Made by a program: the position numbers and the translations under genes
Notes under the pieces: model-generated
Databases searched by the model: none
What the model was told of the DNA's origin: nothing
Seen by the model: only the letters and a program-made list of their open reading frames with translations
Sequence record: MK327947.1
Length of the DNA stretch: 64,000 bases
Strand: one strand, 5' to 3'
Source of the DNA: Escherichia phage vB_EcoM_G5211
In this document: positions 1 through 64,000 of the stretch, one piece after another
Layout: every line of letters starts with the position of its first letter
Numbering within the stretch: position 1 is the first letter of the stretch

Positions 1-37
1 AAATTTTTATTATTCTAAAGATCTTTCTTCGTTTTGG
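1..37. repeat. Copy of a ~25-50 bp intergenic repeat (tctaaagatctttcttcgttttg); other copies at 35926-35976 and 36083-36126
   Basis: Exact 23-mer shared with 36089-36111; 5' part (aaatttttattattc) shared with 35926-35940. Confidence 0.6.
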
Positions 38-106
38 TTATGTTTTAACCAATAACTATATTTTTATACAGTAATAAATAAAACGGGTACTATACGAGGA
101 CTTCTT

Positions 107-361
107 ATGACAGAAGACATTTTGTTAAAACTCTATGATCGTTTGGATAACGAATTAGCAACATTGCGGGGTGAAGTTCTCTATTTGTCTAAATGCAATA
201 CAGATCTGCTTAAGCAGATTGCAGAAAGGGATGATCAAATAAAATCCCTTTCAGGTGCATTACGTGATCGCGACAAGGCATTAGAGATTTTACAGCGTGT
301 TACCAATAAGGAAGAATTAAAAGACTTCTTACATGGTTATGCTCATGCTATCGATCTATAA
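107..361 (+). CDS. Hypothetical small protein (84 aa), charged, predicted coiled-coil
   Basis: ORF with RBS-like gagga upstream; heptad-like charged sequence; convergent with gene 2 and sharing the hairpin at 369-385. Confidence 0.45.
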   Translation: MTEDILLKLYDRLDNELATLRGEVLYLSKCNTDLLKQIAERDDQIKSLSGALRDRDKALEILQRVTNKEELKDFLHGYAHAIDL

Positions 362-392
362 TAAAAAAGCCCGTCAATGACGGGCTTAATGT
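362..392. terminator. Bidirectional rho-independent terminator hairpin (gcccgtc-aat-gacgggc) flanked by A-run and T-rich tract
   Basis: 7-bp GC stem 369-385, A6 upstream; lies between convergent ORFs. Confidence 0.6.
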
Positions 393-1213
393 TATGCATC
401 CTTCCAAACTTTCCTTGCGTCGTATTTCTTGCCTTTTGACATAAACTGATATGTAGGCATATAGATAATATTGCTCCAGTCTTTCGGGCTAATCTCAACA
501 AGTTTTGTTTTAATGTGTCCCGGTAGATATGCTTTGATCATGTGATCACTTCCACGCATACCTTTTACATCGCTCCATTTGATTTTTAAGCGTGTTTTAT
601 TGCTCAAGGTAGGAGTAGATGCATATTGCTTTAAAAGTGCCTCTAAAAACTGCTGACGGGCTTTAGGCGTTACATAGTGTAAGTTAAGACCCAACATTAC
701 AGTATTACCCGCCTTTGTCTTAGAATCACCCAGACAAATGATCAGCGGGAAAACATCCCAATATGGCAAAGTGTCTTTATACTTCGCATCATACATAAAG
801 GTATAGATTCGCCCTACTTGCGGTTTTACAATCTGGTGTCCCTTTATTCCCGCTTTTATTGTTTTAGTAAACCACTCCTGTGATTTTTCTTTAGGACGAC
901 TCTTTGATACAGCACGCATAGACGCACGAAAATCATTAATCATCATCATTGCGCGTTGCTGCTTATTGAGACCCTTTGCACTTTTCCCTTTTAGTTTTTC
1001 AACTTCTATTGCTGTTTTAATTTCGCTGGCATAACGAGACATACTTTTAGTGAAAGTCGCATAGGCTATTCCCTTAGAATCTGCAAATGCTTTAGCTGTC
1101 ATGCCTTTGGCTTTTGCTTTCGCAAATTCTACACCCAATTCGACCCACTGTTTAGACTTTCTTTTTTGGGGAGACGGCTTTTCGTCTTCTGTGATTATTT
1201 CAAATACGCTCAT
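392..1213 (-). CDS. 2: gp2-like DNA end-protector protein
   Basis: 273 aa (T4 gp2 is about 274 aa); position upstream of gene 4/53/5 as in T4; sequence identity not verified. Confidence 0.6.
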   Translation of the reverse strand: MSVFEIITEDEKPSPQKRKSKQWVELGVEFAKAKAKGMTAKAFADSKGIAYATFTKSMSRYASEIKTAIEVEKLKGKSAKGLNKQQRAMMMINDFRASMRAVSKSRPKEKSQEWFTKTIKAGIKGHQIVKPQVGRIYTFMYDAKYKDTLPYWDVFPLIICLGDSKTKAGNTVMLGLNLHYVTPKARQQFLEALLKQYASTPTLSNKTRLKIKWSDVKGMRGSDHMIKAYLPGHIKTKLVEISPKDWSNIIYMPTYQFMSKGKKYDARKVWKDA

Positions 1214-1224
1214 AATATTATCCT

Positions 1225-1698
1225 CTATTTGTTAAGCCCTTTAAAACCGAACACTTTCTTTAATGCATGTTCGGTTATGATCTTAAACTCCATGTTATGC
1301 TTTTGGCATAATTTCACGGCAGCTAACCATTTTTCAGTATTTTTTGTGTATGTCCATACTTCATGCATATATCGTTGCTTTGTCTTCGCGGTCATTCTTT
1401 TTGGCTTTTCCGGTGGCCTTGTCTCTTTAGCTGGTTTAACTTCCCATAAATGCTCCTTGCCATCATCAAACTTAACGTAAAAATCCATAAAGTATCTGTG
1501 TCTTTTCCCGTCTGTTGATGACTCATAAGGAATTACTACGGTCTCAGATCCCCATTTTGCAACTCTAGGATTGCGGTCTAGCCACTGCATGATCCATCTT
1601 TCCCAGCTTGAACGGTATGTGATCTTACGTATATCCCCTTTATACTTTTCCTTATTCTCAGGAACATACTTGCCCTTATAAGTGTTAGATCCTCCCAT
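1225..1698 (-). CDS. 4: gp4-like head completion protein
   Basis: 157 aa (T4 gp4 about 150 aa); synteny between gene 2 and gene 53. Confidence 0.55.
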   Translation of the reverse strand: MGGSNTYKGKYVPENKEKYKGDIRKITYRSSWERWIMQWLDRNPRVAKWGSETVVIPYESSTDGKRHRYFMDFYVKFDDGKEHLWEVKPAKETRPPEKPKRMTAKTKQRYMHEVWTYTKNTEKWLAAVKLCQKHNMEFKIITEHALKKVFGFKGLNK

Positions 1699-1713
1699 TT
1701 TAGCACCCTTTAT

Positions 1714-1721
1714 TATAAATA
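1714..1721 (+). promoter_or_regulatory. T4-type late promoter TATAAATA upstream of gene 53
   Basis: Exact TATAAATA about 33 nt upstream of ATG at 1754. Confidence 0.55.
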
Positions 1722-1753
1722 CATAATACTATTTATCAATTGAGGGTGCTAAA

Positions 1754-2308
1754 ATGCTCTTTTCTTTCTTCCCTGCCATTGAATACAACGGCAAGATGAT
1801 TACTGACATTGTGCGCAATTACCGCGCATATTTCAACGCAATAATTTCTGATTATAACATACAAACATATTACATTCAAGGTAGTCCACGACCGGAACAA
1901 GTTGCATATGAAGTATACGGAAACCAACAACTTTATTGGATCTTGCTGATGCTTAATGACGTATACGATCCGTTCCATGACTGGATCACCGATCAAGAGA
2001 CAGCCTATGAATCAGCCGAACAACGATATGCAAACGTAGGAGGAAATCAAGTATTATACCACGTTGATATTGACGGAAACAAGTATTGGAATCTTACCGA
2101 ATATCCGAAAGGATCAAGCAATTGGTATGATAAAGGGGATATTCATCACCGTCATTTGCAGTTTCAGGGTGCATTATCGGCAGTAGACACACTGGAAGAT
2201 GCGATCCTCCGCAATGAGGAACGACGCAAGATCAAGATCATAGATCCTACACAAATTAAACAATTTATTAACGCATTCATTCGAGAAATGGAAAAGGCTG
2301 ATGTGTAA
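1754..2308 (+). CDS. 53: gp53-like baseplate wedge protein
   Basis: 184 aa; immediately upstream of gene 5 as in T4. Confidence 0.6.
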   Translation: MLFSFFPAIEYNGKMITDIVRNYRAYFNAIISDYNIQTYYIQGSPRPEQVAYEVYGNQQLYWILLMLNDVYDPFHDWITDQETAYESAEQRYANVGGNQVLYHVDIDGNKYWNLTEYPKGSSNWYDKGDIHHRHLQFQGALSAVDTLEDAILRNEERRKIKIIDPTQIKQFINAFIREMEKADV

Positions 2309-2319
2309 GGTGATTAATT

Positions 2320-4119
2320 ATGCTAATGTTTAATAACTCCGTTAAATGGTTTACCGGAATTGTAGAAAACAGGGAAGACCCATTAATGCTGGGGCGTGTT
2401 CAGGTTAGGATTCATGGTATACATCCCTCGCTATCCGCACACGGTGACATTCAAGGTCTTCCAACCGAAGATCTATTATGGATTACGCCAGTACAAGATA
2501 TTACAAGCGCGGCGATCTCCGGTATAGGTCAAAGCCCTACTGGTATTGTTGAAGGTTCAATGGTATTTGGTTTGGCTTTAGATGAACGTTATTTAAACTG
2601 CGTTATTCTTGGTACTATTGCCGGACAATATACAGAGAAACCACTCACTACAGAGGGTTTTTGCGACCCTTCTGGTGCATATCCTCGTTATATTGGTAAT
2701 GATGTTAATATTCTTGCTCGTGGCGGTATTAACCCAGAAACCGGACAAACAACAAAACCTGATAGTGTCTATATTCGAGATGAAAACACTGGAGTTGCAG
2801 TAAATCCAGACGACGAGCCATTAGACCAAATTCCGGTTGATGATAATCCTGATTTTACAATCGAAAAAATGCTGCGGGGCGATGAGGGATATCGCGAGAA
2901 ATGGTATCTTGATTCAGAAGGATATCCGACAATAGGCATCGGGCATTTGATCATTTATAAGAAAACCAGTGATCTGGGTATTATCAATAATGAACTTTCT
3001 AAGCTGGTAGGGCGTGAAGTTACAAACGGAAGACTTACCGCCGAAGAAGTTAGTAAAGTATTTGCCGACGATATAGAAAAGACTCGTCGTGATATGCGCA
3101 AACATCCACGAATTGCACCTGTCTATAATAAATGTAATGCCTCACGTCGTATGGCATTAGAAAATATGGCGTTTCAAATGGGTGTTGGTGGATTGGGTAA
3201 ATTTAAGAATAGTCTTGCTGCGATGTTAGCGGAAGAATGGAAACAAGCCTATGATGGATTACGTCAATCGGTATGGGCTAACCAAACTCCAGGACGCTCC
3301 AGCCGTGTTTCTAAAATTATTTTAACTGGTAACTTAGAATCATATGGCGTAATTGCTCCAAAGAAAGAGGAATCAATTTCTGATGATCCGCGAGCACGTT
3401 TGAGAAATGCCCGTATTGCTGCCTATAAGACGCAGAGAGCAGAAGAAGACCCAGAAGCACCGTTTACCCCACAAGACACACGAATCATGTTTAAAGAGCC
3501 TAAGAGTTCGTATTCTGCTAGGTATCCTTATAACCATGTGTACGAGTCAGAGAGCGGTCATATTATCGAGATTGATGATACTCCTTCTCATGAGCGATAT
3601 CATCGTAAACATCCTTCGGGTACATTTGAAGAAACCAGACCGGACGGAACGAGGGTAGAAAAGATTGAAGGCGATGATTATCTGATCGTTAAACAAGGCC
3701 GGAAAGTAAACGTTAAGGGTAATTTGCAAGTTGTTGTTGAAGGTGACGCGCAAGTTTATTATATGGGCAATGTGATGCAAACCGTTGATGGTAACGTCAC
3801 TGAATTTATTCGTGGCAATGTTAATCAGACCGTTGAAGGTACTGCTAACATGCATGTTGTTGGTGATGTTATCGCACAGCTTGACGCTAATTTGACGGCT
3901 AACGTCAAGGGTAATGCTGAATTAATGATCGAGGGTAACACTACCGAAACAATTAAAGGTAACTATGATTTAACCGTTGAGGGTAATTTTAATATGACCG
4001 TCAATGGCACTAAATCAGATCAGGTTAATGGTGACTGGTCCCGTAATTGTGGTGCAAGCGTTAAAGATATTGCATCTGGTACAGTTCAAATTGATGGTAG
4101 CCGTATTGATTTTGGGTGA
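2320..4119 (+). CDS. 5: gp5 baseplate hub / cell-puncturing protein with tail lysozyme domain
   Basis: 599 aa; N-terminal OB-like region, central T4-lysozyme-like motif (DSEGYPTIGIGHL), C-terminal VxGxxxxx beta-helix repeats. Confidence 0.9.
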   Translation: MLMFNNSVKWFTGIVENREDPLMLGRVQVRIHGIHPSLSAHGDIQGLPTEDLLWITPVQDITSAAISGIGQSPTGIVEGSMVFGLALDERYLNCVILGTIAGQYTEKPLTTEGFCDPSGAYPRYIGNDVNILARGGINPETGQTTKPDSVYIRDENTGVAVNPDDEPLDQIPVDDNPDFTIEKMLRGDEGYREKWYLDSEGYPTIGIGHLIIYKKTSDLGIINNELSKLVGREVTNGRLTAEEVSKVFADDIEKTRRDMRKHPRIAPVYNKCNASRRMALENMAFQMGVGGLGKFKNSLAAMLAEEWKQAYDGLRQSVWANQTPGRSSRVSKIILTGNLESYGVIAPKKEESISDDPRARLRNARIAAYKTQRAEEDPEAPFTPQDTRIMFKEPKSSYSARYPYNHVYESESGHIIEIDDTPSHERYHRKHPSGTFEETRPDGTRVEKIEGDDYLIVKQGRKVNVKGNLQVVVEGDAQVYYMGNVMQTVDGNVTEFIRGNVNQTVEGTANMHVVGDVIAQLDANLTANVKGNAELMIEGNTTETIKGNYDLTVEGNFNMTVNGTKSDQVNGDWSRNCGASVKDIASGTVQIDGSRIDFG

Positions 4120-4127
4120 GGTAACTA

Positions 4128-4697
4128 ATGGTTGAAATTCTTCCGATGAGTTCAAAATTGGAGGATATCAGCGAGCGAGAAATCTTTGAGGTGGTGTTCT
4201 CTTATAAAGCAACGCCACCGGATGCAAATACCACATACACGATTAAAGAGTTTAAGATCAGCGAGTATCGCCCTAATAAGGGCGTTACCGTTGAAGAAAC
4301 TAAAATATCTGGTGAGTATAGGGATAGTTTTTCGCTTGGCGCGGATTCTCTTAAATATATAACGAAAGATCGAATTAAAAAATCTGCCGGAAGTTTTGAT
4401 GATTTACCAGATCCAACTACCGCAGATCTATATTATTTTAACGCTCCTACACGTCTACAGGAGGTTTATACTTATAAAGTAACCCTAACCTATATCCAAT
4501 CTGTTTCAGAGTCTTCTGGTGGTTCTGGTGAAGGAAATAGTGGTGGTTCCAGTAGCCGAGAGGGTGCTGGTGAAACTAATCCGCCTCCGGTAGTAACCGA
4601 GCACACAATAGAGAAAGTTTATACTCAAACCGTTTTTGGAAATTGGGATGTGTGGAGTAAACAGTTAAGAGATTATGTTAGAAGAAGTGAGGGATAA
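4128..4697 (+). CDS. Hypothetical protein in gp5.1 position
   Basis: 189 aa ORF directly downstream of gene 5; Gly/Ser-rich middle segment. Confidence 0.5.
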   Translation: MVEILPMSSKLEDISEREIFEVVFSYKATPPDANTTYTIKEFKISEYRPNKGVTVEETKISGEYRDSFSLGADSLKYITKDRIKKSAGSFDDLPDPTTADLYYFNAPTRLQEVYTYKVTLTYIQSVSESSGGSGEGNSGGSSSREGAGETNPPPVVTEHTIEKVYTQTVFGNWDVWSKQLRDYVRRSEG

Positions 4698-4698
4698 T

Positions 4699-5238
4699 AT
4701 GATTGAAGTAATTCATTACACCAAAGAAGATGAAATTTTATATAATAGACTACATGAACTATTTTATGAAGTTGACGGAAAGGTTTATAGAAGGTTCTCT
4801 CGTGGACGTTCTAAAGCCGGAAGTCTAGTTGGTGGATTGAAGATAAATCCATGTGGATATAGATATTGGAGACTTGCTGTTGATGGTAAAGAGTTTCAGA
4901 GGTCTCATGTTGTTTATCATATGCATCACGGACACACTCCAAAAAAACCACTACAAATAGATCATATTAACACAAACTCCCTTGACGACCGAGTTAGCAA
5001 TTTAAGACCAGTAACAGTTACTCAACAAATGTACAACCAAAATAAACAATCCGATTGCACATCTTCATATATTGGTGTTAATTGGAATAAAAATTCCAAA
5101 AAATGGGAAGCTAGAATTAGAGCTAATGGAAAACGAATCCGTTTAGGTCTATTTGATAATGAAATTGACGCTGCGATTGCCTATAACACCGCTGCATTAT
5201 CTAGAGATTCAAAAGTTAACAAATTAAACGATGTATGA
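4699..5238 (+). CDS. HNH homing endonuclease with C-terminal AP2 DNA-binding domain
   Basis: HNH motif (HHGHTPKKPLQIDHINTN...NLR) and AP2-like motif (YIGVNWNKNSKKWEARI...LGLFDNEIDAAIAYN); ATG at 4699 with RBS gaggga; inserted between 5.1 and 5.4. Confidence 0.75.
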   Translation: MIEVIHYTKEDEILYNRLHELFYEVDGKVYRRFSRGRSKAGSLVGGLKINPCGYRYWRLAVDGKEFQRSHVVYHMHHGHTPKKPLQIDHINTNSLDDRVSNLRPVTVTQQMYNQNKQSDCTSSYIGVNWNKNSKKWEARIRANGKRIRLGLFDNEIDAAIAYNTAALSRDSKVNKLNDV

Positions 5239-5253
5239 GGATGGGGGTGTTTA

Positions 5254-5547
5254 ATGGCTGGATTATCCTACGATAAAGCTAAAACTACAGGGCACGGAAA
5301 CTACCCACCTACTGTAATTAATGCAACTCAATCGAAGGTATTTGTTGAGGGTATCCCTGTATTAGTAGAAGGAGACCCAATTACACCACACACAAAAACA
5401 ACAAAGCCTTATGATACACACGGGGGAACTACGGTCGCCAGTACCCCGAAAGTCTTTGTTACCGGAAAGAAAGCAATTCAAATGGCAGATCGTATTAGCT
5501 GTGGCGATACCGTCGCTATGGCATCACCGAAGGTTTATATCAAATGA
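5254..5547 (+). CDS. 5.4: gp5.4-like PAAR-repeat spike-tip protein
   Basis: 97 aa, same size and position as T4 gp5.4. Confidence 0.7.
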
Positions 5548-7448
5548 CAAAGCAAAAGATTACACAAATTCCTGATATTTTTAATGCTGCTACATTCGAT
5601 GAAATTAAAAGCGCATTAACAGACTGGATGAGAAACCAGGAAGAATTTAAAGATTTTGATTTTAATGGTGCTGGTATTAACGTATTGATGGACTTGCTCG
5701 CATATAATACCCTTTATATTCAGCAATTCGCCAACGCCGCGCTATATGAATCTTTTATCAGAACGGCAATTAAGCGTAGTTCAGTTGTTCAAGCCGCGCA
5801 AGATTTAGGATATTTGCCAGCAAGTAAAACTAGTGCATCAACTACAATTATGTTGCATGTATCACATCCACGAAATCCGGCAAGTATTCGAATCCCACGA
5901 GGAACTAAATTTATTGCAAGTGTGGACCGCCAGACGTCTTATCCGTTTGTTACTACAGAAGACGTTGTGAGCGTTTTAGGTTCAAATGGTTTATATACTC
6001 CTATGCTTAAAGTCGCACAAGGTCGTATTGTTCGTACAGAAATGTTATTTGATCCGAAGAAACAAATTCTGATCCGCGATCCTGATATTGACCGCGCTCA
6101 GGTTAAATTGTGGGTGGATGGGGCTGAATGGAAAGACTGGACGCGAGAAAGTATTGTTAATGCAACTGGCGCCAGTAATATTTTCTATATGCGTGAAACC
6201 GTAGACGGTCATACAGAAATCTTCTTTGGTGAAGGTGAATCAACTTTATCTGCTGCTGGCGGTGCACTGGAAGCAAATTATATTGGTGGACTTAAGCCGT
6301 CAACTGGTGCTAATATTGTTATTGAATATATTAGCACTAAAGGCGCGGAAGCAAACGGATCTGTCAATTTCACATACGCGGATACCCTTGCATCTATCTC
6401 TATTGTTAAAATTATTGAGAATCCGACAAATGATCGTGATTATGTCGGTGCAGATGGTGGTGGTGATCCTGAATCAATCGAACGTATTCGTGAACTTGCT
6501 CCGGTAATGCGTGAATCTCAGCGTCGTTGTGTTACTGCTTCCGACTATGAGGCTTTTGTATCTAGCCGTTTTGGTAGTATTGTTCAGGCGGTACAATGTT
6601 TCACCGATCGAGAAAAACCAGGTTATGCTTTTGTTGCTGTTAAGCCTAAATCTGGTTTGCGATTGACAACTATTCAAAAAGAAGATATGCGGGATTATCT
6701 GGCAAAATATAACCTTGCCCCTATCACACCGAGCATCATTGACCCTAACTATCTGTATATTAAACAGAATATTAAAGTTTCCTATTCAATCAATGACTTA
6801 TCAGAATCAGAGCAGTGGTTGCGCGGTGCGGTTATTGATCAGATTGATGCATATTATACCGACGAAGTGGAAATTTTTAACCAGACCTTTAGTAAGTCTA
6901 AAATGCTTGCGCGTATTGACAAAGCTGATGTATCTGTGATAGGTTCTAGTGCAGAAATAGAGATGGTTCGAGAGATCGACAACTTCTATAAAGCACCTAT
7001 GGCGGGAATCAAGTTTTTAAACCAGTATAAGAGCGGAATCAAGTCTAGTTCGTTCAACTTCGAAAAGGACGGTAAACAATACCCGATCCATTATGTAAGT
7101 ACAGAAATGAACAAAGAATCCGGTTTAGCTAAATTGCTGGTTGGACCTTTCCCTGTTGATTCTACAATCGCTTTACCGCACTATTCCGGCACTGATTTTG
7201 ATAAAGAGGTTATTGACGGTGCGGACCTATACTTTGAGGTTGGAGAGGTTCAGCATTATGACGACCTTATTTCATGGGATCTGGGTAAACTGAATATCAA
7301 TAGCGATCGCTTTACTGGTTCATATATTGAGTTGACAGCTAAACCGATTGCTGATAACATCTTTACTAAAGACGGTTCTTTGATCGTGTTTGAAAACGAT
7401 CTCCGTCCTCAGTACACAACTATTAGTCTGGAGGCAATTGCTCAATGA
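5544..7448 (+). CDS. 6: gp6 baseplate wedge protein
   Basis: 634 aa; order and size match T4 gene 6; overlapping start/stop with neighbours. Confidence 0.8.
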
Positions 7449-10400
7449 TTAAAGCGCCTAGTGTAACTAGCTTGACAATAGAAAAATTGTCTGCTAATCA
7501 GGCGTATATCACATGGGATGACGTAGGCGAAAACTTCTTTTATTTTGTGGAGTTAGCCGAAACCAGAACACGAGACGGGGAGATCATCCCCGTCGATGAG
7601 TTAAGCTGGGTAAACCTGGGATATACTGCCGAACAAAACTGGTTTGAGGATAAAAACCTTTTTCCAGAATATTATTACAAGTTTCGTGTAGCAGTAGCCG
7701 CAGAAGGATTTGAACAAAGTAAATGGGTTGAGACAGAAGAGTTTCAGACATTTAAAACAAACGCATATAATTTTTCTATGATGCGAGAGTTCAACCTTGC
7801 AAACGAGTTTATAAAGGAAAAATTTACATACGATAATCGAGAGTATGTCAAGTTTAATACCGACCTTATTCAAGCATCATTGATGAAGGAAGATTTTGTC
7901 TTTAGTCCTGAATATGCAAACATGACAAATATCTCAAACTACATTGTAGTTGATGAGAACTTTCATGAAATACAGGACCACATAGAAAAAGTTTGTACTG
8001 ATATAAACCACACTATGTTAGCGGAAATGAACGGTGTTTTGTACCTTTTCGAACGGTTCCAGCCGATCGTGAAAGTGTCAAATGATAAAGGCCAATCATG
8101 GAAGGCATACAAGGCTTTTAATGACCGTGTAGGCAATCCGGTTTCCCGTACATGCGTTTATCAGTCTAAAACCACTACTTACGTTTTAGGATATGACCGA
8201 ATCTTTTACGGACGACAAGCGAGCGATACTCGATGGAGCGCGGACGATGTTCGATTTAGTGATGATACGATCACTTTTGCAAAGGTCGGTGACGAAAACG
8301 ATTTAGGCTTTGACGTTGAGGTCTTTGGTGTATTTTCCAGATTAACAGGTGATACCACAAAATACGCCGAAGCTATGGCGTGTAGTGATGACTATTTGTG
8401 GGTTGGTGCTAAAGATGTTATTCGCCGGATTCGTCTTAAGAATACTCCTGTTGATACCGTACAGGGTTCGCCTACGTTTGGAGAAAAAATATTCGATCCT
8501 GATGTTATCCGAGTAACAGGAAATGATAAAGCTGTCATTCAGAAAATGGATGTGGTCGACGGTAAATTGCTTGTATTTGTTACGGGTGAAGTTAAACAGC
8601 GTTATCAAGATCCAACTAAACCAGAAAACGTTGTTCCGTCAGATGATGCGGGTGTATACTTAATAGGGAGTGATGGTCTGTCTTTTCAGAGAGTATTTGG
8701 CAACACTCCGCAGGAAAGGGAATATATTCAGCATGGGTTCAGTAATATGTCAACCAATGGTGATGAGGTGTTCATAAGCCATTATAATCATCACTTCGAA
8801 AGCATTTTACCTGATCCAGAAACTGCCGAGAAATATGAATTGGGAGAAGCTGTAAAATATTCTCATGAGCCAACTTATCTAACTGATAAGAAAATACATC
8901 AAACTACTTTCAGAGCAAGTTATGATGATTTGCGTATTTGGGAGTTAGGACCGCAAGCGTATTATAATGAGGCCGATTATACATGGATGCGTCGAAACGG
9001 TGTCCGTGTGTGGATCACAAATGATAATCGCCCGTTGGTTGTTTATCCAGAGGTTATCTATACTCAAGAAGTTGATACATCTGGCATTCTTGACCAAAAT
9101 AGGATCAACCGAGAAGTTTATGATAAAGGGACCGTGACCTGTTATCTTAACAATGTTAAATTTGAAGGATTCAAACAATATGCATCCGGTGTAATGTTCC
9201 ATAAAAACACAGGAGAGATCATAGGATTCTATCAATTTAATTATCGTGTTCGTGATCAGGTTGGTGTATATTGGAAACCTACAAATGTAGCATTTGTTGC
9301 TGAATTGCAAAATCAGGTTCGAGAGGTTCCCTGGGTTCCGGTTCACTACGATCGAGAGCAAGATCCAGATTTGCGGCCTTTACTGAATAAGATGACCCCT
9401 GATAGCTTTTTACTTGAGAACGAAAATTTCAGAAAATTCTCTGAATATTATCTGCAATTCTTAAGCGATGGTTCAGGAACATATTATAATAAACTAAAAA
9501 ATCTGATTAAAAACAAATATCCACGCGAGAAAGATGCATATGAGTATCTTTGGTCAGAGATGAACAAACGAAACATCTATGCAGATAAAAACAAGCGAGA
9601 TGCGGTAGTAAGATTCTTTGAATCCCGCAAATCAGATTTTTATTCCACTAAGGGCGTGGAGGCTTCTTATAAGTTCTTGTTTAAGTTACTTTATAATGAA
9701 GATGTGGAAATTGAGGTTGAATCACAAGCCGGACTAGAGTATGATATTGTTGTTAGTTCAACGAACATTGACGAGGATATCGTAGGTCGCACGATTTATA
9801 CTCCAACCGGACGGGCTAACGTGACGTATCTTGAAAGGGAATATGAAGGTGGTCGCCTACGCTGGCGAGTAACCATTCATAACCTGATCGGGCGGTTCGA
9901 AGAAGGTCAAGTGATCAAATCAGAGAAAACAGCGTTTGAAGGGATGATCCTTGTTGGTGTACGTGGTAAAGAGTTGTTGAGTAGTTCAATCGACTATATC
10001 AACCGCTCACGAAGCCAATACACCATGAAGATTAAAAGTGCATTGCCAGTTTCGCGCTATGCAAATGATGTAATGCGATTCGTTCATCCTGTCGGCTTTG
10101 GGTTTATCGGTGTTACCCTGCTTACGATGTTCATTAACAGCGGGTTGAGCATGAAGCACACCGAGACGATAATTCAATCTCTGAAAAATTATAAGTTTGA
10201 CAGCGGATTGCCTAGCGTGTATCCTGATCGGGTGGCAGACCTTGACGTTGACGGAAACATTAAGAAAGACCCGCTTACCGGAAAAGCATTATATTTGACT
10301 TCACCTTTAATCGGTGATGAATTTCCGGTTCCTCCTGAATATGATCAGGAGAACAGCGAATTGTTCCACGGACTTAAAGCAAGCGAACGAAGATTTGCAA

Positions 10401-10531
10401 TGAGTCCACTGTTTGACCAGTCGGCGGTAACATTCTCTATGTTCCGTGAGCTTGTGGATAAACGGTTGAAGGATAATATAGGGAATCCACGCGATCCGAA
10501 GAATCCGACACAGAGGAAAATTAATGGCTAA
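7445..10531 (+). CDS. 7: gp7 baseplate wedge protein
   Basis: 1028 aa (T4 gp7 about 1032 aa); synteny. Confidence 0.85.
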   Translation: MIKAPSVTSLTIEKLSANQAYITWDDVGENFFYFVELAETRTRDGEIIPVDELSWVNLGYTAEQNWFEDKNLFPEYYYKFRVAVAAEGFEQSKWVETEEFQTFKTNAYNFSMMREFNLANEFIKEKFTYDNREYVKFNTDLIQASLMKEDFVFSPEYANMTNISNYIVVDENFHEIQDHIEKVCTDINHTMLAEMNGVLYLFERFQPIVKVSNDKGQSWKAYKAFNDRVGNPVSRTCVYQSKTTTYVLGYDRIFYGRQASDTRWSADDVRFSDDTITFAKVGDENDLGFDVEVFGVFSRLTGDTTKYAEAMACSDDYLWVGAKDVIRRIRLKNTPVDTVQGSPTFGEKIFDPDVIRVTGNDKAVIQKMDVVDGKLLVFVTGEVKQRYQDPTKPENVVPSDDAGVYLIGSDGLSFQRVFGNTPQEREYIQHGFSNMSTNGDEVFISHYNHHFESILPDPETAEKYELGEAVKYSHEPTYLTDKKIHQTTFRASYDDLRIWELGPQAYYNEADYTWMRRNGVRVWITNDNRPLVVYPEVIYTQEVDTSGILDQNRINREVYDKGTVTCYLNNVKFEGFKQYASGVMFHKNTGEIIGFYQFNYRVRDQVGVYWKPTNVAFVAELQNQVREVPWVPVHYDREQDPDLRPLLNKMTPDSFLLENENFRKFSEYYLQFLSDGSGTYYNKLKNLIKNKYPREKDAYEYLWSEMNKRNIYADKNKRDAVVRFFESRKSDFYSTKGVEASYKFLFKLLYNEDVEIEVESQAGLEYDIVVSSTNIDEDIVGRTIYTPTGRANVTYLEREYEGGRLRWRVTIHNLIGRFEEGQVIKSEKTAFEGMILVGVRGKELLSSSIDYINRSRSQYTMKIKSALPVSRYANDVMRFVHPVGFGFIGVTLLTMFINSGLSMKHTETIIQSLKNYKFDSGLPSVYPDRVADLDVDGNIKKDPLTGKALYLTSPLIGDEFPVPPEYDQENSELFHGLKASERRFAMSPLFDQSAVTFSMFRELVDKRLKDNIGNPRDPKNPTQRKING

Positions 10532-11519
10532 TGAAAATAGTGTGATCTATCGCTCAATCATTACTAGTAAATTCAGAACGGAAAAACTTCTGAATTTCTA
10601 TAATTCTGTAGGCGATGGGGCAAATCAAATTACAATTTATGGAACGTTTGGACGTTCGGAGCCGTGGTCAGAAAACGAAAAAGAGGTGGGCTTTGCCCCA
10701 CCTTATCCGACCGATTCAACGGCTGGTGTTGTTGACATGTGGACCCATATGATGGGGGCGGTTAAGATTAACAAATCACTTCTTGATGCGGTTATCCCTC
10801 GTAAAGATTGGGGTGATACCGGACAGGATAACCCGCGCACATTCTTTATCAATGACATTGTTGTTGTCAACTCAGCACCATATAACCGAACTGATGTTGG
10901 TAGCGGCTGGATGGTGTATCGCGTAACCGATGTTCCTGATCGCGGTTACTGCTCGATTTCAAGCATTGACGCTAAAGTAGAGTGTTTGAAGTTGGGCGGA
11001 AAGTGGACACCCACTCATGAATCAATTGCGCCACCTGTAGGAAAGGGCGATTCTATTGATATGGGTGATGGGTATCGTTGGGAATATCTGTACACAATTC
11101 CACCTGATGCGGCGATCAACCGTTGCACCAATGAACATATTGTTGTACCGTTCCCCGATGAACTGCGACAAGATCCGGCGCGTTGGGGTTATGACAATGT
11201 GATCACCTGGTATAATGACTATAATCTGCTTTATCGGCTGAAAGTAGTAACTTTGCGTTTTCAGGCTTATATGGACTCTGCGCAATTCCCAACTACCGCG
11301 TTAGTGGGTAATACTGGTTTCCGTCAGTTAAGCATTATCCTTAACCCATTGGAAAAGAAAGCACGCCCTAGCGATCCAGACGTTAAAGCGGTTGAAGATA
11401 AGTACCGACCGCAAGACTTAGAGCCACACTCAGGCGAAATGATCTACATGGAAAACCGACAACCTATCGTTCGGTCATTAGATCAAACAGAACTTGTTTC
11501 TGTATTGTTTGAGTTCTAA
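10524..11519 (+). CDS. 8: gp8 baseplate wedge protein
   Basis: 331 aa (T4 gp8 about 334 aa); synteny. Confidence 0.8.
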   Translation: MANENSVIYRSIITSKFRTEKLLNFYNSVGDGANQITIYGTFGRSEPWSENEKEVGFAPPYPTDSTAGVVDMWTHMMGAVKINKSLLDAVIPRKDWGDTGQDNPRTFFINDIVVVNSAPYNRTDVGSGWMVYRVTDVPDRGYCSISSIDAKVECLKLGGKWTPTHESIAPPVGKGDSIDMGDGYRWEYLYTIPPDAAINRCTNEHIVVPFPDELRQDPARWGYDNVITWYNDYNLLYRLKVVTLRFQAYMDSAQFPTTALVGNTGFRQLSIILNPLEKKARPSDPDVKAVEDKYRPQDLEPHSGEMIYMENRQPIVRSLDQTELVSVLFEF

Positions 11520-11534
11520 GTGTATGATTTAAAA

Positions 11535-11562
11535 AGCCAATTCTAGAGAGTTGGCTTTTTCT
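11535..11562 (+). terminator. Rho-independent terminator after gene 8
   Basis: Hairpin agccaa-ttctagagag-ttggct followed by TTTTT. Confidence 0.65.
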
Positions 11563-11572
11563 ATTTTGGGTG

Positions 11573-11600
11573 TTGACAATCTTGTCTGATAAGGTATAAT
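11573..11600 (+). promoter_or_regulatory. Sigma70-type (early-like) promoter: TTGACA, 16-nt spacer, TATAAT
   Basis: Perfect -35 and -10 hexamers; RBS ggagg and ATG at 11630 downstream. Confidence 0.7.
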
Positions 11601-11629
11601 GCTCACATCTAAACAACGGAGGATAAATT

Positions 11630-11887
11630 ATGGCACGTCGTAAATTTACAGATAATTGTGAAGCAATTCAGGTATCCCCTTGCGGTTGGGATGTGATCGC
11701 GAACGGTGAAAAGATCGGAGAGATCATCGATCATACTCATTCATCACTAGCCGATTACACCGATGAACTATGGGAGGGTATCAACTTCATGAATGACACT
11801 AAACGATTCAAGACTATCGACGAAGCTATCTATTTTGTGTATAATCCAACTTTCGGTATGTGGGGAACTAGAAAATGGCACGCGTAA
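11630..11887 (+). CDS. Hypothetical protein (85 aa), first gene of inserted cassette
   Basis: ORF with RBS; overlaps next ORF; absent from T4 8-9 junction. Confidence 0.5.
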   Translation: MARRKFTDNCEAIQVSPCGWDVIANGEKIGEIIDHTHSSLADYTDELWEGINFMNDTKRFKTIDEAIYFVYNPTFGMWGTRKWHA

Positions 11888-12207
11888 ACATTAAACTACA
11901 CTACACAATGGGTAAAGCTAAGTTCCCAATGCAAAAGCATTACTATGGTCTACGTGCACAAGATCCAAAACTCTATGGTACTCATTGGTTTTGTAAACAT
12001 GATAACCAATGGCACACATACGAAGAAATGCACGAGATGATGAAACAGGGTATTGAATTGAGTTATTCTAATTATGACCATCGTATAACTTGCATTCGAA
12101 AATTGAAACGATGGATTCGTAAGAATCCGCAATTTAAAAACTTTGTGTTCTTTATGTCTCATGTTTATTTGGGACATAGCGTTACCGTCACAGCAAAGGT
12201 TAAATAA
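11875..12207 (+). CDS. Hypothetical protein (110 aa), second gene of inserted cassette
   Basis: ORF with RBS gggga; stop overlaps next start (TAATG). Confidence 0.5.
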   Translation: MARVNIKLHYTMGKAKFPMQKHYYGLRAQDPKLYGTHWFCKHDNQWHTYEEMHEMMKQGIELSYSNYDHRITCIRKLKRWIRKNPQFKNFVFFMSHVYLGHSVTVTAKVK

Positions 12208-13046
12208 TGGCACGACTTTCTAAACAAGAACAAAAATTACACGATCGGGTGATGGAGTTGATTAATTCAGATCGCCCATTGACATATGAAGAAAAAGAAT
12301 TTTGCTATAATAACTATCATGGCGATGGTCTAGGCGGTTCAGGTGCATTCTTTACCCCAGAAGGGCTTGCATGGGATTTTACCATCGATGCACATTGCAC
12401 AGGAAAAGTATTAGATCTTTGTGCTGGGATCGGTCGCTTATCTTTTTGTATGTTACATCGTTGTAAGCCAGAAAAGATCGTATGCGTCGAACTCAATCCA
12501 GAATTTGCGCGGATTGGCAAGCGACTATTACCGGAGGCAGAATGGATCACCAGCGATGTATTCGAATTTGAGTCAAACGAAAAATTCGATGTGGTGATCA
12601 GCAATCCACCCTTCGGGAAAATCAATACAACCGACACAAAGGATGTATTTGAGTACACTGGTGGCGAATTTGAATTTAAGGTTATGACATTAGGCCAGAA
12701 GTTTGCCGATGTAGGTTATTTTATTGTTCCTTCTGGTTCCGCTGGTTTTGCCTATTCCGGCAGACCTTATTATGACGGGACCATGAAGTCTAATAAATAT
12801 CTAAAATGGAGCAAACAAACTGGTTTGGTGACTTATGCCGGATGTGGGATCGATACATCAATCTATCGTGATGAATGGCATAGTACCAACGTTTTAACAG
12901 AAGTGGTTGAGGTTCGGTATTACGAGAAAGAAGCCGTAGAAGCGCCTAAATCACGTCCTAACGAACAAATAGAAGAAAGTAAGGAGATTACCTTACCGAA
13001 ACAGGAAAGCGAGTCTGGGACGCTCTCAGATTTGTTTGACATTTAA
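12207..13046 (+). CDS. Putative gamma-class amino-methyltransferase (likely DNA N6-adenine MTase)
   Basis: Motif X-like GAFFTPEG, motif I VLDLCAGIGRL, motif IV VISNPPFG in gamma order; 279 aa. Confidence 0.65.
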   Translation: MARLSKQEQKLHDRVMELINSDRPLTYEEKEFCYNNYHGDGLGGSGAFFTPEGLAWDFTIDAHCTGKVLDLCAGIGRLSFCMLHRCKPEKIVCVELNPEFARIGKRLLPEAEWITSDVFEFESNEKFDVVISNPPFGKINTTDTKDVFEYTGGEFEFKVMTLGQKFADVGYFIVPSGSAGFAYSGRPYYDGTMKSNKYLKWSKQTGLVTYAGCGIDTSIYRDEWHSTNVLTEVVEVRYYEKEAVEAPKSRPNEQIEESKEITLPKQESESGTLSDLFDI

Positions 13047-13052
13047 TTATAA

Positions 13053-13077
13053 GCCGTCCTTGTGGACGGCTTTTTTG
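13053..13077 (+). terminator. Rho-independent terminator closing the inserted cassette
   Basis: Hairpin gccgtcc-ttgt-ggacggc followed by TTTTTT. Confidence 0.7.
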
Positions 13078-13086
13078 TATGTGTTT

Positions 13087-13094
13087 TATAAATA
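13087..13094 (+). promoter_or_regulatory. T4-type late promoter TATAAATA upstream of gene 9
   Basis: Exact TATAAATA about 28 nt upstream of ATG at 13122. Confidence 0.6.
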
Positions 13095-13121
13095 ATACAT
13101 CATAACATGAGGAATTAAACA

Positions 13122-13976
13122 ATGGCACAAGTTCCAAAGAAAAGAATAGACACAGGTACTGTCGGCAATCCATCGACTGGCGATATCTTATATGATGGCG
13201 GTAATAAAATTAACGATAACTTTGATTCAATATATGACGCATTTGCTGATCAACGTCTAAAAGAGATTGATCATGGTGCTGGTCGAATGGTTATTCATGC
13301 CACGGGATACTATCAGAAACACCCACGACAAAGCTATGCAGGGTCGGCGGTAGAGATTGGTAGCTTACATGATATTGACACAACTCAAGGCGCATTAATA
13401 GCAATTCTTCCTAAAGCTAAAGTCGGTGAGGGTGTTGTGTTCATAAATAGTAACGGTAGCTTTTCGGCAACAACACCACTAAACATTAGAACTCAAGCAG
13501 GAGATTCTATTAGCGGGTATTCCGGTGACGCGGTAATAACTCAACCTTTCTCAAAAGTCACCGTCTGGTGTACTGCCGTCGAAGGTAGTAGAGTTACCTG
13601 GCGGCTAGGCATCGAAAGTATGTTTACCGACACAACCACACCACTAGATAGGACAGTTAATGTAACTGGAGTTGCAACCAACGTTGCTATTGCAGCAAAA
13701 ACAGAATATGTATCAATTAAACTATTAACAACCGCTAGCAATACGACGGGTTCAAAAATGCGCTCAAGCGAAACTCTATTGATGATTGATGCCAGAGCCG
13801 GAAAAGTTTACGCGACAGAATATGCGGTTTTACAGAAAACAGAAGACGAATTATACACGGTTCGTTATTTCATTGGTTCCGGCGATAAAGTATATGCAGA
13901 GTATAAGGCTACTGGCGAAAATATTCGTTTAGCAGTTAAAGCCACAGACACTATTAAAATCGGGGTTGCTACATGA
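13122..13976 (+). CDS. 9: gp9 baseplate wedge / long tail fiber socket protein
   Basis: 284 aa (T4 gp9 288 aa); synteny. Confidence 0.8.
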   Translation: MAQVPKKRIDTGTVGNPSTGDILYDGGNKINDNFDSIYDAFADQRLKEIDHGAGRMVIHATGYYQKHPRQSYAGSAVEIGSLHDIDTTQGALIAILPKAKVGEGVVFINSNGSFSATTPLNIRTQAGDSISGYSGDAVITQPFSKVTVWCTAVEGSRVTWRLGIESMFTDTTTPLDRTVNVTGVATNVAIAAKTEYVSIKLLTTASNTTGSKMRSSETLLMIDARAGKVYATEYAVLQKTEDELYTVRYFIGSGDKVYAEYKATGENIRLAVKATDTIKIGVAT

Positions 13977-15775
13977 AACAATTAATTAATATCGGTAACG
14001 TTGTAGATGACGGTACTGGTGATTATCTAAGAAAAGGCGGTCAAAAGATCAACGACAACTTTTCTGAACTTTATACTAAGCTGGGGGATGGAGATACCCC
14101 CCACGCATCCGGTGCATGGAAAACGCATACAGATCCATTATTAAAGCCTAATTTTGGTGATGCGTGGGCTATCAATACAACAAACAACGCGGTGTCGGTA
14201 GAGCTTCCTAAAGGTGGCGTTGGTGATTATAACAAGACAATTAAACTTCGTGATGTTTGGCGCTCGTGGGCGTCTCATAACGTAACACTTAAGCCAGCAC
14301 AAGGTGATACCATTAAGGGATCTCCAATCGACCGTGAGTTGTATAAAGATTTTATGGATGTTGAATTGGTTTATTGTGCGCCTGGACGCTGGGAATATAT
14401 CGAAAATAAGCGAGTTGACACGATCACCACGTCTGACCTAAGCACAGTAGCTAAGGAAGTTTATATTGCCACAGAAGGGCAAACAGATTTCCCTAATGTA
14501 TTTGGTTCTAACACATATAACACTCGAAATGTTGAAGTATATTATCGAGGAAACCTTTTATATTATGGCAAGTCTTTTAGTAATGACTCTAACTACGGTT
14601 CAATCGGTGAGGATGGATCACTTGTTGAACTTGATGGCAAAAGCATAAAACTTCGTTTTCCTTGTTCGGCTGGGGACACCGTTCAAATTATTACATATAT
14701 GGACGGAATTGCATCATTCCGGTCTAGTTATATCACACACACAATTAGAGTGTATGATACCGGAATGACAGCACTAGAAACTATTCCGGGTGAAGTGTGG
14801 GTAGGTGATTTATCGACGAAAAAAGAATTTACCAATGCTGATTTGGGAGTTAGTAAACGTGATATAATTAACCCAAATTCATTTGAGTTATTAATAAATG
14901 GTACTCAAATGATTAAAGCTGGTGATGCTGATCTTCCTTCGTTTGTTTGTGAAGGTGCTGACGGAGAAACCGAAGAGAGTTGCGCACTTGCTGGCGGTCA
15001 GTGGGTACAGTCTGGAGAAGATTATTCACTGGTATTTGATGAGAATAGCATTGTAACAGGGATTAAATTAGCTAAAGCGTTGGACAATAGAGATACTATC
15101 ACAATTCGTTGGTTTAATAACGATATCGGAACTCTATTAGAATGGGATGGTGTCGGCGGAATTAAAGAAAAAGCAGACAAGATTTATCTCAATAACGAAG
15201 ACGAAGTTAATTTAACAAAACAAATTGAATATACCGACTTCCAGAATCCCAGCCAGAAAAACACTCGTCCGGCAGAAGAGTATTCAGGTCGAATTATGGA
15301 TATATATGCACTGTTTGATATTTTCCATCCGATCGGCACGATATACGAAAACGCACATAACCCAGCTAACCCAGCGACCTATATGGGTATTGGTATCTGG
15401 GTTCGGTATGCGGAAGGAGAATTTCTTGCTGGTTGGTCTTCCGATGCCAGCGACCAGAATTTTGCATTAAACAATAACGATCTTGATATTCATGGACAAC
15501 CTACACACACCGCTGGTGGTACTGGTGGTGAAGTTGCCTATCAAATCAAGAAAGATATGATTCCTGAATTACAATCCAGCGATCGTGTTTTGGTGAAAGA
15601 CGATACAGGGTCAATTATCATTGGTGGTTGTCAAGTTGATCCCGATGCGGCAGGTCCAGCGTTTACGAAATATAGAGAGGATATCGTAAAAGTTAATTCT
15701 GGAAATGCTGATCCATCAATGATGGGCATTCTTCCTCCATATCGCACCGTTCATCGCTGGTTAAGGGTAGGTTAA
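13973..15775 (+). CDS. 10: gp10 baseplate wedge protein
   Basis: 600 aa (T4 gp10 602 aa); synteny. Confidence 0.8.
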   Translation: MKQLINIGNVVDDGTGDYLRKGGQKINDNFSELYTKLGDGDTPHASGAWKTHTDPLLKPNFGDAWAINTTNNAVSVELPKGGVGDYNKTIKLRDVWRSWASHNVTLKPAQGDTIKGSPIDRELYKDFMDVELVYCAPGRWEYIENKRVDTITTSDLSTVAKEVYIATEGQTDFPNVFGSNTYNTRNVEVYYRGNLLYYGKSFSNDSNYGSIGEDGSLVELDGKSIKLRFPCSAGDTVQIITYMDGIASFRSSYITHTIRVYDTGMTALETIPGEVWVGDLSTKKEFTNADLGVSKRDIINPNSFELLINGTQMIKAGDADLPSFVCEGADGETEESCALAGGQWVQSGEDYSLVFDENSIVTGIKLAKALDNRDTITIRWFNNDIGTLLEWDGVGGIKEKADKIYLNNEDEVNLTKQIEYTDFQNPSQKNTRPAEEYSGRIMDIYALFDIFHPIGTIYENAHNPANPATYMGIGIWVRYAEGEFLAGWSSDASDQNFALNNNDLDIHGQPTHTAGGTGGEVAYQIKKDMIPELQSSDRVLVKDDTGSIIIGGCQVDPDAAGPAFTKYREDIVKVNSGNADPSMMGILPPYRTVHRWLRVG

Positions 15776-15776
15776 T

Positions 15777-16421
15777 ATGATTTCTAAAACACGTTCTAAA
15801 GCAAGCGTATTTTCTAGCGACGCAGCATTCATTTCATACGATCCGGGGTCGAAAGACCCCATTATTGGTGACATTCGCCCAATTGGTGGATTAAACGTAG
15901 ACCAATCTCGCAAAGGTTCTTTTATTAACAACGTACAATCAGCCATTGATGATTTGTATAGCATTTCTATGCTTAATGTCGGTGATGTATTGGTAACTAC
16001 AAATTCAACTCCACCGGAAGCGGCTGGACAAATAGAAACTCTTTCTTTCACTGGAACGGTAACAAATAAACACGATCCAGCCGCGACAAAAGTTGTAATT
16101 GAAGTTTTGGGTTATCCATTTGTTGTTAATGTTGGAACATCGAATGTTGCATTATGCGAAATGGTCACAACAAAATTTACTGAATTGAAAGACAAAAGTA
16201 TCTTATTCTCTAAAGTTGAGAGGAAAGGTACTGGCAACGATAAAATAGAGATTCAGTATATTGATTCAAACGCACACGAAGCAACGGTCGTAGAAAAATA
16301 TGGTATTAGCGTTCGTGGGGAAATAAATTCCCCTGCTCGTTATGGTTATGGTGCATGGTCCAGATTGGGAACGGAAGAAAAATTTGATTCAACACTATTT
16401 TATTTTAAGCGTATTGCGTAA
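15777..16421 (+). CDS. 11: gp11 baseplate wedge / short tail fiber attachment protein
   Basis: 214 aa (T4 gp11 219 aa); synteny. Confidence 0.8.
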   Translation: MISKTRSKASVFSSDAAFISYDPGSKDPIIGDIRPIGGLNVDQSRKGSFINNVQSAIDDLYSISMLNVGDVLVTTNSTPPEAAGQIETLSFTGTVTNKHDPAATKVVIEVLGYPFVVNVGTSNVALCEMVTTKFTELKDKSILFSKVERKGTGNDKIEIQYIDSNAHEATVVEKYGISVRGEINSPARYGYGAWSRLGTEEKFDSTLFYFKRIA

Positions 16422-16432
16422 GGTGTAAAATT

Positions 16433-17836
16433 ATGAATAACACTATTAATCACGTAAAAGACGATGCACAGTATGTTAAGTTTGACCCTACCGGAAATTG
16501 GCCTAGCAATATAAAAAACGTACAAGCGGCATTAGCCGCTATTCAGGGATTTGCGATTGCAGGTCTTCCAACGGCAACCGAAGAAACAGCGGGTATTGCT
16601 GAAATTGCTACTCAACAAGAAGTAGATGATGGGTTGGATGGAACGAAAATTGTTACCCCAAAAACATTGGCTGTTAAGCTGTCAAGACCGGACGCAACAA
16701 AACTTGTCAAAGGGATCACTCGCTATGCTAATAACGATGAAGCTATGGGCGATACTCCAAATATTGCAATTGGTCCTGATACATTAACCCATGTATTCGA
16801 GAACAAGAAAGCAACGGAAACCGTACAGGGTACAATTAAAATCTGTTCTATGGATGCGGCAAAAATAGGTAGCGATGACACTATGGCAGTAACGCCTAAA
16901 AAGATGCACGCTGCTATTGCTCAGATTGTTCCAGGGTTGATTCCAGAACAAAACACGGCGACCGAGTCCCGTGAGGGTTTAGTTAGACTGGCGACAAGCC
17001 AACAAACGCTTGCTGGTACTATCAGAGAAGGATTTGCCGTTAGTCCATATGCATTTTCCAACGCAAGAGCCAATGAAAATCAGGCGGGTACTGTTAAAAT
17101 TGCCTCATCCCAACAAATGATTGACGGCAATGACAACACAGTAGTAGTATCAGCACAAAAATTTGCGAACACTAAAGCAACCACTGGACAATTCGGTGTT
17201 GTTAAGCTAACAGATAACCCAGGATCAGGCGAGGCAAACACAGCACTGTCGGCAAACGCTCGTGTATTGCCTCTAAGTGGTGGTGTCGTTACTGGTGATG
17301 TGTATCGTCATAGCGGAGGCGACGGAAACCAGTTTATCATTAAAAATGAACTGGATGGTCTTTGTATGCCTATTGGTGGCATCATTCTTACAGCATTTAA
17401 CAGTTTCGACCACGCACAATTCAAAATCTGTAACGGTCAATGGTTAAATAAACACCAATATCCAGTATTATTTTCACGAATCGGTTTCACTTATGGCGGA
17501 GATGGTGGAGACAACTTTGCTCTACCCGATATGCGAGGGCTTGTTGCTAGAGGATGCGACCACGGTCGAGGACTAGACCCAGGTCGTGGATTTGGTACTT
17601 ATCAAGACGACACCATGCAACATATGACAGGTAACTTCCCTGTAGCTAACCGTTGGCGCGGTTGGACTGGTGGTGCATTTGCCATCACAGGCGGTCAATG
17701 GAGCACGAACTATAAAAACGGTGGTGGCGATGATTGGGGTAGTATTGTTAACTTTGACAGCGCAAGACAGGTTAGAACGTCTGGCGAAACTCGCGTTAAA
17801 AGCCTTGCATTAAACTACATGATAAGGGTACAATAA
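16433..17836 (+). CDS. 12: gp12 short tail fiber
   Basis: 467 aa; position between gene 11 and wac; shorter than T4 gp12 (527 aa). Confidence 0.75.
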   Translation: MNNTINHVKDDAQYVKFDPTGNWPSNIKNVQAALAAIQGFAIAGLPTATEETAGIAEIATQQEVDDGLDGTKIVTPKTLAVKLSRPDATKLVKGITRYANNDEAMGDTPNIAIGPDTLTHVFENKKATETVQGTIKICSMDAAKIGSDDTMAVTPKKMHAAIAQIVPGLIPEQNTATESREGLVRLATSQQTLAGTIREGFAVSPYAFSNARANENQAGTVKIASSQQMIDGNDNTVVVSAQKFANTKATTGQFGVVKLTDNPGSGEANTALSANARVLPLSGGVVTGDVYRHSGGDGNQFIIKNELDGLCMPIGGIILTAFNSFDHAQFKICNGQWLNKHQYPVLFSRIGFTYGGDGGDNFALPDMRGLVARGCDHGRGLDPGRGFGTYQDDTMQHMTGNFPVANRWRGWTGGAFAITGGQWSTNYKNGGGDDWGSIVNFDSARQVRTSGETRVKSLALNYMIRVQ

Positions 17837-19605
17837 TGATCGAACAGTTAAACATTCGAAAGATCCCTAACGTCGATGGTGTCCCTGGAGAGGGACAGCA
17901 TTCTATTAGCTGGATTAAAAATGGTGAATGTCTAAGCGCAGCAACCACAGAAACAGGACACGAGGGGACGCTTAACCGCGCCCCTTATGCGATTCAAGAA
18001 AATATTGTTCGTCTGGATGAAAATTCTAAGACAACGGTAACAAAAGTTAACGAAGTTGTTACAGCAGTTAATGATATTAAAACTACTTTAGGCGCGGTTG
18101 CTGATGGTAGTATTATTGATATTGTCAATCAAACTATTGCAAAGGTTGAGTCTGTAGAAGAAAATTTAGGAGAAACTTCAAGGACATTACAAACCACAGT
18201 AGATGAACTGGCGGAGACAGGAAAGAAAATTGGTGTTCGTCCGGCAGCAGATCCGAGTACACGAACAATATATGATGATATTTCTTTCATCAAACAAGAA
18301 TTGGGCGCTTTCCCTAACTTCAATATCAACGGTTCTCCAGATCCGGGTAGTTCCGGTTCCGGTATCAAATATCGAGTTATCCAGAATACGGAAGCATTAA
18401 ACAACCACGGTCAGCGAATCCGCCAACTAGAAAACGACTGGCAAGATTCTGACGTTGGAGAGCTAACAAAACAAGTTAACAAAATGCGAAGCGAGCTAGG
18501 CGATACATCACTAGCAACACAGGACAATGTTTATCTTCGTCTTCGCACAAATACTCGCAATATCGCTAGTATATCAAACGAAGTTCAGGAAGTAAAGAAA
18601 GCGATTCTATTTGAATCAATTCCTGATATCGGGACTAAAGTAACTAAGCTACAATCTGATTATACACAGCTTAATGATGAAGTCAACGGCGTTGACGCTG
18701 GTATCCGTCCTCGTTTAACTCTTCTGGAAAATAATATTGGCAATCCTCAAGCCGCTGGAAGTATTGATTATCGATTGACTAATCAAGAACGGGAATGTGT
18801 AGATCTTAAATCTGTTGTCGGTGTTAGTGGTGCTGATGGCCTACGTGGTGAGGTTGCACGAATATCTAACACAGTTGGTACTGATAGTGAGCGTCATACT
18901 ATCGCAGGTCGTCTAAAAATTGTAGAAAACACACAGGGACGACTAGAAGCTAGCGTACAGGATATCGAGCAAATGATCGGCGATCGAGATTCCGGTCTAA
19001 CCGCCGGGGTTATTAAGCTGTCAAGCGACATGTACGGTAATCCAGAAGGAAGCACGCAGCTTGAACAAGATGGGATCGTGAAAACTGTTAAGGAATTGAG
19101 CACATCCAATGCAAGTAAGGTAACAGACGTTCCTGATGATGGTTTCCATTATCTACGTAAGCACGGGGAATGGGTTCAGGTCGCATGGGCGGCTGGTGCA
19201 TTTAAAAACACCGCTCAGATTGATATTACTCTCGACGGACAAGATCAATACAAAGGAATCCCGCTAAACGATATGACCGAAGAAGTTCCTGCGCGTGGAA
19301 TGGTTAAGAGCGAATCTATTGTTACGGTTAACGACAAAGGCTTATTCCGTTGTGTTTTCCGTTGTTCTGTACATGCTGCACATAACGCTACTTTCGTAGT
19401 CGGTATTGCTAAAAATGGTCAGATTGTACATGAGGTACGAAATGGTCAGTATGGAACTGATGATTTAATTAGCTATTCTACCAGTGCTTTCCTAAATATT
19501 GAAAAGGGCGACCGGATCGATATTCGCATTAAGGGCGTATCCGAAGAAACATTAGCGCAACAGCTACAAATTAAAGAGTTCCTCTTTGGAATTTCTCCGG
19601 TATAA
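17836..19605 (+). CDS. wac: Fibritin (whisker/collar protein) with extra C-terminal domain
   Basis: N-terminus matches T4 Wac pattern (GEGQHSISWIKNGE); coiled-coil middle; foldon-like GFHYLRKHGEWVQV followed by about 135 extra residues. Confidence 0.8.
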   Translation: MIEQLNIRKIPNVDGVPGEGQHSISWIKNGECLSAATTETGHEGTLNRAPYAIQENIVRLDENSKTTVTKVNEVVTAVNDIKTTLGAVADGSIIDIVNQTIAKVESVEENLGETSRTLQTTVDELAETGKKIGVRPAADPSTRTIYDDISFIKQELGAFPNFNINGSPDPGSSGSGIKYRVIQNTEALNNHGQRIRQLENDWQDSDVGELTKQVNKMRSELGDTSLATQDNVYLRLRTNTRNIASISNEVQEVKKAILFESIPDIGTKVTKLQSDYTQLNDEVNGVDAGIRPRLTLLENNIGNPQAAGSIDYRLTNQERECVDLKSVVGVSGADGLRGEVARISNTVGTDSERHTIAGRLKIVENTQGRLEASVQDIEQMIGDRDSGLTAGVIKLSSDMYGNPEGSTQLEQDGIVKTVKELSTSNASKVTDVPDDGFHYLRKHGEWVQVAWAAGAFKNTAQIDITLDGQDQYKGIPLNDMTEEVPARGMVKSESIVTVNDKGLFRCVFRCSVHAAHNATFVVGIAKNGQIVHEVRNGQYGTDDLISYSTSAFLNIEKGDRIDIRIKGVSEETLAQQLQIKEFLFGISPV

Positions 19606-19611
19606 GAAATT

Positions 19612-19635
19612 AAAGGGGCGTTAAGCCCCTTTTCC
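19612..19635 (+). terminator. Rho-independent terminator after wac
   Basis: Hairpin ggggc-gttaa-gcccc followed by TTTT; same hairpin in opposite orientation at 53588-53607 and 57610-57630. Confidence 0.65.
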
Positions 19636-19651
19636 GTTTATAGGTGATATT

Positions 19652-20584
19652 ATGTCAGGATATGTAACCAATAACCCAAGAGAATTAAAAGACGCTATTC
19701 TGCGTCGTTTAGGCGCACCAGTAATTAACGTAGAAGTCACAGAAGACCAGATTTACGATTGTATTCAGAGAGCACTAGAACTCTATGGGGAATATCATTT
19801 CGATGGTGTGAATAAAGGATATAAAGTATTTCGTGTTAGTGCAGAGCAAGCGCAACACGGGGTATTTGATTTAAGCGATTCTGGAGTATTCGCAGTAACT
19901 AAAATAATTCGAACAAACGTAGGTAGCGCGGCTACGATGGATGGTACTGCCGTTTATCCGTGGTTTACTGACTTTCTGTTGGGTTTAGCGGGTGTAAATG
20001 GCGGTTTAGGATCTGGCTGTAGTAAATTTTATGGTCCAAATGCAATGGGCGGTGATCTGGGATATTTCGAACAGCTTATGAGCTATCGCGCAACTATGCA
20101 AAATATGCTCAATCCGCTTCCAGATTATTGGTATAATAGCGCAAACGGACAACTTAAGATTACAGGAAACTTCCGAGAAGGTGATCTCATTGTTGTTGAA
20201 TTATATGTTAAAAGCTATATAGACGTTCCTGATATGATCGGTGCGGTTGCTGGTTATGCTCATGCGGGAGGATGTTCTACCGCTGGCGGGATTAGCGCCG
20301 TTTATGATAACCCAACTGCTGGTTTAAGCGGGATTGTTGCTGGCATGGGACCGATCCGTGATAACAAGCAGGGCGCATATAATAACCGTTGGGTTAAAGA
20401 CATGGCAACCGCTTTCACTAAGGAGGTGTGGGGGTCCATCATGGCTAAACATCAAGGTCTGCAATTACCCGGAGGTGTCACTGTTGATGGTATCCGAATC
20501 ATTGAAGAAGCACGCGCCGACATTGAGAAATTGCGACAAGAACTACTTGACTTAGATCCACCATTTGGTATACTAATGATTTGA
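19652..20584 (+). CDS. 13: gp13 neck protein
   Basis: 310 aa (T4 gp13 309 aa); synteny. Confidence 0.8.
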
Positions 20585-20601
20585 TTTATTGGGGGAGTAT
20601 T

Positions 20602-21246
20602 ATGAAAAGACGAAACACATTTTTACGATTGTATGTTACCGAATTTTTATCATCCTCCGGCAAAAAGATATATGGAGGGAAACGACACTCTCCATATAAA
20701 AATTTCGAATCAGACCCGTATGTCGGGTCTGGAGTGATTATAAAACGAGCAATAGAAAAATATGGAAAGGATTGTGTAATTTCCATATCTTGGTCAAAAC
20801 CATTTGAAACACCAGAATTATTGAAAGAGGCCGAAGAATTATTAATAGACGAACTCAAAGACAAATATTCCTATTTTTGCGCTAATTTGGTTAAAGGTGG
20901 ACAAGGTGGTTCATATTATGACAAAGACAAAAATCCACGCGTAGGAAAAAAGAGAACTAAAGAAAGTCGAAATAAAATGTCAGAGGCAGCAAAAAATAGA
21001 AAATGGACAGAAGAAGGGTTGAAACGTAGAATCGAAGCAACAATTAAAATGAAAAAAACAGCAAAAGTCCCAGATTTTTCTGGCGACAAAAATCCAGCCG
21101 CAAAGAAAATACAGGTAGGAGATCTTATTTTTAATACTGGAAAAGAATGCGCGAAATATTTTAATATATGTCAAGCAACGGTCATAGATAGGTGCAAAAA
21201 TCAACGTCCTAAATGGAAAGAATGGAGATATTATGATTCAATATAA
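20602..21246 (+). CDS. Seg-type GIY-YIG homing endonuclease-like protein
   Basis: KIYGGKRHS...DPYVGSG...KRAIEKYG parallels the GIY-YIG core of the ORF at 39653; NUMOD3-like [14 protein letters not shown]; ATG 20602 with RBS ggggag; inserted between genes 13 and 14. Confidence 0.6.
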
Positions 21247-21979
21247 TTCTAACTTATTCGCAAGACTAGAAAATGGTAGCGGATATGATAAAACATACGC
21301 GACGGAGATTTTAAATCCGTGGGTGAATTTTAATTCACATACAAACACCCAGACGTTAGCCGACGTTATGGTCGCCGAAGCTATTCAGATGCGAGGTGTA
21401 GAATTATATTACATCCCTCGTGAATTTGTCAAACCAGATATGATATTTGGTGAGGATGTTCAAAGCAAATTTACTAAAGCATGGAAATTTGCGGCTTATA
21501 TTAACTCATTTGATGGGTATGAAGGAGCGGGTAACTTCTTCTCTAGTTTCGGTTATCAAGCCAATGATGAACTAACTTTTACGGTTAACCCCAACCTATT
21601 CAAGCATCAAGTAGATGATCAAGAGCCAAAATCAGGTGACTTGATTTATATTCCAATGAGTAATGATTTATTTGAAATCTCATATGTAGAGCCATATCAG
21701 CCGTTTTTTCAGGCTGGCAAAAATGCCATGCGTAAAATTATTGCAGAGAAATTCGTGTATAGCGGCGAGGAATTGCGACCAGAATTACAACGCAATGAGG
21801 GAATTAATGTTGATGAGTTTGCGGATCTGGACCTTGCACCGATCACTAATCTGGACGGATTAACAGATATCAACTTAGAACAGTACAAAGAAGATAAGCA
21901 ATTCAGAAGCGAAGGACAAGATTTTATTGACCCGTTTGATCCTATTAATGGCAAGGGTTCACCTTTTGCTAATTTTTGA
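21233..21979 (+). CDS. 14: gp14 neck protein
   Basis: 248 aa (T4 gp14 256 aa); synteny. Confidence 0.8.
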
Positions 21980-22839
21980 TAAATACTCATAAACAAGGGG
22001 GTCAAATGTTCGGTTGGCACTATAATTCGTCAATTAGACGGTATATTGTATTGCTGGGTAATTTATTCTCCGGCGTACAAATTAAAAGGGTGCGTAGTGA
22101 CGGTGAGCGTTTTATTAAAGTTCCTATCACCTACGCAAAGAAAGAAAAATTCATGATGAGTCTGGACAAATATAACAATATCTCAAGCGAGGAAGACGTA
22201 GCAAAGGTAGAAACTATTTTACCGCGTATGTGTCTTTCTTTGATTGATATGACATACGCCCAGAACTTTAAAACAAATATTGCAAATAAGACAGTACCAA
22301 AATATACGGCTGATGGAATCAGGAGTGTGACACAATATAATCCTGTACCATATAAGTTTACTTTCGAGTTGGGGATTTATACACGTAACGAAGATGATAT
22401 GTTTCAGATAATTGAACAGATTCTCCCTTACTTCCAGCCTCATTTTAACTGTAAGATTAAAGAACTACACGGCAATGATGTATGGATTGATCGAGATATT
22501 CAGGTCACAATTAGTTCTATTACTCCAGATGAACAGGTAGGCGAAGATAAGTTTTCTCGTCGTCGTCTTGAGTGGACCATCATGTTTGAGTTCATCGGGT
22601 TTATCTATCCTCCAGCTACCGACGTTAAGGGGGAAATCAGAACGATTTATCTCGATTTTCATGCTAATTCTCGTGAATTAAATCCTAGCGGTAATTTTGA
22701 ATCTGTGGATCATGAGGTCGTTAAACGTGATGTTGAGCAAGAAGAATGGGATGGAACAATCAAAGAATCATATTCTAGTGATATTCCAATACCAGTTGCA
22801 CCAACTCCACCGGGTCCACGTATTGTAAGAGAATTTTAA
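21976..22839 (+). CDS. 15: gp15 tail sheath stabiliser / tail completion protein
   Basis: 287 aa; synteny. Confidence 0.8.
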
Positions 22840-22852
22840 GAGGTAATTTATT

Positions 22853-25170
<2,318 letters not shown>

Positions 25171-25204
25171 ATACGATAATGCATAAAAAGATGAGGAAAT
25201 TCTA

Positions 25205-27202
25205 ATGACTCTATTATCACCGGGTTTCGAAACGAAAGAAACTACTCTCTCCACTACCATTGTGCAATCTGCGACTGGTCGCGCGGCACTGGTGGGTAAA
25301 TTCCAATGGGGTCCAGCTTTCCAGATTGTTCAAGTAACTAATGAAGTTGAATTAGTTAATAAATTTGGTCAGCCGGATAATAACACCGCAGACTATTTCA
25401 TGAGCGGGGCTAACTTCCTCCAGTATGGCAATGACCTGCGTGTTGTTCGTGTACTCAATAAAGAAAAAGCAAAAAACGCAACTGTCCTAGCTGGTAACGT
25501 AGAGTTTGAAATCACAAACGAAGGTTCTAACTACAAAGTAGGCGATTCAATTAAAGTAAAATACAATCGTCAGGATGTTGAAACCGCTGGCAAAGTAACC
25601 AAAGTAGATACCGAAGGTAAAATTAAAGGTATTTTCATCCCAACCGGGAAAATCATTTCTCTGGCTAAATCCATTGGTGTTTACCCTAATCTGGATGGGT
25701 TTACCGTAGAAATCACTTCCGGCACTGGTAACTCAACTGCGGCAATTACCATTTCCAAAATTGTAACCGATTCCGGTCTTCTCTTAACGGATCTGGAAAC
25801 TTCCCGTGCCAATATCACAAATCAAACTTTCTTGACTAAACTCAAGAAATATGATATGCCAGCGGTAAGTGCAATCTATGCGGGTGAGATCGGGGACTCT
25901 CTGGAAGTCGAGATCCTAGCACGTAGTGCGTTTAAGAACACCGCACCGGATCTGACAATGTATCCTTACGGCGGTACTCGCACCGCAGCACGCAACCTGA
26001 TTCCATATGCACCGCAGAATGATAATCAATATGCGTTTATTGTTCGTCGTGATGGTGTTGTGGTAGAATCCTATGTACTGTCTACTCTGAAAGGGGATAA
26101 AGACGTATACGGCAATTCTATCTATATGGACGACTTCTTTGCTCGTGGTTCTAGCCAGTACATCTATGCAACCGCTCAGGGCTGGGTAGATGGTTTCAGT
26201 GGTATTATCTCTCTTGCTGGTGGTGTGTCTGCTAACGAAGCAACGATCGGTGGAGTTGGTGCTGATCCGTTCATCGGTGCGATGATGCAAGGTTGGGATC
26301 TGTTTGCTGAACGAGAATCTATTCACGTAAACCTGTTGATTGCTGGTGCATGTGCTGGCGAAGGCGATGCGTTCTCTACCGTACAGAAACATGCTGTTTC
26401 CATCGGTGATGAGCGTCAGGATTGCTTAGTAATGGTTTCTCCGCCGCGTAGCACTGTTGTTAATATTCCGGTGACTACTGCAATTGATAACCTGATTGCA
26501 TGGCGCGAAGGTTCAGGAAACTATAATGAAAACAACATGAACATTAATACCACTTACGCGGTTATTGATGGTAACTACAAATATCAGTATGACAAATACA
26601 ACGACGTAAACCGTTGGGTTCCGTTGGCTGCTGATATTGCTGGTTTGTGCGCTCGTACTGATGCTGTATCCCAGCCGTGGATGAGTCCGGCAGGTTATAA
26701 CCGTGGTCAGATCATGAACGTGGTTAAACTGGCAATTGAGCCTCGTAAGGCGCACCGCGATCGTCTGTATCAGGCCGCAATTAACCCGGTAATCGGTGCT
26801 GGCGGTGAAGGGTTTATCCTAATGGGTGATAAAACCGCTACGACTGTTCCTAGCCCGTTTGACCGCATTAACGTTCGTCGTCTGTTTAACATGCTGAAAA
26901 AGAATATCGGCGATTCAAGCAAATACAAACTGTTTGAAAACAACGATAACTTTACTCGCGCTTCCTTCCGTATGGAGGTTTCGCAATATCTCAGCACGAT
27001 TCGCTCTCTGGGTGGCATTTATGACTTCCGAGTACAATGCGACACCACGAATAACACGCCGGATGTAATTGATCGTAACGAATTTGTTGCTAGTATGTTC
27101 ATCAAACCAGCAAAATCGATCAACTATATCATGCTCAATTTCACTGCTGTTGCAACTGGTTCTGATTTTGACGAAATTATCGGTCCAGCTAACCAGGCAT
27201 AA
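25205..27202 (+). CDS. 18: gp18 contractile tail sheath protein
   Basis: 665 aa (T4 gp18 659 aa); synteny. Confidence 0.9.
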   Translation: MTLLSPGFETKETTLSTTIVQSATGRAALVGKFQWGPAFQIVQVTNEVELVNKFGQPDNNTADYFMSGANFLQYGNDLRVVRVLNKEKAKNATVLAGNVEFEITNEGSNYKVGDSIKVKYNRQDVETAGKVTKVDTEGKIKGIFIPTGKIISLAKSIGVYPNLDGFTVEITSGTGNSTAAITISKIVTDSGLLLTDLETSRANITNQTFLTKLKKYDMPAVSAIYAGEIGDSLEVEILARSAFKNTAPDLTMYPYGGTRTAARNLIPYAPQNDNQYAFIVRRDGVVVESYVLSTLKGDKDVYGNSIYMDDFFARGSSQYIYATAQGWVDGFSGIISLAGGVSANEATIGGVGADPFIGAMMQGWDLFAERESIHVNLLIAGACAGEGDAFSTVQKHAVSIGDERQDCLVMVSPPRSTVVNIPVTTAIDNLIAWREGSGNYNENNMNINTTYAVIDGNYKYQYDKYNDVNRWVPLAADIAGLCARTDAVSQPWMSPAGYNRGQIMNVVKLAIEPRKAHRDRLYQAAINPVIGAGGEGFILMGDKTATTVPSPFDRINVRRLFNMLKKNIGDSSKYKLFENNDNFTRASFRMEVSQYLSTIRSLGGIYDFRVQCDTTNNTPDVIDRNEFVASMFIKPAKSINYIMLNFTAVATGSDFDEIIGPANQA

Positions 27203-27235
27203 TCAGTAAATTAGCATAGATTAAAAGTTAAATCA

Positions 27236-27256
27236 AGCGGGGAGAAAATCCCCGCT
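27236..27256 (+). other. GC-rich stem-loop (agcgggga-gaaaa-tccccgct) between genes 18 and 19
   Basis: 8-bp perfect stem; near-identical hairpin at 27783-27801; no strong T-run. Confidence 0.5.
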
Positions 27257-27275
27257 CTATTAAGGAATATCAATT

Positions 27276-27770
27276 ATGGCACTCGATTTGAATGATATTA
27301 CACGCGGTTTCGAGTCTGGCGATTTTGCTCGTCCTAACCTGTTTGAAGTTGAGATACCGTATCTGGGGCAAAACTTTAAGCTGATGTGTAAGGCTGCGAC
27401 TGTCCCGGCTGCTACCGTAGAAAAAATTGCTGTAGGCTATCAAAACCGTAAAATTAACATCGCTGGCGACCGTGTATACGACGACTGGACCATCACTGTA
27501 TTCAACGATGACGCACACAAGATCCGTGATGCTATCGTTGCATGGAGCGATCAGACACACGGCACTGGTTCGGCGATCACTGGTGCAACTCCTGCACAAT
27601 ATAAGAAACAAGCTATTGTTCGTCAACTTAACCGTAACACCGAATCAACTAGCGAAAAAACATTGTACGGTATTTTCCCAACCAACGTTGGTGAAGTAAC
27701 CCTCGATTGGGAACAAAACAACGAAGTTGAAACGTTTGAAGTTACTTTTGCTATCGATTGGGTAGAATAA
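27276..27770 (+). CDS. 19: gp19 tail tube protein
   Basis: 164 aa (T4 gp19 163 aa); synteny. Confidence 0.85.
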   Translation: MALDLNDITRGFESGDFARPNLFEVEIPYLGQNFKLMCKAATVPAATVEKIAVGYQNRKINIAGDRVYDDWTITVFNDDAHKIRDAIVAWSDQTHGTGSAITGATPAQYKKQAIVRQLNRNTESTSEKTLYGIFPTNVGEVTLDWEQNNEVETFEVTFAIDWVE

Positions 27771-27782
27771 ATATATTATCAT

Positions 27783-27801
27783 GCGGGGAGAAGTTCCCCG
27801 C
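27783..27801 (+). other. GC-rich stem-loop (gcgggga-gaagt-tccccgc) between genes 19 and 20
   Basis: 7-bp perfect stem, paralogous to hairpin at 27236. Confidence 0.5.
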
Positions 27802-27828
27802 CTAATTTCTCCCAATTCGAGGTGAATA

Positions 27829-29394
27829 ATGTTTAGTAGATTAAAAATGCTTGCGCGTTGGGCTGATTTTGACAACGACAAATACGAAGAACAAATTAAA
27901 GATAAAGCAGAGTCTATCGCCGCACCTAAAAACAATGATGGTGCTACGGAAGTAGAAATTAATGATAATTCACCTGCTAGCTCGTGGAACTCTCTTACCC
28001 AGCAATTTTACAGCACCGACCAGAAAATCAGCACAACTAAGCAATTAGTTAACACATATCGCGGTTTGATGAATAACCATGAAGTCGAAAACGCTGTACA
28101 AAATATCGTTAACGATGCGATTGTATTTGAAGAAGGTCATGAAGTTGTTTCATTAAATCTTGAGGCGACTGGCTTTAGTGAATCTGTAAAAGAGCGCATT
28201 CATGAAGAATTTAAAGATCTTTTAAACACTATCCAGTTTGATAGACGCGGTCAGGATATGTTCCGTCGCTGGTATGTCGATTCTCGTATTTTCTTCCATA
28301 AAATCATCGGCAAAAATCCAAAAGATGGTATCATAGAATTACGCCAGCTTGACCCACGTAATCTTGAATACGTTCGAGAGATCATTACAGAAGACACACC
28401 GGAAGGTAAAATTTATAAAGCAACGAAAGAATATTTCATTTACACTGTAGGCAATAGCTCTTATTGCGCAGGTGGTCAAGTATTCTCTCCTAATAGTCGC
28501 GTTAAAATCCCGCGTAGTGCTATTACATACGCTCACAGCGGCTTGATGGATTGCGATGATAAATATATCATTGGTTATTTGCATCGGGCTGTTAAGCCAG
28601 CAAACCAGCTTAAATTGTTGGAAGACGCAATGGTCGTTTATCGTATCACGCGTGCACCGGAACGCCGAGTGTTCTTTATTGATACCGGAAACATGAACAA
28701 CCGCAAGGCTGCACAGCACATGAACTCAGTGGCACAGTCTTTTAAAAACCGCGTTGTTTATGATGCATCGACTGGTAAACTTAAAAACCAGCAAGCAAAT
28801 CTATCAATGACAGAGGACTACTGGTTACAGCGTCGAGATGGTAAAGCAATCACCGACGTTACTACTTTACCAGGTGCATCCGGTATGAGTGATATCGATG
28901 ATATTCGCTACTTTAACCGTAAATTGTATGAAGCGTTGCGTGTGCCATTGTCACGTAGCAATCTCTCCGATGCAAATATGGTGATCGGTGGTGACGGTTC
29001 AGAAATTACTCGCGATGAGTTGGAATTTTCGAAATTCATTAGAACTCTGCAATCACAGTTTTCGGAAGTATTGCGCGATCCGCTTAAATATAATCTGATT
29101 CTCAAAAATGTAATTACGGAAGACGATTGGGATCGTGAAATAAATAATATCAAGGTGGTTTTCCATCGGGACTCTTACTATACAGAAGTTAAAGACGCGG
29201 AAATTTTAGAGCGTCGAATCGGTCTAATCGAACGTATTACACCTTACATTGGTAAATATTTCTCTAACCAGACAGTGATGCGTGACATTCTGAAATATAC
29301 CGATGACCAGATGGACACCGAGAAGAAACAGATCGAAGAAGAAGCGAACGATCCGCGCTTTAAACAAACTCCCGATGAAATAGAGGATTTTTAA
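27829..29394 (+). CDS. 20: gp20 portal vertex protein
   Basis: 521 aa (T4 gp20 524 aa); synteny. Confidence 0.9.
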   Translation: MFSRLKMLARWADFDNDKYEEQIKDKAESIAAPKNNDGATEVEINDNSPASSWNSLTQQFYSTDQKISTTKQLVNTYRGLMNNHEVENAVQNIVNDAIVFEEGHEVVSLNLEATGFSESVKERIHEEFKDLLNTIQFDRRGQDMFRRWYVDSRIFFHKIIGKNPKDGIIELRQLDPRNLEYVREIITEDTPEGKIYKATKEYFIYTVGNSSYCAGGQVFSPNSRVKIPRSAITYAHSGLMDCDDKYIIGYLHRAVKPANQLKLLEDAMVVYRITRAPERRVFFIDTGNMNNRKAAQHMNSVAQSFKNRVVYDASTGKLKNQQANLSMTEDYWLQRRDGKAITDVTTLPGASGMSDIDDIRYFNRKLYEALRVPLSRSNLSDANMVIGGDGSEITRDELEFSKFIRTLQSQFSEVLRDPLKYNLILKNVITEDDWDREINNIKVVFHRDSYYTEVKDAEILERRIGLIERITPYIGKYFSNQTVMRDILKYTDDQMDTEKKQIEEEANDPRFKQTPDEIEDF

Positions 29395-29637
29395 ATGAAA
29401 CAATTTATCGAAGCAATTGAAACTCGCGATCTAACGCTGATCGAAAAAGAATTTGATAAGATCATGGAGGCTAAAAAAGCCCAGATCATCGAATCCCAGC
29501 GTGTCGAAATCGCATCCAGTATCATGATCGAAGGTGAAGAAGAAAAAGACCGCGATGATGAAAAAGATATGGATGATGAGGACGACGAAGACGAAGATCG
29601 CAAAGACGATAAAAAAGACAAAGAAGACGACGAATAA
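29395..29637 (+). CDS. 67: gp67-like prohead core protein (highly acidic)
   Basis: 80 aa with Asp/Glu-rich tail; position after portal as in T4. Confidence 0.7.
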   Translation: MKQFIEAIETRDLTLIEKEFDKIMEAKKAQIIESQRVEIASSIMIEGEEEKDRDDEKDMDDEDDEDEDRKDDKKDKEDDE

Positions 29638-29649
29638 TAGGAAGCCAAC

Positions 29650-30057
29650 ATGATTAAAGATTTTACTCCTAAAGCTGACTTAGAAACTTTTCTGCCGGAA
29701 GCACAGGAAAAATTGGACATGTTGGCTATGTTTGAGTCAGAAGAACTATTGAAAATCGTTGAAGGTATCTCCGAGGATGAGCCGGAACTGGCGGTAGCAA
29801 TGCTGTCTATCATCGACGGAATTACTGTAAATGAAGCAATGGTTAAACATGTAAACGCACGCGGGGAAGTTGCACGTAAGAAAGATCGCAAAACCCGTGA
29901 GCGTAATGCTTACATGACTACTGGCCTAAGCAAAGCTAAACGCCGTCAAATTGCCCGTCGTGCTGCAAAAACCAAACGCGCAAATCCATCTATCGAACGT
30001 CATGCGGAACGTAAGCGCAAAAAAGCAATGCGTAAACGTAAGGCGTTAGGATTATAA
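29650..30057 (+). CDS. 68: gp68-like prohead core protein
   Basis: 135 aa; basic C-terminus; synteny. Confidence 0.7.
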   Translation: MIKDFTPKADLETFLPEAQEKLDMLAMFESEELLKIVEGISEDEPELAVAMLSIIDGITVNEAMVKHVNARGEVARKKDRKTRERNAYMTTGLSKAKRRQIARRAAKTKRANPSIERHAERKRKKAMRKRKALGL

Positions 30058-30068
30058 CAGGAAACAAC

Positions 30069-30764
30069 ATGGAAAAGAACGAATTACTGATCGAACAATG
30101 GGGCGTTCCTGGTGCTCGCGGTAGTTCGTCATTGCTTGAATCATTTGATGATAAGGCTACAGGAAATCTCTATATTCAAGGGATTTTCCTGCAAGCCGAA
30201 ACGGTAAACCGCAATAAACGCTGGTATCCTCGCAGTGTTCTAGAAAATGCGGTTACTAAATACATACATGAACAAGTTGAGACACATCAAGCTCTAGGCG
30301 AACTTAATCACCCAGCAAGAGCAATGCCAGATCCATCTAATGCTTGCATCATAATTGAAAAATTATGGTGGGAAGGTAATAACGTGATGGGTAAAGCCCG
30401 TGTTATTGAAGGGGATAAAGGCGCAGGTGATAAACTTGCGGCACTGATTCGCGCTGGCTGGATTCCTGGCGTTTCCTCCCGTGGGTTGGGTCGGTTGAAA
30501 GACTCTGGTCGCGGATACAATATTGTACAGGAAGGTTTTGTGTTGACGGTTGGTGTTGATGTTGTATGGGGTCCGAGCGCACCAGATGCGTGGGTAACTC
30601 CGGTGGTTGAGTCAACGGATAGCGATTCTAGCGCGTCAGACGCACCAGAAATCGATAAAACCGAAAAAGTGACTAACCCTACAGCCTCACAACAAAACAT
30701 CGTAGAATTGAATAATAGCGCGTTTATGGCGCTCGCAGAAGCGTTATCTAAACGCTATAAATAA
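30069..30764 (+). CDS. 21: gp21 prohead core protease
   Basis: 231 aa; synteny between 68 and 22. Confidence 0.8.
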   Translation: MEKNELLIEQWGVPGARGSSSLLESFDDKATGNLYIQGIFLQAETVNRNKRWYPRSVLENAVTKYIHEQVETHQALGELNHPARAMPDPSNACIIIEKLWWEGNNVMGKARVIEGDKGAGDKLAALIRAGWIPGVSSRGLGRLKDSGRGYNIVQEGFVLTVGVDVVWGPSAPDAWVTPVVESTDSDSSASDAPEIDKTEKVTNPTASQQNIVELNNSAFMALAEALSKRYK

Positions 30765-30795
30765 TAACGTCGTTATCAACAAGAAGGTTATAACC

Positions 30796-31590
30796 ATGCT
30801 TAAAGAAATGCTGCTCGAAGAAGCAAAACAGATCACCGTAGACGTTGCTCTCGATGACCTGTTTGAATCCGTCGAACTGTCGCCGGAAGTAAAAGAAAAT
30901 TTTGGTACTATCTACGCTCAGGCGGTAAAAGCTAATGCTGTTGCACTGGCAGAAAGCCACATTGAAAAAATCGCCGCTAAAGCCGATGAACTGGTAGAAT
31001 CAAAGGTCGAAGAAGCACGCACCGAGATTGAAACCAAACTGTACGAAGATGCAGATAAATTCCTGAATCACTTAGGCGCTAAATGGCTGGCAGAAAATAA
31101 AGAAGCCGTTACCCGTAATATTAAAGCGGATCTGTGCGAATCCCTGATTGGTTCTCTGAAAGATGTTTTCGTTACTCACAATGTTGTAGTACCGGAAGAA
31201 TCTGTAGACGTTGTTGCTGAACTTGACGAAGCACTCAAAGAAGAAAAAGAAAAAACCTCTGAACTCTTTGATGCCAAACTGCAACTTGAAAGCGAAATTC
31301 GTGGCATGAAGCGCGAACAAGCGATCAATGAAAGCACTCGTGATCTTTCCGATACTCAGAAAGAAAAAGTAACCGCGCTGATTGAAGGTCTGGAATATAG
31401 CGAAACTTTCGATAAGAAATTAACTGCAATTGTCGAAATGGTTGCTAAGAAAGAAGACAAACCAGCGAAGATTGAAGAATCACTAAATACTGATGCCGAC
31501 AAGCTGAATGTTATTGCAGAAGCTGTCGAAGAATCAGAGAAAAAGGCAACTGTAGATTCCGGCGTATCCCGCTACCTGAATTTCATCTAA
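30796..31590 (+). CDS. 22: gp22 prohead scaffold core protein
   Basis: 264 aa, Glu/Lys-rich helical; synteny. Confidence 0.85.
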   Translation: MLKEMLLEEAKQITVDVALDDLFESVELSPEVKENFGTIYAQAVKANAVALAESHIEKIAAKADELVESKVEEARTEIETKLYEDADKFLNHLGAKWLAENKEAVTRNIKADLCESLIGSLKDVFVTHNVVVPEESVDVVAELDEALKEEKEKTSELFDAKLQLESEIRGMKREQAINESTRDLSDTQKEKVTALIEGLEYSETFDKKLTAIVEMVAKKEDKPAKIEESLNTDADKLNVIAEAVEESEKKATVDSGVSRYLNFI

Positions 31591-31608
31591 TGTAATTCAA
31601 ATCTACTT

Positions 31609-31616
31609 TATAAATA
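31609..31616 (+). promoter_or_regulatory. T4-type late promoter TATAAATA upstream of gene 23
   Basis: Exact TATAAATA about 34 nt upstream of ATG at 31650. Confidence 0.6.
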
Positions 31617-31649
31617 CTTTAGGTTAACAACAAACAAGGTTTAAAGAAC

Positions 31650-33233
31650 ATGAAAACTACCAAAGAACTGATGGAAAAATGGTCCCCGCTGCTGGAGAAC
31701 GAAAAACTGCCGGAAATCGCAACTGCGTCTAAGCAGAAACTGGTTGCTAAAATTCTGGAATCTCAGGAAGCGGATTTTGCTGTAGACCCGATCTATAAGG
31801 ATGAAAAAGTTGTTGAAGCATTTGGTGGCTTTATCACCGAAGCAGAAGTTGCTGGCGACCACGGTTACGATGCATCCAAAATCGCCGCAGGTCAGACCAC
31901 TGGTGCAATCACCAACGTAGGTCCGGCTGTTATCGGTATGGTTCGCCGTGCTATCCCTAACCTGATCGCATTTGATATTTGTGGCGTTCAGCCGATGAGC
32001 ACTCCGACTAGCCAGATCTTTGCAATCCGTTCTGTATACGGTGGCGATCCGCTGAAATCCGATGCTCGCGAAGCATTCCACCCGATGTTTGCGCCGGATG
32101 TATATCATAGCTCTCTTGCCGCTAAAGACGCAACCGCAAGCTCTCCGACTGGTACTGCATTCCAGAAACTGCAAAACAGCCAAGCAATCAACGAAGGTGA
32201 TATTGTATATCACGTATTCGAACAGACTGGTATTGCATATCTGCAAAACGTTAAAGGTTCTACCGTAACACCTACTCAGGCGGGAGATACCCTTGATGAA
32301 TGCGTAATGAAGCTGATCGAAAAAGGCGAACTGGCTGAAATTGCTGCTGGTATGGCTACTTCCATCGCTGAATTGCAGCAAGGGTTTAATGGTTCTCAGA
32401 ATAACCCGTGGAACGAAATGTCAATGCGTATTGACAAACAGGTTGTTGAAGCGAAATCTCGCCAACTGAAAGCCCGTTACTCTATCGAAGTTGCGCAGGA
32501 TCTGCGTGCTGTACACGGTATGGATGCTGACGCTGAACTGAATGCTATCCTGGCTAACGAAGTTCTGCTGGAAATCAACCGTGAAATCGTTGACGTCATC
32601 AACTTTACCGCTCAGGTTGGTAAGACTGGTATGACTCAGACCGTTGGTTCTAAAGCTGGTGTATTTGACCTGCAAGACCCGATCGATACTCGCGGTGCTC
32701 GTTGGGCTGGTGAATCCTTCAAATCTCTGATCTATCAGATCGACAAAGAAGCTGCTGAAATCGCTCGTCAGACTGGTCGCGGTGCTGGTAACTTTATTAT
32801 CGCTTCCCGTAACGTTGTAAACATTCTGGCTTCTGCTGATCAGGGTATCAGTCTTGCTATGCAGGGTGCTGCACAGGGTCTGAACACCGACACCACTAAA
32901 GCTGTTTTCGCTGGTGTTCTGGCTGGTAAGTATAAAGTATTCATCGACCAGTATGCTCGTCAGGACTACTTCACCGTAGGTTACAAAGGCGACAACGAAA
33001 TGGATGCTGGTATCTACTATGCTCCGTATGTTGCTCTGACTCCGCTGCGTGCAACTGATCCGCAGTCTTTCCACCCGGTTCTGGGCTTCAAGACTCGCTA
33101 CGGCATCGGTATTAACCCGTTTGCAGACAGCAAATCCCAGGCACCGTCCGCTCGCATCACCTCCGGTATGTTGAGCAAAGACAGCGTAGGTAAAAACGCA
33201 TACTTCCGTCGTGTATGGGTTAAAGGTTGCTAA
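31650..33233 (+). CDS. 23: gp23 major capsid protein
   Basis: 527 aa (T4 gp23 521 aa); sequence strongly T4 gp23-like. Confidence 0.95.
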   Translation: MKTTKELMEKWSPLLENEKLPEIATASKQKLVAKILESQEADFAVDPIYKDEKVVEAFGGFITEAEVAGDHGYDASKIAAGQTTGAITNVGPAVIGMVRRAIPNLIAFDICGVQPMSTPTSQIFAIRSVYGGDPLKSDAREAFHPMFAPDVYHSSLAAKDATASSPTGTAFQKLQNSQAINEGDIVYHVFEQTGIAYLQNVKGSTVTPTQAGDTLDECVMKLIEKGELAEIAAGMATSIAELQQGFNGSQNNPWNEMSMRIDKQVVEAKSRQLKARYSIEVAQDLRAVHGMDADAELNAILANEVLLEINREIVDVINFTAQVGKTGMTQTVGSKAGVFDLQDPIDTRGARWAGESFKSLIYQIDKEAAEIARQTGRGAGNFIIASRNVVNILASADQGISLAMQGAAQGLNTDTTKAVFAGVLAGKYKVFIDQYARQDYFTVGYKGDNEMDAGIYYAPYVALTPLRATDPQSFHPVLGFKTRYGIGINPFADSKSQAPSARITSGMLSKDSVGKNAYFRRVWVKGC

Positions 33234-33318
33234 TATAAGCCAATTCCTGAAAACTCCGGTCGGGTGCAATACCCGACTTATCATAAACCTTATGACAGTG
33301 TAAAGTGTTAATTCCAAA

Positions 33319-33347
33319 GGGAAGACTCGAAAGGGTCTTCCCTTTTT
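33319..33347 (+). terminator. Rho-independent terminator after gene 23
   Basis: Hairpin gggaagac...gtcttccc followed by TTTTT; extra hairpin gtcgggt-gcaat-acccgac at 33259-33277. Confidence 0.65.
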
Positions 33348-33363
33348 GCGTATTATATCCCGT

Positions 33364-33371
33364 TATAAATA
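33364..33371 (+). promoter_or_regulatory. Late-promoter-like TATAAATA in 23-24 intergenic region
   Basis: Exact TATAAATA; no ORF immediately downstream. Confidence 0.35.
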
Positions 33372-33449
33372 AGGTTGCAAGCCTATATTCTATTGGGAGC
33401 GAAAATAGATACACACAACAAAGACAGGAAGATGCAGAACATCGGTGGG

Positions 33450-33477
33450 TTGCTAGCCTAAATCCGGTGGCTATAAT
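33450..33477 (+). promoter_or_regulatory. Possible sigma70-like promoter (TTGCTA, 16-nt spacer, TATAAT)
   Basis: Hexamers read from sequence; about 255 nt upstream of small ORF at 33733. Confidence 0.3.
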
Positions 33478-33732
33478 ATGTGATTTCTTTTGATGCTGGA
33501 TTTATTAAAACACAACAAACAATTCCACCAATTTTCGTAGTAACTGCATGGCAAAGGGACAAATGAATGAAATGAGCGTTCATGTTGATATTGGGTCGGA
33601 TAGATTTTGTAGATATACAGATCTGGTGTATGCCGACCTTGTTATGACATTCCAGCGTGACGCTAGCGGTAATTTTTGGTTTTGGTACGCTGTTCCCTGA
33701 ATTAACCCAAAATTCTCCATAAGGAGGAATGC

Positions 33733-33885
33733 ATGAGTAAGAAAGAAAACAGCTATGTTATGACTCGTAAGGAATACAACGAATTGATGTTAGCATTAGC
33801 TTATGCAATTATTCGTTCTGATCATGCAATTAATCTGGTAAACAAAGTTAACCGTAGCGTTGATAATGTTTCTAGGAAGAAGTAA
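33733..33885 (+). CDS. Small hypothetical protein (50 aa)
   Basis: Strong RBS aaggagg 7 nt upstream of ATG; followed by UUCG-type hairpin terminator; below the 60-aa cutoff of the ORF track. Confidence 0.4.
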   Translation: MSKKENSYVMTRKEYNELMLALAYAIIRSDHAINLVNKVNRSVDNVSRKK

Positions 33886-33894
33886 GTTTATTTT

Positions 33895-33916
33895 GGAATC
33901 CTTCGGATTCCTTTTT
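33895..33916 (+). terminator. Rho-independent terminator (ggaatcc-ttc-ggattcc + T-run)
   Basis: Perfect 7-bp stem with TTCG-type loop followed by TTTTTCTTTTT. Confidence 0.6.
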
Positions 33917-33923
33917 CTTTTTG

Positions 33924-33931
33924 TATAAATA
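33924..33931 (+). promoter_or_regulatory. T4-type late promoter TATAAATA upstream of gene 24
   Basis: Exact TATAAATA about 38 nt upstream of ATG at 33969. Confidence 0.6.
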
Positions 33932-33968
33932 TGATATATCCATTAAGGCAAATACAGGATTCATAAAC

Positions 33969-35210
33969 ATGACTCATATTTTTACTGAACTGTTGCGGGA
34001 ATCTACTTCCTCAGTAGCTAACCAGACAGCGCGACCGCAACTATTATCATTAACTCGCGCGGTAAACAACCTGATTTTCTCTGATCTGGTAGCAATCCAG
34101 CCAACGGATCAACCAGTATCTGCATTGTACGGCCTACGTTATCTTAATCGTGATGGTCAGATGACTTTCCGAACTGCTGCGACCTACGGTGGCGCGGCTG
34201 GTGATCGCACAGAGATTGAAGAGTTTTCAAAAGAAAAATCTTATGACGAAGGCGCACTGTTCAAATCAGGCGATGTTGTATACGAAGTTGTGACCGCTGG
34301 TACAGTCGGTGAAGATGCCGAAACTCCAGAATCTGCAATCTTTAAAGGCGTAATGACAAACAAAATTCGTTTCTATAGCGATTGTGCATCGGTAGAATAC
34401 TTTGAAGATAAAAACACCGAAATTGCGTCTACCTCTATGCAGTTTGACAAGTGGCAAGTTAATGTAGGTTCTCGTAAACTGAAAACCTCGTTCACCACTG
34501 AATTAATGCAGGATCTTGAGGCAAGCCAAATCAACTCTGAAAACTCTGTAATTGATCTTCTGGCTACTGTTGCTTCCGAAGAGATCAACAAAGATATTAT
34601 TCAGAAGTTGATCACTGTATCATCTCGCTATAAAATTAAAGGGATCACCCCTGATGGCGTACTTTCTCTCGTTAGCGTTCAGGATGCACCAACACAATCG
34701 CGTGAACTTTACCGCTATGCTTGCGAGATGAGCAATCAAATGTTGCGGACTTCCTCCTTTGCTGGTACATACGTTTTGGCGTCTTCTCGCGTGGTTGGCC
34801 TCCTGCAATCATCCGGTTGGATGGAAGAAACCGACAATGCTCTAAGCGAAGGTCGTCTACGTTGCGGTCTGGAAGTGTACGCAGACACGACAACACCTTT
34901 CGATTATATGCTCGTTGGTTGTAAGCACATGATCGGTGATATGGAGAGTGTCGGTTCTCTGTTCTACTCCCCATATACAGAAGCCGACGGCGCTGGCGCG
35001 TATAAGAGCGTAATTGACCCTAATAGCTTCCAGCATCATGTAGCTATTATGAATCGTTATTCACTCTCTGTCAACCCATACACATCAAAAGTTGATCAGG
35101 AAGAACACCAGGTCATCAAGGGTGACGATTGGGGTAAAATGGCTGGACGTTCAGAAATGTCCTACATTTTAGGAATCGAACTGCCACCACTTGAGATTGA
35201 CAACGCTTAA
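33969..35210 (+). CDS. 24: gp24 capsid vertex protein
   Basis: N-terminus ELLRESTSS...ARPQLLSLTRA parallels T4 gp24; ATG at 33969 preferred over TTG at 33921. Confidence 0.85.
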   Translation: MTHIFTELLRESTSSVANQTARPQLLSLTRAVNNLIFSDLVAIQPTDQPVSALYGLRYLNRDGQMTFRTAATYGGAAGDRTEIEEFSKEKSYDEGALFKSGDVVYEVVTAGTVGEDAETPESAIFKGVMTNKIRFYSDCASVEYFEDKNTEIASTSMQFDKWQVNVGSRKLKTSFTTELMQDLEASQINSENSVIDLLATVASEEINKDIIQKLITVSSRYKIKGITPDGVLSLVSVQDAPTQSRELYRYACEMSNQMLRTSSFAGTYVLASSRVVGLLQSSGWMEETDNALSEGRLRCGLEVYADTTTPFDYMLVGCKHMIGDMESVGSLFYSPYTEADGAGAYKSVIDPNSFQHHVAIMNRYSLSVNPYTSKVDQEEHQVIKGDDWGKMAGRSEMSYILGIELPPLEIDNA

Positions 35211-35798
35211 CTAAATATCTAACCAAGACAAGTCAGATCCGCCAAAGATTTTTTCGACGGCGGATCTATTTTCTTGATGATATAAGTTAAAACATGGTAT
35301 CCCATGTCTACGGGCAACATAAACAGCAATTCTAGTTCCTCCCGAAACGATTCCATTAACTTCTTTCGCCCAAAATATCACACAATCTACAGGGTCATCA
35401 AGTGTCTCACCTAAGACTTGAGCAACATTTCTAGAAAACAGATTTTGCATGTATAACGGTATAGAACGAGGATTATCATAAACGTGTTCTAATTCATCCA
35501 TCGCCAGATTTTTTTGTTCTAAGGTTTGCCATGCAATCACATCATGACCGTTATGCTTGTGGTCATAAAACTTCCAATTTGGAATGAAAATTTTTCTATA
35601 ATCTGGATCGTAATACTTCATGAAAGCATTGTCCATACCGTAAGCCCCTCCAGAATGCGCTACAACGCGATTTTCTGACAATACCCTCCCAATGGTACTA
35701 GCCATTATCAAAATGTCGCTAGGCGCTTTTCTAGAGCCTATTAAAGCACATCTACGAAGTGGTTTTACTCCAAATAGATCTTGTAACTGGTCAAACAT
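35211..35798 (-). CDS. DprA/Smf-like (SLOG superfamily) Rossmann-fold protein
   Basis: Motifs LIGSRKAPSD, VVAHSGGAYGMDNAF and FSRNVAQVLG resemble DprA core; 195 aa; occupies T4 rnlB position. Confidence 0.5.
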   Translation of the reverse strand: MFDQLQDLFGVKPLRRCALIGSRKAPSDILIMASTIGRVLSENRVVAHSGGAYGMDNAFMKYYDPDYRKIFIPNWKFYDHKHNGHDVIAWQTLEQKNLAMDELEHVYDNPRSIPLYMQNLFSRNVAQVLGETLDDPVDCVIFWAKEVNGIVSGGTRIAVYVARRHGIPCFNLYHQENRSAVEKIFGGSDLSWLDI

Positions 35799-35925
35799 AA
35801 TATTTCCTCCATAGAAAGCAATATCATACTACAAGTTAATAACAAATACAAGTATCCGCGTAGCGGAAGCGAGCACAGCGAGCAATAAAAACACTTCCAG
35901 TAATTGATTAATAAATGTTCGAAAC

Positions 35926-35976
35926 AAATTTTTATTATTCTATAAGATAAGTCTTCGTTTTGATCATAATTTAATC
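35926..35976. repeat. Intergenic repeat copy A (aaatttttattattc...cttcgttttgatcataatttaatca)
   Basis: 25-mer cttcgttttgatcataatttaatca identical to 36102-36126; 5' 15-mer identical to window positions 1-15. Confidence 0.6.
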
Positions 35977-36082
35977 ACACATGTAAAAACTACACAAAAG
36001 GATATCGCTTCGCGAACTCCTACGGAGTATAACATTTGTGTTACAATATGTAGTGATTAATAATTAACCAAAGATACATTTT

Positions 36083-36126
36083 CTATGTTCTAAAGATCTT
36101 TCTTCGTTTTGATCATAATTTAATCA
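36083..36126. repeat. Intergenic repeat copy B (tctaaagatctttcttcgttttgatcataatttaatca)
   Basis: Shares a 23-mer with window 14-36 and a 25-mer with copy A. Confidence 0.6.
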
Positions 36127-36180
36127 AACAGTATTAATATTGTGCACATGTAAACTAAAATTATGTTAATAACATATACA

Positions 36181-36205
36181 AAAAAAGCCGCCCCGAAGGA
36201 CGGCT
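36181..36205 (-). terminator. Rho-independent terminator (minus strand)
   Basis: A-run then hairpin agccgcc-ccgaagg-acggct, i.e. hairpin + U-run on minus strand; near-identical copy at 37335-37360. Confidence 0.6.
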
Positions 36206-36213
36206 AATGTTAA

Positions 36214-36651
36214 TTATTTGTTGATAACGATCTGATTTCGGCGAATGGTAACATTACTCTTAGAGATGATCAGATCATCCGGCACTACGTTAGTTTTGTA
36301 TGGTTGGAAGCGAACAAGCATCTGATTGCGTTTAGACCCTTCCTTAATCTTGATTTCCATCTGGATATTGTTGCCTACGTGAGCAACCGCAATTTCACCT
36401 TTATTCTCATAGACCCACTTGCTGGTAACGTCTCCAGCAAAAGCCTTAATAACTTGCAATGCTTCGTCGTATGCGGTAGAGCTGTGAACTTTCAGAAGGC
36501 CAGCCGTAGCAAGACGGGAGCAGGTGATCGCCGGAGATTGCCAAACATCAACATTAATTTGCTCAATCAGAGTAACACCGCCCTGATCAACTGCTTTGAA
36601 TGCTTCGAACATTGCCTTTTTCATTGCTACGTGGTTTTTACGGAATTTCAT
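36214..36651 (-). CDS. Hypothetical protein (145 aa)
   Basis: ORF with terminator downstream. Confidence 0.45.
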   Translation of the reverse strand: MKFRKNHVAMKKAMFEAFKAVDQGGVTLIEQINVDVWQSPAITCSRLATAGLLKVHSSTAYDEALQVIKAFAGDVTSKWVYENKGEIAVAHVGNNIQMEIKIKEGSKRNQMLVRFQPYKTNVVPDDLIISKSNVTIRRNQIVINK

Positions 36652-36697
36652 AATTAGTCACCTCTATTGATTAGTTATTCAGAATATTAATTACAAA

Positions 36698-36973
36698 TCA
36701 GGACATTGCCCGTTTGAATGCGTCCATTATAACAGTGTTATTTGGCTTGTCAACACGTTTTTGAACTTTATTTTTAAATTTTTTGTTGATGTGGTGTTTA
36801 CGATAAACAACCTTTTCACGGTTGGCGTAAGCCTCGCGTGCATCTTTTACCATCAACCATGCCTTAGCCGCATCTTGTCCGCTGATCCCGCCAATCTTTT
36901 TAGCAATATCAACAAAATTAAGACCGTGGTCTTCTCGTAGCATGTAAACCATTAACGCTGTTTTCTTGTCCAT
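36698..36973 (-). CDS. Hypothetical protein (91 aa from internal ATG of the 127-aa ORF)
   Basis: ATG at 36973 overlaps the stop of the upstream ORF (ATGA), suggesting translational coupling; longer ORF 36698-37081 is the alternative. Confidence 0.4.
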   Translation of the reverse strand: MDKKTALMVYMLREDHGLNFVDIAKKIGGISGQDAAKAWLMVKDAREAYANREKVVYRKHHINKKFKNKVQKRVDKPNNTVIMDAFKRAMS

Positions 36974-37170
36974 CACTTCGCCCCATTGACGATTAACAGG
37001 ATAGTGATCAGCACCGGAAACTGGATCATGATAGTGCCAATAAACCGGATAAACGCATTTTCTGACTTCCACACATGACATGCGACTAGCTGATATACCA
37101 TTGTTGCCACCAAAGCCAGAAAATACATCTCGATTGGTGTTTCTTTGATCAATCGTACAATCTCATTCAT
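36973..37170 (-). CDS. Small hydrophobic (probable membrane) protein, 65 aa
   Basis: Hydrophobic stretch FLALVATMVYQLVA and C-terminal FPVLITILLIV; preceded by strong promoter. Confidence 0.4.
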   Translation of the reverse strand: MNEIVRLIKETPIEMYFLALVATMVYQLVACHVWKSENAFIRFIGTIMIQFPVLITILLIVNGAK

Positions 37171-37297
37171 ACTTCACCTCATACATTCATAAACACAACA
37201 ACGAATAATACAGTAACAGTTATCAACGCCATTTTCAACCCCACATTCATAATATTTTCTTCGCCTCACTATGGACAGTAGCATGTCGATGTGTGCC

Positions 37298-37325
37298 ATT
37301 ATAGGCATCTAAATCGCTCTGTCAA
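37298..37325 (-). promoter_or_regulatory. Sigma70-type promoter on minus strand (TTGACA, 16 nt, TATAAT)
   Basis: Reverse complement of tgtcaa at 37320-37325 and attata at 37298-37303. Confidence 0.6.
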
Positions 37326-37334
37326 GCACAAAAA

Positions 37335-37360
37335 CAAAAAAGCCACCCCGAAGGATGGCT
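37335..37360 (-). terminator. Rho-independent terminator after hoc (minus strand)
   Basis: A-run + hairpin agccacc-ccgaagg-atggct; paralog of 36181 terminator. Confidence 0.6.
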
Positions 37361-37371
37361 GATATATTTCA

Positions 37372-38586
37372 TTAAGCAGGATGCATTTCACGAATGCGTA
37401 GAACTCGCTCTAACGTCTCTCGGTCCAGTTTATGTAACTCTTTGGAATGATACATGAAACCATTGCGAGATTCCATGCAAGTGCAATCACTATATTTTTC
37501 TTCCGCTGCCGCGATTGTCTCCAGATCTTTGGCGTACTTGCTGGTTGAATAAACTTCTCGATCACGCCACTCTAACCCAGCCTCATTGAATTTAACAATC
37601 TCGTCAAATACCCACCATCCAATGTAGATAAATGAAGTTTTGCGCCACGGGATCGGGTGTACGTAACGAAACATTTTAACAACTTCCATTGAACATTTTC
37701 GGCTTGTACTTGCTGCAACTTCTACTGTTTCATCTTCGATCTGTTGATATAGTTTAGCAACACACCAGAATTTGGCTGTGTCATCGTAAGTAGCACTCTC
37801 TTTGAACAGATGACCGTCTGGCATGATAGAAAATCCTTCCAGTGCTTCGCCGGCCTCACTACCGATTAGAGTCGGTGACGGTTGCCCTTCGCGCTGCAAA
37901 TACCAGTTATATTTGATCGTCAAATTAGGCATACCGCTAGAATCGCCTACAATGTCCTCTGACACAACATAATTAAGTGATATCTCATTACCTAGTGCCA
38001 CGGTCTTTGATTCCACCACATCCTGATCTACGTTCATTGTTGCCAGCATGATTTTAGTCGATGCGCTAGCGGCTGAATCTTCCGACTCACCCCACACTTT
38101 TACAGTATACAAGCCGTTTTTATCTGCTGTAAATTCTCGGATTGTAATATCCTGTTTTGTGTCTATAACGTCTTCGCCCTTACTCCAACTATAATGTAGT
38201 TCATAGTCGTCTGCTGGAGTCTTCCCACCAGAAAATTTTACTGTTGCATGTAATTCTACGTCTTTTTGTGATGATACGTAAAAATGCTGCGGTTCGGTGA
38301 TATTTACGATTAATTCAGCTTCTTCCATGAGGAAAACTTCAGATTCTACTGATTCCGTCGTATCGGTATCTTGTACCGTTACTTTATAGCTACCCGCATT
38401 TTCACTTGTTGCGTCTGCTACAGTTAGCGTAGCTGTGTTATTTTCATGCGGTTGGTCGTCTTTTGTCCATGTATATGTCAAATTGCTGGGTAATGGTTCG
38501 TCACCCGCTACAGTCGCCGTTAAGGTGAAACCATCTCCAGCAAGAAAACATCTTTTGTTAGATTGTATTGATACTGTGAAAGCCAT
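37372..38586 (-). CDS. hoc: Hoc-like outer capsid decoration protein with Ig-like repeats
   Basis: 404 aa; repeated Ig-like segments (YTWTKDD...TLTV...NAGSYKVTV; HYSWSKGE...YTVKVWG); position as in T4. Confidence 0.75.
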   Translation of the reverse strand: MAFTVSIQSNKRCFLAGDGFTLTATVAGDEPLPSNLTYTWTKDDQPHENNTATLTVADATSENAGSYKVTVQDTDTTESVESEVFLMEEAELIVNITEPQHFYVSSQKDVELHATVKFSGGKTPADDYELHYSWSKGEDVIDTKQDITIREFTADKNGLYTVKVWGESEDSAASASTKIMLATMNVDQDVVESKTVALGNEISLNYVVSEDIVGDSSGMPNLTIKYNWYLQREGQPSPTLIGSEAGEALEGFSIMPDGHLFKESATYDDTAKFWCVAKLYQQIEDETVEVAASTSRKCSMEVVKMFRYVHPIPWRKTSFIYIGWWVFDEIVKFNEAGLEWRDREVYSTSKYAKDLETIAAAEEKYSDCTCMESRNGFMYHSKELHKLDRETLERVLRIREMHPA

Positions 38587-38851
38587 ATAAAGCCACTCCC
38601 ATCGAAAATCCGAATTTAATTAATTGAAATAGTTGATTGTCATCAACCAGATAACCATTGCGAGATTCCAATACATGAGTATTAGAATAGTGATGCAACG
38701 AGGCCGAAATAGTATCGATCTCGTCTGGGTATTTGTTCTGTTTGATGTAATACATTGATTTTGTTAGACATGTAGTATCCTCTTTTTAATTGCATAACGG
38801 AACTACAATTAAAATTATAACAAATATTTCACAACTTTTATCACCCAAAAA

Positions 38852-39580
38852 TTACTTGAGTGTGTGGAATTGGCTATGTTTAGTCTCTCGCACCTTGACA
38901 GACCCATCGCGTTTGATATAATAGATCAGTGACTTGAGGGTGTCGTGTACATACGCGTGCGGGAAACGCTCTGGATACTTCTTCCAATCTGGAGTATTAA
39001 CGATCCAGTCGAAAATCCACCACGGGCAGGAGTAGTAACCACGACCGCCACCGATCAAGCAAATGGTTGGACGGAAGCCGGTAAGATCGCAAAATGAATC
39101 AGTGTCATGTGCTGGGGAACGATGTTCTGCTTCGTCAGATAAAATGTTGGCTACCTGAGATTCCACTTTAACTTCCGGTACAACCACAATTTCAACTGGT
39201 ACTGTGTGTGGTTTGGCTTCTTCTACAACTGTAACTGTAACTGTAATTGGTTCTTCTTTTTGTTCTGGTTCTTTCATTGCTTCAACCAGAGACGGATCAA
39301 CTTCGTCGAATACTACTTTATCATCTGCGGTATCTGCTGCCAGAATAAGATCGTTAATACTGGTTCCTTCTGCCGGAGTTTCTTCTTCCATTTCGGATGC
39401 CAGTTTAGTTAATTCTGTTTCTACGAACTCGATCATGTTCTCTAGTGATAGCGTCTTTTTGACCTTGATGTCAAATTGTTTTGCGTAGTCCGCTAATTCT
39501 GTTTTAGCGGCTTTCTGTGCTTCTTTGTCGTCGGACGCCGCAATAGCGCGGAGTTCTTCGAAATATTCTTTATCAAACAT
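38852..39580 (-). CDS. Hypothetical acidic protein; possible Inh-like head protein by position
   Basis: 242 aa; acidic low-complexity centre; C-terminal WWIFDWIV motif resembling Hoc WWVFDEIV; adjacent to hoc. Confidence 0.4.
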   Translation of the reverse strand: MFDKEYFEELRAIAASDDKEAQKAAKTELADYAKQFDIKVKKTLSLENMIEFVETELTKLASEMEEETPAEGTSINDLILAADTADDKVVFDEVDPSLVEAMKEPEQKEEPITVTVTVVEEAKPHTVPVEIVVVPEVKVESQVANILSDEAEHRSPAHDTDSFCDLTGFRPTICLIGGGRGYYSCPWWIFDWIVNTPDWKKYPERFPHAYVHDTLKSLIYYIKRDGSVKVRETKHSQFHTLK

Positions 39581-39606
39581 GTTATTCTCCTGATTGGGGG
39601 TGTTTG

Positions 39607-39614
39607 TATAAATA
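39607..39614 (+). promoter_or_regulatory. Late-promoter-like TATAAATA upstream of Seg-like gene
   Basis: Exact TATAAATA about 39 nt upstream of ATG at 39653. Confidence 0.4.
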
Positions 39615-39652
39615 TTTGTATACTGTATTTATTGCATACGGAGATTTTTACT

Positions 39653-40384
39653 ATGGCTAAAAGATTTCATTATGTTTATGAGATAAAGAATCTTGTAAAC
39701 GGCAAGCTGTATATAGGTAAACATTCTACTAACAATATGCATGATGGATATATGGGGTCTGGTGACCTTCTTCGTGCTGCATTTGAAAAATATGGCATTG
39801 AGAACTTCGAGAAGCGCATATTAAAAATGTTTGATACCGAGCAGGATGCTTACCTATACGAGAAAGAACTTGTCACTGTTGACATTGTAAAAGATCCCAA
39901 TTATTATAATGTAGTTACTGGCGGTCGTTATGACGGAGACCAGGTATACTCAGACTCTGTACGCGCTAAAATGTCTTCTTCTGCCAAAGAGCGCGTAGAA
40001 CGTGATATGAAAACTGGAAAACTAAAAAAAGCAATAGTAGGTATGCGAGAGAGTGTTTCCGGTAGCTCATGGTATAATGACGGTGTTAAATCTATACGAG
40101 TTCGAGATGGAGAAACTCCACCTGACGGATTCGTCAAGGGTAATTTACATGCTGGGTGGGACCATATAGAATGGACGGAGGAACGCAAAGCCGCTAACAG
40201 GGAAATATGTCTAAGACAAGTCCAAAAGGATCGTGAGTCCGGTGCTCTCGCCGAGCGTGTAGCAAGGCTTAACGATTTTCATACTGGCAGTAAGTGGTAT
40301 AACAACGGGGTAGTTAATAAGGTCGTGAAACGCGGTGACACCCCTCCTGATGGTTTTGTTCTTGGAAAACTTGTTAAAAGGTGA
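39653..40384 (+). CDS. Seg-type GIY-YIG homing endonuclease (SegE-like position)
   Basis: GIY-YIG core HYVYEIKNLVNGKLYIGKHS...YMGSG...EKYG; repeated WYNxGVxxxxVxxGxTPPDGFV modules; between hoc/inh and uvsW as T4 segE. Confidence 0.8.
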   Translation: MAKRFHYVYEIKNLVNGKLYIGKHSTNNMHDGYMGSGDLLRAAFEKYGIENFEKRILKMFDTEQDAYLYEKELVTVDIVKDPNYYNVVTGGRYDGDQVYSDSVRAKMSSSAKERVERDMKTGKLKKAIVGMRESVSGSSWYNDGVKSIRVRDGETPPDGFVKGNLHAGWDHIEWTEERKAANREICLRQVQKDRESGALAERVARLNDFHTGSKWYNNGVVNKVVKRGDTPPDGFVLGKLVKR

Positions 40385-40388
40385 TGTG

Positions 40389-41891
40389 ATGCAAGATATT
40401 CATGTGCATTTTATGAATTATAGTTTTGTTAAAATTGAATGTTCTGATTCAATATCTATGGAATTACGAGACTATTTTTCTTTTGAGATTGAAGGTGCAA
40501 GATTTAATCCTCGTTATCGCTACGGGCAATGGGATGGGCGAATCCGGCTATTTACCTATGAAAACACTCTTCCTATCGGACTGATCAAAACTTTGGGTAT
40601 CTTTGCTAAGAATATGAGCTATTCTGTTTGGATTGATCCCCGTCTTCTGGAAAAGGAGAAAATCACTAAAGAAGATATTGATAGTTGGATCGGTTCGTTG
40701 GCGATATATTCTGGCGCTAATAAGATCACCCCTCATTGGTATCAAAGTGAAGCTGTATTTCAGGGTATACATAATCGTCGTAGAATGTTAGTTTTGCCTA
40801 CTTCTGCTGGTAAAAGTTTGATTGCTTGTTTATTATCTCGATGGTATCTGGAAAACTACGAGGGAAAGGTACTAATCATCGTTCCAACTACTTCTCTTGT
40901 TCTCCAGATGCGTGATGACTTTATTGATTATAGGCTATTCCCTTTTGAGGCTATCCATACAATGATGAGTGGTAGCCAAAAACATCCAGGGGAACGATTG
41001 ATAACTGTTTCAACTTGGCAATCTGCGTGTAAGATGCCTAAAGAGTGGTTCCAGCAATACGGAATGGTTATTGTCGATGAATGTCACAAAGCAACCGCCA
41101 AAAACCTTCAAAATATTGTAAATGATATGACTCATTGCCAATTTAAGATTGGTATGACTGGTTCACCTCGTGACGGTAAGTGTAATGCTTTACAATATGT
41201 TGGATTATTTGGCGATATATCTAGGATCGTAAGTATTGATCGTCTTATGGATGAAGGACAAGTTACAAAACTGAAAATTAACTGTCTATTCCTAAAATAT
41301 ACTGACGATGAATGTACGTCGATTAAGGGGAAAGAATACGCGGAAGAGATCAAATATATAACTTCACACGGTAGACGGAATAAGTTTGTGTGTAATTTGG
41401 CACTAAAACTAGCTAAGAAGGGCGAAAACGTATTCCTGATGTTCCGCAATACTAAGCACGGAAAACTTATGTATGACGCGTTACAGAAGGTACACGACAA
41501 GGTTTATTATATTGACGGTGGAGTTAAGACAGAAGAACGTGATGAATTTAAGAAATTAGCGGAAGGGGAAACAGGGATCATTTGTGTTGCTTCCTATGGT
41601 GTTTTCTCTACTGGTGTTTCAATTAAGAATTTGCACCATGTTATTTTCGGTCATCCCGTGAAGGAATCAACTATCGTTCGTCAGAGTATCGGTCGTGCAT
41701 TGCGTAAACATGGTTCTAAGGATATTGCAACGGTCTGGGATCTTATAGATCATCTGGCGGTGAAGACAAAGAGCAATAATGCTAAGAAACAGTTTAGCCA
41801 CCTTAATTATGCTCTTAAACATGCGCTTGAAAGAATAAAAATTTACAACACCGATCGATTCGAATATGTCACGAAAACAATCGAGATTTAA
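40389..41891 (+). CDS. uvsW: UvsW DNA/RNA helicase
   Basis: N-terminus and core parallel T4 UvsW (HWYQ...RRRMLVLPTSAGKS, DECH box, VASYGVFSTG...KNLHHV); ATG 40389. Confidence 0.9.
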   Translation: MQDIHVHFMNYSFVKIECSDSISMELRDYFSFEIEGARFNPRYRYGQWDGRIRLFTYENTLPIGLIKTLGIFAKNMSYSVWIDPRLLEKEKITKEDIDSWIGSLAIYSGANKITPHWYQSEAVFQGIHNRRRMLVLPTSAGKSLIACLLSRWYLENYEGKVLIIVPTTSLVLQMRDDFIDYRLFPFEAIHTMMSGSQKHPGERLITVSTWQSACKMPKEWFQQYGMVIVDECHKATAKNLQNIVNDMTHCQFKIGMTGSPRDGKCNALQYVGLFGDISRIVSIDRLMDEGQVTKLKINCLFLKYTDDECTSIKGKEYAEEIKYITSHGRRNKFVCNLALKLAKKGENVFLMFRNTKHGKLMYDALQKVHDKVYYIDGGVKTEERDEFKKLAEGETGIICVASYGVFSTGVSIKNLHHVIFGHPVKESTIVRQSIGRALRKHGSKDIATVWDLIDHLAVKTKSNNAKKQFSHLNYALKHALERIKIYNTDRFEYVTKTIEI

Positions 41892-41896
41892 TAAAT

Positions 41897-41920
41897 AGGG
41901 GCTTTAATGCCCCTTTATTC
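41897..41920 (+). terminator. Rho-independent terminator after uvsW
   Basis: Hairpin aggggc-tttaat-gcccct followed by T-rich tract. Confidence 0.6.
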
Positions 41921-41934
41921 TACGGAGATTAAAA

Positions 41935-42171
41935 ATGATTAGCTTTAAACGTTTTTTGGTTGAGGCCGCTATTGACGGTTTCATGCGTAAGATTTATTCT
42001 TGTAATACTATCGAGGGATTAAATGAACTTGAGGCATATTATGAGAAGCGCAAGAAAGAAACAGAATTGAAACCTGCTGATGATATTTCGATCCGTGATG
42101 CCATCGCTGGACGCCGTAAGCAATTGGAAGCGGACAACGAGCCAGAAGAGGAGCCGGAAGAGGATTTTTAA
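41935..42171 (+). CDS. UvsW.1-like small protein
   Basis: 78 aa ORF directly downstream of uvsW as in T4; acidic C-terminus. Confidence 0.5.
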   Translation: MISFKRFLVEAAIDGFMRKIYSCNTIEGLNELEAYYEKRKKETELKPADDISIRDAIAGRRKQLEADNEPEEEPEEDF

Positions 42172-42175
42172 GATA

Positions 42176-42201
42176 TAAAAAAGCCCCATCAATGATGGGG
42201 C
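42176..42201 (-). terminator. Rho-independent terminator (minus strand)
   Basis: A-run + hairpin gccccatc-aat-gatggggc; resembles the hairpin at 369-385. Confidence 0.55.
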
Positions 42202-42234
42202 AAAATAAACCAATTAAAATCGGTTATCAACAAA

Positions 42235-42411
42235 TTACATTAACAGCATTGTTTGCTCTACGAGTTGTTCTTGTTCTTCGCCGTTCGCATCTTCACTAAT
42301 CGAACGTTCTGTTACTAGCTGTAAGCAGTAGCCAGTGTGAACAACGCCGTTTTCTGTCTGGACGGATAACGCATCCTCGACAGGTTGTTTACAACAAATA
42401 CAGATTTTCAT
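42235..42411 (-). CDS. Small Cys-containing hypothetical protein (58 aa) upstream of uvsY
   Basis: ORF MKICICCKQP...; below the ORF-track cutoff; position like T4 uvsY.-2. Confidence 0.35.
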   Translation of the reverse strand: MKICICCKQPVEDALSVQTENGVVHTGYCLQLVTERSISEDANGEEQEQLVEQTMLLM

Positions 42412-42432
42412 AAAAATTCCTCCTGCATGTAT

Positions 42433-42840
42433 TTAGCGACCAGATTCCAGCATACGCAATTCTATAGCATTCTTGATCGCAAATCCACGAGATTTAACGA
42501 TATCAAGTGCGCGACCAGCGAAATCCATTACCATCTGGTAATATGCAATTTTCGTATCAAGCGGTAAGATCTCGTCGTCTGCTGCCATGACAACTTTCAA
42601 TTCTGATTTCTCATATTCAGCACGACACCAGTCATCACTACGGTTAGTGTAAAAGTCAAGACGATTTTTCATAGCCTTTTTCTTTTTAGCCTCAAGAGCA
42701 ATCGTCTCTCTTTTCGCCTCGCTGTAAATCCTTAACCACTTTGAGTATACTACCGGATTATTCAGCGCCTCCCATTGCAACTTAGTCGCATCGATCTTCA
42801 TGTCAGCTTCTAATTGTTCTTTCAAATCGTTTAGGTCCAT
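42433..42840 (-). CDS. uvsY: UvsY recombination mediator protein
   Basis: 135 aa; sequence parallels T4 UvsY (KLQWEA.NN...YSKWL...KSRGFAIK). Confidence 0.9.
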   Translation of the reverse strand: MDLNDLKEQLEADMKIDATKLQWEALNNPVVYSKWLRIYSEAKRETIALEAKKKKAMKNRLDFYTNRSDDWCRAEYEKSELKVVMAADDEILPLDTKIAYYQMVMDFAGRALDIVKSRGFAIKNAIELRMLESGR

Positions 42841-42887
42841 AATATCCCCTTATTCACACTAAGACCTATATCATATCACACACAAAA

Positions 42888-43286
42888 TCACTTTGCAAGT
42901 CTTATGCGTAGTTGTTCAAGATCATCTGGGTTATCTATTACTGAAAAGTAGATTGATACTATGATTGAGTTATCGTCGTACTGCGGGGTTACTTCTACTG
43001 TCAGGTTTCGGACCCGTGGTTCATAGTTTCGGATCGCCTCATTGATGTTTTTTGATAAGGTATCCACTGTCAGTGGGTTCATGTTCTCAAACAGTGATTT
43101 ATTGAGATCGCATCCAAACAGTGGATCAAATGGACGAGATCCCTTGCGAGTAGTCACGATCAGTAGAATAGAATCCTTAACCGCTTTAATCCCTATGTTC
43201 TTTTTAACGTCGTTATTCCACGATCTGGATATATTGAGATCCAAATCAGTATACATCTGATTAATAGTTGCCATGTTATACCTCAA
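42888..43286 (-). CDS. 25: gp25 baseplate wedge protein
   Basis: 132 aa, same as T4 gp25; TTRKGSRPFDP...FSVIDNPDD conserved. Confidence 0.9.
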   Translation of the reverse strand: MRYNMATINQMYTDLDLNISRSWNNDVKKNIGIKAVKDSILLIVTTRKGSRPFDPLFGCDLNKSLFENMNPLTVDTLSKNINEAIRNYEPRVRNLTVEVTPQYDDNSIIVSIYFSVIDNPDDLEQLRIRLAK

Positions 43287-43912
43287 AGAATTTTAAGGAA
43301 ACTGGATAGACCTGATAATGAATATACACCAGATTCCCCGCATTCGCACTTGATCGGTACTGCCAGTGTGATTTGATTTCTTGTTAGCTCGTCGATCACT
43401 TCTTCCACTTTATCCGTGGTAAGCATATCCAGCACGCGGTCAAAGTCCTGTGCGTTCAGGTCGTCTATATTGAATTGCTGATCGCCTATCACGATATATT
43501 CGATACATGCAATTACCATCTGCATAATATCAACATCTTCTGTAAACTTAGGTTGACGAAATTTGATTTTTACTTGCCCTAAGTCCAGAATATACGGTTC
43601 AACTTCTGGTATCTGTGTGCGTGAAACATCAAGAGAGTATACTTTCTCTTTATTGCATACACCACACACCCAAGTAGCATCAATTTTCATCTTATTGAGG
43701 CTGTGACACCATAAGAGAAGAAAAATATATTCTGCTTCGCATTTCTCTAGCTCTAATGCATTGATCCCCGTACATTCATGTATGATCTCTATAACAACCT
43801 CTGACAGCTTGCCAGTCTCTTTTGCTGCTACCAGTTTTTGAAATTCGCCGAAGGTGAAAGCACGGGCGTGTATCAACTTTTCGCCTAATTGGATCTTGAA
43901 AAAGTATTGCAT
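43283..43912 (-). CDS. 26: gp26 baseplate hub protein
   Basis: 209 aa (T4 gp26 208 aa); synteny. Confidence 0.75.
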   Translation of the reverse strand: MQYFFKIQLGEKLIHARAFTFGEFQKLVAAKETGKLSEVVIEIIHECTGINALELEKCEAEYIFLLLWCHSLNKMKIDATWVCGVCNKEKVYSLDVSRTQIPEVEPYILDLGQVKIKFRQPKFTEDVDIMQMVIACIEYIVIGDQQFNIDDLNAQDFDRVLDMLTTDKVEEVIDELTRNQITLAVPIKCECGESGVYSLSGLSSFLKIL

Positions 43913-43954
43913 AATAAAACACCCTTTATAAACACATAGAATTATTTAGTATTT

Positions 43955-43962
43955 TATAAATA
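43955..43962 (+). promoter_or_regulatory. T4-type late promoter TATAAATA upstream of gene 51
   Basis: Exact TATAAATA about 21 nt upstream of ATG at 43983. Confidence 0.55.
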
Positions 43963-43982
43963 CCCGAAAGGGGGATTATACC

Positions 43983-44753
43983 ATGAATATTATCAGAATA
44001 AAACTACCGGAAGGTGTGCAGAGATTTAAACCATTCACGGTAAAAGATTATAGAGATTTCCTTCTGGTGTCAACTGAAATTAAGATGAATCCAGAAGAAG
44101 AACAAACGATTCTTGATGAGCTATTAGAAGAAATATATCCAGACGTAGATCCGGCATTTCGTGAATATATTTTCCTGAATGTCTTTACTAGTTCAATTGG
44201 TAAAACTAAAATACCTCTTTGTTTTACTTGCCCGACTTGCAACAAAGAAAGAAAAATGTTGCTTAACTTACAGGTTGAAGCACTAAAACCAATCGTTCTA
44301 GAGGCCGCAGGGCTTAAAATAACTTTCCGGTATGTTAAACCATCAACCGACTATGCAAAAACGTTTCTGGATGCGATAGAGCGTGTATCTGATGGTATTA
44401 ATGATTATCTATGGACTGAATTACCGGAAGAAGTTAGAGAACAGGTTATCGATTCAATCTCATTTGCTGAATTTGAAGAAGTTGTTAAGCAGATGCACAC
44501 AATCAAGATCGAACAAAAGATATCTTGTTGTGAAAGTCATGACCTGAAATACATAGGTCTTCTTCCATTATTCAAATTGTTGTTGAATCCAGATGAGTTA
44601 TTCATCTTTTATCGAATAAACCATCTATTGGCAAAATCAAATTATTCTATCAGTGATCTTATGGATATGTTACCGGTCGAGAGAAACATTGCACTGACAC
44701 TGGTCGAGAAAGACGTAAAAGAGGCAAATAATGCAAAGAACGGGGTTTCCTAA
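43983..44753 (+). CDS. 51: gp51 baseplate hub assembly protein
   Basis: 256 aa (T4 gp51 249 aa); synteny. Confidence 0.7.
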   Translation: MNIIRIKLPEGVQRFKPFTVKDYRDFLLVSTEIKMNPEEEQTILDELLEEIYPDVDPAFREYIFLNVFTSSIGKTKIPLCFTCPTCNKERKMLLNLQVEALKPIVLEAAGLKITFRYVKPSTDYAKTFLDAIERVSDGINDYLWTELPEEVREQVIDSISFAEFEEVVKQMHTIKIEQKISCCESHDLKYIGLLPLFKLLLNPDELFIFYRINHLLAKSNYSISDLMDMLPVERNIALTLVEKDVKEANNAKNGVS

Positions 44754-45840
44754 TGTCTCAATAAAACTTTATCAGGATTATGAGGCATTTCTAAATCATC
44801 GCTTTATAGAATTGGGTGCTACCTTTGTTACAATGACTCTGCGTGATTCGATTCGTGGGGTGAACGAAGGATTGTTGCAATTCTATGATAATAAGGCGAT
44901 GCATACAAAATTAAACGGGAGAGAGATCATTCAGATTTCGCTATCAACTGCTAATACAGATGAAGTGTTTAACCGAATCTATGGGATCTCTCATAGTAAT
45001 GTAACAATTGACCAAAAATCCGACAACATTTTAACATTCCAGTTAAAGAGCTATCACGAAACACTAAACCTTAAATTTTCCCGCTCATTGACAAATAACG
45101 CTGTTAATAACGTAACTAGCATGATTGATGCCATCTATAAGGAAGTTCCTTTATGGAAACCTACTATAAAGGGTGATAACGTTGTTATTCCTCGTTGTCC
45201 GTGGGTTAGTACCATAAATGACTATATGGATTTTGTGAGGGCATACGGGCAAAGCGTAGAAACAGAGTCTTTCGTGTATTGCTGGGAAGATTTTGATGGT
45301 ATAACGATCGCTGGACACGATACAATATTAAAAAATGAGCCAATACCAGCTATAATCTGTGAGCCTAGACTCATGGGGCAATTTATTGATATGTCGCCTA
45401 ATCTGATGGTTTTTAATTTCGAGTGGAAGACTAAGAGCAATGCTAAAGTTAAAAATTCATTTAGCAATGTGACATACACAACTATTGATTTTGTTACTAA
45501 GCAGTATAATAAAATTATTGTTGGTAATGGGGATAATATTGCACACTTTGCTCATGGTGGCGCTTATGGCGATTTAACTTATAAGAATGCGTTTTTGGAA
45601 GGTTCTAAACTTGCCACAATAGAACAATATGATTCATATGCTACCGCCGTGTGTCACGGTAATTTTTCGTTGCGCCCCGGTATGGTTATTCGATTCTTTG
45701 ATGAGAAGCAACAAGCACGCAATGATTTTATTGTTGACGAAGTGGTGCATGAAATTAGCCGAGAGCAATCATTAACTCACCTGTATATGATCGGTAACAG
45801 CGAAGAATTACAGGAAGTCAAATTTGAAGGTAAGATATAA
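44731..45840 (+). CDS. 27: gp27 baseplate hub protein
   Basis: 369 aa; synteny. Confidence 0.8.
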   Translation: MQRTGFPNVSIKLYQDYEAFLNHRFIELGATFVTMTLRDSIRGVNEGLLQFYDNKAMHTKLNGREIIQISLSTANTDEVFNRIYGISHSNVTIDQKSDNILTFQLKSYHETLNLKFSRSLTNNAVNNVTSMIDAIYKEVPLWKPTIKGDNVVIPRCPWVSTINDYMDFVRAYGQSVETESFVYCWEDFDGITIAGHDTILKNEPIPAIICEPRLMGQFIDMSPNLMVFNFEWKTKSNAKVKNSFSNVTYTTIDFVTKQYNKIIVGNGDNIAHFAHGGAYGDLTYKNAFLEGSKLATIEQYDSYATAVCHGNFSLRPGMVIRFFDEKQQARNDFIVDEVVHEISREQSLTHLYMIGNSEELQEVKFEGKI

Positions 45841-46358
45841 TGACAGAAACTAAACCTATGTTAAAATTTGTTGTTCCTGTAAAAAAATTAGAGATAAACG
45901 GGAAACATATCAAGATCCCAAAAATGGGGATTAAGCAACATCGATTATTAAAAGATGTTCGTAGCTGTGATGAAACATTAAAGATTCTTCTTGATTCAAT
46001 CTGTCCTGGGTTAAACGCTGCCGAGTCTGAATTGGTTATGCTTAACCTTTGTGCGTTTAATGGTAAGTGTCTGGAAGAAAAAGATGGTCTTAAGCTGTCT
46101 GATGTGTATATTTGTACAGAGACTGAATTTACTTTAAATGGTAAAGTCTTTAAATTTAAAAATCCAATGTACACTTCTGACCCCATTATCGATGACGCTG
46201 ATTTCTTGAGTCATCATTATCACGATCCTAGTGTAGACTTCCATGATTTCCCAGCTTTTATTATGGATTGGGCTACAGGATTAAGAAAAACTATTGCGCT
46301 GGATACACCGGAAGGTACTATCTATGGTGGAATTAACATATTGGATCGCCTATCATGA
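45840..46358 (+). CDS. 28: gp28 baseplate hub distal protein
   Basis: 172 aa (T4 gp28 177 aa); synteny. Confidence 0.7.
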   Translation: MTETKPMLKFVVPVKKLEINGKHIKIPKMGIKQHRLLKDVRSCDETLKILLDSICPGLNAAESELVMLNLCAFNGKCLEEKDGLKLSDVYICTETEFTLNGKVFKFKNPMYTSDPIIDDADFLSHHYHDPSVDFHDFPAFIMDWATGLRKTIALDTPEGTIYGGINILDRLS

Positions 46359-48088
46359 ATGACGCATTAACATCATTTCGCGGGATGCGCAAGGAAGCGG
46401 AAGAAAACCCGATTGATAAACTTAACAAATTAGATAAACTTGATTCTATTGATAATTTGCAAGCCGCTACCGAATTGGTGGCAGAGACAGTAGAACAAAA
46501 ATCTAATGAAGTTGTTGGTGCGGTAGAGGATAACACCGCAGCCAATGAATTGACGGCAGAAAATACACAATCTACCGCTGGCAATACCCAAAAAACTTAT
46601 GAAGAATTGCAAAAACTCAATAATTTCTCTTCTCAGATGAATGAGAAATTACGTGGTTTTGGTGTTATGATGGAACGTAGATTTGGTGTTGTCAGTAAAA
46701 TGGCTAGCGGTATTGGTGCGATTGAAGAAGCACTGAAAAAACCGGAACAACCGCAAACAATGCCATCACCTCAGCCAGTTTTGCCTACTGTACCGGAACA
46801 GCCTAATAATGACAACTATCAAGGTCTTCCAAAGAAAAAACCGGATGTTGAGGAACGGAAGAAAAAGAACGCCGCAGATAAGCGCAATGCAGATTCTATG
46901 GAAAATCTTCTTAAAGTTGTTCGTGGAGGATTTAAAGAAACCATAGGTATCTCTAATAAGGTCTTAGGGATGTTATTTAAGATCACCTTGACCGCTATGG
47001 CAGAAGCCGCAAAATGGGGCGCTATTTTGATGGGTATTGTTTTTGCCATTGATACCCTTATGATTCATTTCAGATATTGGAGTGATTTATTCGAAACAAA
47101 ATTTGATGAATTTATGGATAAAGCCGGAGAATGGGCTGGACCAATTAGTGATATTCTAACAACTATTCGTCAAGTTCGAGATTATTGGTCTAAAGGCGAA
47201 TATGGAGAGTTAATTAAATCTCTTGTTATGGGTATTGGTGATGCATTCTATAAAACCTTTATCCAACTTGATCGAATTATCACTACTGGTATTGCTAAAA
47301 TTCTTCGCATGATCCCTGGTATGGGTGATTATGCCGATAAGTTAGAATATGGTGCTTTAAAATCTGCTGTCGCTCAAGGCTATACGCCAAATGAAAGAGA
47401 ACTCGAATTAATGGATAAGGTCGAGTCTGAACACGAAGAGGACAAATACGGGGAGCGTACTGGTTGGACCGGAAAAGCCCGTGATATTGGTGAGGCTATC
47501 GGTGACTCCATTAAAGATAAAGTTAACGAGGGTCTTGTTAGTCTGGGTTGGAGAGATCAAAAGGATGTTGACGCAGAGAAACGACAAGAAGAATTAAAAC
47601 GCGGGGAATATAAGTCTGTTTCTGCTGAACAACGATCTGCTAGTCGTAAACTTAGAATTAAAAGCGAGGGCGCGATCAATAATATTAATGAAGTTATGGA
47701 GAATTTGAGCGGTGACTATGACAAAGAAAGAATGGAAGAGTTGAAAAAGGATATTGATGTTTACCGTGAGCAAGTTCAAGATCCTACATTAGTTGAAAGT
47801 GATCGTTCTCAGTTAGAGCGTCTTATTGAAAAATTTGATGAGATGTATGCTGATAAAACTAAGGGTGCGGTTCCAACTAATCCTGTTCCTGCAACTGAAA
47901 CGGAAACAGCAAAACAAGCGGAACGTACTGAACAAATGCAGAAACAAGCTGCAATCCAGCAACAAACGACAAATCAGACCTCAAACGTAAATAATACACA
48001 AATTGTAACAAACAATAGAACTATTAAACAGGGTGCACCAACAACTAGAATTGATGCCCCCGGTACAATTAATATGGGGAACTTTTAA
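46355..48088 (+). CDS. 29: gp29 baseplate hub / tail length determinator
   Basis: 577 aa (T4 gp29 590 aa); synteny. Confidence 0.8.
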   Translation: MNDALTSFRGMRKEAEENPIDKLNKLDKLDSIDNLQAATELVAETVEQKSNEVVGAVEDNTAANELTAENTQSTAGNTQKTYEELQKLNNFSSQMNEKLRGFGVMMERRFGVVSKMASGIGAIEEALKKPEQPQTMPSPQPVLPTVPEQPNNDNYQGLPKKKPDVEERKKKNAADKRNADSMENLLKVVRGGFKETIGISNKVLGMLFKITLTAMAEAAKWGAILMGIVFAIDTLMIHFRYWSDLFETKFDEFMDKAGEWAGPISDILTTIRQVRDYWSKGEYGELIKSLVMGIGDAFYKTFIQLDRIITTGIAKILRMIPGMGDYADKLEYGALKSAVAQGYTPNERELELMDKVESEHEEDKYGERTGWTGKARDIGEAIGDSIKDKVNEGLVSLGWRDQKDVDAEKRQEELKRGEYKSVSAEQRSASRKLRIKSEGAINNINEVMENLSGDYDKERMEELKKDIDVYREQVQDPTLVESDRSQLERLIEKFDEMYADKTKGAVPTNPVPATETETAKQAERTEQMQKQAAIQQQTTNQTSNVNNTQIVTNNRTIKQGAPTTRIDAPGTINMGNF

Positions 48089-49146
48089 TGAAAATTAGTG
48101 TTATCAATGATGCCGTTGATAGCTTTAAAGCGGGGGTTAAAACCTCCGCTGGTTTTACCTCAAAAAATAAAGGGAAAACATTAACCGCTCAATTCCCCGC
48201 TGAACGTGCTAGCGGTAATGATGCTAGCGGTTATTATATCAACGACTTATATAATAATGGTCTGTTATTCACTGCATACGATTATACATCTCGTACTACC
48301 GGATCGTTGCGTGATTTCAGGAAAAAGAAAAATGTTGCTAGCGGTTTTGGTGGTAGCGTTAATATCGCTGGTTTTGATTTAAATTTGGGTGGGAGAAATG
48401 CTGCATTTGACCGAGAGGCAATTGCTAATATTCTTCTTCCTCGTAGTCAATCTGACGTTGACGCTGCTAGCCATAAGTTTAATGATGTTGGTGAATCTGT
48501 CATTTCTCGCGGCGGTGGTACTTTAGGCGGTGCTCTTTCTAATATGGCATCTACTGCCGTTTTTGGTGGTATCGAAAGTATTACTGGTGGATACCTTGCC
48601 GACCACGGTGAACAGATTTATAATACTGCGCGAAGCATGTATGCGGGTGCTGACGCACGAACTAAAAACTACGTATGGCATTTAACCCCACGTAGTATTG
48701 AAGACCTTCGCAATATTCTGATCATATACGAAACGTTTTTAGAATTGTCTTATGGATCTAGTGGTATTTCCAGCACCGCAAAAGAATTAAAAGCGGAAGT
48801 TGATGCGTGGTATAAAAATACACTATTGAGAAAATCCACCCCAGAGGAAGCGAAGAGAAATGATACTCTGTTTGAAGGGATCACCGATTTTCTATCAAAC
48901 GCAATTACTGTATCTAACCCGACAATATGGATGATCTCTAACTTCGGTAAGCGTACATCGTTTGAAGGGCGTAGCGATGCATTTGGTCCCGCTCAGATCT
49001 CAAGTGTACGTCTGGACAAGTCGCCTGATGGTAAGTTTAATGGTCTTGCTATTTCTCCTAACTTGCCTAGTACATTTGTTCTGGAAGTATCATTTAGAGA
49101 GATCTTGACACTTTCCCGTGGTACTATATTTGGGAGTGCGGCATAA
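48088..49146 (+). CDS. 48: gp48 baseplate tail-tube junction protein
   Basis: 352 aa (T4 gp48 364 aa); synteny. Confidence 0.8.
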   Translation: MKISVINDAVDSFKAGVKTSAGFTSKNKGKTLTAQFPAERASGNDASGYYINDLYNNGLLFTAYDYTSRTTGSLRDFRKKKNVASGFGGSVNIAGFDLNLGGRNAAFDREAIANILLPRSQSDVDAASHKFNDVGESVISRGGGTLGGALSNMASTAVFGGIESITGGYLADHGEQIYNTARSMYAGADARTKNYVWHLTPRSIEDLRNILIIYETFLELSYGSSGISSTAKELKAEVDAWYKNTLLRKSTPEEAKRNDTLFEGITDFLSNAITVSNPTIWMISNFGKRTSFEGRSDAFGPAQISSVRLDKSPDGKFNGLAISPNLPSTFVLEVSFREILTLSRGTIFGSAA

Positions 49147-50078
49147 TGTTTGATTTAAATGACTTTAACGAACAAGCCGCTAACCTTGACTTTCAGCGAT
49201 CTAACTTATTCAGCGTGGCATTTGCCACCACTCCAAGTAATAAGACACAAGCGATCCTAGAAAGTATGGGCGGTGCGGTATATGATATTATACCAAATGC
49301 ATTAAATGACTATTTCGGGATTACTCGTGGTGATTATACTGACGCATTAACAAATCTTGCTGTACAGGGTGTTAGGCGTGCTGTTGATTCATCCGGTGTC
49401 AAAAAGTATCTTTTAGGTGCAATGTCATCCCGCGTAGTTCAATCTCTTCTGGGGCAATTTGATGTTGGTACATATGCGCTTGACTGGTTCAATATGGCAT
49501 ATAAGACAAGCGGTCTTCTGGTGTATGCTGTTAAGGTTCCAGAAAACAGATTGAATTATGAAATGGACCGTAACCACAATGCGCCAAACATTCGAATTAC
49601 CGGACGTGATTTTGATCCGCTTGTATTGAGCTTTAGAATGGACTCTAGCGCATCAAACTATAGAGCAATGCAGGATTGGGTTAACTCAGTAGAAGACCCC
49701 GTGACAGGGCTTCGTGCGCTTCCTGTTGACGTTGAAGCAGATATTCAGGTTAACTTACATAACCGAATGGGAGTTCCTCACACAATCATGATGTTTAATG
49801 GTTGTGTTCCTGTTGGTGTGAGTGCACCGGAATTAACCTATGAAAACAACAACGAAATTACAACATTCGATGTTACTTTTGCGTATAGGACTATGCAAAC
49901 TGGTGCTGTAGGAGAGCAAGCCGCGCGAGAATGGATTGAGGATAAGGCAATAAACGCAATAACAAACACTTTCGGCAATAATTTACTTGATAGTGGGTTA
50001 TCTGCTGCTGGTAATGCTTTATCGCGTCTAAATGGCGTTGGTGGGCGTGTGGTGAATACTGTCACTAACTGGTTCTGA
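49146..50078 (+). CDS. 54: gp54 baseplate tail-tube initiator
   Basis: 310 aa (T4 gp54 320 aa); synteny. Confidence 0.8.
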   Translation: MFDLNDFNEQAANLDFQRSNLFSVAFATTPSNKTQAILESMGGAVYDIIPNALNDYFGITRGDYTDALTNLAVQGVRRAVDSSGVKKYLLGAMSSRVVQSLLGQFDVGTYALDWFNMAYKTSGLLVYAVKVPENRLNYEMDRNHNAPNIRITGRDFDPLVLSFRMDSSASNYRAMQDWVNSVEDPVTGLRALPVDVEADIQVNLHNRMGVPHTIMMFNGCVPVGVSAPELTYENNNEITTFDVTFAYRTMQTGAVGEQAAREWIEDKAINAITNTFGNNLLDSGLSAAGNALSRLNGVGGRVVNTVTNWF

Positions 50079-50087
50079 TAAGCGAAA

Positions 50088-50111
50088 GGCGGGGATTATC
50101 CCCGCCTTTTT
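50088..50111 (+). terminator. Rho-independent terminator after gene 54
   Basis: Hairpin ggcgggg-attat-ccccgcc followed by TTTTT. Confidence 0.7.
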
Positions 50112-50595
50112 ATTTTGCTAAATCATTGCAATATTTTAGTGCCTTAGTTTGAAATTCTGCGCTGTTAAGTTCTTCATAACGGTCATAATCACCGTTTAAT
50201 GCTGCTTTTCTTGCTTCTTGCTCTATCTGCATGTCAGACATGATAATACAGCGATCCCGCGCTTTCATCTTCTCAAGTTGTATAGACTCTTCTTTCTGCT
50301 TGCGCAATTCTTCTTGACGCTTCTTTTCTTCTTGTGCTTTCTCTTCCCGCGCTTCTTTGATTGCATCCTTGAACATCTGCGTTTGTGGTGCTAAACCAAC
50401 TTTAACTCGATCTACGTCTCGACGTTCCATTTTAGAAATAAAGCATGATTCGATCTGATCATCACTTGCATATGCTGCTTTACATTCACGAAGCAAGAAA
50501 ACCGGATCTGATTTAGCATTCATCATAGCTTCCATGTTGGCACAACCAGTAAGCATGAATGCAGCCGCAAGACCAATCAGTTTAATCATTTTCAT
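50110..50595 (-). CDS. Putative lipoprotein (signal peptide with LTGC lipobox)
   Basis: N-terminus MKMIKLIGLAAAFMLTGC; charged coiled-coil-like middle; 161 aa. Confidence 0.6.
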   Translation of the reverse strand: MKMIKLIGLAAAFMLTGCANMEAMMNAKSDPVFLLRECKAAYASDDQIESCFISKMERRDVDRVKVGLAPQTQMFKDAIKEAREEKAQEEKKRQEELRKQKEESIQLEKMKARDRCIIMSDMQIEQEARKAALNGDYDRYEELNSAEFQTKALKYCNDLAK

Positions 50596-51416
50596 TTAGT
50601 CACCTCACCGAAAATTGTAAATTGTCTACGATTCTCATCGCCGAAAGATTCTACTACGTCGTTTACCTTGACGCAAGTCCCGCGCGGTAAAATTACTTCA
50701 CATTCGCAAGGGTTCCATGCAATGGACCCAACAACAAAACCTTTATGATCTTTTACATCAATCACCCATGATACATTACAAGAATGTTGCATCTTTCCGG
50801 TCATGGATTCATATCGATTCTCACAATAAAGGCTAGTGCTGTTTGATAGCCAGCCTCCAAAGATGATCGGTGTCATGCTGGTCGATACAAAGTTTTTAAA
50901 GGTAAACTCCTTATCTTCAATGATACGCTCTATTGTCTGAATGTCAAGATGTTGACCGCGATAAAGAGTACCGTTTAACTTTTCGGTTTTATCCATGACG
51001 CAATCCATCAAATCGACAATCTCTGATATCTCATCGGTCATGTCTTCTTCCCCTAAGAGAGCACCATTTACCCATTCGTATTGCTCAGACACATAATCAC
51101 AGATTGCATTATATTCTGCTGGGGTTATGTTGTTATGTTTGTAATGTTTGAATACATTATCTCCAAAGTCTTCGGAGTGTACTTCATACATCACATTAAT
51201 GATTTTCTTGACAAATCCATAATCTTGTGTCTCACGCTCAAGGAAGCGGATAACCTTCACATAATCATCAAAGTTAATCTGATCGCTGATCATCTCAGTG
51301 ATCATGTAACCATTAATACCCTCAATGTCATATGTTTCGATGTAATTATCCATACGTTCCATCATTGATTCGCGTGATTCTTCTGAAAGACGAAAATCCT
51401 GTAATTTCTTGAACAT
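50592..51416 (-). CDS. Short Alt-like ADP-ribosyltransferase (R-S-E class)
   Basis: LYRGQ (Arg), FVSTSMTP (STS), ECEVILPRG (ExE-like) parallel the Alt catalytic region; 274 aa. Confidence 0.7.
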   Translation of the reverse strand: MFKKLQDFRLSEESRESMMERMDNYIETYDIEGINGYMITEMISDQINFDDYVKVIRFLERETQDYGFVKKIINVMYEVHSEDFGDNVFKHYKHNNITPAEYNAICDYVSEQYEWVNGALLGEEDMTDEISEIVDLMDCVMDKTEKLNGTLYRGQHLDIQTIERIIEDKEFTFKNFVSTSMTPIIFGGWLSNSTSLYCENRYESMTGKMQHSCNVSWVIDVKDHKGFVVGSIAWNPCECEVILPRGTCVKVNDVVESFGDENRRQFTIFGEVTK

Positions 51417-51494
51417 TTTAAACCTCCCATATAACAGAAAACGGGGCTAGTATAAAACTAGTCCCCGTTTGAGTCAACCATTATTTCTTAAAAA

Positions 51495-53546
51495 TTACAT
51501 TTTAAATTTATCTGGCATTGCGTCTACAGATACCAGATCAGCGATAAGCTGACGTAGAGTTGCCTTATCTGCTTTCTTACGTTCGGTTTTAGCTTCGCTA
51601 ATGAAGCTGGAGAAAGACAGGTCAGAAGCAGGTTTAATAACACCTTCACGGATGAATGCATCACCGTCCGCGATCATCTCGCCAGATTCTTGTAATGCTG
51701 CCAGTTCATTTTTGTTCATAATATGTGCCTCAATGTAATAAGTTTCTTGTGAATCCGTCGATGCCGTAGCACGAGTTACCGTATCAAAGGATAACACAAC
51801 ACCGCGAGGAAGTAAAATCTCGCATTCTTTGTAAGCAAATGCTTTGTTACCTACTGGCAATACAGGGATGTTTTCCGCGCCAGCAATGGAGAAAGCAACA
51901 TTAGCGCCACCTTCACCGCGAGAGCCAGCCATAGAATCAACACCAGCAACGGCACTAGCCACGTTTGCATTCCAGCCGCCAAAAATGTTAGGTGCAAGGG
52001 AAGTGCTCACATAGTTTTTAAAGTAAAACGCTTTTTGCTTACGTGCAGTTTCCCACATTTGCGACCGGAAGTCCATACCACGATACAGAATAGTACCCGG
52101 ATCAAGTTTAACGCCATAGTTGGAGAAGGCATTATCCAGTGCATCGCACATCTTGACCAATTCTTCTGGATCTGCGATGCCTTCAAACTCTTCCAGCTTA
52201 CGGTCGGTTAGGAAGTTGTTCATATTGATGTATGCTGCATCGGCATATTCGCTCAACACAAAACCTTCCGCGCCCGGCAGATCAAGATCAATATCTGCCA
52301 TCATTTCACCCATGTTGCTAGCAATTGCTTCAAACATACCGGAAGCAACATTACGTAGGGCATCGGTTTTAATCTGGGTGATGTGACTACGCAGCATTTC
52401 AGCTTTTACATCTGCTGGCATAGACTGGTCTACTCGATCCATTGCCAGGGCGGTGATCTTGTTTTCGAATACTTCCTCGCTCATGATTTCTTTTAAGCGT
52501 TTGATTGATGCTGCGATAACTTCCGCAGACAATGGATCATATTGATCCTGAACTTTTACCAGTTCGCTTACTGCGTATTTTGCATCGGCTTCGCTTTCAA
52601 AAATAGTACGCATGAAACCATAGCGAGTGATAATATCACTTGTCCAGTCATTCAGAGAACGGGCGGTTGAACGTTCTAAGGCTTGACGATCAATCAGAGT
52701 ATTAAACTGTTTCTTAGGTTCGGCTTCGGTGATATCTTCTTCCGGTTTAAGATTAATTTTTTCTGGATGATTCACATAGTCGCTGTTATAGGTCGCTTGA
52801 GTTTTCAGCATTTCTTCTTTAGTCAAACGAGATTTAGCCGCTACGCGTTGTTCTGCTTCCGCGTTTCGTTCTTCTTCTGACACAAGACTAGCCGCATATG
52901 CCTCATCTTTAGTCAGAGATTCACCAGTAGCCTTAGATACCCAGCGATCACCTAAATCACTTTCTACTTTAGTGAACAAGGATTCATCAAGTTTAATCCC
53001 TTTAATCTTATCAATCGCCATCCCGCGACGCTTGACAACAACTAAAGCGATCTTTTTGCTGGTCATTACTTCCTGCTGGAATACTTCAAACTTCGGTGTA
53101 CGACGCACCAAACGCTCTATAACGCGCTTAACCAGTTCGGTCTTACCTTTCATGCGGGATACGTTAAAACGGAACATAACAGCGTCTAATTGCGCTTTAC
53201 GGGCTGTTTCCATAACCACATCAAAAGCACTTGACATAACTGCAATCGGGTTATCGCCTAGACCATTTTTAAGCTGTACAATACGACCGCTTTTGTTCAT
53301 TTCGCACAGTACAACATGTGCGGTCTTGTCACCCATACGAATGATTTTAGGTGTTTTGTTGGTGAAGTTACAAAGACGGACAATCACATCTTTATCGCGT
53401 GTCTGTACTGCAAAAAGCTGTTTAGGATTCTGCTTAGGCTTTAAGCACTGTACCGGAGCAATACTGCCAAAGTTTTCTTCCTCTTCCGTCAACAGCCATT
53501 TCTCGAAAGATTCAATCATTAGATCGTCGATTTCTAAGTTAAACAT
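51495..53546 (-). CDS. alt: Alt ADP-ribosyltransferase
   Basis: 683 aa (T4 Alt 682 aa); ILYRGMDFRS, YVSTSLAP, ECEILLPRG motifs; position next to gene 54. Confidence 0.85.
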   Translation of the reverse strand: MFNLEIDDLMIESFEKWLLTEEEENFGSIAPVQCLKPKQNPKQLFAVQTRDKDVIVRLCNFTNKTPKIIRMGDKTAHVVLCEMNKSGRIVQLKNGLGDNPIAVMSSAFDVVMETARKAQLDAVMFRFNVSRMKGKTELVKRVIERLVRRTPKFEVFQQEVMTSKKIALVVVKRRGMAIDKIKGIKLDESLFTKVESDLGDRWVSKATGESLTKDEAYAASLVSEEERNAEAEQRVAAKSRLTKEEMLKTQATYNSDYVNHPEKINLKPEEDITEAEPKKQFNTLIDRQALERSTARSLNDWTSDIITRYGFMRTIFESEADAKYAVSELVKVQDQYDPLSAEVIAASIKRLKEIMSEEVFENKITALAMDRVDQSMPADVKAEMLRSHITQIKTDALRNVASGMFEAIASNMGEMMADIDLDLPGAEGFVLSEYADAAYINMNNFLTDRKLEEFEGIADPEELVKMCDALDNAFSNYGVKLDPGTILYRGMDFRSQMWETARKQKAFYFKNYVSTSLAPNIFGGWNANVASAVAGVDSMAGSRGEGGANVAFSIAGAENIPVLPVGNKAFAYKECEILLPRGVVLSFDTVTRATASTDSQETYYIEAHIMNKNELAALQESGEMIADGDAFIREGVIKPASDLSFSSFISEAKTERKKADKATLRQLIADLVSVDAMPDKFKM

Positions 53547-53587
53547 TTTATATCCTCTAGTTGATAACCTATAAACCTATATTTATG

Positions 53588-53607
53588 AAAAGGGGGCTTA
53601 ACGCCCC
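53588..53607 (-). terminator. Rho-independent terminator (minus strand)
   Basis: A-run + hairpin gggggc-ttaa-cgcccc; identical motif at 57610-57630. Confidence 0.6.
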
Positions 53608-53612
53608 ATTTA

Positions 53613-53825
53613 TTATAATGCACCATCGAGCAATTGCTCTAAGGTGTATCCTGAATAGTCTTTTTCAATCAGGATATATTTTCCTACTCGTTTAATACAA
53701 CCACGCATTTCAACGTATTCTGCGTAGTTGATGGTACGAGTTGTTCCATCTTCCAGTAATGCAGTACCGATTTCGTTAATGCGGTCATAAGTTACGTCGG
53801 TAATGATGATTTCGATGTTAGCCAT
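53613..53825 (-). CDS. Hypothetical early protein (70 aa)
   Basis: RBS aaggag; own promoter cassette upstream. Confidence 0.5.
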   Translation of the reverse strand: MANIEIIITDVTYDRINEIGTALLEDGTTRTINYAEYVEMRGCIKRVGKYILIEKDYSGYTLEQLLDGAL

Positions 53826-53861
53826 TTGATACTCCTTAGTAGTTCGTTTCGGTATGGGTGT

Positions 53862-53890
53862 ATTATGATATACACCCTCTGTTATGTCAA
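53862..53890 (-). promoter_or_regulatory. Early promoter cassette (TTGACA, 17 nt, CATAAT) on minus strand
   Basis: One of nine near-identical cassettes: -35, -10, conserved leader with RBS. Confidence 0.65.
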
Positions 53891-53896
53891 CAACTT

Positions 53897-54076
53897 TTAG
53901 AACATTTTTGAAATTAATTCTGCTTTGATTTCGCAGAGAACATCTAAAGATTTCTCGTCACCCGCTTTTGCTGCTTCTGCTTGCATTTTTGAAATGGCTT
54001 CAATGTCAGTGCAATTATAAGCCGCTTGAACTTTAGCGATTGCGATGATTGCCGATTCGATGGTTAAGTGTTTCAT
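53897..54076 (-). CDS. Hypothetical early protein (59 aa)
   Basis: ORF MKHLTIESAI... with RBS ggagaatc and promoter; below ORF-track cutoff. Confidence 0.4.
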   Translation of the reverse strand: MKHLTIESAIIAIAKVQAAYNCTDIEAISKMQAEAAKAGDEKSLDVLCEIKAELISKMF

Positions 54077-54108
54077 GTTTGATTCTCCTTTCGTTTCGGT
54101 ATGTGTGC

Positions 54109-54138
54109 ATTATAGGGGATCTCCGACCCCCCTGTCAA
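54109..54138 (-). promoter_or_regulatory. Early promoter cassette (TTGACA, 18 nt, TATAAT) with GATC palindrome in spacer
   Basis: tgtcaa at 54133-54138, attata at 54109-54114; spacer ggggatctccgacccccc. Confidence 0.65.
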
Positions 54139-54145
54139 CAACTTT

Positions 54146-54664
54146 TTAGTTATTTTTTAATTGCTCATCTTGCAATAGGGCAATCACATGCTGGCGATGT
54201 TCTTCCGATTGAGGAACACCGAAAAAGTTTGTTTTGTAGAAATACTCTAATCGGTCTTCTCGTGTGCTCTCTTCCATCATGATCGCGGGTAGTCCGAGAT
54301 TTCGGAAACGTCGCTTTTCTGCTGGCGTAAAATCACTGTAATACAACATAGAATCATCATTACCAGCAATGCTAAACTCATCATTCATGAAGGAGAATAT
54401 TGCGTTTAAACGCTGTTTACCGTCCACGATTTCGATCTCATAGCGAGAGCCATCATCAATCTTAGCCATTGCGATAGCACCAACCGGAAAATCATTAATC
54501 AGGTTTTCGATAAACATACGTTTGTTTTCGGTGTCCCATACCAAAGGACGCTGATAATCTGGGTTCATGTTGATATAGCCATCTTCTAACCATGCATCAT
54601 AAACAGAGATGACAAAGTTTTTAGTATTGGTATAGTAACGGCGTTTAGGCGTTAAACGGTTCAT
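54146..54664 (-). CDS. DUF262 / ParB-like nuclease-domain protein (DGQQR-type motif)
   Basis: PDYQRPLVWD and IVDGKQRLNAI motifs; ATG at 54664 immediately follows upstream stop (alternative start 54700); about 172 aa. Confidence 0.6.
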   Translation of the reverse strand: MNRLTPKRRYYTNTKNFVISVYDAWLEDGYINMNPDYQRPLVWDTENKRMFIENLINDFPVGAIAMAKIDDGSRYEIEIVDGKQRLNAIFSFMNDEFSIAGNDDSMLYYSDFTPAEKRRFRNLGLPAIMMEESTREDRLEYFYKTNFFGVPQSEEHRQHVIALLQDEQLKNN

Positions 54665-54665
54665 G

Positions 54666-54995
54666 TTATAGTCTCCTGAATGGATCATCACGTAAATCAA
54701 TATCTTTTAAGAACTCATCCCATGAATGGCGGATATTGTTCTTAATTCTCCAGATAAGCGCAGGGATTGAACGCTCTCCCATCTGGAAGTAAGGATCATA
54801 TGATCCGTATGCCCAATATGCTACTACAATTCCACAGTCAGCGCAATAGTATTCTATTTCACTTGCTGGCGACCAAAGTCCATCAATATGATCAGTGATC
54901 TTGCTTTCGATGTTATGACTATGACAATCAGGGCAACGGATGCAATGACCTTGTTTATCGTAATTTGACGTTAGAGAATACTTAAACAATCTCAT
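54666..54995 (-). CDS. Cys-rich zinc-ribbon protein (109 aa)
   Basis: CIRCPDC and CADCG Cys pairs; start overlaps upstream stop (TAATG). Confidence 0.5.
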   Translation of the reverse strand: MRLFKYSLTSNYDKQGHCIRCPDCHSHNIESKITDHIDGLWSPASEIEYYCADCGIVVAYWAYGSYDPYFQMGERSIPALIWRIKNNIRHSWDEFLKDIDLRDDPFRRL

Positions 54996-55711
54996 TATAG
55001 ATCCTTATTGGCTTCAAATACTGCCTTTGCGAATCCTCGCGGGGTAAGTGACCTGATAGTCTTTGTTCTGGTTCCTTTCCCGCCTAGCTTAGAATGCTGT
55101 TTACTGTACCCTTTATTAATCTGCAACGGTTTCTTTTCTGGCATTATAAAGCCTTGTCCGGTCCATAAGCAAGTCTTTTTCGGGTACATATCACGGGCGG
55201 CAATATACTCAGGAAACGTAGGATGCTTATCATCTTCCGGCAAATAACCGCCATATTCCCACGGATGGAACATGTAATCAGGCTTACGCCACATACTAGA
55301 GATAACGCTTACAGGATTCTCTATCATGTAGGGAACTCCTAGCCATTCACCCAAATAAGCGGTTATTTTAGCTGTCCGTACATCATGAACTTGAATCAAT
55401 GGTCCTTGTTCTCGTTTCTTTCGTTCAAAGTGTGCAGCGCCACTAACAGCTAAATTGGTGCACGGTGGGAATGCAAAGATAATATCCGGTTTCCCCCATT
55501 CAAGGTCCATTGCTCTTTCCAGCCAGTTCAAATCAATCCAGGTGTTTACATAAGTAATGTTTGGATGTTCAAATCTGGTATTATACTTTTTGTATGTACC
55601 GTGGTCGGCGTCATCCGCATTAAAGCAGACTACCTTATGACCTGCTTTAGCCCATTCTAGCCCCATTATCCCCGATCCGTCAAAGTTGCAGAATATTAAT
55701 TTTTGTTTCAT
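54995..55711 (-). CDS. Compact DNA cytosine-5 methyltransferase-like protein
   Basis: Motif I-like FDGSGIMG, motif IV PC (FAFPPCTN), motif VI-like IENPV, C-terminal RSLTPRGFAKAV; 238 aa, short for a canonical C5-MTase. Confidence 0.5.
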   Translation of the reverse strand: MKQKLIFCNFDGSGIMGLEWAKAGHKVVCFNADDADHGTYKKYNTRFEHPNITYVNTWIDLNWLERAMDLEWGKPDIIFAFPPCTNLAVSGAAHFERKKREQGPLIQVHDVRTAKITAYLGEWLGVPYMIENPVSVISSMWRKPDYMFHPWEYGGYLPEDDKHPTFPEYIAARDMYPKKTCLWTGQGFIMPEKKPLQINKGYSKQHSKLGGKGTRTKTIRSLTPRGFAKAVFEANKDL

Positions 55712-55949
55712 ATACCACCCTTTAACCCAGCACAGATTTTAGTCGGTTCTTTACCGTGCCACATTAAGTAAAGTCCGTTAATGCGACCTTGTTTTGTGTG
55801 TGATTCTTTTCTAATCTTCTTATAGTGTCGTGCTTCCTCAACTTATTGTTTAGAATACCAATCATAAAGGAAGAGGCACAAAGGCCAACCATTAGCGGCC
55901 TTAATGCAGTTATTAAGAAATTCCTTATTGCGTTTAATTAATTTTCTTT

Positions 55950-56201
55950 TCACGCTACCCCCATTGGTTTGATAGTAACAGAATCTAAAAGACCTTTGTT
56001 AGCCAGTTCGCGGCAAGTTTTCAGATCCGCAACTTCCCAGCCAGCCGCAATCAGGTTATCAATCAGGCTGTTAGCAACTTCTTCGCTCATGAAAGAGCAC
56101 TGTTTGCCGATGGTGTAGCGCACACGCTGTAATTTCAGTTTACGGAAGCCTTTAACGTTCAGGTCTTTAGCGATTTTCTTTGCGGTTTCGATGTTAGCCA
56201 T
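55950..56201 (-). CDS. Hypothetical early protein (83 aa)
   Basis: ORF with promoter cassette upstream. Confidence 0.5.
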   Translation of the reverse strand: MANIETAKKIAKDLNVKGFRKLKLQRVRYTIGKQCSFMSEEVANSLIDNLIAAGWEVADLKTCRELANKGLLDSVTIKPMGVA

Positions 56202-56241
56202 TGTTTGATTCTCCTAAGTGGTATCTCGTCTTGATGGTTGT

Positions 56242-56270
56242 ATTGTAGGGGAGTTATCCTCCCCTGTCAA
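56242..56270 (-). promoter_or_regulatory. Early promoter cassette (TTGACA, 17 nt, TACAAT) with palindromic spacer
   Basis: Spacer ggggagttatcctcccc is an inverted repeat. Confidence 0.6.
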
Positions 56271-56284
56271 CACTTTTTATAAAA

Positions 56285-56452
56285 TTATTTGTTAATTTCT
56301 GGTGCGTTGCTAGGATAGTAACCTTCTTTAACTCCGAGGTATTTCGCAACCATCCCTACAATCTTCTGTGCTACTACAATGTCAAATTTCAGATAATCTT
56401 CGCCGTGGGTTTCAATGATATATGCTTCACATGCTGCTTTAGTCTCGAACAT
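56285..56452 (-). CDS. Small protein (55 aa), paralog of 59551-59718
   Basis: MFETKAACEAYIIETHGEDYLKFDIVVAQK...; 48/55 residues identical to the second copy. Confidence 0.55.
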   Translation of the reverse strand: MFETKAACEAYIIETHGEDYLKFDIVVAQKIVGMVAKYLGVKEGYYPSNAPEINK

Positions 56453-56485
56453 TTTGATTCTCCTATTTCGTTTCGGTATGTGTGT

Positions 56486-56514
56486 AGTATAGGGGATCTC
56501 CCGATCCCCGTCAA
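56486..56514 (-). promoter_or_regulatory. Early promoter cassette (TTGACG, 17 nt, TATACT) with GATC palindrome
   Basis: Spacer gggatcgggagatcccc; conserved leader and RBS. Confidence 0.6.
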
Positions 56515-56528
56515 CAACTTTTTTAAAA

Positions 56529-56810
56529 TTATTCGTGATTAGTTTCGATATTGTGCATTTTGCACCAGTTCAGCCAATCGCCCAGATCTTTATAGTTGAT
56601 GCTTTTATCTGCTGCCATCGTTTTTGTCTTGATACCCATATGTGCGTTATGAGTAAGCATTTTTACAGTGAACTCAATTTTATCGCCTTTAGCTTTAACA
56701 TCAACCAGTTTGGTCCACTGGCTACCAGCGCCGCGAATGTTCATACCAACGATGTTTCCGATGTATGCTTCTTTGTTTTTCAGGATTTCGGTTGCTTTGA
56801 TGAATTTCAT
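56529..56810 (-). CDS. Hypothetical early protein (93 aa)
   Basis: ORF with promoter cassette upstream. Confidence 0.5.
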   Translation of the reverse strand: MKFIKATEILKNKEAYIGNIVGMNIRGAGSQWTKLVDVKAKGDKIEFTVKMLTHNAHMGIKTKTMAADKSINYKDLGDWLNWCKMHNIETNHE

Positions 56811-56843
56811 TTTTGATTCTCCAGTTCGTTTCGGTATGGGTGT

Positions 56844-56872
56844 ATTATGCTATGTTCTTACTTTGGTGTCAA
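56844..56872 (-). promoter_or_regulatory. Early promoter cassette (TTGACA, 17 nt, CATAAT)
   Basis: tgtcaa 56867-56872 and attatg 56844-56849 on plus strand. Confidence 0.65.
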
Positions 56873-56880
56873 CAACTTTT

Positions 56881-57150
56881 TTAGATATTTTCAGAAATAA
56901 ATTTTAAAACTTGACGTAAATGTTTCTCATCTTTGATAGTCGCCGGAAGTTCTTCTTTTACTTCCTGTGCAAGATAGATATTTCCGTTCCAAGTGAAAGA
57001 TCCGTCTTTGTTTACGCGATAGCTGAACATCCACTCGCAATCATTTTCGATTTCATATACACACAGAAGGGTGTAATCGTTAAAGCTATTGATTTCAAGG
57101 TCGAAGCCGTGACGTTTTGCAAAGTTGGTAGTGGTTTTAGTCAGTGCCAT
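56881..57150 (-). CDS. Hypothetical early protein (89 aa)
   Basis: ORF with promoter cassette upstream. Confidence 0.5.
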   Translation of the reverse strand: MALTKTTTNFAKRHGFDLEINSFNDYTLLCVYEIENDCEWMFSYRVNKDGSFTWNGNIYLAQEVKEELPATIKDEKHLRQVLKFISENI

Positions 57151-57190
57151 TGTTTGATTCTCCTAAGTGGTATCTCGTTTCGATGGGTGT

Positions 57191-57219
57191 ATTATGCTAT
57201 AGGCTAGATCAGGTGTCAA
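57191..57219 (-). promoter_or_regulatory. Early promoter cassette (TTGACA, 17 nt, CATAAT)
   Basis: tgtcaa 57214-57219 and attatg 57191-57196. Confidence 0.65.
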
Positions 57220-57242
57220 CAACTTTTTTAATTTTTTGGAAA

Positions 57243-57270
57243 TAAAAAAAGCCGACACTAAGGTCGGCTA
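57243..57270 (-). terminator. Rho-independent terminator (minus strand)
   Basis: A7 + hairpin gccgac-actaag-gtcggc. Confidence 0.6.
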
Positions 57271-57276
57271 ATAAAA

Positions 57277-57585
57277 TCATTTAGACAAATAATCATTCTG
57301 TGCAATCCGGTCGGCGTATGCTGGTGTTATGTCAATCGCCAGCACTTTAACGCGTGCTTTCTTGCGACCTGTGTTTTCTCGTAACCAGTGCTCATGACCG
57401 TGAACATTTTTATACTGCGATGCTTCTTCGAAGGTACGGATCGGACCTGGATAATCTGCGTAAAGGATCTCTAGGTCTTCGGTGATGTAAAAATATACAT
57501 CATAATTACTGTTCTCTAGTTTAAGCAGAGACTTTCGGAACATTGGGAGATTTTCGCGGGTAAATTCAAAGATATTATCTTTCAT
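57277..57585 (-). CDS. Small protein of the H-x-H-W paralog family (102 aa)
   Basis: YDVYFYITEDLEILYADY...HGHEHW...VKVLAIDI; paralogs at 58005, 58298, 59016. Confidence 0.55.
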   Translation of the reverse strand: MKDNIFEFTRENLPMFRKSLLKLENSNYDVYFYITEDLEILYADYPGPIRTFEEASQYKNVHGHEHWLRENTGRKKARVKVLAIDITPAYADRIAQNDYLSK

Positions 57586-57609
57586 AGTATTATCCTCAAT
57601 AGTTGGATG

Positions 57610-57630
57610 AAAAGGGGGCTTAACGCCCCC
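57610..57630 (-). terminator. Rho-independent terminator (minus strand)
   Basis: A-run + hairpin gggggc-ttaa-cgccccc; same motif as 53588. Confidence 0.6.
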
Positions 57631-57635
57631 ATATA

Positions 57636-57923
57636 TTAAAACAGACCTTCCTGTACACCGTAGTAGAGTTCATCGCTGATAATTTCATTAATGCGACGGT
57701 GTGCATATTCCTGATTTGCGAAGTTGTCAGCAAGTTCTACTTTAGTTTCGCCGTCATGAGTCCATTTAGTGATAACTTTACCATCTGCAAATTTGAAGTT
57801 GAACTCTTTAGCTACCGCATCGCGTACCAGACGTGCAAACTTATTGTTGCGGATTGCATTGTCGGTTTCGTGTGCAGCGTGAGCGAATTTGTTAACTTTC
57901 AGAGTGATAGTAATGTATGCCAT
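57636..57923 (-). CDS. Hypothetical early protein (95 aa)
   Basis: ORF with promoter cassette upstream and terminator downstream. Confidence 0.5.
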   Translation of the reverse strand: MAYITITLKVNKFAHAAHETDNAIRNNKFARLVRDAVAKEFNFKFADGKVITKWTHDGETKVELADNFANQEYAHRRINEIISDELYYGVQEGLF

Positions 57924-57969
57924 AATTTGATTCTCCTAGTTAGAAAGTGTATCTCGTTTCGATGGGTGT

Positions 57970-57998
57970 ATTATGCTATACACCCAACCTCATGTCAA
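57970..57998 (-). promoter_or_regulatory. Early promoter cassette (TTGACA, 17 nt, CATAAT)
   Basis: tgtcaa 57993-57998 and attatg 57970-57975. Confidence 0.65.
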
Positions 57999-58004
57999 CA
58001 CTTT

Positions 58005-58283
58005 TTATAAAATAATTTTTTGATATTTTTCTATGATGTTCGTGTAATTCACATCAACCGCTAGCACCGTTGCTTCGAATCCACCGTTTAGCCAATGGCT
58101 ATGATCGTGATCGTGAAAGAAACCTAGACCAGTACGAAGACCTTCTTTATATTCGGCGCGTACATTTAGATCATCATCGATAAACAGATAAAACCATGAA
58201 TTTTTACTAGGATTGATGATACAACCTTTCAGATTCGGGAGAATATCACGACTAAGAATAAACTTATCACCTACTTTGAACAT
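58005..58283 (-). CDS. Small protein of the H-x-H-W paralog family (92 aa)
   Basis: SWFYLFIDDDLNVRAEY...HDHDHSHW...TVLAVDV. Confidence 0.55.
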   Translation of the reverse strand: MFKVGDKFILSRDILPNLKGCIINPSKNSWFYLFIDDDLNVRAEYKEGLRTGLGFFHDHDHSHWLNGGFEATVLAVDVNYTNIIEKYQKIIL

Positions 58284-58297
58284 AATATTTTCCTCAC

Positions 58298-58606
58298 TTA
58301 TAAAGTTTGACCGTTGTTTTTCGCATAATGCTTAATGCGTGCTTGATCTGCTTCCGCTGGTGATAGATTCCATGCAACCACTACAACTTCTGACGCATCG
58401 TCATCCGTTTCTGATACCCAATGGTTGTGATTCATACAGTTATTTGCTATCGAGTGAGCAAATGATTTCATCACTGGAGACGTATAATCATAGTAACGGA
58501 TTTTCAGATTTTCATCAACATACAAGTAGATCGTATAAGGTTTATATTCAGTAACCAGTAACAGACAGTTACGCAATTCTGGGAAAATCTTTTTAGTTAA
58601 TTTCAT
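58298..58606 (-). CDS. Small protein of the H-x-H-W paralog family (102 aa from ATG 58606)
   Basis: YTIYLYVDENLKIRYYDY...NHNHW...VVVVAWNL; ATG 58606 with RBS gagga, 1 nt after upstream stop. Confidence 0.5.
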   Translation of the reverse strand: MKLTKKIFPELRNCLLLVTEYKPYTIYLYVDENLKIRYYDYTSPVMKSFAHSIANNCMNHNHWVSETDDDASEVVVVAWNLSPAEADQARIKHYAKNNGQTL

Positions 58607-58607
58607 T

Positions 58608-58817
58608 TTATAATCCTCGGTCGCGGCTATAGTACACGGTACGCCATACAATTTCATGTTTCGTGTCGCTCCAGCACACGATCTCATTTACTCTTAAATC
58701 TTTGTTATCAACAAAAGATGAACATTGTGACGCTTCTTTCATCATTTTATCTGCTGTTTTCTCATCAAATACAGCACAGATTTCTTTATACACTCGATAA
58801 TCTTTAAACTTGCTCAT
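58608..58817 (-). CDS. Small protein, MSKFKDY family copy B (69 aa)
   Basis: MSKFKDYRVYKEICAVFDEKTADKMMKEASQC...; paralog of adjacent copy. Confidence 0.45.
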   Translation of the reverse strand: MSKFKDYRVYKEICAVFDEKTADKMMKEASQCSSFVDNKDLRVNEIVCWSDTKHEIVWRTVYYSRDRGL

Positions 58818-58819
58818 AA

Positions 58820-59035
58820 TTAACACCAATCAAGAGTTTTTGAGAAAACCTCTATCCATTGTTGAGTATATGCGGTTTCTTTCCATGATACAATACCAGT
58901 AGAATAATGGTTTTTGTTTCCAGAAAATGACGGGCATTTTGATGCATCTTCCATCATCTTTTCGGCGAACTCTGGTTCGTATACTCGCAAGATCTGTTGA
59001 TATGCTTTATAATCTTTAAATTTGCTCATAATCAT
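58820..59035 (-). CDS. Small protein, MSKFKDY family copy A (71 aa)
   Basis: MIMSKFKDYKAYQQILRVYEPEFAEKMMEDASKC...; tandem to copy B. Confidence 0.45.
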   Translation of the reverse strand: MIMSKFKDYKAYQQILRVYEPEFAEKMMEDASKCPSFSGNKNHYSTGIVSWKETAYTQQWIEVFSKTLDWC

Positions 59036-59294
59036 TCACTACCTTATCAGCTTCTTTTGTTGTTTTTACATCAACTGCGATAACCCGTAAAGGTTCGTCA
59101 TGGTTCCACCAATGATCGTGAATATCGGCTTGTGATTTATCACCAAAGGAATCACGAATATCATTTTTACTTTTATAGCTAATGTGACCGTCATAGTCAA
59201 CATAAAGGTAATTATCGAAAATCGGCGTTTTTAAGATCATGCCGAAAAATCTTTCTTTGTGTGTCTTATCCAGCGTTGCAGTAATTCGCATCAT
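59016..59294 (-). CDS. Small protein of the H-x-H-W paralog family (92 aa)
   Basis: NYLYVDYDGHISYKSKND...HDHWW...RVIAVDV. Confidence 0.55.
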   Translation of the reverse strand: MMRITATLDKTHKERFFGMILKTPIFDNYLYVDYDGHISYKSKNDIRDSFGDKSQADIHDHWWNHDEPLRVIAVDVKTTKEADKVVNDYEQI

Positions 59295-59306
59295 AATATA
59301 TTCCTC

Positions 59307-59486
59307 TTAGAAAGGGATGGTCATTTCTTGAGCTTGTACATTCTCGTTAGGATTAAACTTCATCCAACCAATATTGTCTACCAGCATATGCACATTTTTA
59401 TCATATCCTACGTGAGTAGTCAACACTAAATGTGATTTACCTTCAACGATGATTTCCATGTACTTCTGAACTTCGATAGCTTTCAT
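59307..59486 (-). CDS. Hypothetical early protein (59 aa)
   Basis: ORF MKAIEVQKYMEII... with RBS ggagaatc; below ORF-track cutoff. Confidence 0.4.
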   Translation of the reverse strand: MKAIEVQKYMEIIVEGKSHLVLTTHVGYDKNVHMLVDNIGWMKFNPNENVQAQEMTIPF

Positions 59487-59518
59487 TTTGATTCTCCGTT
59501 TGTTGTCTTGATGGGAGT

Positions 59519-59547
59519 ATCTTACTACTCCCTTTAATCATTGTCAA
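59519..59547 (-). promoter_or_regulatory. Early promoter cassette (TTGACA, 17 nt, TAAGAT)
   Basis: tgtcaa 59542-59547; weaker -10. Confidence 0.45.
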
Positions 59548-59550
59548 CTA

Positions 59551-59718
59551 TTATTTGTTAATTTCTGGTGCGTTGCTTGGATAGTAACCTTCTTTAACAC
59601 CCAGATATTTTGCAACCATTCCGGTGATCTTCTGTGCTACTACGATATCGAATTTCAGGTAGTCTTCACCGTGTTTTGCTACAATGTATGCTTCGCATTC
59701 TGCTTTAGTCTGGAACAT
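59551..59718 (-). CDS. Small protein (55 aa), paralog of 56285-56452
   Basis: MFQTKAECEAYIVAKHGEDYLKFDIVVAQK...; own promoter. Confidence 0.55.
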   Translation of the reverse strand: MFQTKAECEAYIVAKHGEDYLKFDIVVAQKITGMVAKYLGVKEGYYPSNAPEINK

Positions 59719-59752
59719 TTTTGATTCTCCTATATCTCGTTGGTATGTGTGT

Positions 59753-59782
59753 ATTATAGGGGATCTCCCGATCCCCTGTCAA
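59753..59782 (-). promoter_or_regulatory. Early promoter cassette (TTGACA, 18 nt, TATAAT) with GATC palindrome
   Basis: Spacer ggggatctcccgatcccc, identical to the 56492-56508 spacer core. Confidence 0.65.
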
Positions 59783-59795
59783 CAACTTTTTTGAA

Positions 59796-60272
59796 TTATT
59801 TTTCTTGATGCTCGCGCTCGTACTTTTCGAAATAAAATTCTACTGGCTGGTCATGAATTGACAGCAAGCCAAAGCGTTTAGCCGCTCGCAATCCCATATT
59901 GCGCTGAATGTACTTCTGGAAGTTCTCGCGTATACACTTACGCCAGTATTCTAAGCCCATACAGCTTTTATAAAGATTGCATTGTACACACGCCGGATTC
60001 ATGTTATCAAGTATATCATGTTCCGGTTTATGCATTCCTACAACCTTATACTTCCACGACCCATCATCATTACGGGCAATTCGTCCATTTTCATCATAGA
60101 CTACCTTTGAGCGTCGCAATACTGGTTTGATATGGTCTGCGTGCCAGCGATCCCCTAGTTCCTCGCCACAATAGGCACAACGCCCACCGTATTTCATTTT
60201 CAGGATCTGGCGTTGCTCTTTCTTTGACAATTTTTTAGGTTTAGGGGCTTTCGCCCCTTCATTATCACACAT
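59796..60272 (-). CDS. HNH endonuclease (possible homing endonuclease)
   Basis: CAYCGE...HADHIKPV...N...CVQCN: Cys pair-HNH-Cys pair architecture; 158 aa; overlaps ligase stop. Confidence 0.7.
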   Translation of the reverse strand: MCDNEGAKAPKPKKLSKKEQRQILKMKYGGRCAYCGEELGDRWHADHIKPVLRRSKVVYDENGRIARNDDGSWKYKVVGMHKPEHDILDNMNPACVQCNLYKSCMGLEYWRKCIRENFQKYIQRNMGLRAAKRFGLLSIHDQPVEFYFEKYEREHQEK

Positions 60273-61767
60273 CGAATACCTCTTTTACTGTATTTGCCGT
60301 GGTCTTGTCGTAGCGAATACGTTTGATGATTGGGAGAAATAAAGAGAACTCCGGTTCATCTTCTTTACGTGATTTGCTGCGGATATACCCGTTGCATGTC
60401 ATCTCAATGACTTTTCCAATCAGGTTATGACGGTCAGCCCATAACATTTCTCGGTCGAGTTCATTTCGACGATCGAACGGAATTACACGTTCGATACCAT
60501 CATCACCTTTTTCGGTTGTGGTGTCGGTTAATCCCGATCCGGTGTTAGTCATCATTCGTCCGCACGCACTACGGACAGTAAAACCGCCTACCTTATTGGG
60601 GTCTTTACTATGCGGATATACATCAACAATTTCCGCGTCGAAGTCAATAACTTCTTTAAATTTAACCTGATCTTTACTGCGACGATCTTCAAATACACCA
60701 TGTAAATTTTTAAGGATAATACCTTCTAAGCCCATGTTTACATAGCGATGATATACTTCGCGAGCTTCATCGATATTGTTAACTACAGTGTTTTCGATTA
60801 TCTGAACACGAGGATCGTTAAGTTCTTCAACAATCTGTTTTAGTTCTTCGAATCGATCTTTATATTGCTTCGTTGCTTTCTCGTTTCCGTAATACACATC
60901 ACGGTCGATAACATCCCAGACAGTGTAAACAATACATTGGGCTTCTTCTTTTGGAATAGTTCCTTTCAGTGATTTGTTGAGGATACCATTTCCGGTCTGA
61001 CGATCTGCAACAACGGATTCTTTCACTGCTTCCGCTACTGGCGTTAATGGCATTTCATCTTCTTCAAATATCCATGACAGAGTACCATCATAAACGCTCT
61101 CAACGAAGTTCTGCGCTGGTGTTTGCGAAAGGGTAGGCATATATACCAATTCGCCATCTAGAACAATTCCACGGCCTCGTAGACGCTCTAAAACCACAAA
61201 CAAATCATCAAGCCCTTGATAGGTATTACCTGAACGGGTATAGATTGCTAATGTTTCCCCGTCAATATCAGCCATCCCACGAGCGCCATCGCTTTTAAGT
61301 TGTGCATACGCCGGATATTTGATATTGGCAATGGTCTTATCAGAACATGACGATGCAAGGTGGCACGGCTGCTGAGGAATCAGTTTCTTCCATACCTTGT
61401 TTGCGGTGGTAGCGGAACAACCGCATTCTAGGTCTCGATTCAGGACCATCATTGCAACTTTAGCATCGTCTTCCGACAAGCAAGTCAGAGTATCGGTAAC
61501 TAGCTGTAATGCTGCATTACCAGTTATTTGACGCGTGGCAAGTTTATTTTTAAAGACCTGTAATGCGCCAGATAAAGACAATACAGATGAATAACGCGAC
61601 GGTTTATCGTATTTCTTTACGCCAAACGTAACCTGTTTGCAATATGCCAGATAAAAGCATTCTTTCAGCGTTTCATTGCTTGCAGATTCTTTCAGGATCT
61701 TTTCTTTCAGCGATGTTTTGTCTGTTGCTGCAAGCTGATTAATGATATTAAGAATTGACATTTTCAC
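60265..61767 (-). CDS. 30: ATP-dependent DNA ligase
   Basis: 500 aa; adenylation motif AQLKSDGARG; LATRQITGNAA and DLECG segments parallel T4 ligase. Confidence 0.9.
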   Translation of the reverse strand: MKMSILNIINQLAATDKTSLKEKILKESASNETLKECFYLAYCKQVTFGVKKYDKPSRYSSVLSLSGALQVFKNKLATRQITGNAALQLVTDTLTCLSEDDAKVAMMVLNRDLECGCSATTANKVWKKLIPQQPCHLASSCSDKTIANIKYPAYAQLKSDGARGMADIDGETLAIYTRSGNTYQGLDDLFVVLERLRGRGIVLDGELVYMPTLSQTPAQNFVESVYDGTLSWIFEEDEMPLTPVAEAVKESVVADRQTGNGILNKSLKGTIPKEEAQCIVYTVWDVIDRDVYYGNEKATKQYKDRFEELKQIVEELNDPRVQIIENTVVNNIDEAREVYHRYVNMGLEGIILKNLHGVFEDRRSKDQVKFKEVIDFDAEIVDVYPHSKDPNKVGGFTVRSACGRMMTNTGSGLTDTTTEKGDDGIERVIPFDRRNELDREMLWADRHNLIGKVIEMTCNGYIRSKSRKEDEPEFSLFLPIIKRIRYDKTTANTVKEVFDV

Positions 61768-62227
61768 CTCGTTTTGTTAAACGTTCACGAATATCATTGA
61801 GGATACTACAAAATTCCGATTCAGTCAATATAGTCTTTAACGGATCAGTTCCACCTATGCTATGACGTAATTTCTTATTTCCGGTAGCGAGTAATGCTTT
61901 ACAAAATTCTGGGTTATTCCGTGCCATCGTAACAAATGCCAGATGTACCAGTCTGTAATAATGCTCACTCATTCGATGAATAGGGCGACCCTGAAAATAT
62001 AACATGTGATTCTCAATCTTTTCAGTTCTTCCGGTTCTTTTTGCTTTGCCACCGTGCATCAAAAAGATTTCTCTTTGTCTCTGAGGGTTCTTAAATCTTA
62101 GCCCCTGTAAAAATCCTTCTGTGCTGTTAATATCGCAACCAAATAGACGGAATGGTCTTTTATTGAAATTGCTCAATTCACCCGATGGATAAGGTCCACC
62201 CGCATAGATATCAATTTCAGAAGTCAT
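61748..62227 (-). CDS. NADAR (YbiA-like) domain protein
   Basis: GGPYPSGELSNF...STEGFLQ...F and LLATGNKKL resemble YbiA/NADAR core; 159 aa. Confidence 0.5.
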   Translation of the reverse strand: MTSEIDIYAGGPYPSGELSNFNKRPFRLFGCDINSTEGFLQGLRFKNPQRQREIFLMHGGKAKRTGRTEKIENHMLYFQGRPIHRMSEHYYRLVHLAFVTMARNNPEFCKALLATGNKKLRHSIGGTDPLKTILTESEFCSILNDIRERLTKRGENVNS

Positions 62228-62381
62228 TGAAACTAATCTCGCTAATCAGAGAGAACGGATCATAATCGTCATTAGGAATATCGATAGTAATCGAATGAGG
62301 ATTTACCCATACACCAAACTGGCCTTCTTCGGTGAATACTTCGGTATGGATTTCGTGGATGTTTACATTCATAGTTTTCAT
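62217..62381 (-). CDS. Small hypothetical protein (54 aa from ATG 62381)
   Basis: ATG with RBS aagga; longer ORF starts with TTG. Confidence 0.35.
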   Translation of the reverse strand: MKTMNVNIHEIHTEVFTEEGQFGVWVNPHSITIDIPNDDYDPFSLISEISFNDF

Positions 62382-62419
62382 AATAAATTCCTTAATAATC
62401 AATAACTTACAAAATCATA

Positions 62420-62451
62420 TAGCCAAAATATAGGCGGGATTATTTCCCGCC
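62420..62451 (-). terminator. Rho-independent terminator after gene 31 (minus strand)
   Basis: Hairpin ggcggga-ttatt-tcccgcc followed (on minus strand) by T-rich tract. Confidence 0.55.
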
Positions 62452-62462
62452 GTTTAAAATCA

Positions 62463-62786
62463 TTAACCGTAAACTACCACAATATTCTGTTTGTGTGTTA
62501 CAGTCCATTTCAGGTCGATCTCTTCTTCCTTCTTAACGCCATTAATAACGTCTGGATGAGGAACTTTATTCATCTTGCCATGTGGCAGTAAAACAGTTTT
62601 ACCCAGCAATTCTTTATCTACCGTTTCACCAATATCAATAATCTTACCTACCAGCGGAATCTCACCCATAGTGCGCTTTTGCTCAATAATGATCCCCATA
62701 GAGCTTTTTACTTCGGTCCCTGCGCTTTCTGCTTTAGCTTCGATAATTACATAATCACCAAGTGCTTTAGGAGTTTTAACGGTCAT
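62463..62786 (-). CDS. 31: gp31 GroES-like co-chaperonin
   Basis: 107 aa (T4 gp31 111 aa); GDYVII start and mobile-loop-like region; position between gene 30 region and cd. Confidence 0.8.
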   Translation of the reverse strand: MTVKTPKALGDYVIIEAKAESAGTEVKSSMGIIIEQKRTMGEIPLVGKIIDIGETVDKELLGKTVLLPHGKMNKVPHPDVINGVKKEEEIDLKWTVTHKQNIVVVYG

Positions 62787-62827
62787 AATTTTATTACCTC
62801 TTCAAATCAATACAGTTTAATGATGAA

Positions 62828-63148
62828 TTATTTATAAATTTCGACGATCTGCTCTGTAGTCAGCCCGTCTACATTAATCAGACTATCAAGCCCAAAACTA
62901 CGGAAACCTTCAACTGCAATTTCATATACTGGCAAAGATGTTTCTGATTCTTTACGCGGTTTTTCAACATTCGGAACTAACCACTTTTCGTATGTTTCAA
63001 ACGGCATCAGTGCCGGATCTCGCGTGGCGATCATCTCACAGACAGTACCATCTTTCTTAGTAAACTGCAAAGAGTGAGTACCGACCGAAAACATTTTCTT
63101 TAGTGCTTCACGAAGTGCGATATTATCAACTTGTTCAGTCATTATCAA
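62828..63148 (-). CDS. Hypothetical protein (106 aa)
   Basis: ORF between cd and gene 31, as T4 31.1/31.2 region. Confidence 0.45.
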   Translation of the reverse strand: MIMTEQVDNIALREALKKMFSVGTHSLQFTKKDGTVCEMIATRDPALMPFETYEKWLVPNVEKPRKESETSLPVYEIAVEGFRSFGLDSLINVDGLTTEQIVEIYK

Positions 63149-63641
63149 TACCCTTCAAATCAGTCAATAATGCTTTTGGAATACGCGTGATCGTAATATC
63201 TGCATTATTCAGAATATCAGCCCAATCACGCCCACCATTTCGATCATATGTGTCGCAATAGTATAGATGTTTAATACCACTGTTTGCAATTGCTTTAGCG
63301 CAATCTGGACACGGTGAAGCAGTACACCACATACTAGCGCCTTCAATCGATACACCGCTACGGGCAGCAAACAAAATAGCATTTAATTCAGCATGGATCT
63401 CGTTTTTCTGTGACCATGCACTATGCTCTGGTCGTTTTTCTGGGATCATTTTGCCGTCATCATCCAGCCAACCGTTTTTATGTGCATGACAGCTACAATT
63501 TACTTGCCCTGCTGGAGTTCCGTTAAATCCAGTAGAAATGATTCGCCCGTCTTTTTCGATCAGTGCGCCTACCTTCCACGAAACACATTTAGAGTTCTTT
63601 GCGATCAGATAGGCGATCTGCATGTAAGTTTGTGACAACAT
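63135..63641 (-). CDS. cd: dCMP deaminase
   Basis: Zinc-binding deaminase motifs HAELNAI and PCPDCA; 168 aa. Confidence 0.85.
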   Translation of the reverse strand: MLSQTYMQIAYLIAKNSKCVSWKVGALIEKDGRIISTGFNGTPAGQVNCSCHAHKNGWLDDDGKMIPEKRPEHSAWSQKNEIHAELNAILFAARSGVSIEGASMWCTASPCPDCAKAIANSGIKHLYYCDTYDRNGGRDWADILNNADITITRIPKALLTDLKGIDND

Positions 63642-63662
63642 AATATAATCCTCACATAGTAA

Positions 63663-63865
63663 TTAACCGTATACGCGAAAGTATTCTACTGATCCGTCGC
63701 TATACTGTTTTACATTGAATGTATTCACACCATGATTATTTCTCATGATGACATATACACTGCGACGTTCATCGCTAAACGGCATAACTGGCGCTGGTTC
63801 AATATCAACACTAAAACCACGTTTAGCAAGTGCTTCGCCTAATTGCTTGAGTTTATCGGTAAACA

Positions 63866-63866
<1 letters not shown>
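63663..63866 (-). CDS. Hypothetical protein (67 aa)
   Basis: ORF with RBS ggagaa; start overlaps upstream stop (TAATG). Confidence 0.4.

Positions 63867-64000
<134 letters not shown>

What the first reader, a model, noticed from the sequence alone, without database searches (positions are those of the whole stretch)
35926..36126. Short intergenic repeat present three times (two in the 24-hoc region, one at the window start)
The element cttcgttttgatcataatttaatca occurs at 35952-35976 and 36102-36126. Its upstream part (tctaaagatctttcttcgttttg / aaatttttattattc) recurs at window positions 1-37, about 36 kb away and upstream of the 84-aa ORF. It lies in AT-rich non-coding DNA and does not match the early-promoter cassettes or the late TATAAATA box. 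It could be a middle-mode promoter or activator site, a recombination hotspot, or a homing-endonuclease target remnant.
Basis: seen in the sequence. Interest (0 to 1): 0.45.

Follow-up and report, generated by a model that had tools for sequence, protein, structure and literature searches.

The report
Conserved hairpin module between phage genes
The short repeat is the best-conserved piece of a roughly 130-150-base hairpin-forming module that every RB49-like (Krischvirus) coliphage carries four times and that an unrelated family of E. coli prophages also carries; it is under clear selection, matches no described RNA family, and its function is still unknown.

Summary
The 25-mer is only the core of a longer unit. 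Read on the window's minus strand, the unit is a 73-nt imperfect hairpin (35905-35977, 36054-36126, and 1-51, cut by the window start), a linker, then two adjacent GC hairpins with 3-nt loops. Complete genomes hold a fourth copy between tail-fibre genes 35 and 36. All 58 Krischvirus records have about four copies, and no other phage record matched. A homologous single copy lies in the control region of a prophage found in 56-58 of 5,426 complete E. coli genomes. The hairpin is supported by compensatory changes: 9 pairs changed on both sides, reached by 0 of 500 shuffles. Across eight genomes the structured parts vary at 1 of 199 sites and the linkers at 19 of 132 (p=1.5e-7). Each unit points the same way as the next gene and follows a terminator. 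My best reading is a cis-acting structured RNA between transcription units; the mechanism is inferred. The MotA-type middle-promoter idea is not supported. There is no Rfam match and no mention in the PeSL papers I read.

The parts
36054..36126 (-). Unit B: 73-nt imperfect hairpin. From 5' to 3' on the minus strand: arm a (TGATTAA), 4-nt internal loop, arm b (TGATCAAAACGAAGA), 21-nt apical loop, arm b', 4-nt internal loop, arm a' (TTAATCA).
   Evidence: Covariance-model hit of 73.3 bits, E=1.3e-10, covering model positions 1-73. The isolated segment folds into this hairpin. Only 1 variable site among 8 genomes, and that site changes a U.G pair to U-A.
35905..35977 (-). Unit A: 73-nt imperfect hairpin, the tandem paralogue of unit B, 149 nt downstream on the minus strand.
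   Evidence: Covariance-model hit of 68.4 bits, E=1.1e-9. No variable site among 8 genomes. Relative to the gene-3 and gene-36 copies it carries two compensatory pair changes, A-U to G-C and C-G to U-A.
1..51 (-). Unit 0: the first 51 of 73 nt of the hairpin; the rest lies outside the window. In complete genomes it is followed on the minus strand by two GC hairpins, a late-promoter-like AATAAATA and gene 3.
   Evidence: Covariance-model hit of 50.3 bits, covering model positions 1-51 of 73 and cut at the 3' end. The full copy is visible in L002 3019-3165.
36005..36028 (-). Unit B tandem GC hairpins with 3-nt loops. On the minus strand they read ACTCC-GTA-GGAGT, then TCGC-GAA-GCGA.
   Evidence: Read directly from the sequence. 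Tandem hairpins of this kind occur only 3 times in the whole 168-kb G2494 genome, each time inside a unit. No variable site among 8 genomes.
35855..35883 (-). Unit A GC hairpin region: TCCGC-TAC-GCGGA (35855-35867, minus strand) followed by a T-rich tract, and upstream of it on that strand a degenerate partner at 35869-35883.
   Evidence: Flagged as terminator-like on the minus strand. No variable site among 8 genomes.
36186..36205 (-). Intrinsic terminator of the upstream gene (ORF165 homologue, 36214-36651, minus strand); unit B begins 59 nt downstream of it.
   Evidence: Terminator scan: 8 pairs, loop of 4, followed by TTTTTTT. Annotated as a terminator in MK327935.1.
35211..35798 (-). Downstream gene served by units B and A: the ORF164 homologue, a DprA-like protein.
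   Evidence: ORF list. RefSeq product name 'DprA-like DNA recombination-mediator protein'. Weak Pfam PF02481 match, E=8.7e-5, below the curated cut-off.
107..361 (+). 84-aa ORF on the opposite strand to unit 0. It lies between gene 2's terminator (about 362-391) and unit 0. This is context, not part of the unit.
   Evidence: ORF list. Matches phrog_17832, function unknown. Annotated in MK327935.1.

Best explanation
Each copy is a modular, hairpin-forming element of about 130-150 nt. Read on the strand of the flanking genes (the window's minus strand), it has three parts. First comes a 73-nt A/U-rich imperfect hairpin: a 7-bp outer stem, a 4x4 internal loop, an inner stem of up to 15 bp, and a 21-nt apical loop whose 5' half is nearly invariant (...ATCTT(T)AGAAT). 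Then comes a variable linker of about 25-45 nt. Last come two adjacent GC hairpins with 3-nt loops; the last one is followed by a T-rich tract in three of the four Krischvirus copies. I think it acts as RNA, in cis, in transcripts that run from the upstream gene past its terminator towards the next gene. It would be an intercistronic control element that decides what happens to read-through RNA: processing at the double-stranded hairpin, pausing or termination at the GC hairpins, or the reverse, protection from termination. It most likely spread among E. coli phages by recombination. What is shown: the anatomy, the copy number and distribution, the base-pairing constraint, and purifying selection. 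What is inferred: that the active form is RNA rather than single-stranded DNA, and any particular molecular mechanism.
For: Copy number and distribution: a whole-genome HMM and a covariance model find exactly four copies per Krischvirus genome and nothing else. All 58 Krischvirus records give 231 places. IMG/VR and metagenome scans add only Krischvirus and one E. coli prophage family. That prophage occurs in 56-58 of 5,426 complete E. coli genomes, with one copy each. Base pairing: on 26 variants, 83.2% of cells are paired, against 29-51% with slid partners. Nine pairs changed on both sides and there are 20 extra pair types; 0 of 500 shuffles reach either value. The isolated 73-mer folds into this hairpin in 19 of 20 variants. 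Two divergent prophage alleles replace the hairpin interior but keep it complementary, one as 12 consecutive Watson-Crick pairs. Polymorphism: among 10 genomes of the gene-36 copy, stem changes preserve or improve pairing (A-U to G.U, A.C to G-C, G.U to G-C, U.G to U-A), while loops vary freely. Selection: in the 24-hoc gap of 8 genomes the structured parts vary at 1 of 199 sites and the linkers at 19 of 132, Fisher p=1.5e-7. The GC hairpins keep their shape with unrelated sequences in different lineages (GTGCC-TAC-GGCAC, CTCC-GTA-GGAG, GCAACC-GAA-GGTTGC, GACGCTC-CCT-GAGCGTC). Phage Sf20 flips one loop from TAC to GTA. Strand: every Krischvirus copy points the same way as the next gene (gene 3, ORF164, gene 36) and lies downstream of an intrinsic terminator. 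G.U pairs number 39 on this strand, against 10 A.C cells that would be G.U on the other strand, and one G.U pair is kept in 23 of 26 variants.
Against: RNAalifold on the same alignment returns only the 5-bp mini-hairpin, with -1.1 kcal/mol, and not the long hairpin. The hairpin is weak, -7 to -13 kcal/mol in most variants, and folds about equally well on the opposite strand, so the strand call rests on modest G.U statistics. The alignment used for the counts was hand-registered: N was placed at four indels, two of them chosen as a paired deletion, which leans towards the structure. The variants represent only about five or six independent lineages. In the gene-36 copy and in copy B a strong terminator lies 12-59 nt upstream with no room for a promoter, so the RNA exists only if that terminator leaks. 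No transcript data were available. Sequence-level invariance of loops in copies A and B means structure alone does not explain the constraint.
Confidence: 0.4

Rival explanations
1. It is a sigma-70-type, activator-dependent promoter with operators, a functional stand-in for T4 middle promoters. TAGAAT would be the -10 hexamer, a weak T..nCA hexamer 17 bp upstream the -35, and the inverted repeats would bind a dimeric regulator. It would produce either the mRNA of the next gene or a short RNA of about 60 nt ending at GC hairpin 2.
For: TAGAAT is present in three of the four Krischvirus copies and in most prophage copies, and one prophage variant has TATAAT. A terminator lies upstream and a terminator-like hairpin downstream in the gene-36, gene-3 and A copies. 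ORF164 has no late promoter and needs some promoter. The RB49 group lacks the MotA system, so any middle-type control would have to be different.
Against: The scan finds no promoter-like site in any unit. The -35 matches only 3 of 6. Copy B has TAGAAC, losing the key T at -7, yet it is as strongly conserved as copy A. The hexamer is not kept in the two divergent prophage alleles, while hairpin complementarity is. The four paralogues within one genome have different arm sequences that co-vary between arms, which fits base pairing and not one sequence-specific dimeric protein. Four sites would be far too few for a middle-gene regulon.
Confidence: 0.15
2. It is a DNA-level element: a replication origin or priming signal. 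One version is an R-loop origin of the T4 oriF/oriG type, with a promoter followed by an A/T-rich unwinding element. Another is a hairpin extruded in single-stranded DNA that loads primase or helicase or is cut by a structure-specific nuclease.
For: Three to four sites per genome is an origin-like number. The stretch after TAGAAT is A/T-rich, followed by very stable C-GAA-G and GNA triloop hairpins on the strand that would be displaced; their exceptional stability as DNA mini-hairpins is from memory. In the prophage the unit lies about 400 bp from roughly nine iteron-like AACCTACACTA repeats. From memory, the three Krischvirus loci each lie within a few kb of the positions homologous to T4 oriE, oriF and oriG.
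Against: Nothing here tests replication. The conserved G.U pairs are less natural in DNA. Consistent co-orientation with the local genes is not required of an origin. The prophage and the T4-like phage use unrelated replication machineries, so a shared origin module is unexpected.
Confidence: 0.12
3. It is a nut-like processive antitermination site. The single-stranded apical motif (G/T)ATCTT(T)AGAA would act as a boxA-like Nus-factor site, and the tandem GC hairpins as boxB-like partner sites, making RNA polymerase read through downstream terminators.
For: GATCTTTAGAA matches the gamma-proteobacterial boxA consensus GYTCTTTAANA (PMC5725501) at 9 of 11 positions, and ATCTT is the invariant core of the loop in every allele. 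In the prophage the unit lies downstream of a predicted leftward promoter and upstream of a terminator-like site, ahead of the leftward operon. This function would depend on host factors, so it could work in both a temperate and a virulent coliphage.
Against: The consensus is not met: A stands at the Y2 position in all alleles and G at A9. The source paper notes that a boxA-like site differing at a critical position is not bound. The GC hairpins have 3-nt loops, not the 5-nt boxB loop, and lie about 45 nt from the motif rather than about 10 (boxB geometry from memory). A 9-of-11 match in an A/T-rich loop is easily chance.
Confidence: 0.08
4. It has no function of its own: a remnant of duplication and recombination, or a selfish miniature repeat that hitch-hikes at gene borders.
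For: Unit borders coincide with mosaic junctions and with an HNH endonuclease insertion. The unit is shared between phages that demonstrably exchange DNA, including a 94%-identical 387-bp segment. One gene-36 copy carries the loop sequence of the gene-3 copy, suggesting conversion between copies.
Against: There is strong purifying selection relative to adjacent linkers (p=1.5e-7). About four copies are kept in all 58 genomes. Substitutions are compensatory. There are no target-site duplications, and no further copies in 5,426 E. coli genomes beyond one per prophage.
Confidence: 0.08

Closest known systems
PeSL cassettes (promoter-early stem-loops) of RB49/Phi1 (Arbiol et al. 2010, PMC2839356; Comeau et al. 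2014, PMC4122927)
   Same: Both are repeated composite intergenic modules of about 100 nt in the same phages. Both combine hairpins with transcription signals, sit at gene borders and are associated with modular exchange.
   Different: PeSLs have a near-consensus TTGACA-N17-TATAAT promoter and a G-run/loop/C-run stem, number in the dozens, and lie in the hyperplastic early regions (window 53.8-60 kb). This unit has no such promoter, has a 73-nt A/U-rich hairpin plus two triloop hairpins, occurs only four times, lies next to late or structural genes, and is not mentioned in the passages my term searches of either paper returned.
RNase III processing sites between genes of phage T7/T3 (from established knowledge; not tested here)
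   Same: Both are repeated, conserved intercistronic hairpins of about two helical turns interrupted by an internal loop, co-oriented with transcription. Here the hairpin has 7 + 15 bp around a 4x4 loop.
   Different: There is no sequence similarity and no cleavage data. The stem here is A/U-rich with several mismatches. The adjoining tandem GC hairpins have no T7 counterpart.
Lambda-type nut sites and rrn boxA (consensus GYTCTTTAANA, PMC5725501)
   Same: A single-stranded motif resembling boxA is followed by small GC hairpins, downstream of a promoter and upstream of terminators in the prophage.
   Different: The match is 9 of 11, with mismatches at Y2 and A9. The hairpin loops have 3 nt and the spacing is about 45 nt. 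No N-like protein was identified.
ERIC/IRU-type intergenic imperfect palindromes of enterobacteria (from established knowledge)
   Same: Both are imperfect palindromes of about 70-130 nt found in transcribed intergenic regions, conserved in sequence, of unclear function, and thought to affect mRNA fate.
   Different: This unit is not a chromosomal repeat family: there is one copy per prophage and none elsewhere in 5,426 E. coli genomes. It is unrelated in sequence.

Membership tests
T4 MotA-dependent middle promoter | MotA box (a/t)(a/t)(a/t)TGCTT(t/c)A centred near -30, placed 11-13 bp upstream of a TAnnnT -10 | tested here: not met
   No TGCTT motif on either strand of any unit, read directly from the sequences. 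Consensus as quoted in PMC1524935.
T4 MotA-dependent middle promoter | The phage encodes the activator MotA | not tested
   Not searched here. PMC1524935 reports that no motA orthologue and no middle-promoter consensus could be found for RB49.
PeSL early-promoter cassette | Near-consensus sigma-70 promoter (TTGACA-N17-TATAAT) with an upstream A/T tract | tested here: not met
   The promoter scan finds none inside the units on either strand. The best manual reading is 3 of 6 in the -35 with TAGAAT as the -10.
PeSL early-promoter cassette | G-run/loop/C-run stem-loop within the cassette | tested here: not met
   The unit's hairpins are a 73-nt A/U-rich hairpin and two mixed GC triloop hairpins. 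The true PeSL families lie at 53.8-60 kb.
T4-type late promoter | TATAAATA box 6-13 nt upstream of the transcript start | tested here: not met
   The box is absent from the unit itself. A perfect TATAAATA lies just downstream of the unit before gene 36, an AATAAATA before gene 3, and none before ORF164.
Any Rfam family | Covariance-model match at or near the gathering score | tested here: not met
   Searches at E<=1 of window 35500-36500 and of L085 8800-10500 gave only sub-threshold hits on the neighbouring terminator and none on the unit.
boxA/nut antitermination site | boxA consensus GYTCTTTAANA | tested here: not met
   GATCTTTAGAA matches 9 of 11, with A at Y2 in all alleles and G at A9.
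boxA/nut antitermination site | boxB hairpin (5-bp stem, 5-nt GNRA-like loop) about 10 nt after boxA, plus an N-type protein | tested here: not met
   The hairpins have 3-nt loops and lie about 45 nt away. No N-like protein came up in the PHROG or Pfam scans of the neighbouring genes. The boxB geometry is from memory.
Intrinsic (Rho-independent) terminator | GC-rich hairpin directly followed by a U tract | tested here: inconclusive
   The last GC hairpin is flagged as terminator-like in the gene-36, gene-3 and A copies. It is not flagged in copy B or in the prophage copy, and the stems have only 5 bp.
RNase III processing site | About 20-22 bp of double-stranded RNA, often with an internal loop, that is cleaved by RNase III | not testable with these tools
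   The geometry fits (7 + 15 bp around a 4x4 loop). Cleavage cannot be tested here.
MITE/ERIC-like mobile repeat | Many dispersed copies, terminal inverted repeats and target-site duplications | tested here: not met
   There is one copy per prophage and none elsewhere in E. coli genomes, and four fixed sites in Krischvirus. The flanks show no duplications.

The most novel reading that the evidence does not exclude
A host-factor-dependent RNA control module, nut-like or otherwise able to modify RNA polymerase or direct processing, is shared by a virulent T4-like genus and a temperate E. coli prophage family. If so, RB49-type phages, which lack the MotA middle mode, would gate expression of certain gene blocks (gene 3, gene 36, the DprA-like gene) through a structured RNA rather than a promoter class. 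The resident prophage and the invading phage could then cross-talk through the same element.
Probability: 0.1. Interest if true: 0.75.

Novelty: new variant of a known kind. Interest (0 to 1): 0.5.

Why it matters
How RB49-type phages time their genes without the MotA/AsiA middle mode has been open since their genomes were first read. A small set of strongly selected, structured intergenic modules next to late and recombination genes is a concrete, testable candidate for part of that control. The same module sits in the control region of an unstudied E. coli prophage family. That shows regulatory non-coding modules, not only genes, move between virulent and temperate coliphages. It also supplies a ready-made comparative data set: several alleles with compensatory changes. 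If the module turns out to be only a processing or insulating hairpin, it is still a new RNA motif worth a family entry.

Tried and rejected
1. Sigma-70 promoter in either orientation: the scans found nothing inside the units, and my manual -35 readings never exceeded 3 of 6.

2. Palindromic operator for a host or phage dimeric protein (6-N5-6 sites TGGTTA-N5-TAACCA): rejected as the main explanation. The arms differ among paralogues within one genome and co-vary with the distant arm b', whereas the local pairing a:b is broken in the prophage alleles.

3. Small ORFs: a 22-codon ORF next to the prophage copy is frame-shifted among variants, so it is not conserved.

4. More distant relatives: three IMG/VR pattern scans, one metagenome scan, one scan of GTDB representative genomes, and blastn against phages and plasmids. 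These gave only Krischvirus and one prophage family; all other pattern hits failed the HMM.

5. A weak HMM hit at window 56957-57041 lies inside a coding region, so I treat it as chance.

6. Proteins shared between the prophage and Krischvirus that might bind the unit: only an LprI-like gene and one small ORF are shared, and neither is adjacent to a unit.

7. PHROG and Pfam scans of the neighbouring prophage genes gave almost nothing; one protein resembles an Ant/Rha regulator.

8. Desplats et al. 2002 (PMC135041) could not be read. A broad literature search for Krischvirus transcript data returned nothing relevant.

9. RNAalifold did not reproduce the long hairpin. I keep this as a caveat.

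Full report
**What the window is.** The region 35000-37500 is 98-99.8% identical to 58 records of the RB49/Phi1/JSE group of T4-like coliphages, genus Krischvirus. The finding lies in a 415-bp gap between two minus-strand genes. One is the DprA-like ORF164 homologue (35211-35798). The other is the ORF165 homologue (36214-36651), whose intrinsic terminator is at 36186-36205.

**Checking the observation.** It gave no match in 100 shuffles. The 19-mer AAGATCTTTCTTCGTTTTG occurs at 18-36 and 36093-36111, and with three mismatches at 35944-35962. The copy at the window start is truncated by the window edge. In MK327935.1 its missing part lies in the gap between gene 3 (minus strand) and an 84-aa ORF (plus strand).

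**Copy number and distribution.**
- I rebuilt the 168-kb G2494 genome. An HMM of the three copies found a fourth copy at 153352-153438, on the other strand, between the terminator of tail-fibre gene 35 and gene 36.
- A blastn search with that copy hit all 58 Krischvirus-type records, with 231 places, about four per genome. It hit no other phage record.
- Pattern scans of IMG/VR, filtered with the HMM, found Krischvirus contigs and about 25 contigs of 17-45 kb that each carry one homologous unit (E about 1e-10).
- Those contigs are chromosomal prophages of E. coli, found in 56-58 of 5,426 complete genomes with one copy each. None are on plasmids, and none are in the phage collection.
- A scan of GTDB representative genomes found nothing.
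- A covariance model finds exactly the known copies and no others.

**Anatomy.** Read on the strand of the neighbouring genes (the window's minus strand), every Krischvirus copy has the same order:
- The terminator of the upstream gene. In the gene-3 copy it lies about 300 nt away, with the 84-aa ORF in between on the other strand.
- A 73-nt A/U-rich segment.
- A linker of 25-45 nt.
- Two adjacent GC hairpins with 3-nt loops.
- The next gene. A perfect TATAAATA late promoter precedes gene 36 and an AATAAATA precedes gene 3. Nothing of that kind precedes ORF164.

The gene-3 and gene-36 copies are about 90% identical over about 110 nt. Copies A and B in the window are diverged tandem units with a 149-nt period. 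Tandem triloop GC hairpins occur only three times in the whole G2494 genome, each time inside a unit.

**The 73-nt segment is a selected hairpin.**
- Folded alone, it forms one long hairpin in 19 of 20 variants: an outer stem a:a' of 7 bp, a 4x4 internal loop, an inner stem b:b' of up to 15 bp, and a 21-nt apical loop.
- On an ungapped alignment of 26 distinct variants, 83.2% of cells are paired, against 29-51% when the partners are slid. Nine pairs show changes on both sides and there are 20 additional pair types. None of 500 shuffles reached these values, and the slid controls gave 0-3 and 4-9 (for 20 variants).
- One pair (columns 13/61) occurs as C-G, A-U, G-C and G.U.
- Two divergent prophage alleles are the most telling. 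In strain 06-00048 the hairpin interior is replaced, yet it forms 12 consecutive Watson-Crick pairs. In EC416 one A-U pair is deleted on both sides and four further pairs are exchanged.
- Among ten genomes of the gene-36 copy, stem substitutions keep or improve pairing: A-U to G.U in SSG23, A.C to G-C in JSE, G.U to G-C in kaaroe, and U.G to U-A in several. Three of the four left internal-loop positions and the 3' half of the apical loop vary freely.
- A competing local hairpin (a with the start of b) pairs well in Krischvirus but is broken in the prophage alleles.

**Caveats on the structure.**
- RNAalifold on the same alignment returns only a 5-bp mini-hairpin.
- The hairpin is thermodynamically weak.
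- I placed the gaps by hand.
- The variants amount to only five or six independent lineages.

**Selection.** Across eight genomes, the two long hairpins and the GC hairpins of the 24-hoc gap have 1 variable site in 199; that one changes a wobble pair to Watson-Crick. The linkers and spacers between them have 19 in 132, Fisher p=1.5e-7. The GC hairpins keep their form with unrelated sequences in different lineages, and Sf20 has one loop flipped from TAC to GTA. A neutral remnant is therefore excluded.

**Which strand, and RNA or DNA.**
- All four Krischvirus copies are co-oriented with the gene that follows.
- G.U pairs number 39 on that strand, against 10 A.C cells that would be G.U on the other strand. 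One G.U pair is kept in 23 of 26 variants.
- This favours RNA in the sense of the local genes, but the folding energies of the two strands are similar.
- In two copies a strong terminator lies immediately upstream, so such RNA would have to come from read-through.
- I could find no transcript data for these phages.

**What it is not.**
- It is not a MotA-type middle promoter. There is no MotA box, and the RB49 group lacks MotA and any middle-promoter consensus.
- It is not a PeSL cassette. Those are the repeat families at 53.8-60 kb. They have a consensus sigma-70 promoter that the unit lacks. My term searches of the two PeSL papers turned up no mention of this element.
- The -10-like TAGAAT lies in the apical loop. 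It reads TAGAAC in the equally conserved copy B and is not kept in the divergent alleles.
- A single dimeric DNA-binding protein is unlikely, because paralogues in one genome have different arms that nevertheless stay complementary.
- It matches no Rfam family.
- It is not a dispersed mobile repeat.

**Most likely mechanism.** I commit to a cis-acting structured RNA placed between transcription units, which governs the fate of read-through transcripts. A helix of about 22 bp with an internal loop has the geometry of a double-strand-specific processing site. The last GC hairpin with its T tract is terminator-like in three copies. The nearly invariant loop motif ATCTT(T)AGAA implies recognition by a factor. 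That motif resembles boxA (GYTCTTTAANA) at 9 of 11 positions. The consensus is not met, so a nut-like role stays a minority reading. The structural claim is well supported. The RNA-level role is an inference, and the exact mechanism is open.

**Context in the prophage.** The prophage is inserted in hicB in strain DEC5A. The unit lies at the right end of a 1.27-kb ORF-free control region between divergent operons. That region also holds:
- two LexA-box-like sites;
- about nine AACCTACACTA repeats;
- further pairs of GC triloop hairpins;
- a second module of the same architecture but different sequence, on the opposite strand (L085 about 9815-9892).

The prophages and Krischvirus also share a 387-bp segment of an LprI-family gene at 94% identity, and identical 24-26-nt terminator hairpins. 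This shows ongoing DNA exchange between the two phage types. In one Krischvirus contig an HNH-AP2 endonuclease gene is inserted exactly beside GC hairpin 2 of the gene-3 copy, so unit borders are places where modules are exchanged.

**Verdict.** It leads to an apparently undescribed, selected, hairpin-forming intergenic module shared by virulent and temperate coliphages. Its kind, a structured intergenic regulatory repeat, is familiar. Its sequence, architecture and distribution are new, and its function needs experiments.

Noticed in passing
window 53800-60000 (for example 54075-54156, 56452-56533, 56810-56891, 59719-59800): There are dense families of about 80-nt repeats on the minus strand. 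Each combines TTGACA, a G/C stem-loop, a TATAAT-like hexamer, a conserved leader (CCGAAACGAA) and a ribosome-binding site. These are the published PeSL early-promoter cassettes. Their leader shares the short string (A/G)AAACGAA with arm b of the unit, which may be chance.
   Followed up: partly
L043 2148-2741 (IMG/VR contig 3300045988_033703, 150 kb): A 593-bp insertion carries a 177-aa HNH-AP2-type endonuclease gene with its own TTGACA promoter. It sits exactly between GC hairpin 2 of the gene-3 copy and gene 3, and is absent from G2494 and from the window's lineage.
   Followed up: partly
L085 5024-5885 versus MK327935.1 161911-162749 (outside the window): An LprI-family ('lysozyme inhibitor') gene at the left end of the E. 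coli prophage shares 94% nucleotide identity over 387 bp with a Krischvirus gene. This indicates recent gene exchange between a temperate and a virulent coliphage.
   Followed up: no
L085 9049-10322 (E. coli O55:H7 DEC5A prophage inserted in hicB): A 1.27-kb ORF-free control region holds two LexA-box-like sites (about 9150-9170 and 9235-9255), a near-consensus leftward promoter (9419-9391), about nine AACCTACACTA iteron-like repeats (9614-9740) and three sets of tandem GC triloop hairpins. Nearly all neighbouring prophage genes lack any family match.
   Followed up: partly
L085 9815-9892, plus strand: There is a second module with the same architecture as the unit (an imperfect hairpin with 19-nt arms, then ACGGC-GTA-GCCGT and GCGC-GAA-GCGC) but a different sequence. 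It faces the first module. Its folding z-score is only -1.4.
   Followed up: partly
L366 and L367 (E. coli EC416 and 06-00048): In these prophage alleles the hairpin interior is exchanged wholesale while the flanks stay at least 95% identical. This allelic-cassette pattern is reminiscent of specificity determinants in antisense-RNA systems.
   Followed up: partly
window 36180-36208, 37335-37363, 57244-57272: Near-identical terminator hairpins (AAAAAAGCC.CCCGAAGG..GGCT) recur behind unrelated genes. Identical 24-26-nt terminator hairpins are also shared between G2494 (58984-59011) and the prophages.
   Followed up: no
L374 (Shigella phage Sf20), gene 35/36 gap: GC hairpin 1 has its loop inverted (GTGCC-GTA-GGCAC instead of GTGCC-TAC-GGCAC). 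This is a hairpin flip that keeps the structure. Unit B of the window has the same flipped form.
   Followed up: no
window 1 to 35000 versus MK327935.1 63101-99848: G2494 is about 1.75 kb longer than the window over this stretch. Its annotation shows a group I intron endonuclease gene and a split large-terminase gene there, which may account for the difference.
   Followed up: no

Follow-up and report, generated by a model that had tools for sequence, protein, structure and literature searches.

The window, a 64,000-nucleotide stretch of the genome of Escherichia phage vB_EcoM_G5211, an RB49-like Krischvirus, contains two predicted nuclease genes that appear to differ in mobility. We put at roughly 70% the probability of a joint reading in which the gene between inh and uvsW encodes a mobile homing endonuclease of the SegE type that brought a foreign uvsW allele with it, while the HNH gene adjoining the DNA ligase gene is fixed, vertically inherited, and not homing. 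The first half of this reading draws on the sporadic occurrence of seg and on a uvsW tract that travels with it; the second draws on the presence of the HNH gene in every known relative and on its evolution in step with ligase.

A SegE-like gene between inh and uvsW

The open reading frame at 39653-40384 (plus strand, stop included) starts with an ATG preceded by GGAG 10 nt upstream and specifies a 243-aa protein in which an N-terminal catalytic domain is combined with two W-Y-x-N-G...P-D-G-F-V modules, at residues 139-163 (SWYNDGVKSIRVRDGETPPDGFVKG) and 213-238 (KWYNNGVVNKVVKRGDTPPDGFVLG). For Pfam SegE_GIY-YIG, the protein scores 32.6 bits against a gathering cutoff of 25, and for GIY-YIG it scores 26.4 bits against 22.6; it retains Y20, G22, D31, Y33, G35, S36, G37, K46, Y47, G48, N86, G90, and G91, all of which are invariant across 30 family members. 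BLASTP aligns it with T4 SegE over residues 5-243, i.e., along the full length (38% identity, E 4e-54), with the C-terminal DNA-binding region covered as well; the motifs YVYE, YIGKHS, GY-GSG, KYG, YYN, and GG are shared in the N-terminal part, and both modules align with the two equivalent W/Y-x-N-G...P-[DE]-G-F modules of SegE. The first-pass annotation had described a clear GIY-YIG Seg-type gene with repeated modules, located in the same interval as T4 segE, and both statements hold. In the window, seg lies between inh (38852-39580, minus strand) and uvsW (40389-41891, plus strand), order and orientation are identical to those in T4, inh(-)-segE(+)-uvsW(+), and in both phages the seg stop falls 2-4 nt before the uvsW start. 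Two phage genera have a SegE-family gene in this inh/uvsW slot.

Alignment with RB49, Phi1, JSE, AV108, PTE-Eco09, and FL20 delimits a seg cassette at 39635-40388 (plus strand), 754 bp where the RB49-type inh-uvsW spacer has 16 bp (AGTGAGGCTATTCGCT); in RB49, Phi1, and JSE, which lack seg, the spacer measures 70 bp. Like segE, seg is sporadic among relatives: the presence/absence comparison suggested by the first-pass annotation finds it in just 3 of 58 Krischvirus records. Nine further metagenomic loci have the same context and the same left junction as the window, with the left-flank sequence still kept in eight of them. Among 5.8 billion proteins, Seg forms a single 90%-identity cluster, with next relatives at 46% identity or less; none of the nine gene copies examined is disrupted, and six of them, compared in pairs, give an omega no higher than 0.27. 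With its GIY-YIG domain, full-length SegE homology, position and orientation in the inh/uvsW slot, and presence/absence polymorphism, the gene looks like one for a free-standing homing endonuclease of the SegE family. At 39607-39614 (plus strand), the conserved inh-uvsW spacer contains an element that matches the T4-type late promoter TATAAATA in consensus only. The seg ATG follows 39 nt further downstream, whereas in seg-less phages the element precedes uvsW; this consensus is not enriched window-wide (10 found, 6.3 expected).

The foreign uvsW tract

The uvsW gene to the right of seg encodes a helicase with Pfam UvsW_N, ResIII, and Helicase_C domains. Its 5' two-thirds (40389-41402) are of a foreign type, here called X, with 58-78% DNA identity to RB49 along the tract and about 73% for the allele. 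An informative-site track places the switch from X-type to RB49-type sequence within 41403-41420, near residue 340 of UvsW, and across this interval the identity in the protein alignment rises from about 79% to 99-100%. Because the foreign 5' allele has a right-hand end specific to each phage, the uvsW gene of the window is a chimera with its junction at 41403-41420. The end falls between 41402 and 41421 in the window and between 42144 and 42176 (near 42150) in FL20; in AV108 the tract is about 10.8 kb long. The X-type tract, with an omega of 0.03 and saturated dS, is, to judge from its sequence, a functional allele. It is found only in seg carriers, where it is 97.5-97.8% identical; the seg-less Krischvirus records listed, about 55, are all at 72-73%.

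The combination of seg with a foreign uvsW tract that has variable right-hand ends fits the expected footprint of intron-less homing with co-conversion. To the left of the cassette, the informative-site track reveals no seg-linked polymorphism, and co-conversion would therefore be visible on one side only. We posit that the Seg enzyme is made from one or more promoters in the inh-uvsW spacer, by analogy with T4 SegE, and that during mixed infection it would cut a seg-less allele in or near this spacer or at the 5' end of uvsW. Repair of the break from the seg-carrying genome would bring seg into the recipient along with a stretch of uvsW of varying length, whereas the carrier would be immune to its own enzyme owing to its diverged uvsW 5' sequence and interrupted spacer. 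Again by analogy, Seg probably targets uvsW or the spacer beside it; T4 SegE, whose target is given in PMC2988022 (Table 1) and PMC2330249, homes with an efficiency close to 100% and co-converts its flanks (PMC2330249; PMC2988022).

Alternatively, seg could be a passive passenger, the tract of seg plus uvsW having spread by ordinary recombination between divergent Krischvirus lineages with the endonuclease uninvolved or inactive. Such exchange does occur nearby: Whisky and JK32, both lacking seg and having RB49-type uvsW, possess an X-like allele (95% identity) of the baseplate block that lies to the right of that gene, so ordinary homologous recombination shuffles this region too and could have made the seg-tract junctions without endonuclease action. 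The left junction, identical in all copies that retain it, likewise agrees with one founding event and later crossovers. We nevertheless consider this account unlikely. The intact seg copies are under purifying selection, and seg and the adjacent 1 kb are inseparable, both being present in 13 of 13 carriers and neither in about 55 non-carriers; moreover, seg anchors the short foreign tracts in both the window and FL20, and the homolog at the same locus, T4 SegE, is an active homing enzyme (PMC2330249). We thus favor homing by a SegE-type enzyme as the probable cause of the spread of seg with its uvsW tract.

The HNH gene adjoining the ligase gene

The gene at 59796-60272 (minus strand), a homolog of RB49p212, is predicted to encode a resident zinc-finger HNH nuclease of 158 aa. 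The protein matches Pfam HNH at 27 bits (cutoff, 21.4) and PHROG 2118, "HNH endonuclease," at 187 bits, and its predicted model is consistent with an HNH fold. Its motif, C32-x2-C35 ... D46-H47 ... N90 ... C95-x2-C98-N99, is complete, with D46, H47, N90, N99, and the four Cys residues invariant in a 52-member family alignment, so that the original label of Cys-pair-HNH-Cys-pair endonuclease can be kept for the predicted product, strictly as an H-N-N variant. HNH is the only Pfam domain in the protein, and neither Pfam, the family alignment, nor the model contains a recognizable sequence-specific DNA-binding module.

The HNH ATG (60272-60270), with GAGG upstream, is located within the last codons of the gene for ATP-dependent DNA ligase (gene 30; 60265-61767, minus strand; Pfam DNA_ligase_A_M; RB49p213). 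The overlap with the ligase stop reported in the first-pass annotation thus amounts to 8 nt, up to the ligase end at 60265. The HNH gene is translationally coupled to ligase, whose transcription unit it closes. Directly after the HNH stop comes a cassette of the PeSL type (59753-59782, minus strand), an element class described in PMC2839356, consisting of TTGACA, the stem-loop GGGGATC-GGGA-GATCCCC, and TATAAT, with a 12/12 promoter match and a hairpin z-score of -3.1. This cassette forms the boundary of the hyperplastic region, and the sequence downstream of HNH is variable, about 1.9 kb being present in RB49 that the window lacks; the gene does lie at the edge of that region, as initially proposed.

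The HNH gene is present at the same site in all 58 Krischvirus records, with at least 97.5% amino-acid identity, and an empty ligase-HNH site is found in none of them. Its omega (dN/dS, 0.04-0.06) compares with 0.042 for ligase, an essential enzyme. HNH also adjoins ligase in two diverged contigs, L015 and L016. In L015, which is metagenomic, the ligase C-terminus (71% amino-acid identity) is directly followed by HNH (70%), with stop and start overlapping, and the two genes have diverged to a similar degree from those of the window (pN, 0.197 for HNH and 0.188 for ligase); a separate terminator and then an early promoter come after HNH. Ligase matches outside Krischvirus all fall below 60% identity (44.8% for the best of those shown), and none of the 40 non-Krischvirus HNH matches shown belongs to a T4-sized genome. 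Since no known relative is without it and its conservation is strong, the HNH gene does not behave as a mobile element. At the level of sequence, these comparisons show a fixed, vertically inherited Krischvirus gene under strong purifying selection. The first-pass annotation had accepted that its view would fail for conserved core genes, and the presence of HNH in 58 of 58 records and its strong conservation make it one, at least at the genus level; it behaves as a lineage-specific core gene tied to ligase. This conservation reflects selection on the gene, and relatives without HNH may exist outside the sample.

Could both genes nonetheless be active free-standing homing endonucleases, with HNH swept to fixation and still homing into unsampled relatives that lack it? 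In favor of this, the HNH protein has an intact catalytic motif, and the gene borders a hyperplastic region beside a conserved gene, a typical site of such elements. Earlier literature does count the ligase-adjacent HNH as a putative homing endonuclease: Petrov et al. list "other HNH" genes of this kind in RB49 (one), phi1 (one), and JSE (two) (PMC2993671). We find continued homing of both genes improbable. Apart from the catalytic motif, the traits of the homing class are lacking: there is no appended DNA-binding module, no sporadic distribution with empty sites, and no decoupling of evolution from the host gene, since HNH and ligase diverge together, down to 70% amino-acid identity for HNH, with the location of the gene and its stop/start overlap preserved, and its omega of about 0.05 equals that of ligase. 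In addition, hundreds of unrelated phages, with the gene in varied contexts, conserve the whole 135-aa architecture. The view of this gene as a free-standing homing endonuclease is therefore not supported, and we read it as a fixed gene, which, we suggest, was captured once from a pool of small HNH genes in the replication and early modules of siphophages and prophages. The product would now serve the DNA metabolism of the phage itself, not currently moving by homing, and would most likely nick DNA or be directed by its structure, with little specificity for sequence.

A role as a packaging accessory nuclease that assists terminase, in the manner of HK97 gp74 or the GVE2 enzyme, is very improbable: HNH follows ligase and does not adjoin the terminase genes, which by RB49 synteny lie about 35 kb away (around 22.9-25.2 kb); most HNH homologs are part of replication modules or nin-like early modules; and T4-type phages package by a headful mechanism with the nuclease of terminase itself. 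Hardly any weight can be given to the notion that HNH and ligase form a domesticated cut-and-seal pair, for example one nicking the GGGG...CCCC stem-loops of PeSLs so that ORFan mini-circles would be excised from or inserted into the hyperplastic region directly downstream of HNH, an idea based on the conserved nuclease-ligase gene pair and on a PeSL that follows it in the window (L015 has the separate terminator and promoter); Arbiol et al. left open whether a dedicated protein recognizes PeSL stem-loops (PMC2839356).

Endonuclease load and relation to known systems

Four homing-endonuclease-like genes had been counted in the window and taken as a high load that implied active intron-less homing. 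The count itself is correct (4675-5238, 20602-21246, 39653-40384, and 59796-60272), but one, the ligase-adjacent HNH, is fixed in Krischvirus, and just the other three are sporadic. Active homing is a plausible reading for seg, given its 3/58 distribution, intact copies, and linked uvsW tract, but not for HNH; and four genes in 64 kb is not a high load compared with 15 in the 169 kb of T4 (PMC2988022). The gene at 4675-5238 (plus strand), between gene 5.1 and a PAAR gene, encodes an HNH_3 protein with a sub-threshold AP2 match; it occurs in 6 of about 58 records and is absent from the corresponding RB49 site. The gene at 20602-21246 (plus strand), between genes 13 and 14, is Seg-like by PHROG 314, with no Pfam GIY-YIG match above cutoff; it occurs in 2 of about 58 records and is absent from RB49. 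Calling every HNH or GIY-YIG open reading frame a homing endonuclease would overstate the mobile load, a caution for annotation; neither of our results changes the current understanding of homing-endonuclease or HNH systems.

Among known nucleases, the ligase-adjacent HNH most resembles the Cas9-HNH/McrA/Gme/GVE2 class (PHROG 2118), with which it shares the C-x2-C...D-H...N...C-x2-C-N zinc-finger beta-beta-alpha-metal core, a size of about 135-160 aa, and a conserved C-terminal helical region ending in F-Y-F-E; unlike the other members, it is embedded in a T4-type genome directly after DNA ligase. No characterized member near enough to transfer a function to it was found (best PDB sequence E-value, 0.19), and it is not orthologous to gene 49 of T4, which encodes endonuclease VII. 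With T4 Mob and I-HmuI it has in common an HNH-type catalytic motif and a location at an intergenic border in a phage, but it differs from them in having no appended DNA-binding module, in not being sporadic, and in its strong purifying selection; it is the HNH_3 gene at 4675-5238 that fits their class.

Seg compares most closely with T4 SegE, from which it differs in being only 38% identical and 38 aa longer, with longer linkers, in its presence in another genus, and in its linked flank, a foreign uvsW allele at 73% identity; RB49 DNA, with its unmodified cytosine, also differs from that of T4. As in the homing of T4 SegF and SegG, known as localized marker exclusion, seg would move with a variable stretch of a neighboring conserved gene, with tract ends that vary between recipients (PMC2988022). 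Unlike in the SegF/SegG case, homing of Seg is inferred from natural genomes only, and the right-hand tract alone is visible. With a chimeric gene for a helicase of an essential pathway, a sharply defined junction, and tracts of three nested lengths among sister phages, the Seg locus would offer a clean natural example of the trace expected from intron-less homing.

Endonuclease-like genes in an RB49-like genome

In megablast searches with 2-25 kb pieces, the window matched about 58 records, all from Krischvirus (RB49-like, Straboviridae) coliphages, with phage FL20 as its nearest relative (97.3% identity). The RB49 gene order is kept through hoc, inh, uvsW, uvsW.1, uvsY, 25, 26, 51, 27-29, 48, 54, and alt and then, again as in RB49, through a long run of small ORFs (the hyperplastic region), the HNH gene, ligase, and 30.3. 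Compared with RB49 over its entire length, the window has three insertions of 560-750 bp, each with an endonuclease-like ORF on the plus strand: an HNH_3 ORF whose AP2 match falls just under the Pfam cutoff (4675-5238), a Seg-like ORF matching PHROG 314 (20602-21246), and the seg cassette (39635-40388). These three and the ligase-adjacent HNH gene make four, the number counted in the first-pass annotation. NCBIfam models returned sub-threshold matches only.

An earlier survey listed two putative homing endonuclease genes in RB49 (one HNH-AP2 and one “other HNH”), one seg-like and one “other HNH” in phi1, and an “other HNH” in JSE (Petrov et al., PMC2993671); we infer that this “other HNH” is most likely the ligase-adjacent gene. 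The seg gene is already labeled “homing endonuclease” in the GenBank records of AV108, FL20, and PTE-Eco09, and the RB49 counterpart of the HNH gene, RB49p212, is “HNH endonuclease” in RefSeq. A literature search found no paper characterizing either protein; Krischvirus combined with HNH endonuclease retrieved no paper, and combined with homing endonuclease nothing specific.

A SegE-family gene and its foreign uvsW tract

The seg ORF (39653-40384, +; 243 aa) is real and has the boundaries first assigned to it. Its Pfam scores for SegE_GIY-YIG and GIY-YIG are both above cutoff, and it matches PHROG 314, “homing endonuclease,” with 127 bits; a PDB sequence search returned nothing usable (best E-value 0.15, a spurious match). 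Both repeated modules read from the sequence are present, each aligning with an equivalent module of T4 SegE. The proposed segE position also holds, the T4 arrangement inh(−)/segE(+)/uvsW(+) being identical in the window, although T4 segE stops 2 nt before uvsW and the window gene 4 nt before it. BLASTP aligns T4 SegE with the window protein over the whole length (38% identity, E 4e-54), and the N-terminal residues invariant in a 30-member family alignment are all kept. By gene order, similarity to T4 SegE, and the invariant residues, the protein is a member of the SegE family encoded at the SegE locus. T4 SegE itself is an experimentally active homing enzyme; in phages that lack segE it cleaves in the hoc.1(inh)-uvsW region, and it homes with nearly 100% efficiency, co-converting its flanks (PMC2330249; PMC2988022 Table 1). 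Embedded promoters for the downstream gene have been reported in T4 segE; inside the window gene, upstream of uvsW, lies a σ70-like promoter (39879-39907, +; TTGACA, 17 nt, TATTAT, 11/12), a consensus match only and not above shuffle expectation.

Only 3 of 58 Krischvirus records (AV108, PTE-Eco09, and FL20) carry seg, at 97.5-99.6% amino-acid identity, and the next relatives beyond them are T4-type SegE proteins at ~38%. A collection of 5.8 billion proteins holds a single 90%-identity Seg cluster and otherwise nothing above 46%; the same protein occurs in the same context at nine metagenomic loci. The inh-uvsW spacer measures 70 bp in seg-less phages, and in carriers a 754-bp cassette stands in place of 16 bp of it, with a left junction identical in all copies that retain that flank. 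To the right of the cassette, uvsW is 58-78% identical to RB49 over ~1 kb and then abruptly 97-99%; informative sites in the window place the switch from this diverged, seg-linked allele (X-type) to the RB49 type between 41402 and 41421. The encoded UvsW is accordingly chimeric: roughly its first 337 residues are ~79% identical to RB49 and the remainder 99-100%. An omega (dN/dS) of 0.03 across the diverged tract, where synonymous sites are saturated, marks it as a functional allele. X-type uvsW is limited to seg carriers, among which it is 97.5-97.8% identical; it is 72-73% identical to all seg-less Krischvirus records listed, and the phage collection contains nothing closer. The end of the foreign tract varies by phage, lying at ~41.4 kb in the window and between 42144 and 42176 in FL20; in AV108 the tract spans ~10.8 kb and reaches through gene 54, and in PTE-Eco09 and the longer metagenomic loci the sequence is still diverged where the comparison ends. 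The seg copies are intact in 9 of the 9 examined, with pairwise omega among six of them at most 0.27.

We posit that homing of the SegE type, with co-conversion from an AV108-like donor, would leave such a footprint in RB49-like recipients. Seg-linked polymorphisms to the left of the cassette were looked for and none was found, so that any co-conversion is visible on the right side only; such an absence would be expected if the left flank of the donors was already RB49-type. A strict link between seg and all 10.8 kb of the X-type block was tested and rejected: Whisky and JK32 are seg-less and have RB49-type uvsW, yet carry an X-type-like block (95% identity) to the right of it, and ordinary recombination therefore shuffles the region too. 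The baseplate-hub block (uvsW.1-uvsY-25-26-51-27-28-29-48-54) exists in the genus in two allelic versions, ~75% identical, and the minority version (AV108 20100-28600; Whisky, JK32) is found in seg-less phages as well.

A conserved nuclease gene beside ligase

The HNH ORF (59796-60272, −; 158 aa) is likewise real and correctly delimited, and its reported overlap with the ligase stop is confirmed: the HNH ATG lies within the last codons of ligase (60265-61767, −), with GAGG upstream. It scores above the Pfam HNH cutoff and matches PHROG 2118 with 187 bits. A 52-sequence alignment defines family invariants (C32, C35, D46, H47, N90, C95, C98, N99) and shows that the C-terminal region, which ends in F-Y-F-E, is conserved as well; AlphaFold2 models the protein with high confidence (mean pLDDT 92.9). 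The nuclease assignment is sound. There is no sign, however, of a site-specific DNA-binding module, and a PDB sequence search gave nothing usable (best E-value 0.19).

The gene occupies the same site in all 58 Krischvirus records, at 97.5-100% amino-acid identity, with a within-genus dN/dS of 0.04-0.06 against 0.042 for ligase. A 70%-identical homolog is present on two short contigs from metagenomes, of which L015 is the longer. There the ORF upstream is a ligase C-terminus (71% identity), the ligase stop and HNH start overlap (TAATG), and next come an intrinsic terminator and an early promoter; non-synonymous divergence from L015 is equal for HNH and ligase (0.197 and 0.188), synonymous sites being saturated. 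This pairing and equal divergence mean that the two genes have descended together across a split much deeper than the genus. L015 and the second contig, L016 (Logan SRR8048111, SRR8048117), represent a Krischvirus-like lineage with ~70% protein identity to all isolates, and X-type uvsW and seg could have come from it; among isolate genomes, none falls between Krischvirus and the next ligase relatives (best among those listed, 45%).

Outside the clade, ligase matches in isolate genomes are all below 60% identity (best among the matches listed, 44.8%), and HNH homologs reach at most 44% among the matches listed in the isolate collection and up to 51% in metagenomes. Those homologs reside in genomes of ~12-80 kb; their usual setting is a replication or early (nin-like) module, and one lies near terminase. 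Among 80 IMG/VR homologs there was no association with adjacent ligase, terminase, polymerase, or helicase genes, and clustering of their neighbors recovered small nin-region-like ORFs only. The simplest history would be one capture by the Krischvirus ancestor, with retention under selection thereafter. The first-pass annotation counted the gene as homing-endonuclease-like, naming conservation as a core gene among the findings that would refute this, and such conservation is what the genus shows. By these comparisons the gene behaves unlike a currently mobile homing endonuclease and like a conserved resident nuclease. Among its possible functions, a resident one in the DNA metabolism of the phage is ranked first. 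A terminase-accessory role was rejected on location and the usual neighbors of the family, and substitution for T4 endonuclease VII on the presence of a gene 49 in RB49.

Downstream, a perfect σ70 promoter (TTGACA, 18 nt, TATAAT; 59753-59782, −) begins 14 nt past the HNH stop and holds a GGGGATC/GATCCCC hairpin (59759-59776) in its spacer, a PeSL cassette (promoter with a stem-loop in the spacer) like those known from RB49 and phi1; in L015 the terminator and promoter at this place are separate. Directly downstream of HNH, ~1.9 kb of RB49 (ORFs p206-p211) is missing from the window (59789-59812 versus RB49 121743-123673), and nearby small ORFs are rearranged or duplicated, 56284-56521 and 59550-59801 matching other RB49 positions at 85-86%.

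Sporadic genes and comparison with T4

The HNH_3 gene (4675-5238, +), an insertion that separates gene 5.1 from the PAAR gene, occurs in only 6 of ~58 Krischvirus records, with a 100% identical copy in G37-3. The corresponding interval of T4, 5.1/5.3, holds segC, encoding a GIY-YIG enzyme, so the region serves more than one nuclease family; the related HNH-AP2 gene of RB49 lies elsewhere (RB49p040, adjoining gene 47). The Seg-like gene between genes 13 and 14 (20602-21246, +) occurs in only two records, G37-3 (100%) and Brandy (98.9%); it matches PHROG 314 with 125 bits and Pfam only through a sub-threshold I-TevI DNA-binding match, and its flanks are diverged for just ~100 bp on each side. 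The 3′ part of fibritin (wac; 18500-19600) is 56-82% identical to RB49, with adjacent gene 13 at 95-99%, and is a separate mosaic patch. The large terminase gene (terL) of AV108 has, relative to RB49, a ~990-bp insertion (AV108 987-1976) that is absent from the window; as the annotation there gives a single 2817-nt CDS, the insertion may be an intein or other in-frame element.

Three of the four endonuclease-like genes are thus sporadic in the genus (~3, 6, and 2 of 58 records), which supports some mobile-endonuclease traffic in this lineage; the HNH gene offers no evidence of active homing. What the first-pass annotation observed is confirmed, and its interpretation was half right. Nor is the endonuclease load high, as had been suggested, four in the window being unexceptional against the 15 of T4 in 169 kb (PMC2988022). 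The Seg protein of the window is a new member of the SegE family, 38% identical to T4 SegE, and its locus bears a clear, natural footprint that resembles homing.

Follow-up and report, generated by a model that had tools for sequence, protein, structure and literature searches.

T4 Alt (PHROG 802; PF26846 and PF03496) is a head protein present in about 40 copies, and both of its termini are removed by the gp21 prohead protease (PMC9026906). T4 ModA and ModB (PHROG 832) are small R-S-E enzymes that are not packaged and are made after infection. In T4-like phages, second alt-derived genes are common at the site between alt and gene 54. In T2 and JS98 it holds two full-length alt genes in tandem, in T4 the decayed remnants alt.-1 and alt.-2. 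Nolan et al. (2006; PMC1524935) counted RB49ORF183c, 44RRORF188c and T4 alt.-1/alt.-2 as paralogs that arose by duplication of alt. Composite promoter-stem-loop elements (PeSLs) have been described in RB49 and phi1 (Arbiol et al. 2010; PMC2839356), and one of these was put into promoter and terminator reporter assays (PMC2839356).

We analysed a stretch of 64,000 nucleotides from Escherichia phage vB_EcoM_G5211 (MK327947.1), here called the window. The 1.6 kb around the two ORFs described below showed 99.3% identity to Krischvirus RB49 (OZ035808.1) and 98.6-99.1% identity to many RB49-like coliphages (phi1, JSE, GEC-3S). This places the window in an RB49-type (Krischvirus) T4-like phage genome. 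The initial annotation had placed two ORFs between gene 54 and alt, overlapping by 4 nt. Both were present on the minus strand, and the overlap was found at 50592-50595, where TCAT on the plus strand is ATGA on the minus strand. The features of the region are as follows.

49146..50078, plus strand: gp54 (gene 54), convergent with the pair of ORFs
50084..50110, both strands: predicted bidirectional stem-loop terminator (12-bp stem, 7 GC pairs; -19.6 kcal/mol, z=-4.35)
50110..50595, minus strand: predicted lipoprotein, 161 aa, equal to RB49p182 (lipobox; PHROG 16112; dN/dS 0.10)
50592..51416, minus strand: short Alt-like ADP-ribosyltransferase (short ART), 274 aa, equal to RB49p183/ORF183c (PF03496, PHROG 15144)
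51423..51428, minus strand: Shine-Dalgarno GGGAGG of the short ART, read from the sequence, ending 6 nt before the ATG at 51416
51439..51470, minus strand: stem-loop just past the stop codon of alt, with a U-rich tract behind it (-20.6 kcal/mol and z=-2.7 on RNA folding)
51449..51478, minus strand: putative sigma-70/T4-early-type promoter GTTGACT-N17-TATACT, overlapping the alt stem-loop (PeSL-type)
51495..53546, minus strand: alt, the full-length Alt ADP-ribosyltransferase, 683 aa (PHROG 802, E=1.9e-179; PF03496, E=2.2e-9; annotated alt in RB49)
53587..53580, minus strand: late-promoter-like CATAAATA before alt (7/8 match, weak evidence)

The gene pair and its paralogy with alt are not novel, having been public in annotation and literature since 2003-2006. 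In the RefSeq annotation of RB49, both genes lie between gene 54 and alt; RB49p183 is given as 'similar to C-terminal part of T4 Alt protein' and RB49p182 as a hypothetical protein. The record of phage W115 carries the annotation 'putative lipoprotein' for the lipoprotein ORF.

We evaluated the short ART using profile, alignment and structure comparisons. It matched Pfam PF03496 (ADPrib_exo_Tox) over residues 82-266 (E=4.3e-16; 59.3 bits, the curated cut-off being 23.4 bits), and PHROG 15144 ("ADP-ribosyltransferase") from end to end (E=2.6e-198). The motifs L151-Y-R153-G, S178-T-S180 and E238-C-E240-V-I-L-P-R-G follow each other in this order. In our alignments R153, S178-T179-S180, E238 and E240 were invariant in short-ART homologs down to 29% identity, and the same catalytic residues were also kept in RB49 Alt and T4 Alt. 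The initial annotation had made the catalytic glutamate the point to check by alignment, and the ORF has not lost it. The AF2 model (mean pLDDT 83, pTM 0.82) has two predicted parts, an extra helical region (residues ~1-90) and a C3-like ART core (residues ~95-274). Foldseek searches with this model returned CDTa, Certhrax, C3bot, Vis and iota Ia at E 1e-10 to 1e-9. With these C2/C3-like toxins the short ART shares the predicted fold and the R-S-ExE layout (TM about 0.6 on target); however, its identity to them is only 12-20%, and on the phage side there is an intracellular enzyme with no secretion or translocation component. At the sequence level, comparison with PDB chains gave marginal matches only (Tre1, SpvB, Vis; E of at least 0.07). 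NCBIfam and PADLOC searches with the short ART and the lipoprotein gave nothing meaningful for either.

The dN/dS of the short ART against close relatives was 0.00-0.05, and 58 phage records as well as metagenomic relatives had its reading frame intact. The view that it is an R-S-E clade ADP-ribosyltransferase with a full R-S-ExE set and a predicted C3/CDTa-like fold is well supported, and the initial annotation of the 274-aa ORF as a stand-alone Alt paralog with the catalytic triad region holds. The gene is conserved and almost certainly codes for an active R-S-ExE enzyme. Both the short ART and the lipoprotein genes are real ORFs under purifying selection and not chance ORFs. In the R-S-E clade the ExE motif goes with arginine as the acceptor, and we infer arginine specificity for the short ART as well.

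When we compared the short ART with Alt by BLASTP, the match was to Alt residues 487-593 (37% identity, E=1e-16). Only positions 330-602 of the 674 positions of the PHROG 802 (Alt) profile aligned to it. PF26846 (Tevenvirinae_ADPRT, the N-terminal part of Alt) was recorded for Alt and was missing from the 274-aa protein at four loci. All the short ARTs end at alignment column ~375, while Alt, P0007 and P0008 run on; the short ARTs stop ~75 residues before the Alt end and lack the tail ending ...MPxKF. As aligned, the short ART is a homolog of the middle and catalytic part of Alt that lacks the first ~330 and the last ~75 residues. It resembles T4 Alt in the homologous R-STS-ExE catalytic domain, the ...ILPRG motif, the preceding helical region and the neighbourhood between gene 54 and alt. 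Unlike T4 Alt (about 680 aa), it has 274 aa, carries neither the PF26846 domain nor the C-terminal tail, and belongs to a separate PHROG (15144). Since both of the missing Alt ends are processed by gp21 in T4, we infer, indirectly, that the short ART is not packaged. Packaging, a property of T4 Alt, would be unlikely for it.

The identity of the short ART was 29-37% to every Alt tested, including that of its own phage, and 43-63% to other short ARTs. As it is about equally far from all Alts tested, we rejected a recent origin by duplication of the alt gene of the same phage. In T2, JS98, 44RR (ORF187c/188c) and T4 (alt.-1/alt.-2), a second alt-derived gene likewise lies on the gene-54 side of alt. 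However, the RB49-type second copy differs from these in having been cut back from both sides until the catalytic module is left, and in having its own conserved promoter-terminator cassette.

The initial annotation had also set an alignment with the Alt C-terminal domain and with ModA/ModB as a check. The relationship to the Alt catalytic domain was borne out, as described above, but none to the Mod enzymes emerged: BLASTP of the short ART with T4 ModA and ModB was not significant (E=1.2 and 0.41), and there was no phrog_832 match. The role proposed for the short ART, that of a small non-packaged R-S-E enzyme made after infection, is by analogy with ModA/ModB, although it has no significant pairwise similarity to them and falls in another PHROG. 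RB49 also has its own Mod-family gene, outside the window (tblastn E=1e-7; PHROG 832 E=1e-20). The short ART as a stand-in for a missing Mod enzyme was therefore rejected, as there is no empty Mod niche for it to fill. RB49-type phages thus encode three ARTs, with the short paralog added to Alt and a single Mod. The loop before the ExE motif, (A/S)WNPxExE, is specific to the short-ART family. Together with the missing Alt termini, this loop makes a different target for the short ART plausible.

We further examined the signals that might drive the two genes. The GTTGACT-N17-TATACT promoter has one match in the window, against 0 expected in shuffles, and an AT-rich tract lies upstream of it. The record of phage GEC-3S annotates a promoter before the short ART, and a terminator for gene 54 and the operon on both strands. 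The -35/-10 hexamers and the stem-loop were kept before the short ART in lineages where the ARTs behind the cassette are only 42-63% identical, and L024 has a further variant; the hexamers were kept in L014, L016, L019 and L024. In the stem-loop after alt, 97.9% of cells were paired across four lineages, and 2 pairs showed compensatory changes. In L025, the spacer from alt to the ART is only about 26 nt, which is too short for the cassette, and no -10 element was found there.

The stem-loop after alt probably serves as an intrinsic terminator or an attenuator of alt transcription, and the putative terminator at 50084..50110 is common to gp54 and the ART-lipoprotein operon. On its sequence features (sigma-70-like elements, AT-rich upstream tract, stable stem-loop, intergenic spacer), the element before the short ART can be classed as a PeSL-type cassette. 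It shares with the PeSLs of RB49/phi1 the strong sigma-70-like early promoter, the AT-rich upstream tract and the G/C-rich stem-loop in an intergenic spacer. Three classic PeSLs lie elsewhere in the window (at 54109, 56486 and 59753). In these the stem is wholly between -35 and -10, whereas at the short ART the -10 lies in the loop and the 3' arm. The gene alt differs in being preceded by a terminator and the late-promoter-like CATAAATA (the latter being weak evidence), while the short ART is preceded by the sigma-70 promoter. No TATAAATA-like late motif was found in the 78-nt spacer between alt and the short ART. Since the pair has its own sigma-70-type promoter, it would probably be early, and early, independent expression is our best reading of these signals. 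The hairpin after alt may be leaky, so that late read-through from alt is possible. The lipoprotein is probably translationally coupled to the short ART. The co-expression that the initial annotation had suggested from the 4-nt overlap gains support from the conserved operon signals and from the arrangement of the pair in eight lineages, as far as sequence can indicate.

The second gene of the pair codes for a protein with the N-terminus MKMIKLIGLAAAFMLTGC, which has a positively charged n-region, a hydrophobic h-region and the lipobox L15-T-G-C18. The lipobox was read directly from the sequence using the rule [LVI][ASTVI][GAS]C with the Cys at position 15-35, and the N-terminus fits this PROSITE-type rule. 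G17-C18 was invariant in all of the lipoprotein homologs aligned (12 divergent homologs). Residue +2 after Cys18 is Ala, and is Ala or Ser in all homologs. According to the Lol rule of E. coli, Ala at +2 predicts outer-membrane sorting, which suggests an outer-membrane location. Four mature cysteines (C38, C51, C116 and C156) were invariant in homologs down to 23% identity, a pattern consistent with two predicted periplasmic disulfides. The AF2 model (pLDDT 88.6) was all helical and included a 62-residue E/K/R-rich helix. These results agree with the LTGC lipobox and charged helical body of the initial annotation. The assignment as a predicted Lgt/LspA-type bacterial lipoprotein with a conserved signal is well supported.

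The lipoprotein belongs to PHROG 16112, where no function is assigned. A profile search of 1.84 billion representative proteins gave only 11 matches, 10 of which were of 103-174 aa; the weakest, to a protein of 1,252 aa, was spread over four short stretches and is probably spurious. A search for IMG/VR loci with the distant homologs P0055 and P0057 gave no match. Every family member whose context was examined had the same T4-like setting, and the family, a very small one, is limited to contexts of T4-like phages. The dN/dS in close comparisons was 0.10, and the gene is therefore real and constrained.

Among the small envelope proteins that phages encode are, besides this one, the lipoproteins T5 Llp and Cor of phi80/N15/T1, which block superinfection, and T4 Spackle, a helical protein of the periplasm. 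However, the RB49-type lipoprotein showed neither homology nor a fold match to them. The mature lipoprotein had no homology to Cor (PHROG 1119) or Llp, and the sole Cor match (PHROG 1119, E=0.007) covered lipoprotein residues 1-45, which are the signal-peptide region only. Fold searches with the model returned generic helical matches only, and no known exclusion protein. As for the T4 proteins, RB49 has a weak Spackle-like (Sp) match elsewhere in its genome (E=0.049) and no detectable homolog of Imm, which gives no footing for an argument from missing exclusion genes. We rejected T4 alt.-3, which occupies the position of the lipoprotein in T-even phages, as a counterpart; it lacks a signal peptide and falls in an unrelated PHROG. 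A role in superinfection exclusion, raised by the initial annotation, is a guess. The most likely class of function is one at the level of the envelope, for example keeping other phages out or protecting the infected cell.

We also evaluated how the two genes are kept together. The order alt, short ART, lipoprotein and then convergent gp54 was kept in eight lineages, and the two genes overlapped or abutted in all eight; the contigs with a ninth short-ART variant, P0004, run no further than its stop codon. The short ART was present in 58 records of the phage collection, and the lipoprotein likewise in 58. A comparison of phage 011D4 with the window showed 97-100% nucleotide identity across alt, ART, gp54 and gp48, but 47-57% exactly over the lipoprotein gene. 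The ART proteins were 100% identical and the lipoproteins 36% identical, and dS was saturated in the lipoprotein gene (about 2, versus 0.03-0.09 in the flanking genes). The signal-peptide coding sequence was retained in the 011D4 allele. This pattern indicates that the 011D4 allele is a replacement by recombination. In L007, L009 and JK32, lipoprotein divergence went with gp54/gp48 and not with alt and the ART. From these patterns, together with that of 011D4, the lipoprotein alleles therefore reassort independently of the ART. Such exchange is compatible with an envelope-level role that is subject to exchange, but does not show it.

These observations bear on whether the ART and the lipoprotein form one functional system, as an effector with its protective or partner protein or as a joint exclusion module, with a mechanistic coupling between the two. 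We consider this unlikely. Their co-occurrence is strict, with 58 phage records carrying each, and the genes overlap or abut in the eight lineages even though the lipoproteins are at 23-25% and the ARTs at 29% identity. However, T4-type genomes are generally syntenic, and linkage alone is therefore weak evidence for one system. The predicted compartments also differ, being the cytoplasm for the ART and the periplasm or outer membrane for the lipoprotein. The pairing in 011D4 of an identical ART with a 36%-identical lipoprotein, and the divergence in L007, L009 and JK32 that tracks gp54/gp48 instead of the ART, point the same way, and independent reassortment argues against an allele-specific ART-lipoprotein partnership. 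That the lipoprotein is a lysis component (an o-spanin or a unimolecular spanin) and not an early envelope factor is a much more remote prospect. Phage outer-membrane lipoproteins are often o-spanins, but at 161 aa this protein is much larger than typical o-spanins, and its neighbours are the ART and gp54, with no adjacent or embedded i-spanin gene. It ends in a charged helix and not in a C-terminal transmembrane segment, and its gene lies behind an early-type promoter. A scan of the RB49 genome for lipobox ORFs found two only, this one and a separate 66-aa spanin-like ORF elsewhere, which is the better o-spanin candidate.

For the short ART, we also considered that it is a second packaged and injected Alt-like enzyme, expressed by late read-through from alt or from both promoters, with an N-terminus that targets the prohead. 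The gene comes immediately after alt, in the same orientation, and the corresponding site in T2 and JS98 holds two full-length tandem alt genes. The N-terminus MFKKLQDFRLSE holds an LxE motif like the gp21 cleavage sites, and (L/I)xE occurs within the first 13 residues in 4/6 short ARTs, resembling gp21 cleavage and capsid-targeting sequences. Against this, the PF26846 domain and the C-terminal tail, which carry the processed termini in T4, are absent; a conserved terminator and a sigma-70 promoter stand between alt and the short ART; and the 78-nt spacer is without the TATAAATA-like late motif. A packaged short ART seems improbable to us on balance. Least credible of all, and already contradicted by the conservation data, is a decaying, non-enzymatic remnant of an alt duplication. 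T4 does have such decayed fragments, alt.-1 and alt.-2, at the corresponding site. However, the short ART frame is intact in the 58 phage records and the metagenomic relatives, the catalytic residues are invariant down to 29% identity, dN/dS is 0.00-0.05 and the model is a confident one.

We therefore favour, with moderate confidence, an early two-gene operon that codes for a non-packaged, Mod-like Alt paralog and an exported lipoprotein with an envelope-level role. The operon of the RB49-type phage would be driven by its own sigma-70-type promoter, probably early in infection. The short ART would be an old, separately evolving Alt paralog that kept the middle helical region of Alt and a complete C3-like catalytic domain, and that lost the N-terminal ~330 and the C-terminal ~75 residues, which include the two propeptides processed in the T4 head. 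As these propeptide-bearing ends are lost, the protein would most likely be made inside the infected cell and not be packaged and injected. There it may act on host proteins as an NAD+-dependent, arginine-directed (ExE type) mono-ADP-ribosyltransferase, in a role that is Mod-like and not Alt-like. The lipoprotein, translationally coupled to the short ART, would leave the cytoplasm and receive its lipid at Cys18; the Ala at +2 would send it to the outer membrane, where its disulfide-stabilised helical body would face the periplasm. A broader reading, which we put forward only tentatively and hold to be rather doubtful, is that the lipoprotein founds a new family of envelope factors that only T4-like phages carry, acting for example in superinfection exclusion or in protecting the infected cell. 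Recombination at the conserved signal-peptide/ART junction would exchange its alleles, sometimes along with the neighbouring tail-tube and baseplate-hub genes, and the co-conserved short ART would be a non-packaged Alt derivative with host targets of its own.

These findings leave the current understanding unchanged, since the genes were already annotated and tandem alt paralogs are known in T4-like genomes. What they add is modest: a promoter set within a terminator is conserved as one cassette, the two genes stay strictly paired even in deeply diverged lineages, the lipoprotein family is very narrowly distributed, and in one near-identical genome its allele has been replaced. The swapping of lipoprotein alleles suggests a role in cell-envelope interactions. 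Provided that the short ART is active and stays out of the virion, RB49-type phages would reprogram the host with the packaged Alt, a shortened paralog of it that is produced once infection has begun, and a single enzyme of the Mod family. Such a set of ARTs would differ from the Alt/ModA/ModB set of T4 and, if true, would be a natural experiment in the diversification of ART targets after duplication.

Upstream of alt, we observed a terminator and a late-promoter-like sequence, and further upstream a set of promoter-stem-loop cassettes of the PeSL type:

53580-53607, minus strand: GC stem-loop that forms a terminator, GGGGCGTTAAGCCCC, and after it CATAAATA, 5' of alt
54109-54139, minus strand: PeSL promoter-stem-loop cassette
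56486-56515, minus strand: PeSL promoter-stem-loop cassette
59753-59783, minus strand: PeSL promoter-stem-loop cassette

The element CATAAATA matched the T4 late-promoter consensus at 7 of 8 positions and lay 33 nt ahead of the alt start codon. The three cassettes had the form GTTGAC-(GGGG..GATC..CCCC)-TATAAT/TATACT and were nearly identical to one another; these are the classic PeSL elements of RB49/phi1. When the pattern GTTGAC-N17-19-TATAMT was counted, the window held 7 occurrences (0.07 expected). Also upstream of alt, the ORF at 54146-54700 (minus strand), whose counterpart in related loci matched GmrSD_N (PF03235), adjoins a DNA methyltransferase gene (54995-55711). One metagenomic relative (L009, 2390-2539) carries an inserted 49-aa hydrophobic ORF that separates alt from the promoter-stem-loop cassette, which illustrates the insertion of a small ORF beside such a cassette.

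We observed that T2 (L022, 650-4804) and JS98 (L023, 2933-7147) carry two full-length tandem alt genes, flanked by the ligase region on one side and gene 54 on the other. In these two phages, the position that the lipoprotein holds in RB49-type phages is instead occupied by an alt.-3 homolog. Two further genes were found in the RB49 genome (OZ035808.1), both in parts that lie beyond the window:

87198-86698, minus strand: Mod-family ADP-ribosyltransferase, 167 aa, with LYRG and ERE motifs (PHROG 832, E=1e-20)
72833-73033, minus strand: lipobox ORF, 66 aa (MKKMIAIALLASAC...)

With the Mod-family enzyme, RB49-type phages therefore have three ADP-ribosyltransferases in total. The 66-aa ORF was the sole other lipoprotein-like ORF in a scan of the RB49 genome, and is a likely o-spanin candidate.

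The lipoprotein itself varied in its long helix. The length of the E/K/R-rich stretch (residues ~88-108; window 50270-50330) differed among homologs, with an 11-residue insertion in P0041, and deletions that shortened P0014, P0015 and P0024 to 156, 154 and 146 aa, respectively. This stretch resembles a single-helix spacer of variable length.

When the window (50600-50151) was compared with phage 011D4 (L005, 3501-4016), the lipoprotein genes shared ~50% nucleotide and 36% amino acid identity (dS ~2); the part coding for the signal peptide was kept. The flanking genes were 97-100% identical. In 011D4, a deeply divergent allele has thus replaced the lipoprotein gene alone.

Follow-up and report, generated by a model that had tools for sequence, protein, structure and literature searches.

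Nine repeated promoter-leader cassettes between alt and gene 30 of Escherichia phage vB_EcoM_G5211, very probably PeSLs of the Krischvirus type

We analysed a 64,000-nt stretch (64 kb; hereafter the window) of the Escherichia phage vB_EcoM_G5211 record MK327947.1. On sequence comparison, the window is Krischvirus (RB49-like), with 96–97% nucleotide identity to FL37, FL15, phi1 and RB49, and its alt-to-gene 30 stretch is HPR3 of RB49/phi1: the stretch from alt to the ligase gene is orthologous to RB49/phi1 ORFs 185-212, and ORFs 184-213 of those phages and the window genes correspond one to one. HPR3 of RB49/phi1 is the locus where promoter-early stem-loops (PeSLs) were defined by Arbiol, Comeau, Kutateladze, Adamia and Krisch in 2010 (Genome Biol Evol 2:140) and found to promote gene shuffling, and where mini-circles were demonstrated (PMC2839356). 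T4 has the order alt, alt.1, gene 30; a preliminary description of the window had placed the two genes side by side. Here, 19 small minus-strand ORFs lie between alt and an HNH endonuclease ORF (20 counting the latter), in line with the roughly 20 first described. Most of these 19 cargo ORFs are of unknown function, three paralog sets occur among them, and a search among them for an integrase or recombinase gene found none. The HNH ORF sits between the cassette at 59718 and the ligase gene, and its stop codon falls within the A/T tract of that first cassette. The features are as follows, each cassette being supported by nhmmer.

51495..53546 (-): alt (RNA polymerase ADP-ribosyltransferase), downstream flank; orthologs annotated in GEC-3S, RB49 and phi1
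53593..53607 (-): intrinsic-terminator-like hairpin GGGGCGTTAAGCCCC then CTTTTC, after ORF185 and before alt; terminator in the GEC-3S annotation
53613..59718 (-): cargo, 19 small ORFs; RB49/phi1 ORFs 185-205 without 192, 195 and 196
53824..53911 (-): PeSL-type cassette before the 70-aa ORF185 homolog; hairpin GGGTGTATatcataATACACCC over the -10; RBS GGAGTATCAAATG
54075..54159 (-): PeSL-type cassette before the 59-aa ORF186 homolog; spacer hairpin GGGGGGTCggaGATCCCC
54146-54664 (-): GmrSD_N-domain protein, cargo ORF
54666-54995 (-): Zn-ribbon protein, cargo ORF
54995-55711 (-): DNA methyltransferase, cargo ORF
56203..56289 (-): PeSL-type cassette before the 83-aa ORF190 homolog; spacer hairpin GGGGAGgataaCTCCCC
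56451..56534 (-): PeSL-type cassette before the 55-aa ORF191 homolog; spacer hairpin GGGGATCgggaGATCCCC
56809..56893 (-): cassette before the 93-aa ORF193 homolog; promoter, leader and RBS
57151..57239 (-): PeSL-type cassette before the 89-aa ORF194 homolog; no in-promoter hairpin
57250..57269 (-): intrinsic-terminator-like hairpin and T run, after ORF197 and upstream of cassette 57151-57239; terminator in the GEC-3S annotation
57614..57630 (-): intrinsic-terminator-like hairpin GGGGGCGTTAAGCCCCC then TTTTC, after ORF198; terminator in the GEC-3S annotation
57925..58017 (-): PeSL-type cassette before the 95-aa ORF198 homolog; hairpin GGGTGTATagcataATACACCC over the -10 (CATAAT)
59485..59563 (-): PeSL-type cassette before the 59-aa ORF204 homolog, the most divergent copy (E 3e-11); hairpin GGGAGTAgtaagaTACTCCC over the -10 (TAAGAT), -12.2 kcal/mol, z -4.2
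59718..59800 (-): PeSL-type cassette before the 55-aa ORF205 homolog (E 9e-18); hairpin GGGGATCgggaGATCCCC in the -35/-10 spacer, -14.9 kcal/mol, z -3.9
59796..60272 (-): HNH endonuclease ORF (ORF212 homolog); Pfam HNH E 5e-6 and annotation
60265..61767 (-): gene 30 (ATP-dependent DNA ligase), upstream flank; ortholog annotation

The cassettes, of which at least nine had been proposed, number exactly nine (53.8–59.8 kb), both on reading the minus strand and in an nhmmer profile of the nine, which across 64 kb matched those copies only, all on the minus strand (E-values of 3e-11 to 8e-19; next match E = 0.05). The 110 nt preceding each start codon were extracted from the minus strand (ATGs at 59718, 59486, 57923, 57150, 56810, 56452, 56201, 54076 and 53825) and multiply aligned. 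Each cassette runs from the upstream stop codon through an A/T tract, GTTGAC(A/G), a spacer, the -10 hexamer, a block of the form AC(A/C)C(A/C)CAT(AC)CGAAACGA, and the ribosome-binding stretch GGAG(A/T)ATCAAA to the ATG. At ~85 nt (about 80-95 nt) the cassettes are longer than the ~70 bp first given, and "near-identical" overstates their likeness, since pairwise identity is just 50-87% (median 63%), with shared blocks separated by variable spacers. Invariant in the alignment are AA.A in the A/T tract, GTTGAC, positions of the -10, C..CAT after it, and GGAG.ATCAAA. Conserved blocks reach beyond the hexamers, with 28 invariant columns over the nine copies, block after the -10 included; in the ribosome-binding 11-mer, 10 positions are invariant, nine of them contiguous.

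The promoter form initially proposed (TTGACA, 17-18 nt, TATAAT or CATAAT) held for all spacers, for eight of nine -35 hexamers and for six -10 hexamers (CATAAT in four, TATAAT in two), but one cassette has TTGACG, and TACAAT, TATACT and TAAGAT occur once each. Likewise, the conserved leader stood as a shared block after the -10, but exact acacccataccgaaacga is found in two cassettes, the others having variants (e.g., ACACACATACCGAAACGA, ACACCCATCGAAACGA and ACAACCATCAAGACGA); the proposed RBS is present as GGAGAATC in eight cassettes but as GGAGTATC in one. GGAGAATCAA occurs eight times in the window, confined to this region. The GEC-3S GenBank record marks the same sites as promoters, and the region contains 11 promoter matches at ≥10/12, versus 3.1 ± 1.8 in dinucleotide shuffles. 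Cassette copies are orthologous across 58 genomes, and blastn matches to the cassette sequence were limited to Krischvirus records.

Seven of the nine cassettes have hairpins of -12 to -15 kcal/mol; the hairpin is in the spacer in four of them and overlaps the -10 in three, matching the most frequent published positions of PeSL hairpins, the -35/-10 interval and the -10 itself (PMC2839356). One further cassette (57151..57239) has an intrinsic terminator directly upstream (57269-57250) instead, and a search throughout cassette 56809..56893 found no stem-loop. The stems vary in sequence (GGGGATC/GATCCCC, GGGGAG/CTCCCC, GGGTGTAT/ATACACCC, GGGAGTA/TACTCCC and GGGGGTA/TACCCCC) and are preserved through compensatory change; one stem pair is AU seven times, GC three times and GU once, with 100% of cells paired. 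Most in-promoter hairpins have no U-run after the stem and are therefore not canonical intrinsic terminators. The PeSL211/210 stem-loop terminated transcription (PMC2839356), and an attenuator role for the in-promoter hairpins here may be proposed by analogy with that one reporter test of a different copy.

We conclude that the nine repeats are very probably PeSLs, which in RB49-type T4-like phages (Krischvirus) serve as composite regulatory cassettes. The cassettes are already known, PeSLs having been published from this same locus, and the preliminary description's suggestion of PeSL-type modules in a T4-type hyperplastic region fits: every feature of the published definition is present, except that the stem-loop is absent from one cassette. 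Shared with the RB49/phi1 PeSLs are the genus, the locus between alt and gene 30 (ORFs 185-212, with orthologous copies), the order of elements, from stop codon and A/T tract through TTGACA-N17-TATAAT with its GGGG...CCCC-type stem-loop (placed in the spacer or covering the -10) to SD and ATG, and use as indel junctions with crossover zones in the A/T tract and from the -10 to the SD. Only the arrangement differs: the window has phi1 topology at ORF191/193 and lacks ORFs 195-196 and the ORF206-210 block, a junction contiguous only in phiS among the 58 related records matched (PTE-Eco09 has it in two pieces). phi1 has about 52 PeSLs, eight of them within ~5 kb around ORF192 in HPR3, and lacZ reporter activity was shown for PeSL206/205 (PMC2839356). 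Whereas our analysis shows how the cassettes are built, how stable their hairpins are, that they are orthologous to published PeSLs, that breakpoints fall at cassettes and that some cassettes are chimeric, promoter strength, terminator activity and mini-circle formation were established for orthologous copies (PMC2839356), by analogy with which these particular nine copies would be expected to fire early in vB_EcoM_G5211.

Comparison with relatives bears out the earlier suggestion of cassette-mediated shuffling, with gene-plus-cassette units moving as modules. Relatives differ at cassette boundaries: ORF186, ORF192, ORF195-196 and ORF206-210 come and go between genomes as cassette-bounded units, and 9 of 17 synteny-breakpoint clusters versus ten relatives lie inside cassettes, which make up ~17% of the region (binomial p ~8e-4, indicative only because related genomes share breakpoints, which then do not count as independent events). 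Several clusters fall elsewhere (54661, 55703-55949, 58811 and 59031-59164), so cassettes are not the sole recombination sites. A chimeric make-up from RB49/phi1 PeSLs is visible in two window cassettes. In a three-way alignment, cassette 59718..59800 switches right after the -10 from an upstream half of phi1 PeSL212/210 to the leader of PeSL206/205; the cassette at 56452, with a phi1-type junction within the A/T tract, is a single PeSL aligned where RB49 has PeSL193/192, ORF192 and PeSL192/191. Published mini-circle crossovers were placed between the -10 and the SD/ATG (PMC2839356).

The PeSLs/PmSLs of PST/T4 and nt-1/KVP40 are likewise indel-associated promoter and stem-loop modules upstream of hyperplastic-region ORFans (Comeau, Arbiol and Krisch 2014; PMC4122927), but with other consensus sequences (TTTACW...TAYWAT, TTGYVH...TAWWAT), other stems, and stem-loops upstream of the promoter. 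In morons and integron gene cassettes, small genes similarly come with, or acquire, expression signals of their own, and each is gained or lost as a unit; the window system, however, has no integrase and no attC site, and PeSL mobility has been attributed to the regulatory repeats undergoing homologous recombination with one another (PMC2839356 discussion).

The preliminary description also suggested a shared post-transcriptional control element in the 5' UTR. A possible further layer on the PeSL reading, not a replacement for it, is that the conserved leader and RBS would act as a post-transcriptional shut-off signal besides providing recombination homology, the ribosome-binding 11-mer GGAGAAUCAAA being a putative target of the phage endoribonuclease RegB and ribosomal protein S1. 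RegB cuts inside the GGAG of early-mRNA Shine-Dalgarno sequences, silencing early mRNAs after the early period. What RegB/S1 recognises is a single-stranded 11-nt sequence, GGAGRAYARAA (T4 optimum GGAGAAUAAAA; PMC1702504), and the cassette 11-mer matches 10 of its 11 positions, sharing with T4 sites a GGAG and A-rich 7-mer in early-gene RBSs (Durand et al. 2006); position 8, however, is C rather than the A that the consensus strongly favours. The window sites are candidates by sequence. RB49 RegB is divergent but active, its own GGAU SD being cleaved in vivo (PMC3014915). Although regB is absent from the window, a homolog is encoded in the genus: the related genome LF73P4 has one (42% identity, E 3e-29; translation start region GGAUAAUAAAAUG). 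That 163-kb genome contains GGAGAATCAAA 19 times, each directly before a start codon, but no full 11/11 consensus match. GGAG is present in the SD region of 20 of 23 PeSL-driven genes versus 47 of 185 others (Fisher p 1e-8, with crude gene calls), though an A-rich stretch after GGAG makes a good ribosome-binding site in its own right. The leaders are short (26-40 nt) and weakly structured, with a mean unpaired probability of 0.43-0.71 for the 11-mer; no conserved RNA structure was found in them, nor any Rfam match. Both PeSL papers leave RegB unmentioned (PMC2839356, PMC4122927). We consider this shut-off role possible, though less likely than not.

Cassette similarity might instead reflect selection on expression alone, the cassettes being just early promoters of high strength whose initial transcribed region and RBS are optimised, with recombination incidental and no mobility role. 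In one related genome, TATAAT-AC.C.CAT(C|ACC)GAAAC is common to all 35 promoters profiled, which lie on both early-transcribed arms; the block after the -10 is as high in information content as the hexamers while spacers vary freely, a pattern not expected from recombination homogenisation alone. T4-type recombination requires only short homology (PMC2839356 discussion). This account leaves unexplained both the stem-loops preserved by compensatory change and the enrichment of indel junctions at cassettes, and we find it somewhat doubtful, though it and PeSL mobility are largely compatible. Site-specific rather than homologous shuffling, with the G/C stem-loop (GGGG...CCCC) bound by a dedicated recombinase or nuclease, was a speculation of Arbiol et al. 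(PMC2839356), and the HNH ORF adjoins the first cassette. We regard it as highly unlikely, given that the crossovers observed fall in the A/T tract and just after the -10 with no single fixed stem position, that two cassettes have no in-promoter stem and one of them still borders an indel (57172), and that the cargo ORFs include no integrase or recombinase gene. Chance similarity confined to the hexamers has next to no probability: although loose promoter-like matches (≥9/12) are not enriched (26 vs 19.8 ± 4.8 expected), it is refuted by the alignment's invariant columns in the RBS and after the -10, by profile E-values down to 1e-19 with no comparable match elsewhere in 64 kb, and by the 58-genome orthology.

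As PeSLs, the cassettes would each close the preceding small gene, whose stop codon falls in the A/T tract; in most, the G/C-rich stem-loop may attenuate upstream read-through before transcription starts anew from a near-consensus sigma-70 early promoter, and the next small gene would receive a leader that is short and unstructured, together with a strong GGAG ribosome-binding site. With copies of one ~85-nt module spaced 250-2100 bp apart, all in the same orientation, the homologous-recombination machinery of the phage could cross over from one copy to another. Such crossovers would delete, insert or swap whole gene-plus-cassette units while leaving expression unbroken.

Between positions 53500 and 59850, the minus strand carries a run of small ORFs, nine of which are preceded by a related module of ~85 nt. 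The 110 nt preceding each of these nine start codons were aligned, and an nhmmer profile built from the nine cassettes recovered the same nine and no others in the 64 kb (all minus strand, 53824-59800, E = 3e-11 to 8e-19), the best remaining match in the window having E = 0.05. Every cassette promoter agreed with TTGACA-N17-TATAAT at 10-12 of 12 positions, with spacers of 17-18 nt; the -35 hexamer was TTGACA in all but one copy (TTGACG), and the -10 hexamer was CATAAT in four, TATAAT in two, and TACAAT, TATACT and TAAGAT in one each. Promoters matching at least 10 of 12 positions numbered 11 in the region, compared with 3.1 +/- 1.8 in dinucleotide shuffles; a looser scan (at least 9 of 12) found no enrichment in the region, confining the excess to the near-consensus class. 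Nine exclusive profile matches and this promoter excess, together with the nine-copy alignment, therefore indicate that the repeated promoter-leader cassettes are real, far beyond chance. The partial match at E = 0.05 (36717-36772, minus strand), which contains GTTGACA and lies outside the hyperplastic region, is probably an early promoter of another subtype.

The cassettes share a consistent anatomy on either side of the promoter. Every copy except the divergent one at 59486 has, 5' of the -35, an A-rich tract whose last bases are AAAAAGT(T)G, and in eight of nine the stop codon of the preceding gene falls inside this A/T tract, at most ~20 nt from the -35; at the cassette at 57150, a terminator sits between the upstream stop codon and the -35. 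Downstream of the -10 comes a block, AC(A/C)C(A/C)CAT(AC)CGAAACGA, then a variable 0-20 nt before GGAG, with GGAG(A/T)ATCAAA located 0-3 nt 5' of the ATG in all nine. Transcripts are predicted to start with AUCGAAAC or AUACCGAAAC. The preliminary description had called these repeats near-identical and ~70 bp long, but they are not near-identical, since pairwise identity is only 50-87% (median 63%), and the copies measure ~80-95 nt. It had also set them between alt and gene 30, neighbors in T4; the T4 order is indeed alt, alt.1, then gene 30, and all nine copies do lie between alt and the HNH/ligase genes, but an HNH ORF (59796-60272) separates the first cassette from the ligase gene. Most of the downstream cargo ORFs have no known function; annotated features are as follows.

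Features of the alt-to-ligase region
within 54146-55953, minus strand: GmrSD_N/DUF262 protein, N-terminal domain only, 172 aa
within 54146-55953, minus strand: Zn-ribbon protein, 109 aa
within 54146-55953, minus strand: DNA methyltransferase (phrog_757), 238 aa
56285-56452 and 59551-59718, minus strand: two phrog_8009 paralogs, 85% nucleotide identity over 172 nt
57269-57250, minus strand: intrinsic terminator hairpin directly upstream of cassette 57151-57239
57277-57585, 58005-58283, 58298-58618 and 59016-59294, minus strand: four phrog_9345 paralogs, two of them weak
58608-58817 and 58820-59035, minus strand: two phrog_8471 paralogs
59796-60272, minus strand: HNH endonuclease (Pfam HNH)

Megablast placed the region in Krischvirus (RB49-like phages), with 96-97% identity to FL37, FL15, AV108, kvi, ECD7 and phi1; coverage was 49-100% among relatives, whose loci span 2.8-8.2 kb. 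Going by the annotation of RB49, phi1 and GEC-3S, RB49/phi1 ORFs 184-213 are the counterparts of the stretch from alt (51495-53546) through the small ORFs and the HNH ORF to the ligase gene (60265-61767). The cassette profile found 10-11 copies at syntenic positions in these three genomes, and the GenBank record of GEC-3S marks the same sites as promoters (-35/-10 signals) along with three terminators. This alt-to-ligase region is the hyperplastic region HPR3, for which Arbiol et al. (2010, PMC2839356) described eight promoter-early stem-loops (PeSLs) in some 5 kb surrounding ORF192. A PeSL comprises a stop codon, an AT-rich tract, sigma-70 -35 and -10 elements, a stem-loop, a Shine-Dalgarno (SD) sequence and an ATG, with the stem-loop mostly between the hexamers or over the -10 and a conserved stretch of about 100 bp (PMC2839356). 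Among the copies, a wild-type clone of PeSL206/205 showed strong promoter activity in a lacZ reporter, PeSL193/192 could be recovered only as promoter-down mutants, and the stem-loop of PeSL211/210 gave terminator-level attenuation (PMC2839356).

We aligned the window cassettes directly to PeSL206/205, 212/210, 192/191 and 193/192. Published and present copies matched in promoter, A/T tract, SD/ATG, hyperplastic location upstream of ORFans in the orientation of early transcription, orthology and indel sites; they also matched overall in possessing a stem-loop, although cassette 56809-56893 lacks one. The initial assignment to PeSL-type cassettes of a T4-type hyperplastic region is thus borne out by the same locus and architecture and by aligned orthologous copies. 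Because the locus is HPR3 with its published PeSLs, that assignment coincides with an existing description: the cassettes are already known, as the same element family in the same genus and locus, and published experiments support them. No Krischvirus transcriptome turned up in a literature search.

In-promoter hairpins (-12 to -15 kcal/mol, z -1.7 to -4.6) were predicted in seven of the nine cassettes, in the spacer in four and over the -10 in three. At 57151-57239 the upstream terminator replaces the in-promoter hairpin, and at 56809-56893 no stem-loop was found in or near the promoter. The complete genome of the related Krischvirus LF73P4 followed the same pattern, with in-promoter hairpins in 28 of 35 clear promoters and a strong upstream terminator hairpin in six of the other seven. 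The stems occur in complementary versions (GGGGATC/GATCCCC, GGGGAG/CTCCCC, CGGGGA/TCCCCG, GGGTGTAT/ATACACCC, GGGAGTA/TACTCCC and GGGGGTA/TACCCCC). Counted in one register on hairpins overlapping the -10, pairing was 100% and one of seven pairs covaried (AU 7, GC 3, GU 1); pair-level statistics are weak because the stems fall in two registers. Sequence comparison thus lends modest but consistent support to selection on the stem, mainly through its several distinct complementary versions.

Other hairpin-bearing sites were seen nearby. One terminator hairpin, GGGG(G)CGTTAAGCCCC(C) plus a T-run, occurs twice (53593-53607 and 57614-57630, minus strand), and the gene that follows, alt in one case and ORF197 in the other, lacks a cassette and has a ribosome-binding site of the GAGGATA type. 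In three cassettes the spacer hairpin (59755-59776, 56490-56509 and 54113-54132, minus strand) includes a GATC (Dam) site once or twice (GGGGATCgggaGATCCCC); methylation state could in principle affect these three promoters or hairpins. A PeSL-like element immediately 3' of alt (51449-51477, minus strand; TTGACT-N17-TATACT) has a leader differing from those of the cassettes (GGGAGGTTTAAAATG) and a hairpin, GGGGACTAG...CTAGCCCC then GTTTTC, that overlaps the -10; the ORF that follows encodes an Alt-like ADP-ribosyltransferase, and GEC-3S carries a promoter annotation for the element.

The proposal that gene-plus-cassette units move as modules was supported by a synteny comparison of the window with ten relatives, in which a breakpoint was assigned to a cassette when within +/-15 nt. 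Cassettes make up about 17% of the region and contained nine of the 17 distinct breakpoint clusters (binomial p about 8e-4, the events not all being independent); breakpoints away from cassettes were at 54661, 55703-55949, 58811 and 59031-59164. The gene units that differ have cassette boundaries: ORF186 is missing from Cognac, phiS and MIZ4 (edges 53866/54090), an insertion at 56521-56533 is ORF192 in RB49 and a different gene in JSE, and RB49 and MIZ4 carry an insertion of ORFs 195-196 at 57172/57268. Almost every related genome has a block of 1.2-1.9 kb, ORF206-210, separating ORF205 from the HNH ORF, which the window lacks (59718-59835, minus strand; edges 59745-59812). Among 58 matched related records, the resulting ORF205-PeSL-HNH junction was contiguous only in phiS and present in two pieces in PTE-Eco09.

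Two cassettes are themselves chimeric. The cassette at 59718, which forms the ORF205-PeSL-HNH junction, follows phi1 PeSL212/210 from the upstream flank through the A/T tract, -35 and hairpin to TATAAT, and from directly after the -10 it has the leader and ORF of PeSL206/205. At 56452 the 3' end of ORF193 is joined to PeSL192/191 within the A/T tract, the phi1 topology in figure 3 of PMC2839356. Published inverse PCR work detected mini-circles carrying ORFs 192-193 or 191-194, whose crossovers mapped to the interval from the -10 to the SD/ATG (PMC2839356). Given the paralogous phrog_9345, phrog_8471 and phrog_8009 genes, the hyperplastic region is built by duplication as well as shuffling.

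Among the cargo, 54146-55953 (minus strand) is a block of translationally coupled genes with no internal cassette, located after ORF190 under a single PeSL (56203-56289). Its members (the GmrSD_N/DUF262-only protein, the Zn-ribbon protein, the DNA methyltransferase and ORF189.1) may form a DNA-modification or anti-restriction module. A foreign island was rejected on composition, the profile showing no GC anomaly here or elsewhere in the region. Within the methyltransferase gene, ~175 bp (55158-55336) have ~80% nucleotide identity to ~48-kb Salmonella phages (NBSal001, F115, F61, vB_GS156 and Sephi301i), which hints at exchange of the gene outside Krischvirus. Compared with its 81-aa counterpart in GEC-3S, RB49 and FL37, the ORF189.1 homolog (55708-55953, minus strand) carries a nonsense mutation at codon 37 (TCA to TAA) and is probably inactivated in vB_EcoM_G5211. 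At the other end, the ligase gene shares its last 8 nt (60265-60272) with the HNH ORF, so that a homing-type nuclease gene is packed tightly against gene 30, as it is in phi1 and GEC-3S.

Conservation of the leader extends beyond this locus. The profile recovered about 40 copies in LF73P4, those at 30-55 kb lying on the minus strand and those at 65-132 kb on the plus strand. Anchored at the -10, 35 of its promoters read TATAAT-AC.C.CAT(C|ACC)GAAAC, the block carrying as much information as the hexamers themselves, with variable spacers. That the block after the -10 is conserved like the hexamers while spacers vary points to selection acting on the discriminator and the first transcribed bases, beyond homogenisation by recombination. 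The preliminary description had suggested a shared post-transcriptional control element in the 5' UTR. A known RNA family was rejected, as an Rfam search of 53000-60500 (E <= 1) returned only a sub-threshold chance match to snoU54. A structured riboregulator was likewise rejected: the predicted 5' UTRs (26-40 nt) are weakly folded (minimum free energy -2 to -8 kcal/mol over ~75 nt), and the folded transcripts contain no conserved hairpin or other RNA structure.

The ribosome-binding site could plausibly double as an early-mRNA shut-off site for the phage endoribonuclease RegB, which acts with ribosomal protein S1 and cuts in GGAG. All nine sites contain GGAG (GGA plus G at position 4 of the target), and the cassette 11-mer GGAGAAUCAAA agrees with the 11-nt consensus GGAGRAYARAA (PMC1702504) at 10 of 11 positions. 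The main doubt concerns position 8, a C in the cassettes but strongly biased to A in the consensus. Within predicted 5' UTRs the 11-mer is unpaired with a mean probability of 0.43-0.71; in LF73P4, the ribosome-binding 11-mer GGAGAATCAAA occurs 19 times, each directly before a start codon. By crude gene calls, 20/23 PeSL-driven genes and 47/185 others have GGAG in their SD region (p 1e-8). There is no copy of regB within the window; LF73P4 encodes a homolog (44932-45339, minus strand) with 42% tblastn identity to T4 RegB over 152 aa (E 3e-29), its translation start region reads GGAUAAUAAAAUG, and the adjoining upstream gene is PeSL-driven. RB49 RegB is reported to be active on its own GGAU SD (PMC3014915). 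The PeSL papers make no mention of RegB or the leader, and a literature search for the 11-mer returned nothing relevant; the RegB reading is the only part of our analysis that goes past the published account.

In its fullest form, which we consider possible but doubtful, the block after the -10 and GGAGAAUCAAA would be selected beyond recombination homology, so that each PeSL would switch expression both on and off as a self-contained module. In the on phase, sigma-70 initiation would be strong, the leader uniform and unstructured, and translation efficient; RegB/S1 cleavage within the SD sequence at a set time would end that phase.

PeSLs are the published answer to how T4-like phages combine a fixed core genome with rapid swapping of accessory genes: repeated regulatory cassettes supply portable homology, so whole genes travel with their expression signals. 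To the PeSL locus studied in most depth the window contributes one more natural arrangement, and a further 10 genomes fit the model. The locus raises no new question, and its sole testable extension is the ribosome-binding site as a RegB shut-off site. If the full on/off module reading holds, any gene lodged between two cassettes would acquire early-only expression automatically.
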